This document shows positions 1 to 64,000 of a stretch of DNA of 64,000 nt, piece after piece. The notes under the pieces are model-generated. The model had not been told where the DNA came from and searched no databases. It was given only the letters and a program-made list of their open reading frames with translations. The DNA is taken from NCBI RefSeq assembly GCF_964204645.1, contig NC_134033.1, forward strand, positions 2,996,131-3,060,130, in the 5' to 3' direction. Position 1 is the stretch's first letter. Every line of letters begins with the position of its first letter. The DNA is from Tubulanus polymorphus. Taxonomy: Eukaryota > Animalia > Nemertea. The translations under genes and the position numbers were made by a program.

Positions 1-401
1 TAGTGGGTTTTTATCTTATTATCCGTTCATCACGTTTAAGTGCGGTTATCGTTCTAATGGAGTCTTTTTCGCGACAGGTTAACAAGACTTCATCACAGCT
101 GCCTCTCTGCTAGATTGGACTAATCTAAATTGAGTCAAATTAAACGTTTTTAAATGATGATCAGAAGTTTCGGAATTATCAATTCACCTCATTTATTATT
201 GGTTGGAATTTCGTCGCGTTCACACTACGAAGCAGTTAGACCATTCTAAACGGGTCCGGGTCAGGAACGGGACAAATTTAGAACGGATCGAATCAGAGTG
301 CGCGAGTGAGATTCTCGCCGGGGTTATTGCAACAGTTTCCTAACTAAAGATTCCTAACATTTCTCTGTTTCTATTCTACAACTGTCATCCCCGTCTTACT
401 T

Positions 402-933
402 GGTTGCTGTTGTTTCTTCAAAACAATCTGTACCAAACAAGACCTATTACTCACCACAATCAGATATCAATGCGCTTCACTTAGATTCAACTCAGTTATT
501 GTATTGACTGTAGAGTGTGAATTATCAAAACAGATGTTGACGAAGTGTTTTACAGAGACGCAGAATATTTTGAGGTAAAGATAGAAAATGTCATAGAATA
601 TTATCACAAACTGAACGCAGTTCGGGAGCGACAGGTAAATATTTTTAGAGAAATAATTGCACATAATTATAAACACGATATATTGAAACACGTTTAGATT
701 TAGAAACCGCGGTAATTACAGCGAAACCGAGAACAGATGAAAGTTTCACAAATACGAGTCTGGCGCCAGTTTGATGGGAGAACTTTTACAAAATAATTGG
801 ACTCTGGACCAATTCGTCAACTTCTGACATTTGCGAATTCGTCATTACTTTACAGCGACTCTTTTGAGAAATGTCGTGCGAACTTAGAAATAGTTAGAAA
901 AGTGTTTGTTTTGAAGCGTGAATTGTGTTCAAT
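402..933 (+). promoter_or_regulatory. Conserved ~530-560 bp upstream block (putative promoter/5'UTR) shared by all five GPCR copies (also ~10795-11319, 26812-27373, 35877-36417, 57152-57684)
   Basis: Colinear high similarity immediately upstream of every ATG; function inferred from position only. Confidence 0.55.
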
Positions 934-3900
934 ATGCAGCGAATGAAAGCGTTGTTCGTAGTTTTACTGATCGCTTGCGGAGACTGTATATTTACGCGGG
1001 CTGATCGCGCAAACTCTGTCGAGGAAGCCGCGTCTGTTACGGTCAGTTCATCTTGTAACAACACTCAATTCTCCGTCGATTCTACGTCTGGTTACATCGT
1101 TTCACCGAACTATCCGTCGTTAGTGCGCGGTGTTGAATGTCGTTGGTTCGTCAACAGCTCTTTACCGGGAAGTTTTCTCGTTCAAGTTTACTACGATATC
1201 GAGCCGTCGATATTCTGTAACGAAAACTACCTTCTCGTCGGTGAGTCCGAAAACAAACTCTGCGCTACCGGAAAAAAACGACTAGATATCCGCAGTAACG
1301 ATTTGAATTCGTTGTTGTTTAGGAGTAACGTCGATGGAGCGCGAGGTAGTCGGGTTTATATCATATATCGTTTTGAAGAACAGAGTCGCTTGAAAATCTT
1401 ACACACATGCTACAAACGTGCAGTAAAAGAATTACCAACTCAAACAGGTTATGAATTCAGGATTTCTACCCGGCGATGTAAATTGTTGTTAGAATGGATC
1501 GGGATGCCAGACGGGTTTGCAATGAATTTTACGTTTATACAGATAGATTTTAGATTAAGACCAGGTGAGGATCCGATGAAAACTCGTCCTCAAATTCACG
1601 ACGGATGGAACAGCGCCAGTGAACCTATAGCTCTTATACGAGAACAAACCGGACATCCGCCTTCATCGTTTTATACTAAAACTAATAAAGCACGTATTGA
1701 ATTCATTTCAAGTACAGAGTGGTTTAAGTCACAGTTACTCGTGCAAGTTTACAAAATATCAGATTGGAACATCTCTAACCCGTTAATTCAAGTCTACAAT
1801 AAATCAGGACTGCTCGCTACAATTGATGGAATACCACATATAGTAACTCAGTCTAAACACTTATACTGCTGGTCTATCACAGTCGATGTTCTGCAGTACG
1901 TCGTCTTCAACTGGTCACGTGATCTCGTCTCGTCACCAGGTGTCGTTGGTGTATATACACGGGAAGGGTTACGTATTGTGAGAACTGATATTTTACTCAG
2001 TTTTAACCATCTTAAATCTCTGAGTGTAAAATCAGACGGATTTCTCGTGATTCTGTGCGTTTTAACGACATCGGATTTTTTAAGATCGAATTTGGAAATA
2101 GAGTTTGAAGTGAAATCAATCACAATATCAGACGTCTACATCAACAAGGCAACGTTATTGGTAAGTTTATTAGAGTGATTTGTAAATTAGGTTTGTGTAA
2201 TAGAATCACTGTAAAAGTCTATGATTTTGATGGCGATTTTTACCAGTGAAACTTTACCGAGAAACTTGGAATAACAACGTTATGTGTGACCCAAATTTCA
2301 ATATATTTGGACGCACTTGTTTACGCAGAATATATGATGATTTGTGGAAGAATTTAAGTTAAGTTTCGATTGCAACATTTTGAACTATTATCAAAATATC
2401 GAGGTCGTACAGGGTTTGAAATTGTTGTATTGTAAACGTTCAATGTTGTAATCAATTCTCTTATATTTCAGCATTTATTCACAAACCCAACATCAGTTCA
2501 TCAAATGTTCCCGAGATCAAAGATTACATTGTATCGTGTAACTACATTACAACTAAACTGGAAAGTGAACATCTATGAAGAACAGTTGAAACTAACAGTG
2601 CTATCAGAAAACTGTGATCGAGCTGGTTTTTATATATTTGATGGTAGTAATTTTACAGCTAGACGCTATGGTCCGTATTGTCCCGGTTCATACTACGGTC
2701 GATCTGTCGTCAGCCTGATTACATCAGGTGGATCGGTTACTGTAGTAGCATACGCTTATTACTATAACAATCAGTTAACAGTTGGTGATCCCAACAGGTC
2801 ATATCTTAGATTTGCTCCTACTGATTGTGACGGTTATGTTCTACAGGAAGAAGAACATCGGATCAAAATGACGTCACACTGTCTCGTGATTACACCTGAA
2901 AATCGACGCCTTCGCTTGAAAATTATTCAAATATTATCAGAACACGAATATCAAATTGACCGATGTTTTCTCAAGATGTCAAGGCGATGTGATCAGTTTC
3001 TGAGTTTGAGTAATCAGTTTCTTAATAACAGTCTCGTATTAAACACTGTAGATTTCACAGGTGGGTTTTGGTTCTGGCAGTATCCACTAATAGTTGAACT
3101 ACGTCGTAAATGTCTACGAGTGAAAAAAGCGGATAGTTTTGGATTTGCCGGTTCCCGTCTTCCAGTTACTACTAAAGATCAATGTGGACTCGTGCAGTCA
3201 CCGAACTACCCGGCTTGGGCAGGAGGTACATCAAAATCTATTTCCTATAAATTTGAAAACCCGATAGAACAAAATATATTTCAATATTACAGATTTATTG
3301 TCAAATCTATTGGACTAGTTTCATGTGAAACAAACAATGCCCGTCGAAATGATCCGATCATATTGATGCAGATTATTATTTTCAACCTTTTCCTAAATGG
3401 AAAAATATCTAAAATTATTAGTAACCAACATGAAACTAAAATATGTGAAAATAACGCGGTTCGTGGACTTATATTTCATAGTTTAACAGATAATACTCTG
3501 CGTTTTGAAGTTAATAATCATATCCCGACATTTCAAATACAATACACTTTACACGAGTCGTTACCGATTAAACATTTCGATGATTTCTACTGTAAACAAG
3601 GATTTCTGGATTCCGGAATTTCTTGCATCAAATTCATCAGAGATGAACGTCTGAATTGGGAGAACGCTGAAATATACTGTAGACAGAAGTACGCGGGACA
3701 TCTACTCAGTATCAACTCAGAACAGGAAATGATTTCCATCAAAAGATTATTCGCTACAGAACTTCGCCGAATGGCGTACACATTAAAAGCGCTCATAATG
3801 ATGATTGGATTAAAATGGAAGGTAAGACTAATGTATTCTAATATGAATTAAAATCGAAAGATTTTTAAAGAAGTGATATATTTCATTTTCTTCACGAAAC

Positions 3901-6900
3901 AGAATGATGGTTATTACACGTGGACTGACGGTAAACCATTGAGCTACACAGAGTGGTATAAACCTGTTATTAATGAAACTATACCAGAAGTTATTCGAGG
4001 ATTGATATCTCCGCAAAGAAAACAACCGATAAATGACGTCAATATGCCGTGTACGGCGATGATACTGAATAATCCACGAGGATCGGCGAACTGGGTTCGA
4101 TTCCCGTGTCAAATCGAGGAGACGCACACGACATTCATTTGTGAATCCGAGAGAATCGACATCAAAAACGAACACAATTCAACGATAAACGACGCGAACA
4201 ATTCAACGAATACACACTTAAATAAGACCATAGATCATATAATTCCCGATATTACTTTGATAAATTCAATCTGTCCAAGAGGTTGGGTAACTATTTCCGG
4301 ACGATCTTATCAAATACTAACCGATTGGAAAAACAATCGAGGTTTTAATATTCGGAGTGCTAGAGAAATGTGTCACAGCATCCGCACCGAAATAGCAAAA
4401 ATCGCTAAAATTAACGTGAAAAACTTGGTCAGTGAATTTCAATATCGTCATCAATATGGCGCTATACTGACAATGGACCGCGACGGATTTAAAGTTATCA
4501 AACCACTGGTGACCAGAAATGAAATTACTCGTATTCAATCGGTTAAATGGTTATTGAAACCTTTCGATTATACAAACGATAAAGTGCATTCCGTGTTGTG
4601 TACCTATAATGTAACTGGTGATGAGTTAGCTTCTATAAGCGGTTGTAAATCGTGGCAGTTTGAATGTACCGATTGCAGATGTATCAGCGACCATCGCGTA
4701 TGTGATACCAGACACGACTGTCAACACGGTGAAGATGAACTCGATTGTACGGATATCAATTTACACAGTCAGTTCCGCTGTAACGATGGACAGATTATAT
4801 CGATTAGCAGTTTCTGTGACTTTATGAGAGATTGCGTCGATGGCTCGGATGAGAACTCTTGCTATCATCCACCGTGTTTATCTACGCAATATCGCTGTTC
4901 CAATCACCAATGCATCGATAGTTATAAACGATGTGACGGACTAGCCAACTGTAAAGACGGTTCCGATGAGATCGGATGCACTGGTGAACTTTGTCAGGGG
5001 TTCTCGTGCGCGGACGGTGAATGTATTAGTTCTCAGTTGTATCGGGATGGTGTCGTGGATTGTAGCGGAAGTCTCGAAGAAGACGAATTGGTCACTAATA
5101 TGACAGTGAGACCCGAGGATTTTTGTGATAATGACAATCAATGTTCGACTCGTTTCACAGATCTGTGTAAGGAATCGGATGAGCAAAGATGTTCGTTCAA
5201 TTCTCCTCGCTGTTATTCCCGACACGAAAGGTGTATTTTAGAAAGGATGCCGATTGGTTTCCCGGTATGTAGAAATCTTGAACATATACTCGCGTGTAAT
5301 GACTTCGAATGCGCGGCTGGTACTGTAAAATGTCCGGCATCTTACTGTATACCGATCAGACACGTTTGTGACGGTCGATCCGATTGTCCTAATTCAGAAG
5401 ATGAACGGAACTGCGAGACTTGGTCGTGTCCGGGAATGTTTAAATGTGGCCAGGAAAATCGATGTATTCCCCAATCCGAAGTTTGCGACGGTGTCGTAAA
5501 TTGTAAACATAACTCGGATGACGAGTCATTCTGTAAGGTCACGTGTCCTGAGCGTTGTAATTGCCGGGGTCATTTCATCGATTGCGAAAATGCTCTTTTA
5601 TCAGATATTACTGGTCGTTTTATAGAATCAACTCGGGTTTTGATTTTGTCGAATAACCGAGTCGTATTTAACGAGTCGACGTTCAACTCTTTCATTTATC
5701 TTCGTTTTCTCGATATTTCGGGCAATAATTTGTCTTACATCGTTCCAAACGCGTTTTCTAATCTAAACAATCTATACATATTAGACCTTACACACAACCG
5801 CATAAAATCATTAACTGCTAATACATTCGCAGGTTTGATCGGTTTAAAACAACTATTTCTTATCGGAAATCCGCTGCAACATTTAGAATACGGTAGTTTT
5901 CGAGGTCTGACGTCACTTACTGTTCTTGATCTTCACGGACTTTCTATATCGGTTCTCGGTGAAAATGTATTTAAAGGTTTATCCGCATTACAGTCGTTAA
6001 ATATCAGCAGTAACAGAATCCATTACATTTCGACATTTGCTTTTTCTGGATTGGTTCGACTTGAAATTCTAGATCTTGTCAAAAATGCCGAAGTGATATT
6101 TGTTAAAAGAAACGTTCTTGGCGATCTTACATCATTGAAATACCTCGCTTCGGATGCTTACAAATTTTGCTGCATGGCACCGAATGTTGACCGATGTCTT
6201 CCCGAAGCTGATCAATTTTCCACCTGTTCTGACCTGATGGGTAACGCTGTACTGAGAGCCATCATCTGGATGATCGCAACTTTCAGTTTTCTCGCTAACA
6301 GTATCGTTATTGTATTTCGCGTTCAAGCTTTGCGGATGGAATCCTCCGGAACACGTAACACATCTTCAGATATCTTCATCATAAATATTGCCGGTTGTGA
6401 TTTTCTGATGTCGGTCTATTTGTTTTTGATCGCGGGAGCTGACTACGTGTTCAAAGGCGTTTATTATCTGAATTCTGAAACCTGGACGGATAGCTCATTA
6501 TGTCGTCTCGCCGGGGTTATAGTCACCGTTTCGTGCGAAGGTTCCTTAACTTTTCTCTTAATTCTAACGCGTCAGAGATATTCAAATATCGTCAACCCGT
6601 TTTCCAGAAGTCCTATTATAACTCCGAAATACGTTACCGGTATTTGTTGCATTTGTTGGCTCGTTATAAGCACAGTTTCTATTCTACCGCTGTCATCGTC
6701 GTCTTACTTCGGAGACAATTTTTACGGTACAACCGGAGTTTGTTTGCCTATGAATTTACTGACGATCGACGTCAATGGCTGGCACTATTCATTCGCTATT
6801 TTTGCCTTTTTTAATGCGGCCATATTGGCTACGATAATGACGACGTACGCTCAGATGTATAGACTCGTATCTGGAAGTAGGTCGGGTTCGGGTAGAGCCG

Positions 6901-7160
6901 ATCCTACCGAACTGGTTTTAGCTCGAAGGAGTTTAGTAATCAATCTTTGTAATCTATTTTGCTGGCTACCGATAATAATCGTCCAGTTTTGCGCCGTATT
7001 TTCGGTCGAGATACCGAACCAGGTGGCCGCTTGGCTGGCCGTTCTATTTTTACCGATCAACTCGTCTCTGAATCCGCTTCTTTATACAATACTGACGATC
7101 GATATGAAATCAATTAGAACGAGATATAATCGTCAACAAAAAAGTAGAACACTTCAGTAG
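934..7160 (+). CDS. GRL101-like CUB/CTLD/LDLa/LRR rhodopsin-type GPCR, copy 1 (intact, ~1944 aa); exons 934-2160, 2472-3821, 3903-7160
   Basis: Introns 2161-2471 (GTAAGT..TTTCAG) and 3822-3902 (GTAAGA..AAACAG), both phase 0, join the three ORFs in frame. Intron 2 splicing restores a CTLD motif (IGLKWK|NDGYYTWTDGKPLSYTEW). Domains seen: signal peptide MQRMKALFVVLLIACGDC; CUB motifs (SGYIVSPNYP..CRW, CGLVQSPNYP); LDLa repeats (CDG..DC.DGSDE..C); LRRs; hinge KFCC..CLPEADQFSTCSDLMG; TM6 CWLP; TM7 PINSSLNPLLY. Confidence 0.93.
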
Positions 7161-8829
7161 CAATAAAGGAGCTTTTAAACGAATCGTTTTGATGTTCATG
7201 GTCGCACACCAAACTCTAGTAATGAATCTAAAGAACAAAGGAAAGATATTAACGACAACCTTTGGGCCCGTGGTCCATTCAGTTTTTTTGTCACTACTTT
7301 ATCTGAACAATTCATATGAAATAGTGTTATTTTCGTAGCTATTAGATTAATTGTAGATTGTTTGTTGAATGCAATAGTATTTACTTTAGGTGTGGATTTA
7401 AGGGGCTCGGTGAGCTCTTTACTGACCACTGCAATTGAAATAGACGATTACATAGATGACGACTTATTAATTTGTATTCACTGATGTAGTGTGAGCGTGT
7501 GTGTAAGAGTGATTGGTTTGATTTTTCTTTTAGGGCGGCACGGCTCCGATAGATCTTTGTGATCTCTTCGTGTAGCCCACATTTTCTTGTTACATTTTTG
7601 TCACTGTATATCATGCAATATCAATAATGTAATAATGTAACGACCTAATGAAAAATAAATACCATACTACTTTACTAAATGTGCCACCAAATGAAAGTAT
7701 TTTTCAGCCACCACCGAACCGTATGGTGACCGATTCGGGTAAACGAAATTGCCAAGTAAAAGAAAGTGCAATATACCCCATGCAAAATATCATAGCATTG
7801 AATATAATGATCGATATATGCAATCAATTTTCAATAGAATACGAAGTCAAGTTTAATGCTTAAAAGACTATATATATTCACTATTTTATCTACTTGCTCT
7901 TCCCTGGCATGATTAAATCCTTGAAAATCAAATGTTTTATTTCAAGGTCATATTATCAAAGTATCAAAAACTGGTATGCACTTGGGTAATATGATCGCTA
8001 CCGATGAGACAGACTCTCAACGGATATACCACGTGATATGTGATTTAAACGGAATAGTAGATTTATTTCTCTCACAATTTAATCATGTTAACCCCTTTAT
8101 CAGATTTAATTTCGAAAGATGACTATATTCCAGTATATTGGGGCGTTGCTCGCTATACAGGTATATAGTTTATGATTATTTGTCCTAGTTTTCCGGTCAC
8201 GATACAGTTGGATTGACAGGTACTTTCGATTGCTCACGCATAATCAGTTATCAGAAAAGAACACTTACACGCCATCTATCCACTTATTCTGGAAAATGAA
8301 CAATTTGAAATTTGTTTTTTAATGACTCACAGAATTGTCGAAACGTCTCTTTTCTTACTATGGGTGGGTTTTTCAACGAACAGCTTGAAGAGTTAGCCTA
8401 TAGATAATGCTTCGGTACGATCCTCAGGAAATGACAGAAATCGTTTTTCCATATCAACCACTTGCGGGTAGGTGCCGAATGGATGCTCCATCTTTTAGTT
8501 TTTTGTAGGACCCCAGTTTCATTAACTGAATATTTTGATTTAATCGCCCTCAATGTGGCAAAAAATTCAAACTCAACCGCGATTTAAAGTTAGAACTTTT
8601 TCATACATCTTTTGCCGTTTTCGTATAAGCAAGTAAATTCCTTTAGGTAAGCGATGTTGTTATTTAGCCATATGAACTGTTCAAACCCGTCTGTTTTACG
8701 GTACCGAGTATTCATTGTATTACGTACGCTTAATGCGGGTATCAGTTTGTATCCATGGAACCACATCGCTTCAAGCGATCACTATTGAAAGGCTGCTGAT
8801 TGAATGTATCTAACGTCTGGTGCAGTTTT

Positions 8830-9680
8830 TCAAGTTGTTTATATACCGATAAAACGTAAGACTCTTCGTAACTCTTGGAAATTAACACTTCGAACACAAT
8901 AATTAGAATCATTACATCCAATGATGCCAGTCAAATTTCTATGGTTTAGCTTAAATTCAAACGCAAATCGATGGTCACATTTGATCCGAGTTCAGATTGA
9001 GTCTACTGTATTTTAGTTTGCTATAACGAGGGTCCATCTGTTTAAAACTAAGATTAAATCTAACCTAACCTCAGTTTCCTAAAGAGATACAATTCAAAAT
9101 CTCTACTCACCGCTTTATGTGAGCAGTTTTTCGATTATCTTTTCCTTGAAGAGATTTCAGCTCACATATGAGTCCTCTATCAGACCAGGTTGGTTTAGTC
9201 AGCACACACTCGATGCAATCAGGTCCTGATGAAGTGAGGAAGGTCTGGAATCTGGAAACTGTATTTGTCGGTTTAGTCAACACGCATTGACAGCAATCAG
9301 ATCCTGAGAGAAGTAGAGCTTATCTGAAAAACAGTATTGATCTCAATGATAATGTTTAATTTGCCTCGATACATGCACATTGTAATCTGTTATAGCCAGT
9401 ATTAAAAACCTACAAATCTACTCACCACCAATTTCTGTGTGAAGCATCATGGATTATCTCAAAAATGTCAGGAGTTCACAGCGTCGGTTTACTCAGCTTC
9501 GGGGTATTGGCCGCAATAAGGTCCTGAGTGAGGAATGGCTGATCTGAAAAACAACAATTTCATATTTCAGTTCTGACTGGAAGAATCAATGTTTTAGTTT
9601 AGGTTGGATGCCCGAGTGAGATCCCAGAGACAGAGAGTCAACTATACTAATTTATACACGAGATGTGAACTGTCGAAAGC
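8830..9680 (-). repeat. Dispersed repeat with conserved exon/intron signals (homologues 34160-35290 '-', 44780-45920 '+', 48975-49270 '-')
   Basis: Shared blocks such as TAACCTAACCTCAGTTTCCTA, CAATCAGGTCCTGA and GGATGCCCGAGTGAGATCCCAGAGA; alternating GTGAG donors and TTTTCAG acceptors. Confidence 0.7.
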
Positions 9681-9683
9681 TGA

Positions 9684-10000
9684 TACGGATCCCTTTTTAT
9701 AGATCGGAGTGATACAACCCTCACACCAATCGCTTGGGTACAAACCGGTTTCTAAAATGGCATTAAAATATATAGTCAGGGTAGCCGCAAACATATCAGA
9801 AAGTATATTATCTAATCCAGGCGATTTTCCGCGTTTCAGTTTTTTTATTACAAATTCCTCTATCGTAACAGGAAAATCTAAATCACGTGGCTCCTGCGAC
9901 TCTAATTGGTCTTGATTATTAAGTTCGAGGTCGGGATCAATAGTGGCATTGTTCACGGATTCGCCCAGGCCGGCAAAATAAGTTTCGAATTCATTTAATG
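9684..10000 (-). mobile_element. Non-LTR retrotransposon (LINE) ORF2 fragment, pre-RT region
   Basis: KLKRGKSPGLDNI...YFNAILETGLYPSDWCEGCITPIYKKG is the typical region just upstream of the LINE RT domain. Confidence 0.8.
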
Positions 10001-10556
10001 TCGGTTTATTACCCTTTCTTTCGTTTTTTTTCCTGGGTGGATTTTAGAATACGCCAGAACGATTTTGCGTCGTTTCGCGCAAGTGCAATTCCGAGTTTCG
10101 CAGTAGAATATATGAAGTAGATATAATATCAGATATTCTCTAACAGTCCTCGTTAAAATGATAGTTCTATGCAGTAAATTAAATCCTTTCAAAATTGAAT
10201 TGAGAGAAAAATCAGTTTGCAACACAATTTATTAATCACATTTCCATTATTGAATTGTCACTCGAATTTTCACAGGAATCAAGCACGAATCTTAGAACTA
10301 TTTGCAATTGATTATCACCTAAAATAAATTAAGATGATATCATCATAGGAAATATGCAAAAAATTCAATTAATCAAATCTTCATTGTCTGTAATATAAAT
10401 AACATTTTCATTGTCTATAACTCGAATCGTCACTGAAATTAAACACGAATCTTATCATAAACAAATGAAATTAAGACGATATCATCAAAGTAAATATGCA
10501 ATAAATTCAATTAATCAAATGTCCATTGTCTGAAACTCGAATTTCTTAGAACTATC

Positions 10557-10578
10557 GCAGCAGCAGCAGCAGCAGCAG
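10557..10578. repeat. (CAG)n microsatellite, homologous tract at ~35620-35650
   Basis: Directly visible; marks the shared upstream region of copies 2 and 4. Confidence 0.9.
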
Positions 10579-12791
10579 GCACAGTTATTTTTATTTATTC
10601 AAATCATCAAGAGTAATAAATAGAGGCTGCTTTAACATATCTCTCAATTCTAAATATCGTATATATCTAAATATCGTCAACCCGTTTTCTAGAAGTTCGA
10701 TTATAACACCGAAATACGTTATCGGTATTTGCTGCATTTGTTGGCTCGTTATGAGCACGGTTTCTATTCTACCACTGTCATCGTCGTCTTACTTGGTTGG
10801 TGTTGGTTCTCCGTGTCAGCACCGAACAAGTCCTCACCCGCCACAATCAGATATCGATGCCCTTCACTTAGCTTCAACTCAGTTATTATATTGACTGCAG
10901 AGTGTGAATTGTCGAAACAGATGTTGACGAAGTGTTTTACAGAGACGCAGAATATTTTGAGGTAAAGATAGAAAATATTATCGAATATTATCACAAACTG
11001 AACGCAGTTCGGGAGCGACTGTAAAATTTTATAGAGAAATAATTGCACTTGATTATAAACACGATATATTGAAACACGTCTAAATTTAGAAACCGCGGTA
11101 ATTACAGCGAAACCGAGAACAGATGAAAGTTTCACAAATACGAGACTGGCGCCAGTTTGATGGGCGGATTTTTTTACAAAATAATTGGACTCGATCAATT
11201 CGTCAACTTCTGACATTTGCGAATTCGTCATTACTTTGCAGCGTCTCTTATGAGAAATGTCGTGCGAACTTGGAAATAGTTAGAAATGTGTTTGTTTTGA
11301 AGCGTGAATTGTGTTCAATATGCAGCGAATGAAAGCGTTGTTCGTAGTTTTACTGATCGCTTGCGGAGACTGTATATTTACGCGGGCTGATCGCGCGAAC
11401 TCTGTCGAGGAAGCCGCGTCTGTTACAGTCAGTTCATCTTGTAACAACACTCAATACTCCGTCGATTCTACGTCTGGTTACATCGTTTCACCGAACTATC
11501 CGTCGTTAGTGCGCGGTGTTGAATGTCGTTGGTTCGTCAACAGCTCTTTACCGGGAAGTTTTCTCGTTCAAGTTTACCACGACATCGAGCCGTCGATATT
11601 CTGTAACGAAAACTACCTTCTCGTCGGTGAGTCCGATAACAAACTCTGCGCTACCGGAAAAAAACGACTAGATATGCGCAGTAACGATTTGATTTCGTTG
11701 TTGTTTAGGAGTAACTTCGATGGAGCGCGAGGTAGTCGGGTATATATCATATATCGTTTTGAAGAACAGAGTCGCTTGAAAATCGTACATACATGTTACA
11801 AACATGCAGTAAAAGAATTACCAACTCAAACCGGTTATGAATTCAGGATTGATACCCGGCGATGTAAATTGTTGTTACAATGGATCGGCATGCCAGACGG
11901 GTTTGCAATGAATTTAACGTTTATACAGATAGATTTCAGATTAAGACCAGGTAAGGATCCGATGAAAACTCGTCCTCAAATTTACGACGGATGGAACAGC
12001 ACCAGTGAACCTATAGCTCTTATACGAGAACAAACCGGACATCCACCTTCATCGTTTTATACTAAAACTAATAAAGCACGCATTGAAATTGAAAGAAGTT
12101 TGAAGTCGCAGTTACTCGTGCAAGTTTACAAAATATCAGATTGGAACATCTCTAACCCGTTAATTCAAGTCTATAATAAATCAGGACTGCTCACTACAAT
12201 TGATGGAATACCACATATAGTAACTCAGTCTAAACACTTATACTGCTGGTCTATCGCAGTCGATGTTCTGCAGTACGTCGTCTTCAACTGGACACGTGAT
12301 CTCGTCTCGTCACCAGGTGTCGTTGGTGTATATAAACAGGAAGGGTTACGTATTGTGAGAACTGATATTTTACTCAGTTTTAACCATCTTAAATCTCTGA
12401 GTGTAAAATCAGACGGATTTCTCGTGATTCTGTGCGTTTTAACGACATCGGATTTTGTAAGATCGAATTTGAAAATAGAAGTTAAAGTGAAATCATTAAC
12501 AATATCAGACGTCTACGTCAATAAGCGAAGGACACGGGTAAGTTTATTACAGTGATTTGTAAATTGGGTTCGTGTAATAGAATCATTGTAATAGGGTATT
12601 TGAAATTGTTGTATTGTTCAATGTGATAAAACTACGCAATAAATCGAAAAACGAATGAAATATAAGTCCCACAATCACAGGATCGATAAAGATTTTAAAA
12701 CATCAAAACTATCAAAATTTATTAAAAACCTCGAATTTTCGGTTTTATGCTAAAAACCATTTTCAAGAGTGACTAAAAGTATGGCATTACA

Positions 12792-13130
12792 CATCCTCCC
12801 TCTGCAGGGACTCGAACCTGATGGCATCGCTACACTCAGCCACGGCACGAACCCCTGCCACAGTAGACCGGGTGCGCAGATACATGCGCAGCTTTCCGAA
12901 CGAAAACTGGCGGCACCAATCAGATTGCTCGTTGTATAAACGTTGAGGCAAATTTCAAGGAAGAACTATAAATGGGAAAACCCGGGCTAAAATAAAACGG
13001 GATTTCTGATTGGCTAAAAATCACATCATCTGAACTGCGCATGTATCTGCGAACACGGTCGATTATGGCAGGGTTTCGTGCTGTGGAAATCTCGATGCCA
13101 TCAGGTTCGAATCCCTGCCGGGGGAGGATG
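12792..13130. mobile_element. MITE with ~100-bp imperfect TIRs and 9-bp TSD (Mutator/MULE-type) in intron 1 of copy 2
   Basis: TSD GGCATTACA at 12783-12791 and 13131-13139; termini CATCCTCCC...GGGAGGATG; TIR similarity extends to GCAGATACATGCGCAG. Confidence 0.85.
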
Positions 13131-14087
13131 GGCATTACACAGTACATATATTAAGCAAGAACGACACACACAATAGCACATAAAAACTAGGTGATATTGA
13201 CCTGAGAGGAAATGTATAGGGACAAAAGTTTATTATGGGCGAGGATTGTAAACGTAAAAATTGATTGTAAACGTTCAATGCTGTTATCAATTTCCTGATA
13301 TTTCAGAATGGTGGAGGCTTTGCATCAATAATAGCTGTTCACTTGTTCCCGAGATCAAAGAATACATTGTATCGTGTAACTACATTTCAACTAAACTGGA
13401 AAGTGAACATCTATGAAAAACAGTTGAAACTAACAGTGCTATCAGAAACCTGTGATCGTGCTGGTTTTTATATATTTGATGGTAGTAATTTCACAGCTAG
13501 ACGCTATGGTCCGTATTGTCCTGGTTCATACTACGGTCGATCTGTCGTCAGCCTGATTACAACAGGTGGACCGGTTACTGTAGTAGCATACGCTTATTAC
13601 TATAACAATCAGTTAACAGTTGGTGATCCTGTCTGGTCATATCTTATATTTGCTCCTACTGATTGTGATGGTTATGTTCTACGGGAAGAACAACGTCTGG
13701 TCAATATGACGTCACACTGTCTCGTGATTACACCTGAAAATCGACGCCTTCGCTTGAAAAATATTCACATATTATCAGAACACGAATATCAAATTGACCG
13801 ATGTTTTATTAAGATTTCATGGTCATGTGATCAGTTTCTGGGTTTCAGTAATCAGTTTCTTAATAACAGTCTCGTATTAAACACTGCAGATTTCACAGTT
13901 AATGAGTTCGGGTTCTGGCAGGAACCACTAATAGTTAAACTACGTCGTAAATGTCTAGGAGTCAAAACAGGTGAAACTAATTTTGATTCCCTTATCCAAA
14001 GTGCGACTAAAGATAAATGTGGACTCGTGCAGTCACGGAACTACCCGGGTCGGGCAGCCAATAGATTGAAACTTATTTCCTATAAAT

Positions 14088-17000
14088 AACACGTTCCCAA
14101 ATGTTTTGATACTTTCTCAGTTTGTATCAAAAATATTGCCAATTTCCAGTCATTGAGTCCTGAAAAATGATAAATTTACAGCGCAAAATCGTACAAACGT
14201 GTCAATTATACTTCTAAACACTTTATTTGCGGACCAGTTTATGAATTGAGCGTGGGCCATAGAGCGCTATATCCGCCTGTGATCTCGACTTTCAATTTAT
14301 TACGTAAGCTATTCGTGAACAAAATGCGGCCGGCGCACAATAGAAACTTCGCTCTATGTATTCTTTCATTACCGCCGACAAAGAGGACCGATATTTCGCA
14401 AATTGGATTCGGGAGGTTTAAACCTCCCAAGGTCAAATCACTAAAATTGTGACCTTCGTGGAGATTATCTAAAACGCCGATGGTAATCAAATTTAGCAGA
14501 ACTTTTTACCCAAACGTTTAATGGTTTGAAAATCTTTCAATGGCATTCCTAAGTATTTGATGAAAGTTGAGAAATCATAAGATATTCATATAACCATGGA
14601 CTCTAAAACCTAAATCGTTTAAGAGTCCCTGGTATAAAAAAAAAACTTTGCATAACGAAGAAGCAAAAATTCGAATCTGATTCATCTGTTTGGAATTGAT
14701 TCTTATGAAATGGAAACAAATGCGTGAGCACTACTCATTGATTCGTTCATTATTGTACAATATGTTTCATTTGTTGACCGTAAGACGTTGACATTATGTC
14801 AATTTCATTCAATTTACTTTGCGGGTTTACAACGGCTATTTCACTGGTTCTGCGTGATGAGATAATTCTGATTAAAGTTATTGTATTAATTTCTATATGT
14901 ATATACGTAATGATACTCTTTCTGAATAAAGGATGCACGTTATTCGAATCCCCACCATTGTTCTCTACAATGTACGTTAATCAAACTCACGATAAAACCA
15001 GAGCCAAAACCATGGACTCAAAAACGAAGAATCCGTGGTCAAACATACAATTCTAATTTCCCCGTTAGTTCACTGATGCCGTCAGTTTCTATCGAATGCA
15101 AGGATTCTAGCCAATCAGAGAGGCGCATGCAAACATCCATTGGCATGTAAGTTATAGTACAACTTAGACAATAATCAAGGTGCGAGCCAATGTCAGTAAC
15201 TAGAATATGTTCTTTCATCAAATATAAATAACTCAGCAGTAGTCAGTTAGTTGAGTTTGTTTGACTTGTTTTGTATTTCATCAATAAATCTATTTCATTC
15301 TATTTTAAAGTACAAACTAAACGCTTGAATTGCTTATAACACGACCAGGTATGAATTAGAATAGATTGGCTTAATATTTCGAATGCAAATTTGGCGATTA
15401 AGCAATCGGAAATTCGAAGTGCTTGAGAAATTTTTCAATACGCCCATTACTTCGAATAGCGATAAGTTCATTGACACATGTGACCATTGTTTTGTTACTT
15501 TCGATAGCGATTCGAATAAGCTATGCGACAGCTAACGACAGCACAATCGCAATATCAACAGAAGTTCATTTTATCCTACATGATGAGGCTAAATTCAGTG
15601 AAATCGATCGTGTTCTGAAATATATATTTTCCTGGATACATTTTGTTTATTGTAGCTATTCTATGCGGTTTATACATTAACCTGCTATAACATATTGACC
15701 GTTTTCAAGAACCCAAAAATTACAATTTTCTGGGAATCTGTTTTTTCCAAAAACAACCCAAACCCGAAATTGTGTACAGTTAGTACGCAGCGTATATAAT
15801 GTCGGATTAGAGAATATTGAAAAAACTTAGAAAAAGTTCAGTGAAGGAAAATAAGCTCAGCAGTGACAAATTGTCATTTCATCTCCTTCACGTGATTAAT
15901 TGATGTCCAAATATGTTCTACCGTGAAAACTCTGCATTTAGCGTCAAACGAATTTTTGTATACGTATCTCAGGATGCATGCTCTTCAAAAAGGTAGCCTA
16001 TTAGGAAAAAACTTATCCGGTAAAATCCTAATTTTTCCTAAACGATATTCCAACTATTATTTTGTTAATTATTCAACTATCATCACTAACTGGGTAAGTT
16101 AGTTGAACTTACATAAAGATATATCATTAGGGACACTTCAATTTCACACCATTCAATATCATAAGGGAACAAAATTCTTTGAAACTTGGTTAATGGTAGT
16201 TCTTAAGACTAGGTTTTGTTTCCGGAATTTACTAAATGTACCAATTCTAATAATTCACTCATTGAAGCTTCTATACATCAGAAGCGAAAGCTCGTGCGTC
16301 GAAATAAATAGTTAACCTTTAAAGTACTACTCGTCTCTTCATTTAAATTCAAATAATATAAGTCTTTATTGATTCTTTTTTTGTTGGAATATGCATAACT
16401 TTTTCTGGGCAAATTTCTATATTCTGTCAAGTCATGGACGTTTTAGAGTCCATGGTCAAGGTATTTTGGCTATAACGAATATAACTAACTCCCTGGGGCA
16501 ACGATGTGGCTGATGAAATGATCTCTCCCATTGTAATCCCACCATTTAATTACTCATTGTATAACAACTCTCACAATTAAGCCTCGGACTCTTCAACGAA
16601 TTATGAGTGCATGCTTTAGTATAGGCTCTGATATAGAGCATATTGTCTTGATTTAGAACATGTATGCAAAAACTCTAGGCTGCAAAGAAATACGTATTCA
16701 GCGGCTCTAATCGAGTTAAATCTTTCGTGATAGATTAACACAGAAAGGCGGCACCCAATCGCTGCTTATTGACATTAGGCACAAGTCACTGTTATGTTCA
16801 TTAGTAAAACTAATATAGAATTACAAGTGAGGAGGGAAAATGTATAAATTGAATTTATAAATGAATTTATAAGAATTTAGCATGCATCGGAGTGCACTTA
16901 AATTGGATTATTACAAAATAACTCACTTCAAAATTTATGATATTGTTTCATTGATATTTATTACTTTAAAGCGATTCACTTTAAGAACTTTGGTCAACAA

Positions 17001-20000
17001 TAAGTCTGACCTGCAAATCAAATCATCGGGAGACAAAATACTGTTTCAAAAAATCATATTGCTAATACATTCCTAATCTTAACCTTTCGCCATAAACCTA
17101 CTGGATTTAGGGCCTGGGGTAAAATCTAGGTAAAATCCTCACTTGGCGATTTTTCAAGCACATTTGAAAGCACAATATTTATTCAAACATATTCATCCAC
17201 AATACAACTGCAATATATTTAACTGTGCATTGATCTCTTTTGATGAAATAAATCTTTAAATAAATTCATAGAATAAATGAAATTAATGAACTTTTTATTC
17301 ATACTATCTTTTCATATTCTTATTCATACTATATTTTAATTCGAACTAAATAACTCTTTTTAACTTGTGGTATAGTATGCTTATGATATGGATTCGATTT
17401 ACGTATCAATATTTTCATGTTGACGGGGGCCTGATGATGGCTAATAGCATTAGCCGAAACATTGCTCGTAGAACATTTGATTTTTAGCTGAATTCATTGT
17501 GGGATTTGTCTCGTTATTCACCATACACGGATATTGTGTATTTTCTTCTCATTTTCATGTTGGTTTTGAACAACTTAAATTTTGCGATTCTAATCCCTTA
17601 TTAACTTTAGATGACAGTAATACCTTCAATTTACATGTAAAATATGATCACTGCTGAAAGTGTAATAAGGAATATATATTTACTCCAGTGACAATATTTT
17701 GATTCAAAGATTTAATTCAATCATCTAGTCCGAGTCTGTATGGTAAAACCTCTGGCTAACCAAGAGCTAACCGAATACCGACAATAGAAGGTGGTCGCTT
17801 AAAAATTAGTTAATTTACGCAACAGGAATCTATCTTGATTTCAAGGGCACTTCAATTAATCGTTTCAATAGTGACCACTGTAAATTAGCCAGTAGTTTCA
17901 ACGACCGAATTCAATCAACCGATTCGTATCCTAAGAATGAGAATTGTATCTAACCACAGTAGTTATTCCTCATCAAACGTTCGTTCATCATATTATACAT
18001 CTATACATCATTACTATCATCTTCAGTTAATAGAAGTGCAATAAAATCTTGAATCTATGAGTTGAGTTTTTTTGAACATAATAAATTGTGTTGATTTTAT
18101 GTTAGTTAAATCAAATATTGGGAATATTTTACCGGGGGATTTTTACTTTGGGGATAATAAGCTAAATTATTTTATATCATCGGTTTTCATTAAGAAAAAA
18201 AAACAACTATTAATCTTAACTACACTTATATTCCTTTTGGAACATTAAGATTCTTTCATTGAATTTAATATGTTATTTCGTACATAGTTCATCACAGTGC
18301 GTCATTCACGCTTAAATGTACAAAACTTCTTTACAGAGTTCAAAATATAAACCAACAATCTCATCTCAAGCATGTACTAGCGCTGACGCTATGGGATAAA
18401 ACCAAGTCTCGATTCATTGCCTAAAATGTGGGTACATTCATTCAAATCAGGACTAAAATACGCTTATATGAATATCTTGTATGATATCATTTTACATTAC
18501 GGGTGTCTCATAGGCCTGGTTTTACTTGTACATTGTCATCAATTGATTGAACATCCCAAGTAACTTTTTTATTTACTTATGGCTTAATCACTGGTACTCA
18601 ATAGCTAGTCGGCTATAGAGAGACTAACCCGATAAAATTCTATTAACCGTTCGTCCAGAGTCGAACACTCGCGCGTTAATTCGCAACGATTTTAAAGAAA
18701 GAAAATGATTGCATGAAATCTACTTTTCGTATCAATCGGCGTCCAATCTCTTAAACCATCCTAAACACAGTAGTGTAGTAGTTTGTGTCTATTTGCTTTT
18801 GCTGATGTCATTTAACATAACAATGGAAATGTATTCGTTTATTTGGAAATTATATGAAGATATGGAGTAATCATGTGACAAATCAAATTGTTACTGCAAG
18901 GCAAAACATAGCGCACTTCAGATATATGATATGGCCTTAAAGACTTTTCATATATTAACAGTCCAGTTTAACGTCTATTGATATGAATGGTCCAGTTTTG
19001 ATATGACTGTCGCAACAGTTGGAATAAAACCTATGAAATCTAGGGGCATTTATCTCATGAAATTTAGATTTGAGATAATTGTATTGTATTGTATGAGGAT
19101 TAAACATTTCAATGGCTGGTGATTATTTGTGATGAAGTAATCAGTGAGATGGACTGTGATTGAGGCACTCGGGTCAGATAATATTTTTAGATAAAACAGT
19201 GCATTTGTTAAAGCAGAACACATGATTTTAAACTATATATAAGTAGCTAAACCGTTAATTTTCATTCCTAACTTTTCATCACTCCCGATTATCAAAAATA
19301 ATTCAACAGTTTGATTAACGGATAGTTGCAGTTAACAACATTTCTATCTGATAGAGAAGGTATACAGGTATACAGAGGAACAAGAAAAGAACATCCAACT
19401 AGACACTGAAAAATCTTTATTCGGGTTTTTTACCTGGGGCCTTTACCTTGGGGTATATTTAACAAGGGGATTTTTACTGAAAGGGACCTTTACGGGGCGA
19501 GTTTTTACCCGATCACATCGATTATTGAATGACATGTTCGATAAAATCATGACAAAAACTGGTATCACTGGTACAATTTGCTAATTTTCGCTGTTCGGGT
19601 GGTTCTGTAGACTATTGGCTATACCGTTGGTAACTGACTAGCTATTTGTATCACTGATCGGACTGTGAAAATATAGCTTTGACAAAACCACAACGAGAAA
19701 TGAATCAAATGCAATATTTTACTCGAAAACGAGCTTAACCACGGAATCAGTAACGTTTTTTTACAGTCCATGGCTGAAATGACGCTATTGAAAAAATCAA
19801 TGAGAAATACTGCCTCCGATTTTTATGACGAAAATATAGGAATGAATTCTGAACAGAATCAAATCAGGTTGTTCTAATTGGTATTGTGTATACATTTCAT
19901 TTATTAGATATTTCACGTAATTCGTGTAATTAGGAAAAACTCGATCCAATAATTGGTTTTTCTTTCGGTTTTACGTAATTTACAACTTACCAAATATGGA

Positions 20001-20460
20001 CTACATGGTTTGACATTAAAACCAGCGAGCATTATGGTATCAAGTTCAACCAAAATTGATAACGATCGGCCTTTCGTAGAATCTCCCTGAAGGTCACAAT
20101 TTTAGTAAATTGACCTTGGGAGGTTTAAACCTCCCGAATCCAATTAGCAAAATATCGGTCCTCTATGTCGGCGACAATAAAAGTACCCTGCGCGTAACTT
20201 TCTATTGTGCGCCTGCCGCGTTTTGGGCACGAGTAGCTTACGTAATCTTAATTGAAAGTTGAGATCACAGGCAGATATTGAGGTCTATGGCCCACACATA
20301 ACATCATAAATTGGTCAGGAAATAAAGTGTTTTGAGGTATAGATGACACGTTTGTACGATTTTACACTGTAAATTTATCATTTTTCAGGACTTAAGGACC
20401 AAAAATCGGCAATATTTTTGATACAAACTGAGAAAGTATCAAAACATTTGAGAACGCGTT
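14088..20460. mobile_element. 6.37-kb non-autonomous DNA transposon with ~400-bp imperfect TIRs and 4-bp AAAT TSD (Sola1-like by TSD)
   Basis: Left end AACACGTTCCCAAATGTTTTGATACTTTCTCAG vs right end ..CTGAGAAAGTATCAAAACATTTGAGAACGCGTT; TSD AAAT at 14084-14087 and 20461-20464; no transposase ORF inside. The superfamily call is inference from the AWWT TSD. Confidence 0.88.
17423..17550 (+). mobile_element. 128-bp Penelope-like insertion carrying a minimal hammerhead ribozyme motif, 12-bp TSD
   Basis: TSD ATTTTCATGTTG at 17411-17422 and 17551-17562; core CTGATGA-T-GGCTAAT(AGC)ATTAGCC-GAAAC at 17431-17460. Confidence 0.7.
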
Positions 20461-23400
20461 AAATTCAAAAACCCGATACAGAAAAGTATATTCCATTACT
20501 ACAGATTTCTTGTCAAATTCATTGGATCAGTTTCATGCGAGACAAATAACGTATTCAAGTCGGATCCAATAATTCTTATACAATCTATAAGTTACAACCT
20601 CTTTCTTAATGAGGCACTTTTGAAAATTGTAAGAACCCAACATGAATTTAAGATATGTGAAAATAACGCGGTTCTTGGACTTGTATATTATAGTTTAACA
20701 GATAATGGTTTGCGTTTTGAGGTAAAGAATGAGGTCCCTACTTTCCAAATACAATACACTTTACACGAGTCGTTACCGATTAAACATTTCGATGATTTCT
20801 ACTGTAAACAAGGATTTCTGGATTCCGGAATTTCCTGCATCAAATTCATCAGAGATGAACGTCTGAATTGGGAGAACGCAGAAATATACTGTAGACAGAA
20901 GTACGCGGGACATCTACTCAGTATCAACTCAGAACAGGAAATGATTTCAATCAAAAGATTATTCGCTACAGAACTTCTCCGAATGGCTTATACATTAAAA
21001 GCGCTCATAATGATGATTGGATTAAAATGGAAGGTAAGACTAATGCATTCTAATATAAATTAAAATCTAACGATTTTTAAAGAAGTGACATATTTCATTT
21101 TCTTCGCGAAACAGAATGATGGTTATTACACGTGGACTGACGGTAAACCATTGAGCTACACAGAGTGGTATAAACCTGTTATTAATGAAACGATACCAGA
21201 AGTTATTCGAGGATTGATATCTCCGCTAAGAAAACAACCGACAAATGACGTTAATATGCCGTGTACGGCGATGATACTGAATAATCCACGAGGATCGGCG
21301 AACTGGGTTCGATTCCCGTGTCAAATCGAGGAGACGCACACGACATTCATTTGTGAATCTGAGAGAATCGACATCGAAAACAAACACAATTCAACGATAA
21401 ACGATGCGAACAATTCAACAAATACAGACTTAAATACAACTATAGATCAAACGATTCCCGATATTACTTTGATAAATTCAACCTGTCCAAGAGGTTGGGT
21501 AACTATTTCGGGACAATGTTTTCAAATACTAACCGACTGGAAAAACAATCGAGGTTTGAATATTCGGAGTGCTAGAGAAATGTGTCACAGTTTCCGCGCC
21601 GAAATAGTAAAAATCACCTCAAATACAGAAAGTGACGTGAAAAACTTGGTCAGCGAATTTCAATATCGACATCAATATGGCGCTATACTGACGATGGACC
21701 GCGACGGGTTTAAAGTTATCAAACCACTGGTGACCAGAAATGAAATTACTTATATTCAATCAGTAAAATGGTCAGTGACTGCCTTCAATGATACAAAAGA
21801 TAAAGTGCATTCCGTGATGTGTACCTATAATGTAATTGCTGAAGAGTTAGCTTCTATAAGCGGTTGTAAATCGTGGCAGTTTGAATGTAACGATCAAAGA
21901 TGTATCAGCGACCATCGCGTATGTGATACCAGACACGACTGTCAACACGGTGAAGATGAACTCAATTGTACGGATATCAATTTACACAGTCAGTTCCGCT
22001 GTAACGATGGACAGGTTATATCGATCAGCGGTTTCTGTGATTTTATGAGAGATTGCGTCGATGGCTCGGATGAGAACTCTTGCTATCATCCACCGTGTTT
22101 ATCTACGCAATATCGCTGTTCCAATCAGCAATGCATCGATAGTTATAAACGATGTGACGGAATAGCCGACTGTAAAGACGGTTCCGATGAGATCGGATGC
22201 ACTGCCGAAAATTGCCAGGGGTTCTCGTGCGCGGACGGTGAATGTATTAGTTTTCAGTTGTATCGGGATGGTGTCGTGGATTGTAGCGGAAGTCTCGAAG
22301 AAGACGAATTGGTCACTAATATGACAGTGAATCCCGAGGTTTACTGTAATAATGACAATCACTGCACGACTCGTTTCACAGATCTGTGTAAGGAATCGGA
22401 TGAACAAAGATGTTCGTTCAATTCTCCTCGCTGTTATTCCCGACACGAAAGGTGTATTTTAGAAAGGATGCCGATTGGTTTCCCGGTATGTAGAAATCTT
22501 GAACATATACTCGCGTGTAATGACTTCGAATGCGCGGCTGGTACTGTAAAATGTCCGGCATCTTACTGTATACCGATCAGACACGTTTGTGACGGTCGAT
22601 CCGATTGTCCTAATTCAGAAGATGAACGAAACTGCGAGACTTGGTCGTGTCCGGGAATGTTTAAATGTGGCCAGGAAAATCGATGTATTCCGCGATCAGA
22701 AGTTTGCGACGGTGTCGTAAATTGTAAACATAACTCGGATGACGAGTCATACTGTAAGGTCACGTGTCCTGAACGTTGTAATTGCCGGGGTCATTTCATC
22801 GATTGTGAAAATGCTCTTTTATCAGATATTACCGGCCGTTTTATAGAATCAACTCGGGTTTTGATTTTGTCGAATAACCGAGTCGTATTTAACGAGTCGA
22901 CGTTCAACTCTTTCATTTATCTTCGTTTTCTCGATATTTCGGACAATAATTTGTCTTACATCGTTCCAAACGCGTTTTCTAGTCTAAACAATCTATACAC
23001 ATTAGACCTAACTCACAACCGATTAACATCATTATCTGCTAATACATTCGCAGGTTTGATCGGTTTAAAAGAACTATTTCTTATCGGAAATCCGCTGCAA
23101 CATTTAGAAGACGGTTGTTTCCGAGGTCTGACGTCACTTACTGTTCTCGATCTTCACGGACTTTCTATATCGGTTCTCGGTGAAAATGTATTTAAAGGTT
23201 TATCCGCATTACAGTCGTTGAATATCAGCAATAACAGAATACATTATATTTCTAGCTATGCTTTTTCTGGATTGGTTGGACTAGAAATTTTAGACCTCGT
23301 CAACAATTTTGAAGTAATATCCGTACAAAAAAACGTTCTTGGCGATCTTACATCATTGAAATACCTCGCTTCGGATGCTTACAAATTTTGCTGCATGGCA

Positions 23401-25189
23401 TCGAATGTTGATCGATGTCTTCCCGAAGCTGATCAATTTTCGACCTGCTCTGACCTGATGGGTAACGCTGTACTGAGAGCCATCATCTGGATGATCGCAA
23501 CTTTCAGTTTTCTCGCTAACAGTATCGTTATTGCATTTCGAGTTCAAGCTTTGCGGATGGAATCCACCGGAACACGTAACACATCTTCAGATATCTTCAT
23601 CATAAATATTGCCGGTTGTGATTTTCTGATGTCGGTCTATTTGTTTTTGATCGCAGGAGCTGACCACGTGTTCAAAGGCGTTTATTATCTGAATTCTGAA
23701 ACCTGGACGGATAGCTCATTATGTCGTCTCGCCGGGGTTATTGTCGCCGTTTCCTGCGAAGGTTCCTTGACTTTTCTCTTAATTCTAAGGCGTCAGAGAT
23801 ATTCAAATATCGTCAACCCGTTTTCTAGAAGTCCGATTATAACTCCGAAATACGTTATCGGTTTTTGCTGCATTTGTTGGCTCGTTATAAGTACAGTTTC
23901 TATTCTACCGCTGTCATCGTCGTCTTACTTCGGAGACAATTTTTACGGTACAACCGGAGTTTGTTTGCCTATGAATTTACTGACGATCGACGTCAATGGC
24001 TGGCACTATTCATTCGCTATTTTTGCCTTGTTTAATGCGGCCATATTGGCTACGATAATGACGACGTACGCCCAGATGTATAGACTCGTATCTGGAAGTA
24101 GGTCGGGCTCGGGTAGAGCCGATCCTACCGAACTGGTTTTAGCTCGAAGGAGTTTAGTAATCAATCTTTGTAATCTATTTTGCTGGCTACCGATAATAAT
24201 CGTTCAGTTTTGCGCCGTATTTTCGGTCGAGATACCGAACCAGGTGGCCGCTTGGCTGGCCGTTCTATTTTTACCGATCAACTCGTCTCTGAATCCGCTT
24301 CTTTATACAATACTAACAATCGATATGAAATCTATTCGTGAACGCAATAAACGACGACTAGGATTGACGACATCCAGTAAATAAAGAATAGTTTGACAGG
24401 AGTCACTTTATAATGTTTGCCTATCTATAAATCGGGTTTGAACCTCGAAATCCTAAAACTTGGTTTCGAGTTCGTTTGGAGTCACGTGACCGCATCAGAT
24501 GAACGAATACTATGAGATAAGTTTACAGCAGAGCAAAATTACCCCGATTATCATAACTACCGTTAATTTTGGTTTTTAGTTATATCTAACTCACAACTTG
24601 CTGGAATTGGTAGAAATTTTACCGGAGTCGTGTTTTCCGAATTACTAACTCGTAAAAACTTTTAAAATTATTTCTAACTGAGAAGGATTAATATTACACT
24701 TAATATATAATACTTTAACATCTCTATCCCCAAGATTCTTGCGTAAATATAAGCAGGTTTGATTTGAGCGAGAGGGAATCATCCGTTTGAAACTAGGATT
24801 TAGGGTTTCATGGATATAAAATTCCCCTAATTTGAAGGCGTTATATTTCTAAATAGTAATCTACGATTCAACCCTCAAACGTTTGAATAATCTATGAATA
24901 TTCGTCATTTAGTTCCGAAAGAAGAATTTAGTATAACAATGATTTGAGTCACTCGATAAAAATAAAACGGAGTAAAAATTCATGTCTCCCGTGAGGACGC
25001 TGATAGTTAGATTTATCAATATAACTGTTTCTACCACGAGAGACGAAGCACCATATACCAGAAATGTAACATCATAATGCATAAACACAGTTGATTGGGG
25101 AATATTGAAATATGTTCTTTTTCACTGACCGTTTATGAATTATAGTTCTTTGATATATTTACGTAAAACCTAATATTTATATTTTAAAC

Positions 25190-25506
25190 AACTAGTGAAA
25201 CCTATGGTACATAGACATTTTACTGAGAGAGCTTTTAAATTTGCTGCTCCTGAACTTTGGAATGTTCATCCTATTCATATTAGATCTAGTTCTACAGTCG
25301 AAACTTTTAAATCAAACCTCAAAACATTCTTTTTAAAACGAACCTATTTGTCTTAATGTTTATGTTAACGAATCGTCAATTTTAGTTATCTCAATGTTTT
25401 GCATTTTACCGTGAATTGTATTTTCAATTTTGTTTTTTCTAATCTAATGTAAATTGGAAAGATTACTATGTAGATAATTCGCCATATCAAGAAAATGAAT
25501 TATTAT
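25190..25506 (+). mobile_element. 3' end of an L2/CR1-clade LINE
   Basis: Translation ERAFKFAAPELWNVHPIHIRSSSTVETFKSNLKTFFLK..* is the typical L2/CR1 ORF2 C-terminus, followed by a T-rich 3'UTR ending in ATTATTAT. Confidence 0.75.
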
Positions 25507-26645
25507 CAAAAGATGGCAATTTCGTAGTAGAACAACAAATTATATCAAATACTTAAAAGTAGAATCTACTTTATTGTTGTTAATTTCATGATTTGGAAAT
25601 TTCGACATTCGTTTTTCTCCTCACAGTGACATTCGCAAAGATATTATTTCATCGTTTCGAAATGTCTTTTCTAGCTCTTTTTCAATCTATATGATTTTCG
25701 ACGCTGAGATTGCTTCAAATGATTCCTTACGATTGTAAAGACGAATCTCATCAGAAACAACAAGCGGTTTAAAAACCGATTAATTGACGATTATTGAAAT
25801 ATGTTCCTTTTCTACGCAATTCCCAGATCACCATGACAGTTGCTCGTTGCCAAATGTCATTTCCCAATTGCTGATTACTGATCGCTGGTTTACGGTTATT
25901 TATGTGTTGAATTGTTTGTTCGCCAGCTGGCGCCACCTTATTCTCATTAAAACATATCTATAAAACACACTAACATATCCCCAATATCGGTGACCGAATA
26001 TATCAGGTCATCATCATTTTCGATCATTTATGCAGGCGTTCCAAAACGGAAGGAGTCAGGGGAGAAAATTGAATTTATTTTATCTTTTGAATATTGAACA
26101 CAAACGAAACCTCAATGGAACGCAGAAAAGATAATCGAAAATGATTGGAAATTGTGATGAATTTGATACAAATGATGAGAAAAATTTTTTTATTGATAGT
26201 TTGTGCAAAAAACGAAATAGAAAATTTAGATGACCATAACTTTTACGAATTACTGGATTTAAAATCAAATGGGCATTTCGGAATTTTTTTTTGCTTGAAA
26301 AATTGTACCGAAAAGAGGAGGGAGGAATAAAAGAAATTCGGTTTGAGGAACTTTGCTGAATTCTTGGCGCGGATTCGTTCTTCAAGTAATCAAAAGCAAT
26401 GCCTAACGGACTACAATGTACATATTCAATTGAGTCAAATCTAAAGTTTGAAAGTGAAGATCGGGAGTTTCGGAATTATCAATTTACCTCATTCATTATT
26501 GGTTTTACCTATAGCCGCATTCGCACTAAGAACCAGTTAAACCGTTTTAAACGGGTCCGTGTCCGGAACAGGGCAAATTTAGAACGGTCCGAATCAGAGT
26601 GCGCGAGTCTCGCCGGGATTATTCTCCGTTTCTTAATTTAAGCCC

Positions 26646-26811
26646 CCTTAACTGTTCACTTAATTCTAACGCGTCAGAGATATTCAAATATCGTCAACCC
26701 GTTTTCTAGAAGTCCGATTATGACTCCAAAATACGTTATCGGGATTTGCTGCATTTGTTGGCTCGTTATAAGCACAGTTTCTATTCTACCGCTGTCATCC
26801 CCGTCTTACTT
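26646..26811 (+). repeat. Duplicated fragment of the GPCR TM3-TM4 coding sequence located upstream of each gene (also 350-401, 10625-10794, 35706-35876, 57125-57151)
   Basis: Matches exon 3, e.g. 6545-6709 (CTTAATTCTAACGCGTCAGAGATATTCAAATATCGTCAACCCG...CGTCTTACTT), nearly base for base. Confidence 0.9.
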
Positions 26812-27373
26812 GGTTGGTGTTGGTTCTCCGAAAAGTCAGTACCGAACCAGTCCTCACCCGCCACAATCAGATATCCACGCGCTTCGCTTAGCTTCAACTC
26901 AGTTATTATATTGACTGTAGAGTGTGAATTGTCGAAACAGATATTGACGAAGTGTTTTACAGAGACGCAGAATAATTTGCAGTATAGATAGAAAATGTCA
27001 TCGAATATTATCACAAACTGAACGCAGTTCGGGAGCGACAGTAAATATTTTTAGAGAAATAATTGCACTTGATTATAAACACGATATATTGAAACATGTC
27101 TAAATTTAGAAACCGCGGTAATTACAGCGAAACCGAGAACAGATGAAAGTTTCACAAATACGAGACTGGCGCCAGTTTGATGGGCGGATTTTTTACAAAA
27201 TAATTGGACTCGATCAATTCGTCAACTTCTGCATTTGCGAATTCATCATTACTTCGTCAACTTCTGCCATTTGCGAATTCGTCATTACTTCGCAGCTACT
27301 CGTTTGAGAAATGTCGCGCAAACTTAGAAATAGTTAGAAATGTGTTTGTTTTGAAGCGTGAATTGTGTCCAAT

Positions 27374-30300
27374 ATGCAGCGAATGAGAGCGTTGTTCGTA
27401 GTTTTACTGATCGCTTGCGGAGACTGTATATTTACGCGGGCTGATCGCGCAAACTCTGTCGAGGAAGCCGCGTCTGTTACAGTCAGTTCATCTTGTAACA
27501 ACACTCAATACTCCGTCGATTCTACGTCTGGTTACATCGTTTCACCGAACTATCCGTCGTTAGTGCGCGGCGTTGAATGTCGTTGGTTCGTCAACAGCTC
27601 TTTACCGGGAAGTTTTCTCGTTCAAGTTTACTACGACATCGAGCCGTCGATATTCTGTAACGAAAACTACCTTCTCGTCGGTGAGTCCGGCAACAAACTC
27701 TGCGCTACCGGAAGAAAACGACTTGATATCCGCAGTAACGGTTTGATCTCGTTGTTGTTTAGGAGTAACGTCGATGGAGCGCGAGGTAGTCGGGTTTATA
27801 TCATATATCGTTTTGAAGAACAGAGTCGCTTGAAAATCGTACATACATGTCGCAAAAGGGCAGTAAAAGAATTACCAACTCAAACAGGTTATAAATTCAT
27901 GATTTCTACCCGGCGATGTAAATTGTTGTTAGAATGGATCGGGATGCCAGACGGGTTTGCAATGAATTTTACGTTTATAGAGATAGATTTCAGATTAAGA
28001 CCAGGTGACGATCCGATGAAAACTCGTCCTCAAATTTACGACGGATGGAACAGCACCAGTGAACCTATAGCTCTTATACGAGAACAAACCGGACATCCGC
28101 CTTCATCGTTTTATACTAAAACTAATAAAGCGTGTGTAGAATTTGAAAATAAAGAGTGGTTTAAGTCACAGTTACTCGTGCAAGTTTACAAAATATCAGA
28201 TTGGAACATCTCTAACCCGTTAATTCAAGTCTATAATAAATCAGGACTGCTCACTACAATTGATGGAATACCACATATAGTAACTCAGTCTAAACACTTA
28301 TACTGCTGGTCTATCACAGTCGATGTTCTGCAGTACGTCGTCTTCAACTGGACACGTGATCTCGTCTCGTCACCAGGTGTCGTTGGTGTATATAAACGGG
28401 AAGGGTTACGTATTGTGAGAACTGATATTTTACTCAGTTTTAACCATCTTAAATCTCTGAGTGTAAAATCAGACGGATTTCTCGTGATCCTGTGCGTTAT
28501 AACGACATCGGATTTTTTAAGATCGAATTTGAAAATAGAATTTGAAGTGAAATCGATGACAATATCAGACGTCTACGTCAACAAGCCAAGGATATCGGTA
28601 AGTTTATTACAGTGATTTAGATTAGGTTCGTGTAATAGAATCAATGTAATTATCTATATTTTTATGGCTATTTTGACCAGTGAAACTTTACCGAGAAACT
28701 TGGAATAACAACGTTATGTGTGACCCAAATTTCAATATATTCGGACGCACTCGTTGTTTACGCAGAGTAATTATGATGATTAATGGAGGAATTTAAGTTA
28801 AGTTTCGATAGCTACATTTTGAACTATTATCAATATATCGAGGTCGTACAGGGTTTGAAATTGTTGTATTGTAAACGTTTACTGCTGTAATCAATTCTCT
28901 TATATTTCAGCATTCAGTCACAAACTCAATATCAGTTCATAAAATGTTCCCGAGGTCAAAGAATACATTGTATCGTGTAACTACATTACAACTAAACTGG
29001 AAAGTGAACATCTATGAAGAACAACAGTTAAAACTAACAGTGCTATCAGAAAACTGTGACCGAGCTGGTTTTTATATATTTGATGGCAGTAATTTCACAG
29101 CTAGACGCTATGGTCCGTATTGTCCCGGTTCATACTCCGGCCGATCTGTCGTCAGCCTGATTACATCAGGTGGACCGATTACTGTAGTAGCATACGCTTA
29201 TTACTATAACAATCAGTTAACAGTAGATCGTCCTGACTGGACATACCTAAGATTTGGTCTAACTGATTGTGACGGTTATATTCTACAGCAAGAAGAAAGT
29301 CAGATCAATATGACGTCACACTGTCTCGTGATTACACCTGAAAATCGACGCCTTGGCTTGAAAAATATTCACATATTATCAGAACACGAATATCAAATTG
29401 ATAAATGTTTTCTCAGGATTTCATCACAATGTGATCAGTCTCTGAGTTTAAGTTATCAGTTTCTTAATAACAGTCTCGTATCAAACACTGTAGATTTCAC
29501 AGGTAATGGGTTTGGATTTTGGCAGCGACCACTAATTGTTAAACTACGTCGTAAATGTCTAGGAGTAAAAAAAGCGGATAGTTATGGATTTGCCGGTTCC
29601 GCTCTCCCAGTTACTACTAAAGATAAATGTGGACTCGTGCAGTCACCGAACTACCCGGGTCGGGCAGGACGTAAATCAGACTCGATTTCCTATAAATTTG
29701 AAAACCCGATACAACAAAATATATTTCAATATTACAGATTTATCGTCAAATCTATTGGATCAGTTTCATGCGAAACAGACAGATCCGGTCGATATGATCC
29801 TATTATTTTGATACAGCTACTAGTGCTGTACCTAAATGAAAAACTTGTCAAATTTATTGATACCCAACATGAAACTAAAATATGTGAAAATAATGCGGTT
29901 CGTGGACTCAAATTCCACAGTTTGAACGATAATTCTCTGCGTTTTGAAGTTAAGAATAGAATCCCCACCTTTCAGATACAATACACTTTACACGAGTCGT
30001 TACCGATTAAACATTTCGATGATTTCTACTGTAAACAAGGATTTCTGGATTCGGGAATTTCCTGCATAAAATTCATCAGAGATGAACGTCTGAATTGGGA
30101 GAACTCTGAAATATACTGTAGACAGAAGTACGCGGGACATCTAACCAGTATCAACTCAGAACAGGAAATGATTTCCATCAAAAGATTATTCGCTACAGAA
30201 CTTCTCCGAATGGCGTACTCATTAAAAGCGCTCATAATAATGGTTGGATTAAAATGGAAGGTAAGACTAATGTATACAAATATGAATTAGAATAGGATGA

Positions 30301-33300
30301 TTTTTAAAGGTTATGATATATTTCGTTTTCTTCACGAAACAGGATGATGGTTATTACACGTGGACTGACGGTAAACCATTGAGCTACACAGAGTGGTATA
30401 AACCTGTCATTAATGAAACGATACCAGAAGTTATTCGAGGATTGATATCTCCGCTAAGAAAACAGCCGATAAATGACGTCAATATGCCGTGTGCGGCGAT
30501 GATACTGAATAATCCACGAGGATCAGCGAACTGGGTTCGATTCCCGTGTCAAATCGAGGAGACGCATACGACATTCATTTGTGAATCTGAGAGAATCGAC
30601 TTCAAAAACAAACACAATTCAACGATAAACGATGCGAACAATTCAACAAATACAGACTTAAATAAAACCATAGATCAAATGATTCCCGATAATACTCTGA
30701 TTAATTCAACCTGTCCAAGACATTGGGTAACTATTTCCGGACAATGTTATCAAATACTAACCGACTGGAAAAACAATCGTGGTTTGAATATTCGGAGTGC
30801 TAGAGAAATGTGTCACAGCATCCGCGCCGAAATAGTAAGAAACAACTTAAATATAGAAAGTGATATGAACAATTTGATCAACAAATTTCAATATCGCCAT
30901 CAATATGGCGCTATACTGACAATGGACCGCGACGCATTTAAAGTTATCAAACCACTGGTGACCAGAAATGAAATTACTTATATTCAATCAGTTAAATGGT
31001 TATTGAAACCTTTCGATACAAAAGATAAAGTGCATTCCGTGTTGTGTAACTATAATGTAACTGGTGAAGAGTTAGCTTCTATAAGCGGTTGTAAATCGTG
31101 GCAGTTTGAATGTAACGATCAAAGATGTATCAGCGACCATCGCGTATGTGATACCAGACACGACTGTCAACACGGTGAAGATGAACTCGATTGTACGGAT
31201 ATCAATTTACACAGTCAGTTCCGCTGTAACGATGGACAGGTTATATCGATTAGCGGTTTCTGTGACTTTATTAGAGATTGCGTCGATGGCTCGGATGAGA
31301 ACTCGTGCTATCATCCACCGTGTTTATCTACGCAATATCGCTGTTCCAATCACCAATGTATCGATAGTTATAAACGATGTGACGGACTAGCCAACTGTGA
31401 AGACGGTTCCGATGAGATCGGATGCACTGCCGAAATTTGTCAGGGGTTCTCGTGCGCGGACGGTAAATGTATTAGTTCTCAGTTGTACCGGGATGGTGTC
31501 GTGGATTGTAGCGGAAGTCTCGAAGAAGACGAATTGGTCACTAATATTACAGTGAATCCCGAGGTTTACTGTAATAATGACAATCACTGTACGACTCGTT
31601 TCACAGATCTGTGCAAGGAATCGGATGAACAAAGATGTTCGTTCTATTCTCCTCGCTGTTATTCCCGATACGAAAGGTGTATTTTAGAAAGGACGCCGAT
31701 TGGTTTTCCGGTATGTAGAAATCTTGAACATATACTCGCGTGTAATGACTTCGAATGCGCGGCTGGTACTGTAAAATGTCCGGCATCTTACTGTATACCG
31801 ATCAGACACGTTTGTGACGGTCGATCCGATTGTCCGAATTCTGAAGATGAACGAAACTGCGAGACTTGGTCGTGTCCGGGAATGTTTAAATGTGGCCAGG
31901 AAAACCGATGTATTCCGCAATCTGAAGTTTGCGACGGAGTCGTAAATTGTAAACATAACTCGGATGACGAGTCATTCTGTAAGGTCACGTGTCCTGAGCG
32001 TTGTAATTGCCGGGGTCATTTCATCGATTGTGAAAATGCTCTTTTATCAGATATTACTGGTCGGTTTATAGAATCAACTCGGGTTTTGATTTTGTCGAAT
32101 AACCGAGTCGTATTTAACGAGTCGACGTTCAACTCTTTCATTTATCTTCGTTTTCTCGATATTTCGGGCAATAATTTGTCTTACATCGTTCCAAACGCGT
32201 TTTCTAATCTAAATAATCTATACGCATTAGACCTTACTCACAACCGCATAACATCATTATCTGCTAATACATTCGCAGGTTTGATCGGTTTAAAACAACT
32301 ATTTCTTATCGGAAATCCGCTGCAACATTTAGAAGACGGAAGTTTCCGAGGTCTGGCGTCACTGATTGTTCTCGATCTTCACCGACTTTCTATATCGGTT
32401 CTCGGTGAAAATGTATTTAAAGGTTTATCCGCATTACAGTCGATAAATATCAGCAGTAACAGAATTCGTTATATTTCTAGCTATGCTTTTTCTGGACTGA
32501 CTAAACTAGAAATTCTAGACCTCGTCAACAATTCCGAAGTGATATTCGTAAAAAGAAACGTTCTGGGCGATCTTACATCATTAAAATACCTCGCTTCGGA
32601 TGCTTACAAATTTTGCTGCATGGCACCGAATGTTGACCGATGTCTTCCCGAAGCTGATCAATTTTCGACCTGCTCTGACCTGATGGGTAACGCTGTACTG
32701 AGGGCCATCATCTGGATGATCGCATCTTTCAGTTTTCTCGCTAACAGTATCGTTATCTTATTTCGCGTTCAAGCTTTGCGGATGGAATCCTCCGGAACAC
32801 GTAACACATCTTCAGACATCCTCATCATAAATATTGCCGGTTGTGATTTTCTGATGTCGGTCTATTTGTTTTTGATCGCGGGAGCTGACCACGCGTTCAA
32901 AGGCGTTTATTATCTGAATTCTGAAACCTGGACGGATAGTTTATTATGCCGTCTCTCCGGGGTTATTGTCGCCGTTTCGTGCGAAGGTTCCTTGACTTTT
33001 CTCTTAATTCTAACGCGTCAGAGATATTCAAATATCGTCAACCCGTTTTCTAGAAGTCCGATTATAACTCCGAAATACGTTATCGGTATTTGTTGCATTT
33101 GTTGGCTCGTTATGAGCACAGTTTCTATTCTACCGCTGTCATCGTCGTCTTACTTCGGACACAATTTTTACGGTACAACCGGAGTTTGTTTGCCTATGAA
33201 TTTACTGACGATCGACGTCAATGGCTGGCACTATTCATTCGCTATTTTTGCCTTGTTTAATGCGGCCATATTGGCTACGATAATGACGACGTACGCTCAG

Positions 33301-33609
33301 ATGTATAGACTCGTATCTGGAAGTAGGTCGGGCTCGGGTAGAGCCGATCCTACCGAACTGGTTTTAGCACGAAGGAGTCTAGTAATCAATCTTTGTAATC
33401 TATTTTGCTGGCTACCGATAATAATCGTTCAGTTTTGCGCCGTATTTTCGGTCGAGATACCGAACCAGGTGGCCGCTTGGCTGGCCGTTCTATTTTTACC
33501 GATCAACTCGTCTCTGAATCCGCTTCTTTATACAATACTTACTATCGATATGAAATCTATTCGTGAACGCAATAAACGACGACTAGGATTGACGACATCC
33601 AGTAAATAA
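27374..33609 (+). CDS. GRL101-like CUB/CTLD/LDLa/LRR GPCR, copy 3 (intact, ~1946 aa); exons 27374-28597, 28911-30260, 30343-33609
   Basis: Phase-0 GT-AG introns 28598-28910 and 30261-30342; same domain motifs as copy 1. Confidence 0.93.
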
Positions 33610-36417
33610 ACAACAGTTTGACACGAGTCCCTGTATAATGTTTGCCTATCTATAAATCGGGGTTGAAACTCGAAATCCTAAAACTTAGTTGAGTTCGTTT
33701 GAAATCGCATGACCGAATTAGTTTAATTATTTTATTGTGTCATTCACAATAAAGAAGTTTCCAGTTTCTAGTTTTCATTTCGTGGCGGTCCCTCGAGGTC
33801 CCAATTGGTGCGATAAATTTGCGCTCATTGCGAAACATAAGTTTTTATACAATATCATACAGCTCTGTAGTGTATTGAAATTAAATCATGGTGATTAAAT
33901 ATTTCGACTCCACAAAATGTCTACTCGCCATGAATCATGTGACGTGTGGAGCTCCTTAGTTTATTCCGGAAGAGTTTGAGTCTTCCGGTCGCGATTTGGG
34001 TTGGTTTAATCGAAACGGTAGCAAACATGTCCCGAGAAATTGGCGAAAGGGCATCATTTAAAAAAACAAATATTTGAAGTTCTCTTGGATGATTCAATTA
34101 GTGACGATGGTAGTTTGTATATCAACCCTCGTCACGCGTGAATGAACACGAAATACCCTAAGATTAAACCTAACCTCAGTTTCCTAGAGAGAAATAATTT
34201 ATAATTTCTACTCACCGATTTATGTGAGCATTTTTCGATTATCTTTTCCTCGAAGAGATTTATCATTCAGCTCACATGAGTCATCTATCAGATCAGGTTG
34301 TTTTTGTCGGCACACACTTGATGCAAACAGGTCCTGATGAAGTGAGGAAGTTCTGGAATCTGGAAAGTGTATTTGTCGGTTTAGTCAACAATCAGATCCT
34401 GCTCAGGAAGATCTTCTCTGAAAAAGCAACTAAGGTGTTTAATTTGACTTGAATCAGCTTGAATCCGACCTAACTTAAGTTTGACATTTAGAATTGGAAT
34501 TAAAATGTCTTCTCACCAATTCATGAGTGGAACTTCATGGATTATAACGATCAGTTATCGTTTCATTGGGAGATTTGACACCCAAGTTACAGCACTAAAA
34601 TATGTCCCGTCTTGTTGGTTAAGTCCAGCACGCACTGACAGCAATCAGGTCCCGAGGAAGTAGAGCATATCTGAAAAACAGTATTGATCTCAATAATAAT
34701 TTTAAATTTGACTCGATACATGCACATTGTAATCTGTTATATCCATTATCAAAAACCCACAAATCTACTCACCACCAATTTATGTGTGAAGCATCATGGA
34801 TTTTTTAGAAAAGCCTGGAGTCTGGTATTGGCAGCAATCAGGTCCTGAGTGAGGAATGGCTAATCTGAAAAACAACAATTTCATATTTCAGTTCCGACTG
34901 GAAGAATCAATGTTTAAGTTTAGGTTGGATGCCCGAGTGAGATCCCAGAGATAGGGAGTCAAGTAGACTAATTTTACACGAGATGTGAATTGTCGAAAGC
35001 ATCCCTCGGCAACTTCGCAAATTAGTCTCTAAATTAGTGGAAAAAAACTTATAGATCTCCCTTTTCACTTACGTAACCTCACATAAGGACTGGACATATA
35101 TGCGCGTGTATAGTGAATTCAACGTATGTTACGAATGAATCATCAGAATTGGTTCAATTCAAATCGAACACGTATTACATGATTTCAAAGATCGAGGACA
35201 AGAACAGGCCACAATATGAACGGAGTTTGTCATAATGCGGTTCAATGGACACGAGCACCACTGGCTAGATAATACCAGACTGGCCCTGTTAGTATCTTAA
35301 CTTCAGAAACCTAACTAATATATGAAGTAGATTTAATATCAGATATTCTCTAACAGTCCTCGTTAAAATGATATTTCTATACAGTAAATTAAATCCTTTC
35401 AAAATTGAATTAACTGAAAAATCACTTTGCAATACAATCTGTTAATTACATTTCCATTGTCTATAACTCGAATTGTCACTGGAATCAAGCACGAATCTTA
35501 GAACTATTTGCAATTGATTTCATCAAATAAAATGAATTAAGATGATATCATCATAGGAAATATGCAATCCATTCAATAAATCAAATACCCATTGTCTGTA
35601 ACTTGCTAGAACTGTCTTAGCACCAGCAACAGCAGCAACAGCAGCAGCCAAGCAGGAAATACTGTTATTTGTATTTATGAATTCAAGTCAAGATGAATAA
35701 ATATAGGCTACTTTAACTTTTCTCTTAATTCTAACGCGTTAGAGATATTCAAATATCGTCAACCCGTTTTCTAGAAGTCCGATTATAACGCCGAAATACG
35801 TTATCGGTATTTGCTGTATTTGTTGGTTCGTTATAAGCACGGTTTCTATTCTACCGCTGTCATCGTCGTCTTACTTGGATTGAGTTGTTTCCTCAAAAAG
35901 TCTGCACAGAACAAGACCTTACCCGCCACAATCAGATATCCATACGCTTCATCTAGCTACAACTCAGTTATTATATTGACTGTAGAGTGTGAATTGTCAA
36001 AACAGATATTGACGAAGTGTTTTACAGAGACGCAGAATATTCTGAAGTTAATATAGAAAATATCATCGAACATTATCAAAAACTGGTTCGGTTATCAAAA
36101 CGCAGTTCGGGAGCGACAGTAAATATTTTTAGCGAAATAATCGCACACGATTATAGACACGATATATTGAAGCACGTCTAAATTTAGAAACCGCGGTAAT
36201 TACAGCGAAACCGAGAACAGATGAAAGTTTTACAAATACGTGACTGGCGCCAGTTTGATGGGAGAGTTTTTATACAAAATAATTGGACTCAATTAATTCG
36301 TCAACTTTAAACATTTGCGAATTCGTCATTACTTTGCAGCCACTCTTATGAGAAATGTCGCGCAAACTTAGAAATAGTTAGAAATGTGTTTGTTTTGAAG
36401 CGTGAATTGTGTTCAAT

Positions 36418-37309
36418 ATGCAGCGAATGAAAGCGTTGTTCGTAGTTTTACTGATCGCTTGCGGAGACTGTATATTTACGCGGGCTGATCGCGCAAAATC
36501 TGTCGAGGAAGCCGCGTCTGTTACAGTCAGTTCATCTTGTAACAACACTCAATACTCCGTCGATTCTACGTCTGGTTACATCGTTTCACCGAACTATCCG
36601 TCGTTAGTGCGCTGTGTTGAATGTCGTTGGTTCGTCAACAACTCTTTACCGGGAAGTTTTCTCGTTCAAGTTTACTACGACATCGAGCCGTCGATATTCT
36701 GTAACGAAAACTACCTTCTAGTCGGTGAGTCCGGCAACAAACTCTGCGCTAACGGAAGAAAACAACTTGATATCCGCAGTAACGGTTTGATTTCGTTGTT
36801 GTTTAGGAGTAACGTCGATGGAGCGCGAGGTAGTCGGGTTAACATCATATATCGGTTTGAAGAACAGAGTCACTTGAAAATTGTATATACATGTCACAAG
36901 CATGCAGTAAAAGAATTACCAACTCAAACAGGTTATGAATTCATGATTTCTACCCTCCGATGTAAATTGTTGTTAGAATGGATCGGGATGCCAGACGGGT
37001 TTGCAATGAATTTAACGTTTATACAGATAGATTTCAGATTAAGACCAGGTGAGGATCCGATGAAAACTCGTCCTCAAATTTCCGACGGATGGAACAGCAC
37101 CAGTGAACCTATAGCTCTTATACGAGAACAAACCGGACATCCGCCTTCATCGTTTTATACTAAAACTAACAAAGCACGTATTGAAATTGAAAGTAGTTTG
37201 AAGTCGAAGCTACTCTGGCAAGTTTACAAAATATCAGATTGGAACATCTCTAACCCGTTAATTCAAGTATATAATAAATCAGGACTGCTCACTACAATTG
37301 ATGGAATAC
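36418..37309 (+). pseudogene. GRL101-like GPCR copy 4, 5' fragment of exon 1 truncated by an LTR element
   Basis: Homology to exon 1 ends at ...GATGGAATAC (37309), directly abutting the LTR start. The rest of the gene is not found after the 3' LTR. Confidence 0.88.
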
Positions 37310-40300
37310 TATTGGGGTGATAAATTAGTAGTTTGCATAGAGGGAGGGAAGCCAGAGTTCAGGGCAGTGGCTGAAGTTAGTAAACAAACTACGTAGATGC
37401 TTACGTCGCACACAAGACACTGAATAGAAGATAGGTGAAAGTGACGTGAGTATCTGCGTAGGGTTGCTGGTTATAGCGACAGCCTTGAGCTCTGGTATGG
37501 CTAGGAAGTAAACAAGTAATAAACTCGTGACGTATAACATATGTAGAAGTATACGTCACGAGTAACATGAAATAAGATAAAAAGGGAGGGTCAGCACAGT
37601 AAGGGGAAGAGAGATGCGAGAGTGGCGGAGAAGCCTAAAAATACGAGCTGTAGGAAGGAATAAGAATTGGGCGGGAAAATAAAGAAAAGAACGTAGACCC
37701 ACGAGAAGAGTTGTTATTATTCCGGAGTCAGAGGGATATCACTTATCGGATTAATCGGAACCAACAACGACAACACGAGGGGAGAACGCAACGTGGCCCC
37801 CACAACAATTGGTTGAGAAATTCAACCCCGCAACATTGTTGGAGAACCGAAAGCAACTCCACAACATTGGTGGAGAACAGTGGTGTATCCTGCACCTCTC
37901 GCTGCCAAGCGATCCTGTATATTTGGTGAGTGAGCAGGGGTGAAGTAAAAGTGTAAGATGAACGTTGCATTCCGTAACCGTTATAATTACATGAAATACG
38001 GACCGCTACCGCGGGTTAAGTTGAAATATTGCGGATAACTCGATCTGTGTATAAAAATCATTCCCGTCTGGATTTAATAGCTGTTTGTTTGTCTTATTCG
38101 AGAAATATGTAATCTTCATATCGTCAGATTCAGTTGAAATGAATTATAGAGCTTCCACTGCGGAAAGTAGTTGTTTCTTTCCATATTTAAATTAATTGAA
38201 TTATCCGATTTGGTGTGGCGTTTTCGTAAGATCGTGTTTTGGACACTACGTTTTACATGGCAGCAAATTGAATTTATGACTCCGAATTTAGATTCGTGTG
38301 AATTAACGGACTTAATGGCGTTCGGAAACGAAGTAATTCTGCGATCATAGCGCGATAAATGAAAAACAGTGGAGTATTAGAGGCATTATACAAACGCATT
38401 TCATCATCGGACAGTTCATAGATCTGCTACGGGAAATCGACCTTGGAGACGTTCAACGGACTACGATTGCGGCTTATAGTAATTGTAAATAATATGATAT
38501 GTATTTCTGCATGTTTTGATTGCTTTTGTAGAATGATACTCAGCGTTTTTAAGTTGCTTGAGTGCTGGGTTATTGTATCTACGTAGATATAAATATGCAC
38601 TACGTAAATCTTTTATAGTTTACTAAATTTGCTGGATGGTATTTCGCGAAAGAATGATTTATTAGTCTAGGTAAGCCACTCGGTTATCAGTGTAACGATA
38701 GTTGAAAGCGCTCACTGCCTGTATATACCTAACAAATAACTGTGGTGTTTATGTGGTTTTAAGAAATATAATGAGTATCGCGAGTTAGTATAGAATATGT
38801 TTACTGTGCAAAGGTTAGATTGGGCGCTCAGTGGTGAATCTTACCGGAGGGGGTTTGAATAGAGTAGTTTATATGAGATGAATTAAGGTGGACCAGGGAC
38901 CTGGATGAAGGGTAAGGGATGCTCTAGGGATGGTCCGGAATAATACGGGGGATTAGAGCCCGAAGGATGAATTCTGAAGATCCTTTGAAACAGTATAATG
39001 TTTAGTGGCTGGCCTCGGGGAGAGATTGGATATATATGTTGGGCATTATTAGGGTCGAATATCAAGAAATACCAAATGGGTGATTCGTCGGCCGGTTCCC
39101 TATTTATCCATAGATTTTATTTACTCCGGTAAGGCGTGACATGGGGGATGATACGGAAATGAGAAATGTCACGATACAGCTATTTGTTAGGTATGCTGAA
39201 ATGGCCATTCAGGGGATTGGTTTTTTAGAAGTAAAGGGTTGCTCATTGCGTAATACAATAAGTATGATAAGTATTATTCGGTAGATTGGGTATCTTAACT
39301 GAATGGTCGTAGATTGCAGGGATGTGTGAGCGCTATTTTTTTTTCTTCCGAACTTTCAGTCCGTCTTGACCGGTTTATATACAGGATGATGCGTCGGCCG
39401 TTTTACATGTGGGGTTATATCCCCTGATTTGCGGGAAGGAATTAGAACAATTCGAATATCAGATGTGGGTGGTTTGGAAGACCATAGGCCCAGGAGTTAA
39501 AGTTAATTTTTGAGAATCGGCTGTTTGAATGGCACTGAATGAGTAGTGTCCAGAGGAATTTTCCCTAACTTTTGGGTGATGCATCTTAATGAGTTTTGTA
39601 GTCACTTTATGACATCCTTCCATTAATATATGGCGGCCTGCCTGTCTATTTCAACGGTTCCAAGCCGCAAATAGCAGTTCATGTTATCCCTGCCTAGACT
39701 ACGGATAAATGTGCTTTCTGAGGAAATGGGTGGGGACTAGCAGCTGATATCTCAATAATGCGAATGTACGCATGCGGTATATTCATTTTTGGTATGTTTT
39801 GGCTTACCTTTATGTTACGTACACATAGAAAAATTATTATGAAATTGTTTGTGAATTCATTGTTGAGCATGTATGTTGCCAACGTGTGCTGGGCACATAA
39901 TAATCAACTAAATGATGTATCTGGCATCTGTATTAATTTACGTCGTTGATTGGGGTCGGGACAGGTTTGACAAATCATCTGATATCGGTTAAGGTAACGG
40001 CTGATAGTTTGGACAGTGGGAAATTGACGTGTTTGCAATGGTAATTTTAAAGACAAATTAGGCTGCACACACTGATTATTTTTTTTGGTAAAGATAACGA
40101 GAACGAGAAGAGTCAGAAAGTTGAAGTGGTTGGTCATATATTGTTAAATTATTAGACTACATAAATGTGGATATAGAGAAATGGGTGATTGTCTATGAAA
40201 GCTATTTGAGAAGTTGTGTTTGATATGTTTTTTTTTGCATGACTACAATTGTATAGGCTTGTTCTCATTAAATGTAAGATCAATATACAGATGTACATGC

Positions 40301-41362
40301 CTCATAATTGTTATATATTACTGATGAAAAGAGTCTCATATTTGATATTTGTAGATGATTACTTTCCCTTAGATAAAGTTCGTGTGTTAAGTTTATAAGT
40401 ATTTAGAAATATTTTTTGCTTACCGTAAAATTCTATGGGGTCCATGTAGGTCTCGTTGATGAATCAGATGAACTGATGATGAGTGGGGTGTGTTGCTTAG
40501 TTTAGGTAGAAGTTATGCGGGATGGGATAATAGGGGAAAGGGTCAGAAATTGTGATTTATGGCTACTTTACAGGTGTTGTAAATTGATGTACGGAATGGT
40601 GGTTGTGTATCATTAGTCTTGATGTTCTGAAGGTTTTGTGTAATTTTCATTACCCTGCGGCTGGCTTTAAGTTGTAAGAGATGTTGCTTATAAATGATGT
40701 TCTGAAGCCTGTGCACTTTTGAAAAGATTTTTTTTTTTTGGGAAACTACAATAGGGTCTTGTGAATTTTTGGCGATTGGGGACCAATCGTCTGGGGAGGA
40801 GGATAGTATTGGGGTGATAAATTAGTAGTTTGCATAGAGGGAGGGAAGCCAGAGTTCAGGGCAGTGGCTGAAGTTAGTAAACAACCTACGTAGATGCTTA
40901 CGTCGCACACAAGACACTGAATAGAAGATAGGTGAAAGTGACGTGAGTATCTGCGTAGGGTTGCTGGTTATAGCGGCAGCCTTGAGCTCTGGTATGGCTA
41001 GGAAGTAAACAAGTAATAAACTCGTGACGTATAACATATGTAGAAGTATACGTCACGAGTAACATGAAATAAGATAAAAAGGGAGGGTCAGCACAGTAAG
41101 GGGAAGAGAGATGCGAGAGTGGCGGAGAAGCCTAAAAATACGAGCTGTAGGAAGGAATAAGAATTGTGCGGGAAAATAAAGAAAGAACGTAGACCCACGA
41201 GATGAGTTGTTATTATTCTGGAGTCAGAGGGATATCACTTATCGGATTAATCGGAACCAACAACGACAACACGAGGGGAGAACGCAACGTGGCCCCCACA
41301 ACAATTGGTTGAGAAATTCAACCCCGCAACATTGTTGGAGAACCGAAAGCAACTCCACAACA
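37310..41362 (+). mobile_element. Non-autonomous LTR retrotransposon; LTRs 37310-37866 and 40807-41362
   Basis: 557/556-bp direct repeats differing at ~6 positions, ending in CAACA; PBS TGGTGGAGAA (tRNA-Ala-like) at 37868; polypurine tract GGGGAGGAGGATAG before the 3' LTR; no long internal ORF, possible decayed gag motif at ~38930-39070; no TSD. Confidence 0.9.
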
Positions 41363-41424
41363 GTTCCAAGACAAACTTAATTCTATAGCCAATCTAATAA
41401 TTTAAGACCAGTGTTAAGGTTTAA

Positions 41425-41807
41425 CCCTTTTCTTTATTGAGGAAATGGCTTGATTTTTGGATATAACTTAGGAAATATACCATTTTGTGTGATTTGTTTC
41501 TTTATTTGACATTTAGATATACTTTTGCCAAAAAAATATTGTATTTTCTTCATGAAGTTTAAAAATTTTTATGAGGTGTGATTTGTCATTATTTTTGGGG
41601 TAATCATATATATGGAATATGTTATTCTGCATTATCTGATAGCTGTGAAAGTTACCTTTCATTTGGTGTAAAGATTATCTGTCTATCTTCATAATTTAAA
41701 AAGTTATGATGATTTTAGTAGTATCCTAGCTCGTTGTTTAATTGCATCGGCCATATACCTTGGGCACAAAAGACCTTTTGAGGGAAAAACGGTTGGGCAC
41801 CAAAGGG
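41425..41807. mobile_element. Possible piggyBac-like MITE relic
   Basis: TTAA|CCCTTT ... AAAGGG|TTAT termini; only 6-bp TIR and imperfect TSD. Confidence 0.3.
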
Positions 41808-42643
41808 TTATGACCACTTTTGGTCTGAAGTCCTGACTACGGAACCGGTCTCTTGGGCCCATAAAATTAACCAGAAATCCCTCGTTGGTTTTATCAGGGA
41901 AATGTAATGAGACGTCCCTGGTTTTATAGATCGATGATGTTTATTTCGTTTTTGTTGAAGGTGGTTTCGATATCGCGATGCAGCTTCCGTCGGGCTGGAT
42001 CCCGAATTCGTGGAAAATGGTGCCGTGTCCTGTTCGCGGTAACATACAGTACCGATTCACCGAGAAAAACAAATTCTGGACGCAATTAACATTTCACAAT
42101 TACAGGTATGGAAATAGTTCTTCCGAGGGATGCACGTAGAAGCATTTTTTCTTTTTAGTTTCTTTGATGATGGAGTTTTAGGAGTAACCCCGAAGCAGTT
42201 AGAAAATAGACTTTTCTTCATATAACTGTGTGTTTTATTTTTTTACGTAGAAGCATATTCAAAGAAAGAAGATTTTTACAACAAAAATTTTGGGGCGTTC
42301 CGGGATCAGTTGCGCATCGTACCTTCAGTACAAGTGTTCCTAAATCTTGAGACTAGCCTTAAGTTATTGTATTGGTTATAGAACTAAGATGACCCTTATG
42401 ATGGCGAATTTTAATGGTAATCGGGATATTGTGGGAGTGGATGTGTGTACTACGTCATTGATATTGGGGCTGGACTGGTTGGCGTTCAATATTGTCGATA
42501 TATTCAAATTAGAAATAACTTTCTTGATCCTTGATAATATATCATTCATAGTATATCATTCGTTGTCGACAATATCGAACAATATGTGGGTTATTCTTCA
42601 AGTCGTCAATAAACTTTCAAGTCAGTTTTCTTTTTATCTTTAG

Positions 42644-42819
42644 AAATGCCATTTACGAAGTGAATTACCGATGGCCGGGAGAAGAGGCGTGGCGAACGAC
42701 CGAACGCGCTAAATACGGCGCGTTCTTCATCATGAAGGACGTACCCGCAGACGGCGTCATCGAGGTCAAGGTCAAGTCCATCTTCAACTACGACGTCGTC
42801 GGCCGTACTACCGGCTGGA
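42644..42819 (+). CDS. Isolated exon encoding part of a fibronectin type III-like domain
   Basis: Polypyrimidine tract+TAG at 42643 and GTGAGT at 42820; GC-rich codon-like island; NAIYEVNYRWPGEEAWR...IEVKVKSIFNYDVVGRTTGWS fits the FN3 C- to G-strand pattern. Confidence 0.5.
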
Positions 42820-42944
42820 GTGAGTGTAGGCGGATCTTACAGGAATCCGTTAGAAATCTACCACCCGATTTAACACAATTTCGATGGAAATACCATTCTT
42901 AATTACTACGCCGCCAAATACGACCGACCTACGCCCAGCTATCT

Positions 42945-43289
42945 AAAGCCGGGCGCGTAGGTCGGCCTTGCGACGGCTTGCGACTCACTGCGACGCGACT
43001 TACTGCGACCGCCAGCGACGATCGCGTCGCAACGACCAACCGACCTACGCTACCTTGCGACTGCCAGCGACGGGTTGCGACTGGCAGCAACGCCAGTCGC
43101 AATGAGTCGCACATGTTCTACTTTCTGCGACGCGACGCGACCATCGCAACCGATCTACGCGCTCTTGCGACTGGAGAGCAAATAGTCGCACACAGTCGCT
43201 GACAATCGCGTCGCAACCGACTTGTGCAGCCACTTGTGACGCAACGCGACGATCGCGTCGCGTCGCAAGGTCGACCTTCGGCCAGCTTT
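42945..43289. mobile_element. GC-rich palindromic MITE with many GCGAC/GTCGC motifs (PIF/Harbinger-like)
   Basis: AAAGCCGGGCGCGTAGGTCGGCCTTGCGAC ... GTCGCAAGGTCGACCTTCGGCCAGCTTT inverted ends; an extra right-end remnant at 42921-42940. Confidence 0.65.
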
Positions 43290-44008
43290 CAAAGATGCGC
43301 CTTGCTCTGTTCAGTTCACGTACCGGTATGTTAATTTTCAATTGATTTTTTTTGTAGATTTGGATTACCAAGATTTCGGTGTTCAGCAGCCAGCAGTTTG
43401 CATTCAAACGACTCCCGATACTGACTGATATCAATAAATACTAATTCACGAAAGACAAGACGTGTATTTCTCATTAGTTCGTCATCGGAGAGGAGAGAGA
43501 ACATTCCGGGGCCAGTTACTGAGGGGGATGTCCACTAAACACCAGACATTGTGCTCGGATGCTGGATTGATGCTAATTTGAACCCCTATGAAAATTCCTC
43601 GGGACGCCTGACCATCCATTGGTTAACTGTAATCAACTTTTGAGCAAAAGGCACCCCGGTGTTTTTGGCCTATTACACCAACCAGAACAGAACTTTCATC
43701 GAGAACCGCCACAGGGCATGTACCGCTGGGAACGCGAGCATACTGAGTTCGAACATTGATAATCCATGTATCGAAATACTGATCTCAACTCTGGGAGTCG
43801 AACTTAACTAAGAACGTTCGTAAATACTGTGGTTATCTTTTTTTTTGTTTACGTATATGGCGACTCTCTAGCGCGACATTACGTGCGCAACATCTCTTTA
43901 TTTCTAACAGAGCAGAACCAGTGACTCGGTAGTTGATAAACAGAGATTCATCGTACACACCCCGTCGAAGATTCGTCAATCCCGCTGGCAGGACTGAAGC
44001 GCAAAAGT

Positions 44009-44056
44009 CCCGCTATTCCTGATGATGGCTGTCAGTAAAAACCGAAATGTTGTGGG
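44009..44056 (+). ncRNA. Degenerate Penelope-type hammerhead ribozyme motif
   Basis: CTGATGA-TGGCT..AACC-GAAATGTTG-TGGG with potential stem I CCCGC/GTGGG; stem II imperfect. Confidence 0.4.
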
Positions 44057-44119
44057 TTCATTTTCGCGATAAAACGGTATTTTTTCGTTTTATCCCGCGA
44101 TAACAATTCGTGGGCTGGT

Positions 44120-44450
44120 GGGATGAGCTAGGTCTCAGAATGAGCTAGGTCTGGGAATGAACTAGGCCTGGCGGGAATGAGCTAGGTCTGGGAATGAGCT
44201 AGGCCTGGCGTGAATGAGCTAGGTCTGGCGGGAATGAGCTAGGTCTGAGAATGAGCTAGGTCTGATAATGAGCTAGGTCTGGGAATGAGCTAGGTCTGGC
44301 GGGAATGCGCTAGGTCTGGGAGTGAGCTAGGTCTGGGAATGAGCTAGGTCTGTCGGGAATGAGCTAGGTCTGATAATGAGCTAGGTGTGGTGGGAATGAG
44401 CTAGGTCTAGGAATAAGCTAGGTCTGAGAATGAGCTAGGCCTGGGAATGA
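44120..44450. repeat. Minisatellite, 18-22 bp unit GAATGAGCTAGGTCTGG(CGG)
   Basis: About 17 visible tandem units. Confidence 0.95.
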
Positions 44451-46321
44451 TTTTTGATCGAGGCATTAGTTAACAGTCTATCGCTAATAGTTCTAAGAAT
44501 TTTCTTCGAATTCAGCGACAATTCATACACAATGGAAATTTGATTTTTTGAAATGTAGTGCGAAATGTTCTAAGATATTTCTTGTGCATTCTAATGAGGA
44601 CTGGTCCACTTCTTATATTTGACCGATTTATCCTCCAGCTAATGAATTATTGATACCCACTGGTCCACTTCTTATTCATTGTATTTGAAATGAACATGTT
44701 TCAGTTTGTTAGAATAGTACAGAGGGTGTGGTACGTATTATCATAGAACCACGCGTTTGTAGTTCAGTGGTATTTTGTAGCCAGTGGTGGTCGTGTCCAT
44801 TGAACCGCATTACGACAAACTCAGTTCATATCGTGTCCTGTTATTGTCCTCGGTCTTTGAAATCGTGTAATACGTGTTCGATTTGAATTGAACCAATTCT
44901 GAGGATTAATTCTTAACACACGTTGAATTCACTATATACACGCGTATATATGTCCAGTCCTTACGTGAGGTTAGGTGAGTTGAATCTTAAACGGGATTTT
45001 GTAAATCTATAAGCTATAAGGGCTCGGGCTTCTTTACTTGAATATTGATTCATCGGTCAGAATTGAAACTGTAAAATATGAAATTGTTTTCTTTTTCAGA
45101 TCAGCCAATCCTCATTGAGGACCTCATTGCTTCCAATACCGCGGGGCTGACTAAACCAACGCTGGTTTCAAAATAATCTATGATTCTCCACACAGAATTG
45201 AATTGGTGGTGAGTAGATTTGTAGGTTATAATACTGGATATAACGGATTGTATCGAGTCAAATTAAAAATCATAACGGTGATCATTACGTTTTTTCAGAG
45301 AAGCTCTACTTCCTCTGATTGCTGTCAATGCGTGCTGGACTTAATCAACTAATACACAGTGGACTTCAGGCCTTCTTCTCTTACTCGGGACCTGTTTGCT
45401 GTCAATACCTGCTGCGGACTAAATCAACGAATACATATTTGGAATACAGACATTCCTCGATTACTCCAGACCCGATTGCTGTCAATATGTGCTGGACTTA
45501 ACCAACCTGGACCAACAGAGCTCAGTGCTGTAGCCTGCTTGGATGTCATATCTTCTAAGTAACAAACAGAAGACTGATCGAAGTAATCCATGAATTGGTG
45601 AGTAGAATTTCTAACAGTTTTTCGTATAGGAAACTTAGGTTAGGTCGAGTTTAAGCCTATCTATCAAACAGATTGGTCCTCGTTACAGCAATTTCAGATA
45701 CATTAGACTCCTAACATTCCTCTTAACTCGAGTCAATTTCTGACCAGTGATTAATGTTTGAGGTGTTAGAAAAACCTGATTGATATTCTTGATATTCTGT
45801 TGTTGTTATGGTTCTAAATTATTTGTATTAAAGTTTGAAATGATAATTCCACTTGCCGGTTTTGACAAATTTGAGTTAAGAGGAGTCCTATGTAAAACCA
45901 TTTATCAGATAAAGGAAACTTGAAATTTATTCCATAAAACTGGACAATGAAATATTACTTGTAAATTCAACTTGTAACCGGTTCAATCGTCCGAGACATT
46001 CATACAGCACCTGAGAGTAGTCGAGCTATAGGCTTGGGAAGGCTTGTGAAGGTGGTCGCAATTTTGTCCTAAATCATTGATTCAAATTAGTTTCGATCGT
46101 CTGCTTGCCTGGAATTATGAATGTAATCTCTGATCGGTCAAGGACGATTAATCCGGTTATGACGACTGGTATGAAGTTCGGGTTTGACTATTTCACGGAA
46201 TGGTTTCGTATTGTAATAATGCGTATAAATATGTAAGTTACCGGGTCCGGAGATTGTGGTTCTAAACAACGCAACAGATGTCGCATTCGCTAATTTACAC
46301 TTGCCGTATAGTTTTCTCAGG

Positions 46322-46470
46322 AGACTCAGGAGGTTAGCTCGGTGGGCACAGGACGGCGCTCCGGCCCACCGGCCAATTCATGACAGAAATAGACTTTTTT
46401 ACTAAAATGGTTTTTGCAATTTCCGACCAACAGATGATCCCCTCGATTACCAGACTAATCACTTTGGCAC
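46322..46470 (+). pseudogene. Tc1/mariner transposase relic (inverted second copy at ~48320-48406)
   Basis: RLRRLARWAQDGAPAHR followed, after a frameshift, by SPRLPD, matching the QDGAPAH and PPRSPDL catalytic-domain motifs; the minus copy reads WAQDGAPAHRLMEVRN. Confidence 0.75.
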
Positions 46471-48557
46471 TACACACTCAACCTCGCTTAAGTCATTATC
46501 AGATAAGTCATCACACTACATCAGTATTTGTATTTACAATTCTCTGGACTAATTTGTCATACGTTCTTTCGGTAAGTCATCATCTTAACGATTCTCTCAA
46601 CTAAAGAAGACTTAAGCGATGTTGACTGTACTTTCTCAGTGAGCCGAATGAATGAAGACATAGCTATTTTGTGATGGCCCTTTCTGGTCTCCAGCGACGA
46701 ATCGGCTTCTGCAAGTAAATAAAGCTAGTGAGAGTATTCTTAGAAAAAATGATGGCAGATTTTGAATAAAATGACCGTGGAAAACCATTGCGGAAACCAC
46801 TTGGCTTGGTCCAAAGTTGTTACAGCCTGTGAGCTCTGTGACTGCACCCTCACTTATTGATGTTAACTCGGCATTCTTTATTTCATTGTTATCTTTAAGT
46901 GAAAAATAAATCATATCATGTTATTGTGTTCTGTTTTAAGTTTGTAATTTTGGTTGAATCTGCGACAAGTGTAAATTACTTATTCTCTTATTGTTCTTGC
47001 TCAGTCACACGTATAAAATCAGTAAAATACATTGAAGTGAAGCTGAAATTGACCTGATGCAATTGATACAAAGTTCTTTCGAGTTGTTCCTTGAGTGAAC
47101 ACGAAATAGTCGGAGTCTCCCTCCACCGGCGCGAACACGTCTCCCTCCATCGCCTTCCACTATCTAGGCCGTTTCGTGATGCAGTTCCACATATTTGGGG
47201 ACGGCGTTCTGCTTAGGGTTAGGTTTAGAGATTAAGACATTGTTAAAACGAATTTGAGTTAGAAATACACGTTGAAAAGGTATCACTGACGTGTCTAAAG
47301 CCTAACAACCACAACCACCTTTTCATAAAATATGCCCTGCATATTTTTAAAATGTTGATGCTATTTGTTTTGTAGGGTGTCGTAGTATAAGTGAATAACG
47401 TTGTGAGGAGGTGGAATACCTGAAGATATGCGAGGTGTAAATACTGAAATTCATTGCGTGTGTGTTCAATGAAAATAAAGTGTTTGAAATAAAGAATTCG
47501 ATTTCTGCAATTTAGGTCGGGTTTATGAACTTTTCATAGAAATACCGAAATAACGGGTTTCGTCAACACACCAAACACTCGAAGTTCAAGAGAATTCGAA
47601 ATGGTTATAGATAAATGCATTATTTCGAAAGTGTCTTTCTTGGTTTTGACTATTTCAAATCGCTAAACACTTCACTTACCTAGAGGAACGCGACATTTTC
47701 AAATGTATCATTATCGGAACCTTGAACCAGCAGCGGAGAGAAGTCCTTATACAGCACCAGCGGATGAGCAAAGCGTCGTTACAGCATCCAAACTCTACCG
47801 GGTGGTTCTTAGAAAACGCAACAGATGTCATTTTTCGGATATATTTATAACCGAAGATAATAAACTGATTATAAAACTTTTTATTCAACTAAGCCAGGTA
47901 TTCACTCAAAGATCAGCTTCACTATTCCGATGTATTGTATTTGGTTTATTGGTTTTATACGTGTGACTGAGCAAGAATTATCAAAATAAAGGAGACTCGT
48001 AATTTACACTTGTTGCAGATTTAAATAAAATGACAAATTTGAAACCTTGAAACCTTGATTCCTACATGACTTTTATTCAAAATTGTACAAAGTTTATTCG
48101 AATGTAAAAACGGTTTCTGGGACAAAATCATTTCTGATGAGGCTCTGCTCGCTAAACTTGATGACATCTCCATTCATCAGCCAGATACCAGTTATTAAGG
48201 CAGATTATTTCAACTTTTAAATCAATCTCTACAGTAATTCAGTTAATAGGGAAATTAGTGGCACGAGCTTGAGGATTTGTGAGTGAAGTTGACGTCTGAC
48301 AGGACGCAAAGCGCGATAACCATCTCGGTGAAAGTCAGTTTCTAACCTCCATCAGTCTGTGGGCCGGAGCGCCGTCCTGTGCCCACCGAGCTAACCTCCT
48401 GAGTCTCCTGAGAAAACTCTACGACAAGTGTAAATTAGCGAAGGCGACATCTGTTGCATTGTTTAGAACCACAATCTCCGGAACCGGTGATTTACACATT
48501 TGTAACATTATTACAATAAGAAGCCATTCCGTGAAATAGTCAAACCCACACTTCATT

Positions 48558-48560
<3 letters not shown>

Positions 48561-48610
<50 letters not shown>
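48561..48610. repeat. (AT)n microsatellite
   Basis: ~25 perfect AT units. Confidence 0.98.
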
Positions 48611-48613
<3 letters not shown>

Positions 48614-49270
48614 CAACCTTTCACAAACCTTTACTCGACTCCTCGGTGCCCGTTATAGTCTAGCCCACCTTCCTATACTGCCGAATTGCCCGTATCAACT
48701 CTGGACCAGGTCAAATGTGTTTAGAATTGGTTTTGCACTTAAAGCCAATTTAAAAGTTTGAACGGACACTTCAGTTTCAGTAAATCCCTGCAAAAGTTTT
48801 GTGTTATTGAGCGTCAGGTGACAAATCCACAATTTTAGTTATTTCTCAATATTTTCATATTTGTCTCGCGTCTAAATACAGAATCTAGAACGGTTTTAGT
48901 GTCAGACGATTAAAGCGGGTTACAACATATACGATATGGATTGTATGACCCAATATGCAATGAAGCAAATGTTTTCGATTGTTTATATCTGATAAATCGT
49001 TAGATTACTCGTAACTCGAATCTCTTCAAGTCGAATAAGCATTGAAACTCCGAAAACAAATATTGGAATACTTACATTCGATGCTGGCAATCAGATTTCC
49101 GTTGTTTAATTGGAATTCAAACACAAATCACTGAGATCACAATCGATTCGAGTTAAGATTGAGTCCACTGTATTTCAGTTTGCTATAACGAGGGTCCGTC
49201 ATTTCTTCGACTAAGCTTAAACCTAACCTAACCTTAATTTCCTAAACAGAAATAATTCAAAATTTCTACT

Positions 49271-49390
49271 CTACCGTTGGGTTCGAATCCCGAAACGAAT
49301 GGTTCGCCGCGTTGATACGGGGATAAACATGCTGGACCCAGTGGCACAGTTGTGAGTTAAAGCTAAATCCGAGATAAATACAAATTAAAC
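49271..49390 (+). mobile_element. 5'-truncated tRNA-derived SINE fragment
   Basis: B box GGTTCGAATCC, A-rich tail; abuts the end of the neighbouring dispersed repeat. Confidence 0.45.
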
Positions 49391-49639
49391 GAATTAATGA
49401 GTAATTCGGTGGATTTTACCGGATTTGCCAGACGCAATAGAAAAGAAATTCTGCAGTTTGCTGATGTAATTAAGCCACTTTTCGTCAACCTAATGTATCT
49501 CGACAAAATACAGCATCAGATGACGTATGAAATCAGTTGCATGAATCAAATTTGAAATCGATGGTTACATGTACATGGTATATGTACATGTAACATGGTT
49601 ACACGTAGTTACATGTTAGAATGTTTTCCTATCACAATC

Positions 49640-49920
49640 GGGCGGACCGGATGGCTTAGTCGGTCGGCGACTAGCGTGTCACCGCTGTGGCCCGGGTTCG
49701 AGTCTCGGAGGAGGCGGGTCAGGATGTGGCAAATGATCTCCGGTAAGCGGGCGAGTCGAGAGTACTGTCCTCCCTGGAATGAGGTTGCTAATGCGTGAGT
49801 CCTACAAAAAAACTGGTGTGGGGTAAATTATGTTTAATTCAGTCGTTTCTGGCTGAATTATTTATTTATCCCACAATACCGGTCCAGGCTGCGGAGTAAT
49901 TCCCCCAGGGACCTTCGACT
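49640..49920 (+). mobile_element. tRNA-derived SINE
   Basis: A box TGGCTTAGTCGG and B box GGTTCGAGTC at tRNA spacing, followed by a non-tRNA body. Confidence 0.65.
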
Positions 49921-51281
49921 TTTTTACAATATTAGTTTGTTATTTTAAGTTTAGTGGTGAGGGTTTGGGAAATTTTTTTATATTTATTCAATTCTTCGAA
50001 CTGAAGAAATCCAAGCGACTATTCGGTGCAAGCAGCGCGCGCGGTGATCAATCACAGTTCTTTCTCAACTGATGATAAAACTTTGATAATTTTTTTTACT
50101 TCACCAGATTTCAGTTAAAGAAGATGTGTACGCGGCGATGTCTGGTGAACTTGTGTATAAATTCGGATTCAAAACGACTCTATCCAATAGAGAATCACTC
50201 TCTGGAGACCTGCCATACGCTCTACTACACAATAGTGCCGCGTCACTGCACAAACCCTTAAGCAAACTTCGATATCCTAAAGCAAAACTCGAAAATAGTA
50301 AAATTGAGCCGGTATTATAGTTCAAAACCAGACGTAAATAGAAGGGAAATCTACACTAAAGTTTGTTGGATAGTTTAGATAAAATTTCAGCATACAATTT
50401 TAGGCAAAAATCGTAGCATTCGATATTTCTATCTTAAACAATATGTGCCTCTATGAATAGTCGAATTAAACTCGATGACCTGTAGGCCCCATTGAAAATG
50501 TTTGGCACGAATTGAATAGTTCTTTCGGATTAGCGTCACGGACTCGGGTCTGTCACAGGAATGCGCGATCGAGCTTTCTGATTGATCCATTCCGGTCGCA
50601 TCGATGATGCACCGTCGTTGATTGGTTGACGTAGGTATTAGAAGCGCGGTTCGAGCCGCCCGGTGCCAGTCCGAGAACCGATGTCCAGTGATGAAGGTCG
50701 ACCTATAAGAGCTCTGCAACAAGGCGTGAAGAACGTGTGGCTTTAAGCAAACAACCTACTGATAAGCGGCTGATGATGTTAGGAGAGACTGGAACGTGAA
50801 GGAATTTGTGACGCCTAGCGATTGAGAACGCAAGATGAGACTGGCGGCTGTTGATGCTGATGATTGCGGTGGAGATCCCGATACTGCTGCTGCTGCTGTT
50901 GATGTCTGATTTCAACTACAAACAGATTACGGCTAATTTGCTGATGAAGACGAGTTGCTGTTGTCGCTGATTTCCGATGTTCTATTTCGCGCACATTCAT
51001 ACATTATGAATATTGTGTCTTTTTAGGGTTAAACCGAAACCAGTTCGCTACTACTGACAACTACATGTACACAACTCGTTTGTCGCAACGTCCTAACTAG
51101 TCTGCTGCTGCTGCTGCTGCATTGGGAACCGCATCAACCCACATTAAGATAAGGTAATTATATTAAACTACACCCATCCTTACATTTTGCATATTCAATC
51201 TTCTTCAATAGCTTGACGATTATCCGATTTTCGTTTCCGTTTTTCAGCCAGCTATATTTGAGTTACAGCAACATCTTCAAA

Positions 51282-51575
51282 TCTCGAGACGCAGACTCTA
51301 CTCCGACTAAGGCACCATCTCCAAACCTCGAGATGCAGACTCCAATCCATCTCCAAACCTCGAGACGCAGACTCTACTCCGACTAAAGCACCATCTCCAA
51401 ACCTCGAGACGCAGACTCTACTCAGACTAAAGCACCATCTCCAAACCTCGAGACGCAGACTCTACTCCGACTAAAGCACCATCTCCAAACCTCGAGACGC
51501 AGACTCTACTCAGACTAAAGCACCATCTCCAAACCTCGAGACGCAGACTCTACTCAGACTAAAGCACCATCTACT
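51282..51575. repeat. 44-bp minisatellite CTCGAGACGCAGACTCTACTCCGACTAAAGCACCATCTCCAAAC, ~6.5 copies
   Basis: Unit starts at 51359, 51403, 51447 etc. Confidence 0.95.
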
Positions 51576-51879
51576 CCGTCATTATTTCGTTTTGCCGCAT
51601 GTTATAAAGTAACGTAAATAAATAAACGTCCATGCGTAAAATGCTCGTCTTACTAAAAATCTCTGTCTCGGGCTCCGGAAAGGACTCTTCCCCTCACAAC
51701 TTCATACTCGACACTGCTCCGGAAAGGACTCTTCCGCTTACAACTTCTCACACAATCAAGGAAAGGACAAACGCAAAGTACAAATCAAAGAATTTATTCC
51801 AAATTCAAAGTAGGAATTTCTTACAGCTTGTTTGCAAAAGTAAAATTCAACATTTTATTGAAACATTTTTTTTTATCAA

Positions 51880-51949
51880 CTAAAATGGGATTTGAACCAC
51901 CAACCATTCGACTAGCAGTCCAGCACCCTACCCACTACGCTATAGGGAC
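51880..51949 (-). pseudogene. tRNA-like sequence (pseudo-tRNA/SINE head, GCT at anticodon position)
   Basis: Minus strand GTCCCTATAGCGTAGTGGGTAGGGTGCTGGACTGCTAGTCGAATGGTTGGTGGTTCAAATCCCATTTT: A and B boxes present, acceptor stem does not pair. Confidence 0.55.
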
Positions 51950-52071
51950 GTACTGGCAGCACACAGAGGAACTCATATTTATCCATTGCTTAAGCAAATT
52001 TTATCAAAAAAATAATGCCATCTACCGGGCGAGACAGGAACTAGTTCCCATTTCAACCCGGTAGATGGTAA

Positions 52072-52240
52072 TAGAGAATGAGACAAGAGTGAGAGAGGGG
52101 AGGAGAGATGAGAGAGAGAGAGTGAGAGAGAGAGTGAGGAGAGAGTGAGAATGAGACAGAGTGAGGAGAGATGAGAGTGAAACAGAGTGAGGAGAGAGTG
52201 AGAATGAGAGAGGATAGAAAGAGATAGAGAGGATAGGATG
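52072..52240. repeat. GA-rich low-complexity tract
   Basis: (GA)n/GAGT-rich sequence. Confidence 0.9.
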
Positions 52241-52298
52241 GCATATCACCTGAACTTATGTTCCTCTTGTTTTCTATCTAGAATGCCGTTTACAGTTT

Positions 52299-53080
52299 CC
52301 TAAAAATATACATGAAACTTAATAGATTTAAGGCCATCAATCAAACATACAGAGTTAGAGTTAAGTCTAGTTACCGGTGTATCAGAGAAATGGCAATCTA
52401 AGGTACCCCCAAAATGAGGGTCAGGGGTCAAATATTTTTTGTCTCCGATTTCGATGAAATTCAGTATATACATGTATTCTGGGGTGCTGATTACAAATCT
52501 GAAAGAATTTTTCGGATCCGAGGCCCCAAAAATGAGAAATTCTAATTTTTGGGGGACCCCTAAATTGTCAAAAGGCCTTGGACCCCAGAATTTTCAAGAT
52601 ATTCAAAATCTGATTGCAGATTTGGAATCAGCGCCCCTGAAAATAGTAAGGACTAAAATTTTAAGCAAATCGAAGAGATTCGATTTTTTGGCCAAAAACG
52701 GCAAAAATCTAAGGTGTAAGTCCAGGAGTTTTTTTTCGGCGAAAAATTTTTTTTCTCTGATTCCTTGTAAACTTGGTAGGAAGATATATTCTGTGGTGTA
52801 GATTCCGGATATGCAATCAGATTTTGAATCGGAATTCATCTTCATTGGCAAATAAGGGTTTTAATGCCCAAAATATGCACCCCAAAAATGGGGTACAAAA
52901 TCAAAATATTTTTTTGGCCCAATTTTAATAAAACTTGGTACAGAAATGTTTTTTGGGGTGCTGATCACGAATATGGAGTTAGTTTTTGGATCTGAGGCCT
53001 CTAAAATGAGATATTCAGGATTTTGTATTTTGACCCTTATTTTCGTCACAAATTTTGATGAAATTTGGTCCAAAAATACA
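52299..53080. mobile_element. End of a DNA transposon with subterminal GGGGTGCTGAT..AAATCTG repeats; second direct copy at 56636-57125
   Basis: 52299-52810 aligns with 56636-57125; the internal motif is repeated in both orientations. Confidence 0.6.
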
Positions 53081-53410
53081 ATTTTATCTATTGAGCCAAG
53101 TATTCAATTAATTTTAAGGCAGAAATTGATACTCTCACTAAAACCCTGAATTATAATTCCTGCCACACAATTACAGGCTGCTATAAATAACTCCATTGAC
53201 AATTCTTATGACACTCAGTAAACACTATGTTTACAGATAAACTGCTCTCTCATAATTGTTTTTGAAACATAAAAGAAATTCTACTCACACAAGTCTCTCC
53301 TCCCTTGTCTAGCAGTAATAATAGTCCACTGAGTTCCACAATTCCACATACAGAGTTCCACACCTTCAGGAGTCAACCACTGATTATTTTTTACGAGTAT
53401 CAATCCACTT

Positions 53411-53567
53411 TTAGTCCAGTTAGTCCACATGTAGTTCGGTAAGTTCACATGTAGTCCAGTTAGTTCACTAGTAGTCCGGTTAGTGCACATGTAGTTCCCA
53501 TGTAGTCCGGTAAGTTCACATATAGTCCGGTTAGTTCACTAGTAGTCCGGTAAGTTCACTAGTCCGG
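53411..53567. repeat. ~20-bp minisatellite TAGTCCGGTTAGTTCACATG
   Basis: ~7-8 degenerate tandem units. Confidence 0.85.
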
Positions 53568-54335
53568 AAGAAGTTGACTGAAGAAGTAAAACTGATGAAT
53601 TTCAGTCGAAGTCCACATCCAGTATTTGTGATGAAGTTTACCAACGACAGTCCAGAGAGGAAAACCTGAAATATGAAATTGAAACAGTCTCTAGAGAAAC
53701 ACATTAACAAACTCAAACTCAAACTCTCAGACATACTAGTAAAGGCTTATGCAAAAGTTTTCACAACTTTACTGGATTAACAGATTGTTTTTACGTAACT
53801 GATATACTCGGCCACTGTGGGAGTAAGATGGTGAAACTGGTTGAGTCAGCTGGTGATGGTAACCTGCTGAACATGTGGAAAAGAGGAGGAATTAACAGGA
53901 ATTGTAACAACAGCTCATCAAGATTTGTGAAACTATCACCTGCACCATGTCGTGCATGCGGCACCGCCTGGCTAGTGAAAGTGGTTATTGACACCGAGTG
54001 CCGAGGTCCCTGTGTCTGTGAGGTCCCCCTGTGTGTCCCTGAGGACATGAAATCTTGTGAATTCTTATTCTTACGTATGTCTTACTTTAAACGGCCAAGT
54101 GAAAGTGACCACAGCAAGGACAAGGTTACCGTTAAACACTTGACTCCAGGTCCCTGTGGTGGACGTGTCTGTAAAGTCCGAGTGTCTGTGAGGGCACGAA
54201 ATCTCATGAATTCTTATCTTTTAAACCAATATCAAAGCTCGTACGTTGGGAATCATTGTGGCTTTAAAGTCTTTATCAATTGAGAGACTTTGTTTCATTG
54301 TAAATAAAGAATTAGAGATTGAATTGAGCGTGCTC

Positions 54336-55008
54336 CACAGTGCGCGATTTCCATGTCGACCGTCTAGTGCTGCCCCTACATATAACGATAGCGGGGAAAA
54401 CGTGAACTAACTTAATACTCGCTTGCCAGAGTCTTCGGACGGCCGTAGTGGACGAACTAATTACCGATTTGCGGGCCGGATTCCGAGGGAATTCTCAAAA
54501 TCTTTCAACTGCTCTGAAACGTTTGAACCAAACAATTATTCTATAAGAGAATTAACCTTTAAAGAGTAAATTTGAATCGGGATATTTTTAGTATCGTCTG
54601 GCAGAGAGCGACAGGTGTTTGAATGTTCCCTGATTATTTGCGCGCAATTAAAATATATCGAAGAAAAAATATGGAAATTTTGTCAATTCAGATGATAAAT
54701 TATCATTCAAAAATATAAATGAATTACTTATTCTGAATATAAATACTAATTAATTGATAAGAAAGTGAATTTTAGCTATCAAAATTGAATATCGTTACCT
54801 AAAAAATAAGAAAATTTCATTAAAAAATTTTAGCGTATTCATAGTATCATATTTAATAGAATTAGGTGCCACACTGGTCCGTATTGTACGTAATTGGGAA
54901 ATTCATATTCCGGCGGCGCTATTTTAGTTCACAGAAATTCCGCTGTCGTTATTCATAGGGGCAGCACTGTACGGTTGATATCTAACCCAGCCTCGCAATC
55001 TTACTGTG
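54336..55008. mobile_element. MITE-like element with CACAGT...ACTGTG termini and ~75-bp imperfect TIRs
   Basis: ACCGTCTAGTGCTGCCCCTACATATAACGATAGCGG is inverted against CCGCTGTCGTTATTCATAGGGGCAGCACTGTACGGT; no clear TSD. Confidence 0.5.
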
Positions 55009-55592
55009 GCATGCAAGTAATACAGATATTTTTTAGCCGAATTTCGTTCATTATTCACCACGATTCCGTTTTCTATGAATAATTCAATTAATTTTTAAGC
55101 TTTTGGAAAGGGGATCTTCTTTTTAAAACGATTTTCAAGCCATTTTTGATAGAACTCTTCTGTCAACGGAATCTAATTGCATAAAGCGGTAAAGAGGTAG
55201 ACTCACATGCCACAGACAGAATCTAAAGCAAATTAAATTTTATTCTCCAAAAAGTGCATTCATCCAACGCTATCATCAAAGTTGCAGCACGTGAACCATT
55301 AAACCTCCTATTAAGGTCGACCCTTCTTGGTCAGGGTTAAAATCAAACTCTCCCAACCACAAATTGGTGCAAACAACTGGAAAAACTTCAGTTGAACATC
55401 GTTAATACGACAAATCTGTGTAAAGACGAAACCAGTTTGATTCAACAATTGCATCCCACAAGATTCATATCAACGAGATTCCACTTAAACTAGAACAGAA
55501 AATCAGTAACAACCACCACAAAATTAGTGAATAATCAATTTATTGTGAAATTTTTTTTTATTTCAGTGAAAAATGTGCATCAGAGTTAAATA

Positions 55593-56204
55593 TCAAATAA
55601 AAGTCTTGCATAAAGCGAACATGTGATCAACTCCGCAAAGAACTGACTGAACTGACCCAGGAATCGAAACCTGAAATCATATTTACAATATCAGACATCA
55701 GATTTATGATGCATCAGTATCACACATGTTGTTTCTGGTGCGCTATGTTATTACAGTACAGTAGAGTCTGCTCCTAACTTGAATCAATGTGATACCAGTG
55801 ATATCCCATTGACTGATGATTCAAGTTCTGTGGTCGAGAATTAAAACCTAGCAATCTAACTCGGAAATGTCTAAAAACTCCTGGACTTTTGTCGAATTCA
55901 GACGGAAATGAAATCATTTTCTGACTTTCTAATGGAATTTTCTGATCCTCAACTCAGATTTTTGCTTAGCAAGTATAAATTTTGCAAGTCTCCGCTTCAG
56001 TAAGACAAGGTTTACTGTTTTTGAGTTAAAAGCCGACATTTCTTTGTAGAAATAAACCAAAAATTTTGAGTGACTGGTGCTTTAGGAGTGTTTTAAATCT
56101 AGAGAAATTGAGACTTACCTTAAACGGAAAGAATTGATCGTCCATGTTTCCGAAACCTAAGGAGCCATGTTTATTTCTACCCCACATGTACAGATCATTG
56201 TTAT
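55593..56204 (-). CDS. RCC1L: Last two coding exons of RCC1-like mitochondrial GEF (RCC1L/WBSCR16): 56204-56119 and 55670-55593; 5' part absent from window
   Basis: Spliced product ..NNDLYMWGRNKHGSLGFGNMDDQFFPFK|VSIPGSVQSVLCGVDHMFALCKTFI* resembles the RCC1L C-terminus as I recall it (GELFVWGKNIRGCLGIGRLEDQYFPWRVTMPGEPVDVACGVDHMVTLAKSFI). Splice sites are canonical (ttgtag, GTAAGT, tttcag), with AATAAA ~50 nt after the stop. Confidence 0.8.
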
Positions 56205-56434
56205 CTACAATATAATAACATTGTAAACAATGTAACATCATTCTAGATGCTAGGCTAGGGAATGATAGAGAGAGGGAGCAGGGCCAGGGAGTTTCACACA
56301 GTAACTAGGCTTAAGAATAGAAATCCGATTCCCTTTGTACTAGCATGTCTCCAGCCTCGATTGCCTACGTACCTATTGATAACTATTAAAATGAGACATC
56401 AATTTCTAGCATTTCTTCCAAGTCACAACTCTAC

Positions 56435-56514
56435 TTGGTTCATCTTGGTTTATCTGGGTTCGTCCTGGTTCATCCTGGTTTATTGGGGTTCGTCCTGGTT
56501 CATCTTGGTCCATC
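56435..56514. repeat. 10-bp tandem repeat (GGTTCATCCT)n
   Basis: ~8 degenerate units. Confidence 0.85.
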
Positions 56515-57684
56515 TGCTCCACTGCATCAATGTCTGTATAATGCTCAAATCAATTCTCTACTGATTGTAGGTAAAGGGGGAATCGTCACCACCATAACAA
56601 CCGTCAATAGTTCCGCCATATTGATGACAAACATCCTAAAAATATACATGAAACTTAATAAATTTGAGTTATGTTAGAGTTAAGTCTAGTTACTGGTGTA
56701 TCATAGAAATGGCAATCTAAGGTACCCCCCAAAACGAGGGTTAGGGGTCAAATATTTTTTGTCTCCAATTTCGGAGAAATTTAGTATAGACATGCATTCT
56801 GGGGTGCTGATCACAAATCTGAAAGAATTCTTAGGATCCGAGGCCTCAAAAATGAGAAATTCGAATTCTTAGGGGTAAATTTTAAAAAGGCCCTGGACCC
56901 CAGGGTTTTTGAGATATTTGAAATCTGATTGCAGATTTGGAATCAGCACCCCCGAAAATATTTAGGACTTAAATTTCAAGCAAATCGAACAGATTCGATT
57001 TTTTGGCTAAAAACGGCAAAAATCTAAGGTGTAAGTCCAGGAGTTTTTTTTCGGCGAAAAAAATTTTTTCTCTGATTCCTTCTAAACTTGGTAGGAAGAT
57101 GTATTCCGAGGTGTAGATTCCGGATCTACCGCTGTGATCCCCGTCTTACTTGGTTGCTATTGTTTCTTCAAAAAAATCTGTTCCAAACAAGACCTTACTC
57201 ATCACAATCAGATATCCATGCGCTTCACTTAGCTTCAACTCAGTTATTATATTGACTGTAGAGTGTGAATTATCGAAACAGATATTGACGAAGTGTTTTA
57301 CAGAGACGCAGAATGTTTTGAGGTAAAGATAGAAAATGTTATCGAATATTATCACAAACTGAACGCAGTTCGGGAGCGACAGTAAATATTTTTAGAGAAA
57401 TAATTGCACATGATTATAGAACACGATATATTGAAACACGTCTAAATTTAGAAACCGCGGTAATTACTGCGAAACCGAGCGCAGGTGAAAGTAACAGAAA
57501 TACGAGACTGGCGCCAGTTTGATGGGAGATCTTTTTACAAAATAATTGGACTCAATCCATTCGTCAACTTCTGACATTTGCGAATTCGTCATTTATTACT
57601 GTGCAGCGACACTTTTGAGAAATATCGCGCAAACTTGGAAAGAGTTAGAAATGTATTAGTTTTGAAGCGTGAATTGTGTTCAAT

Positions 57685-60600
57685 ATGCAGCGAATGAAAG
57701 CGTTGTTCGTAGTTTTACTGATCGCTTGCGGAGACTGTATATTTACGCGGGCTGATCGCGCAAACTCTGTCGAGGAAGCCGCGTCTGTTACAGTCAGTTC
57801 ATCTTGTAACAACACTCAATACTCCGTCGATTCTACGTCTGGTTACATCGTTTCACCGAACTATCCGTCGTTAGTTCGCGGTGTTGAATGTCGTTGGTTC
57901 GTCAACAGCTCTTTACCGGGAAGTTTTCTCGTTCAAGTTTACTACGACATCGAGCCGTCGATATTCTGTAACGAAAATTACCTTCTCGTCGGTGAGTCCG
58001 ACAACAAACTCTGCGCTACCGGAAAAAAACAACAAGATATCCGCAGTAACGATTTGATTTCGTTGTTTTTTAAGAGTAACGTCGATGGAGCGCGAGGTAG
58101 TCGGGTTTATATTATATATCGTTTTGAAGAACAGAGTCGTTTGAAAATTGTACATAAATGCTCAAAACGTGCAGTAAACGAATTACCAACTCAAACAGGT
58201 TATAAATTCACAATTTCTACTCGGCGATGTAAATTGTTGTTTGAATGGATCGAGATGCCAGACAGGTTTGCAATGAATTTAACGTTTATAGAGATAGATT
58301 TCAGATTAAGACCAGGTGAGGATCCGATGAAAACTCGTCCTCAAATTTACGACGGATGGAACAGCACCAGTGAACCTATAGCTCTTATACGAGAACAAAC
58401 CGGACATCCGCCTTCATCGTTTTATACTAAAACTAATAAAGCACGTATTGAATTCATTTCAAATAAACTGTCGTTTAAGTCACAGTTACTCGTGCAAGTT
58501 TACCAAATATCAGATTGGAACATCTCTAACCCGTTAATTCAAGTCTACAATAAATCAGGACTGCTCACTACAATTGATGGAATACCACATATAGTAACTC
58601 AGTCTAAACACTTATACTGCTGGTCTATCACAGTCGATGTTCTGCAGTACGTCGTCTTCAACTGGACACGTGATCTCGTCTCGTCATCAGGTGTCGTTGG
58701 TGTATATAAACAGGAAGGATTACGTATTGTGAGAACTGATATTTTACTCAGTTTTAACCATCTTAATTCCCTGAGTGTAAAATCAGACGGATTTCTCGTG
58801 ATTCTGTGCGTTTTAACGACATCGGATTTCTCAAGATCGAATTTGAAAATAGAATTTAAAGCGAAATCAATGACAATATCAGACGTCTACGTCAACAAAC
58901 CAAGGATATCGGTAAGTGTATTATAATGATTTGTAAGTTTGGATCGTGTAATAAAATCATTGTAATTACATATATTTTGATGGCGATTTTGACCAGTGAA
59001 ACTTTACCGAGAAACTTGGAATAATAACGCAATGTGACCCAAAACACATGTTGTTTGCGCAGACACTAATTATGATGGGTGTTGAGAATTTGGGTTAAGT
59101 TTGGAACATCTTGAACTGTTATTGATATATTTATCTAATTCTAAGTCGTAAGGAGTTTAGAATTGTCGTATTGTAAACGTTCAATGTTGTAATCGATTCT
59201 CTTATATTTCAGAATGATGTGGGCGCGAATGGTTTAACAGCTAATCAATTGATCCCGAGATCAAAGAATACATTGTATCGTGTAACTACATTACAACTAA
59301 ACTGGAAAGTGAACATCTACGAAGAACGGTTGAAACTAACAGTGCTATCAGAAAACTGTGATCGAGCTGGTTTTTATATATTTGATGGTAGTAATTTCAC
59401 AGCTAGACGCTATGGTCCGTATTGTCCTGGTTCATACTACGGTCGATCTGTCGTCAGCCTGATTACATCAGGTGGACCGGTTACTGTAGTAGCATACGCT
59501 TATTACTATAACAATCAGTTAACAGATGGTGATCCTTTCAGATCATCTCTTCGATTTGCTCCTACTGATTGTGACGGTTACGTTCTACAGGATGAAGAAC
59601 GTCAGATCAATATGACGTCACACTGTCTCGTGATTACACCTGAAAATCGACGCCTTCGCTCGAAAAATATTCACATATTATCAGAACACGAATATCAAAT
59701 TGATAAATGTTTTCTCAAGATGTCTTGGCGATGTGATCAGTTTCTGAGTTTGAGTAATCAGTTTCTTAATAACAGTCTCGTATTAAACACTGTAGATTTC
59801 ACAGTCGATGGGTTTGGATTCTGGCAGTATCCACTAATAGTTAAACTACGTCGTAAATGTCTAGGAGTGAAAAAAGCGGTTAGTTTTGGATTTGACAGCT
59901 CATTTCTTCCAGTTACTACTAAAGATAAATGTGGACTAGTGCAGTCACCGAACTACCCGGGTTCGGCAGGAAGTACATCAAAGTCGATTTCATATAGATT
60001 TGAAAACCCGATACAACAAAATATATTTCAATATTACAGATTTATTGTGAAATTTATTGGATCAGTATCATGTGAAACAGACAGATTCGGTCGAAAAGAT
60101 CCGATCATTTTCATACAATCAATCAATTACGAACCCTTTCTTAATGGGAAATATTTCAAAACCATTGAAACTCAACATGAAACTTTAATATGTGAAAATA
60201 ACGCGGTTCGTGGACTTATATTTTATAGTATATCAGATAATACTTTACGTTTTGAAGTAAACAATAGAATTCCGACATTTCAAATACAATACACTTTACA
60301 CGAGTCGTTACCGATTAAACATTTCGATGATTTCTACTGTAAACAAGGATTTCAGGATTCCGGAATTTCTTGCATCAAATTCATCAGAGATGAACGTCTG
60401 AATTGGGAAAACGCTGAAATATACTGTAGACAGAGGTACGCGGGACATCTACTCAGTATCAACTCAGAACAGGAAATGATTTCAATCAAAAGATTATTCG
60501 CTACAAAACTTTTCCGAATGGCGTACACATTAAAAGCGCTCATAATGTTGATTGGATTAAAATGGAAGGTAAGACTAATGTATTCAAATATTAATTAAAA

Positions 60601-63600
60601 TAGAAAGATTTATAAAGAAGTGATATATTTCATTTTCTTCACGAAACAGAATGATGGTTATTACACGTGGACTGACGGTAAACCATTGAGCTACACAGAG
60701 TGGTATAAACCTGTTATTAATGAAACGATACCAGAAGTTATTCGAGGATTGATATCTCCGCTAAGAAAACAACCGATAAATGACGTGAATATGCCGTGTA
60801 CGGCGATGATACTGAATAATCCACGAGGATCGGCGAACTGGGTTCGATTCCCGTGTCAAATCGAGGAGACGCACACGACATTCATTTGTGAATCCGAGAG
60901 AATCGACATCAAAAACAAACACAATTCAACGATAAACGACGCGAACAATTCAACAAATACAGAACTAAATAAAACCATAGATCAAATGATTCCCGATATT
61001 ACTTTGATTAATTCAACCTGTCCAAGAGGTTGGGTAACTATTTTCGGACAATGTTATCAAATACAAACCGACTGGAAAAACAATCGAGGTTTGAATATTC
61101 GGAGTGCTAGAAAAATGTGTCACAGCATCCGCGCCGAAATAGTAAGACTCACTTCAAATACTGAAAGCGATATGAACAATTTGGTCAGCGAATTTCAATA
61201 TCGACATCAATATGGCGCTATACTGACAATGGACCGCGACGGATTTAAAGTTATCAAACCACTGGTGACCAGAAATGAAATTACGTATATTCAATCGGTT
61301 AAATGGATATTAAAACCTTTCGATGATACAAAAGATAAAGCGCATTCCGTGTTATGTACCTATAATGTAACTGGTGAAGAGTTGGCTTCTATAAGCGGTT
61401 GTAAATCGTGGCAGTTTGAATGTAACGATCAAAGATGTATCAGCGACCATCGTGTATGTGATACCATACACGACTGTCAACACGGTGAAGATGAACTCAA
61501 TTGTACGGATATCAATTTACACAGTCAGTTCCGCTGTAACGATGGACAGGTTATATCGATTAGCGGTTTCTGCGACTTTATGAGAGATTGCGTCGATGGA
61601 TCAGATGAGAACTCGTGCTATCATCCACCGTGTTTATCTACGCGATATCGCTGTTCCAATCACCAATGTATCGATAGTTATAAACGATGTGACGGACTAG
61701 CCAACTGTAAAGACGGTTCCGATGAGATCGGATGCACTGCCGAACTTTGTCAGGGTTTCTCGTGCGGGGACGGTGAATGTATTAGTTCTCAGTTGTATCG
61801 GGATGGTGTCGTGGATTGTAGCGGAAGTCTCGAAGAAGACGAACTGGTCACTAATATGACATTGAATCCCGATGTTTACTGTAATAATGGCAATCACTGT
61901 ACGACTCGTTTCACAGATCTGTGTAAGGAATCGGATGAACAAAGATGTTCGTTCAATTCTCCTCGCTGTTATTCCCGACACGAAAGGTGTATTTTAGAAA
62001 GGATGCCGATTGGTTTCCCGGTATGTAGAAATCTTGAACATATACTCGCGTGTAATGACTTCGAATGCGCGGCTGGTACTGTAAAATGTCCGGCATCTTA
62101 CTGTATACCGATCAGACACGTTTGTGACGGTCGATCCGATTGTCCTAATTCAGAAGATGAACGAAACTGCGAGACTTGGTCGTGTCCGGGAATGTTTAAA
62201 TGTGGCAGGGAGAATCGATGTATTCCGCAATCTGAAGTTTGCGACGGTGTCGTTAATTGTAAACATAACTCAGATGACGAGTCATACTGTAAGGTCACGT
62301 GTCCTGAACGTTGTAATTGCCGGGGTCATTTCATCGATTGTGAAAATGCTCTTTTATCAGATATTACTGGTCGTTTTATACAATCAACTCGGGTTTTGAT
62401 TTTGTCGAATAACCGAGTCGTATTTAACGTGTCGACGTTCAACTCTTTCATTTATCTTCGTTTTCTCGATATTTCGGACAATAATTTGTCTTACATCGTT
62501 CCAAACGCGTTTTCTAGTCTAAACAATCTATACACATTAGACCTAACTCACAACCGATTAACATCATTATCTGCTAATACATTCGCAGGTTTGATCGGTT
62601 TAAAACAACTATTTCTTATCGGAAATCCGCTGCAACATTTAGAAGACGGTAGTTTTCGAGGTCTGACGTCACTAACTAATCTTGATCTTCACGGACTTTC
62701 TATATCGGTTCTCGGTGAAAATGTATTTAAAGGTTTATCCGCATTACAGTCGTTAAATATCAGCAGTAACAAAATACATTATATTTCTAGCTATGCTTTT
62801 TCGGGATTGGTTCGACTTGAAATTTTAGACCTCGTCAACAATTTTGAAGTAATATCCGTACAAAGAAACGTTCTTGGCGATCTTACATCATTGAAATACC
62901 TCGCTTCGGATGCTTACAAATTTTGCTGCATGGCATCGAATGTTGATCGATGTCTTCCCGAAGCTGATCAATTTTCGACCTGCTCTGACCTGATGGGTAA
63001 CGCTGTACTGAGAGCCATCATCTGGATGATCGCAACTTTCAGTTTTCTCGCTAACAGTATCGTTATTGCATTTCGAGTTCAAGCTTTGCGGATGGAATCC
63101 ACCGGAACACGTAACACATCTTCAGATATCTTCATCATAAATATTGCCGGTTGTGATTTTCTGATGTCGGTCTATTTGTTTTTGATCGCAGGAGCTGACC
63201 ACGTGTTCAAAGGCGTTTATTATCTGAATTCTGAAACCTGGACGGATAGCTCATTATGTCGTCTCGCCGGGGTTATTGTCGCCGTTTCCTGCGAAGGTTC
63301 CTTGACTTTTCTCTTAATTCTAACGCGTCAGAGATATTCAAATATCGTCAACCCGTTTTCCAGAAGTCCGATTATAACTCCGAAATACGTTATCGGTATT
63401 TGCAGCATTTGTTGGCTCGTTATAAGCACAGTTTCTATTCTACCGCTGTCATCGTCGTCTTACTTCGGAGACAATTTTTACGGTACAACCGGAGTTTGTT
63501 TGCCTATGAATTTACTGACGATCGACGTCAATGGCTGGCACTATTCATTCGCTATTTTTGCCTTGTTTAATGCGGCCGTATTGGCTACGATAATGACGAC

Positions 63601-63919
63601 GTACGCTCAGATGTATAGACTCGTATCTGGGAGTAGGTCGGGTTCGGGAAGAGCTGATCCTACCGAACTTGTTTTGGCTCGAAGGAGTTTAGTAATCAAT
63701 CTTTGTAATTTATTTTGCTGGCTACCGATAATAATCGTTCAGTTTTGCGCCGTATTTTCGGTCGAGATACCGAACCAGGTGGCCGCTTGGCTGGCCGTTC
63801 TATTTTTACCGATCAACTCGTCTCTGAATCCGCTTCTTTATACAATTCTAACTATCGATATGAAATCTATTCGCGAACGCAATAAACGACGACTAGGATT
63901 GACGACATCCAGTAAATAA
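57685..63919 (+). CDS. GRL101-like CUB/CTLD/LDLa/LRR GPCR, copy 5 (intact, ~1950 aa); exons 57685-58911, 59213-60568, 60650-63919
   Basis: Phase-0 GT-AG introns 58912-59212 and 60569-60649; same domain motifs as copy 1. Confidence 0.93.
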
Positions 63920-64000
63920 ACCACAGTTTGACACGAGTCCCCGTATAATGTTTGCCTATCTATAAATCGGGTTTGAACTTTGAAATCCTAAAACTCGGTT

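What the first reader, a model, noticed from the sequence alone, without database searches (positions are those of the whole stretch)
934..63919. Tandem array of giant multi-sensor GPCRs (CUB - C-type lectin - LDLa - LRR - 7TM), a candidate diversified recognition-receptor system
Seen: five paralogs; after splicing, each intact copy is ~1,945 aa with a ~1,600-aa ectodomain in only three exons. Established: GRL101/LGR type C receptors combine LDLa repeats, LRRs and a rhodopsin 7TM. Here ~1,100 aa of CUB-like and CTLD modules are added N-terminally, stacking four recognition folds on one GPCR. Inference: a lineage-specific, rapidly turning-over family (3 intact, 2 TE-disrupted in 64 kb) acting in immune, allorecognition, gamete or chemosensory recognition. 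I do not know of a functional description of this architecture but cannot verify novelty.
Basis: partly seen in the sequence, partly recalled or inferred. Interest (0 to 1): 0.85.

Follow-up and report, generated by a model that had tools for sequence, protein, structure and literature searches.

The report
Expanded giant GRL101-like receptor family
This stretch holds five tandem copies (three intact) of a gene for a very large cell-surface receptor, one of about 300 copies in this worm genome whose outer CUB-like modules vary while the signalling end stays nearly constant; it looks like a built-in sensor repertoire, of a receptor type already known to multiply in snails.

Summary
Observation confirmed: five paralogs, three intact three-exon genes (1,944, 1,946, 1,950 aa), one split by a 6.4-kb DNA transposon, one cut off by an LTR element. 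Exon 2/3 splicing is strongly supported without RNA: the intron splits one C-type lectin domain into complementary halves and sits at the same place in unrelated animals. No RNA run covered the locus. The genome holds about 300 copies (307 and 331 motif sites), monophyletic and separate from its single true GRL101 orthologue. The architecture is not lineage-specific: over 25 database proteins from annelids, a nemertean, oyster, echinoderms, hemichordates and amphioxus carry CUB+CTL+LDLa+LRR+7TM. A 12-gene CTL-LDL-LRR GRL101 cluster (Biomphalaria resistance locus) and 29-132-gene tandem expansions (apple snails, tentacle-expressed) are published. What this adds is scale and pattern: purifying selection on lectin, LDLa, LRR and 7TM (dN/dS 0.12-0.30), hypervariable patches in distal CUB-like modules, gene conversion, and site-level positive selection that exceeded a small recombination-aware null. 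Best reading: a germline repertoire of ectodomain-sensing LGR type C2 receptors for large ligands; immune versus contact-chemosensory is unresolved. The scan has already reported this family on many other windows of this genome. New variant of a known kind.

The parts
934..2160 (+). Copy A exon 1 (409 aa): signal peptide, clear CUB (aa 38-148), CUB-like module 2 (149-275), weak module 3
   Evidence: Pfam CUB E 0.001; hhalign to a CUB profile seeded from module 1: E 5e-22 (circular), 3e-5, 0.009; model residues 151-280 match CUB structures at Z 8.0-8.5, rmsd 3.0-3.4 A for six of the top seven, ~100 aligned; donor at 2160
2472..3821 (+). Copy A exon 2 (450 aa): CUB-like modules 4 and 6, unassigned module 5, first half of the C-type lectin domain; most variable exon
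   Evidence: hhalign E 9e-5 and 4e-5; tail matches CTLD profile positions 2-59, E 8e-11; site tests
3903..7160 (+). Copy A exon 3 (1,085 aa): second half of the CTLD, a degenerate second CTLD-like stretch, 5 canonical plus 1-2 degenerate LDLa, about 6-7 LRRs, RXFP-type hinge, rhodopsin 7TM
   Evidence: Head matches CTLD profile 65-133, E 5e-18; Pfam; best PDB match RXFP1 7TMW E 1e-74
11320..24384 (+). Copy B: exon 1 11320-12537, intron 1 enlarged to 769 nt, exon 2 split by a transposon (13307-14087 / 20461-21033), exon 3 21115-24384 intact
14088..20460 (.). Non-autonomous DNA transposon in copy B exon 2: ~425-bp inverted ends 85% alike, 4-bp target duplication, no ORF of 100 aa
27374..33609 (+). 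Copy C, intact: exons 27374-28597, 28911-30260, 30343-33609 (1,946 aa)
36418..37309 (+). Copy D: exon 1 fragment only (about 297 codons)
   Evidence: four other places in the genome show the same truncation
37310..41362 (+). LTR element after copy D: LTRs 37310-37866 and 40807-41362, 98.8% alike, primer-site-like and purine-rich stretches inside, no long internal ORF, no matching target duplication
57685..63919 (+). Copy E, intact: exons 57685-58911, 59213-60568, 60650-63919 (1,950 aa)

Best explanation
These are functional, germline-encoded members of a roughly 300-gene family of LGR type C2 (GRL101-like, not GRL101-orthologous) GPCRs that evolves by tandem duplication, loss and gene conversion. 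The membrane-distal CUB-like modules carry the variable surfaces and bind large ligands (proteins, glycoproteins, cell or mucus surfaces). The conserved CTLD-LDLa-LRR stalk and hinge pass the binding event to a near-constant 7TM, probably by a hinge/tethered-agonist mechanism as in RXFP1 and the glycoprotein-hormone receptors, so that many ligands feed one G-protein output. Shown: gene structure, copy number, domain homologies, the pattern of selection and recombination. Inferred: expression, ligand class, activation mechanism. Within this reading I put non-self/immune recognition and contact chemosensation (prey, mate, mucus cues) at about equal odds.
For: Open frames and phase-0 GT-AG sites are kept in paralogs down to ~60% identity. 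The CTLD halves are complementary across intron 2 and the same intron occurs in two unrelated animals. 307/331 motif sites against 0/1 in controls. dN/dS 0.12-0.30 in CTLD, LDLa, LRR and 7TM, 0.39-0.82 in the distal modules. M1a/M2a LRT 25-71 in modules 2, 4, 5, 6 against 0-4 in CUB1, module 3, CTLD, LDLa and the second half of the 7TM; real values exceed every finite replicate of a recombination null. PHI p=0.001 in all exons and shared conversion tracts. The hinge Cys motif, R3.50 and NPxxY are kept in all 20 copies checked. Published parallels: PMC12297450, PMC6573481, PMC13403566.
Against: No RNA evidence. In the most variable block (exon 2 codons 281-320) dS is as raised as dN (0.5-0.75 vs 0.2-0.3), which fits old variants spared from homogenisation as well as selection. 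Several selected sites lie next to indels. The null had only 10-12 replicates and module 2 only just exceeds it (25.1 vs 22.6). LRR and the first half of the 7TM also gave LRT 22.5 and 12.0 on two sites each, and no null was run for them. Structure models were low-confidence. The CTLD lacks EPN/QPD/WND motifs, so sugar binding is not supported.
Confidence: 0.6

Rival explanations
1. Largely neutral birth-and-death: a repeat-prone locus amplifies a receptor with one (endogenous, e.g. insulin-like) ligand. The distal modules are tolerant spacers, and the variable patches are loops under relaxed constraint that escape gene conversion.
For: Domain-average dN/dS is below 1 everywhere. dS rises with dN in the patches. 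Frequent breakage (2 of 5 in the window; stops or frameshifts in several fetched paralogs) and segmental re-duplication of a broken copy. Type C2 LGRs have been suggested to bind insulin-like peptides (PMC6267866).
Against: Hundreds of 6-kb genes on at least ten contigs, most of those scored with open frames. Site tests exceed the recombination null. The same loops vary in both the C9 clade and the distant clades.
Confidence: 0.25
2. Exons 1-2 and exon 3 make separate products (a secreted CUB protein and a shorter GRL101-like receptor), or the ectodomain is shed and acts alone.
For: No spliced read was seen. Shedding cannot be excluded from sequence.
Against: Exon 2 ends and exon 3 begins inside one CTLD. 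Neither exon 2 nor exon 3 starts with a signal peptide. In three paralogs intron 2 has no stop and keeps the frame. Contiguous database proteins show the same order.
Confidence: 0.05
3. Gamete or allorecognition receptors (sperm-egg or self/non-self between individuals), with CUB arrays acting as in egg-coat receptors.
For: CUB arrays and lectin domains are common in gamete-recognition proteins (own knowledge). Some GRL101-like genes show sex-biased expression in starfish (PMC6267866).
Against: About 300 dispersed paralogs fit a broad repertoire better than a one-locus matching system. No expression data.
Confidence: 0.1

Closest known systems
Biomphalaria sudanica SudRes2 GRL101-like cluster (PMC12297450)
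   Same: Tandem cluster of CTL-LDLa-LRR-7TM GRL101-like genes with copy-number and truncation variation; proposed recognition role.
   Different: 12 genes in 440 kb against ~300 here; no CUB modules reported there; their link is genetic association with schistosome resistance.
Apple snail (Ampullariidae) GRL101 expansion (PMC6573481)
   Same: Lineage-specific tandem expansion of GRL101-like GPCRs.
   Different: 29-132 genes, expressed in tentacles and labial palps; ectodomain architecture and selection pattern are not given in the passages read.
Lymnaea GRL101 / LGR type C2 (PMC11863921; orphan)
   Same: Multiple LDLa + LRR + RXFP-like hinge + rhodopsin 7TM.
   Different: The window's genes are ~38% identical in the 7TM and fall outside the GRL101 orthologue clade; the genome has its own orthologue at C8:16.03 Mb. 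They add ~1,100 aa of CUB-like and CTLD modules.
Unnamed CUB-CTL-LDLa-LRR-7TM database proteins (Lineus P0020, Dimorphilus P0016, Paralvinella P0027, Ostrea P0022, Lytechinus P0042, Branchiostoma P0007; ENA contigs L031, L032)
   Same: Same domain order; L031 and L032 also share the intron inside the CTLD and a ~840-950-aa CUB array.
   Different: Only 33-38% identical over LDLa-7TM; the distal modules here are so diverged that no homologue was found for exon 2; I found no paper describing them.
Human RXFP1 (PDB 7TMW)
   Same: Best solved relative (E 1e-74): LRR end, hinge Cys motif and 7TM align throughout.
   Different: One LDLa, single copy, relaxin ligand; no CUB or CTLD.

Membership tests
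LGR type C (RXFP/GRL101-type) | Rhodopsin 7TM closest to RXFP, with R3.50 and NPxxY | tested here: met
   7tm_1 E 5e-23; RXFP1 best PDB hit; motifs kept, D/E3.49 replaced by Q or H
LGR type C (RXFP/GRL101-type) | LRR ectodomain plus Cys hinge before TM1 | tested here: met
   LRR_8 E 2e-28; hinge aligns to RXFP1 and LGR4
LGR type C (RXFP/GRL101-type) | LDLa module(s) N-terminal to the LRRs | tested here: met
   6 Pfam stretches
LGR type C2 / GRL101-like | Multiple LDLa with few LRRs | tested here: met
   5 canonical plus 1-2 degenerate LDLa, about 6-7 LRRs
GRL101 orthologues (Lymnaea, Lineus, Ptychodera, arthropods) | 7TM groups with Lymnaea GRL101 | tested here: not met
   Separate long-stem clade, SH-aLRT 100, against the orthologue clade at 99 (quick tree); true orthologue elsewhere in the genome at 74%/62%
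LGR type C1 (relaxin receptors) | One or two LDLa and a relaxin/ILP ligand | tested here: not met
   5 or more LDLa; ligand not testable; no C1 receptor was in the tree
Biomphalaria SudRes2-type CTL-GRL101 | CTLD N-terminal to the LDLa array, tandem cluster | tested here: met
Biomphalaria SudRes2-type CTL-GRL101 | Common descent with the SudRes2 genes | not tested
   SudRes2 sequences were not among the hits
Sugar-binding C-type lectins | EPN/QPD and WND Ca2+/sugar motifs | tested here: not met
   None in copy A; lectin-like fold only
Diversified immune or chemosensory receptor repertoires | Many paralogs, with variability and positive selection focused on ligand-facing parts | tested here: met
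   own implementation, small null, 14-16 C9-clade sequences per exon
Diversified immune or chemosensory receptor repertoires | Expression in haemocytes, epithelia or sensory cells; copy-specific ligands | not testable with these tools
   No RNA run holds the locus

The most novel reading that the evidence does not exclude
A ~300-member GPCR repertoire in which specificity sits in hypervariable loops of membrane-distal CUB-like modules, reshuffled between copies by gene conversion, and each variant binds a different foreign macromolecule and signals through a common 7TM: a diversified pattern-recognition system built on G-protein signalling rather than TIR, ITAM or kinase modules.
Probability: 0.25. 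Interest if true: 0.8.

Novelty: new variant of a known kind. Interest (0 to 1): 0.45.

Why it matters
GRL101-like receptors are orphans that keep turning up as expanded families in snails, with competing chemosensory and immune readings. A ~300-copy, three-exon family with near-identical signalling ends and sharply localised variable patches gives natural matched pairs for ligand mapping, and would show whether a GPCR family can hold its specificity in a distal ectodomain. If immune, it bears on the Biomphalaria schistosome-resistance locus. The domain architecture itself is not new.

Tried and rejected
RNA support: the only RNA-like run laid no contig; the three holders behave as DNA (introns covered, none of the listed joints matches the predicted introns). 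AlphaFold of exon 2 failed (pLDDT 30) and of exon 1 was usable only for residues 151-274; Foldseek gave nothing at E<=0.001. A homologue search with exon 2 plus the CTLD region found nothing; exon 1 hit only generic multi-CUB proteins through its first CUB. The careful tree did not finish; the quick tree is used. Rejected: assembly artefact, lineage-specific architecture, GRL101 orthology, sugar-binding lectin. Paper searches found no description of CUB-bearing GRL101-like receptors, but the library lacks most subscription papers.
Full report
Observation. Six-frame translation and self-BLAST show five + strand paralogs, 90-95% alike, at about 0.9, 11.3, 27.4, 36.4 and 57.7 kb. Copy B has exon 2 split by a 6,373-bp element (14088-20460) with ~425-bp inverted ends and a 4-bp target duplication; both exon pieces and exon 3 are stop-free. 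Copy D is the first ~297 codons of exon 1 followed by a 4-kb LTR element (LTRs 98.8% alike, no coding capacity seen, no matching target duplication), and the rest of the gene is missing. The same truncation occurs at four other places, so broken copies are re-duplicated in blocks.

Is the splice model right? No RNA was available: three runs holding the locus behave as DNA and the one RNA-like run laid nothing. Those DNA runs do show hundreds of distinct contigs at 90-99% identity, which argues against an assembly artefact. Indirect support is strong. The exon 2 tail matches positions 2-59 of a CTLD profile (E 8e-11) and the exon 3 head positions 65-133 (E 5e-18), so intron 2 cuts one domain in two. 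Two unrelated animal contigs have a phase-0 intron at the same point of the CTLD, preceded by a single 835-956-aa CUB-bearing exon that corresponds in size to exons 1+2. In three paralogs intron 2 has no stop and keeps the frame. The three-block layout holds in paralogs only ~60% identical. The exon 1-2 join is the less directly supported one: it rests on conserved splice sites, phase and the single-exon state elsewhere.

Anatomy. Exon 1 has a signal peptide and a clear CUB domain (Pfam E 1e-3 to 8e-5; many multi-CUB hits). Module 2 is CUB-like by profile (E 3e-5) and by structure: the confident part of the model (151-280) has CUB domains as its seven best matches, Z 8.0-8.5. Modules 4 and 6 in exon 2 are CUB-like by profile (E 9e-5, 4e-5), module 3 weakly (E 0.009), module 5 is unassigned. 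Then come the CTLD, which lacks EPN/QPD/WND, a degenerate second CTLD-like stretch (E 2e-4 over 39 columns), five canonical plus one or two degenerate LDLa, about 6-7 LRRs, a hinge and a 7TM whose best solved relative is RXFP1 (E 1e-74). The hinge motif, R3.50 and NPxxY are conserved across 20 copies.

Family size and origin. A motif at the start of exon 3 occurs 307 times and a TM7 motif 331 times in the 268-Mb genome (controls 0 and 1), typically ~3.1 kb apart, in clusters on C3-C6, C8-C12 and others. At least 42 copies are 89-100% identical to copy A in exon 3. At roughly 10 kb per unit the family would fill about 1% of the genome (inference). In a 7TM tree, 11 copies from five clusters form one clade on a long stem, apart from the GRL101 orthologue clade of Lymnaea, Lineus, Ptychodera, a tardigrade and arthropods (quick tree, deeper placement unresolved, long stem). 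The genome's own GRL101 orthologue lies on C8 and is 74% identical to Lineus and 62% to Lymnaea, consistent with, but not proof of, the ribbon-worm origin stated in earlier scan notes.

Evolutionary pattern. Among C9-clade copies, dN/dS is 0.12-0.30 for the CTLD, LDLa, LRR and 7TM, 0.42 for the degenerate second CTLD, and 0.39-0.82 for the distal modules. Variation sits in short patches, e.g. exon 1 codons 155-180 and 258-266 and exon 2 codons 1-16, 103-113, 195-204, 248-255 and 279-322. All exons show recombination (PHI p=0.001), and pairs share long identical tracts while differing elsewhere. My own M1a/M2a test gave LRT 25, 56, 29 and 71 for modules 2, 4, 5 and 6 (3-13% of sites, omega 3.7-7.5), against 0-4 for CUB1, module 3, both CTLD parts, LDLa and the second half of the 7TM; LRR gave 22.5 and the first half of the 7TM 12.0, each on two sites. 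Simulating no selection with block-wise recombination gave maximum finite LRTs of 22.6, 28.4, 10.3 and 20.4 in 10-12 replicates (one replicate failed numerically), so recombination inflates the test but did not reproduce the values for modules 4-6; module 2 is borderline. The largest variable block has dS of 0.5-0.75, so its variants are old and have been spared from homogenisation. Retention by selection and passive escape from conversion both predict that.

How it most likely works. Small-molecule chemoreceptors vary in the 7TM pocket (own knowledge). Here the pocket is nearly constant and variation lies about 1,000 residues away, so the ligands are probably large. I infer binding by distal CUB-like loops, a conserved CTLD-LDLa-LRR stalk, and activation through the hinge as in RXFP1 and glycoprotein-hormone receptors (mechanism from own knowledge; motif conservation shown). 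Confidence 0.6 for a diversified sensor repertoire, with immune and contact-chemosensory roles about equally likely; 0.25 for largely neutral amplification; 0.1 for gamete or allorecognition; 0.05 for separate products.

Comparison with what is known. More than 25 of the 120 listed homologues carry CUB, Lectin_C, LDLa, LRR and 7tm_1 together, from Lineus, Dimorphilus, Paralvinella, Ostrea, many echinoderms, Ptychodera, Saccoglossus and Branchiostoma. The architecture is therefore old and widespread, though I found no paper that describes the CUB-bearing form. PMC12297450 describes 12 tandem CTL-LDL-LRR GRL101-like genes in a Biomphalaria schistosome-resistance region. PMC6573481 reports 29-132 tandem GRL101 genes in apple snails, expressed in tentacles and palps; PMC13403566 and PMC6267866 report tentacle expression in triton snail and starfish. 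PMC11863921 defines type C2 as GRL101-type orphans. PMC11886862 reports 1,000-2,350 class-A GPCRs in two nemerteans, with no mention of LRR or LDL domains. The genes qualify as LGR type C2-like but not as GRL101 orthologues.

Verdict. Real, well-formed and large, but a variant of a known, repeatedly expanded receptor type, and already noted by this scan on many other windows of the genome. The scale and the variable-outside, constant-inside pattern are the parts worth following. Interest 0.45.

Noticed in passing
window 56029-56304, minus strand: A frame with an RCC1 repeat (Pfam RCC1 E 1e-6, above cut-off), probably one exon or remnant of an RCC1-like gene lying between receptor copies D and E.
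   Followed up: partly
window 367-401, 10632-10794, 26607-26811, 35713-35876: A 35-207-bp piece of the receptor's own TM3-TM4 coding region (87-95% alike) sits about 550 bp upstream of the start codon of four copies, and upstream of some other C9 paralogs. Probably a relic of the founding tandem duplication, now part of the repeat unit's promoter region.
   Followed up: partly
L021, L022, L023 (C9:2.85-2.93 Mb) and C6:21.32 Mb: Intron 2 (72-81 nt) is stop-free and in frame, so exon 2 and exon 3 form one open frame of 1,461-1,608 codons; intron retention would insert 24-27 residues into the CTLD.
   Followed up: partly
window 36418-41362 and C9:3.09, 4.03, 4.07 Mb, C22:0.13 Mb: The exon-1-truncated copy recurs five times with the same 304-codon open frame, which points to multi-gene segmental duplications after the LTR insertion.
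   Followed up: no
window 9645-10043, minus strand: Short frame that resembles a decayed LINE reverse-transcriptase region by eye; no Pfam hit.
   Followed up: partly
G000 C1, C3-C7, C9, C10 (e.g. C6:11.22 Mb, C7:19.45 Mb, C1:8.14 Mb, C9:4.2-4.8 Mb and 15.7-16.3 Mb): Further LGR type C-like 7TM genes in long open frames (530-1,140 codons), some apparently outside this family, including RXFP-like candidates at 45-49% to GRL101 and other C9 clusters.
   Followed up: no
P0007 (Branchiostoma, 2,234 aa): A database relative is annotated with kinase and SRCR domains in addition to CUB-CTL-LDLa-LRR-7TM; a GPCR-kinase fusion or a gene-model merge.
   Followed up: no
L031, L032 and P0001-P0010 (ENA long-read assemblies): Unnamed animals carry their own small families of the same two-exon CUB-CTL/LDLa-LRR-7TM gene, forming a separate clade, so parallel expansions probably exist elsewhere.
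   Followed up: partly
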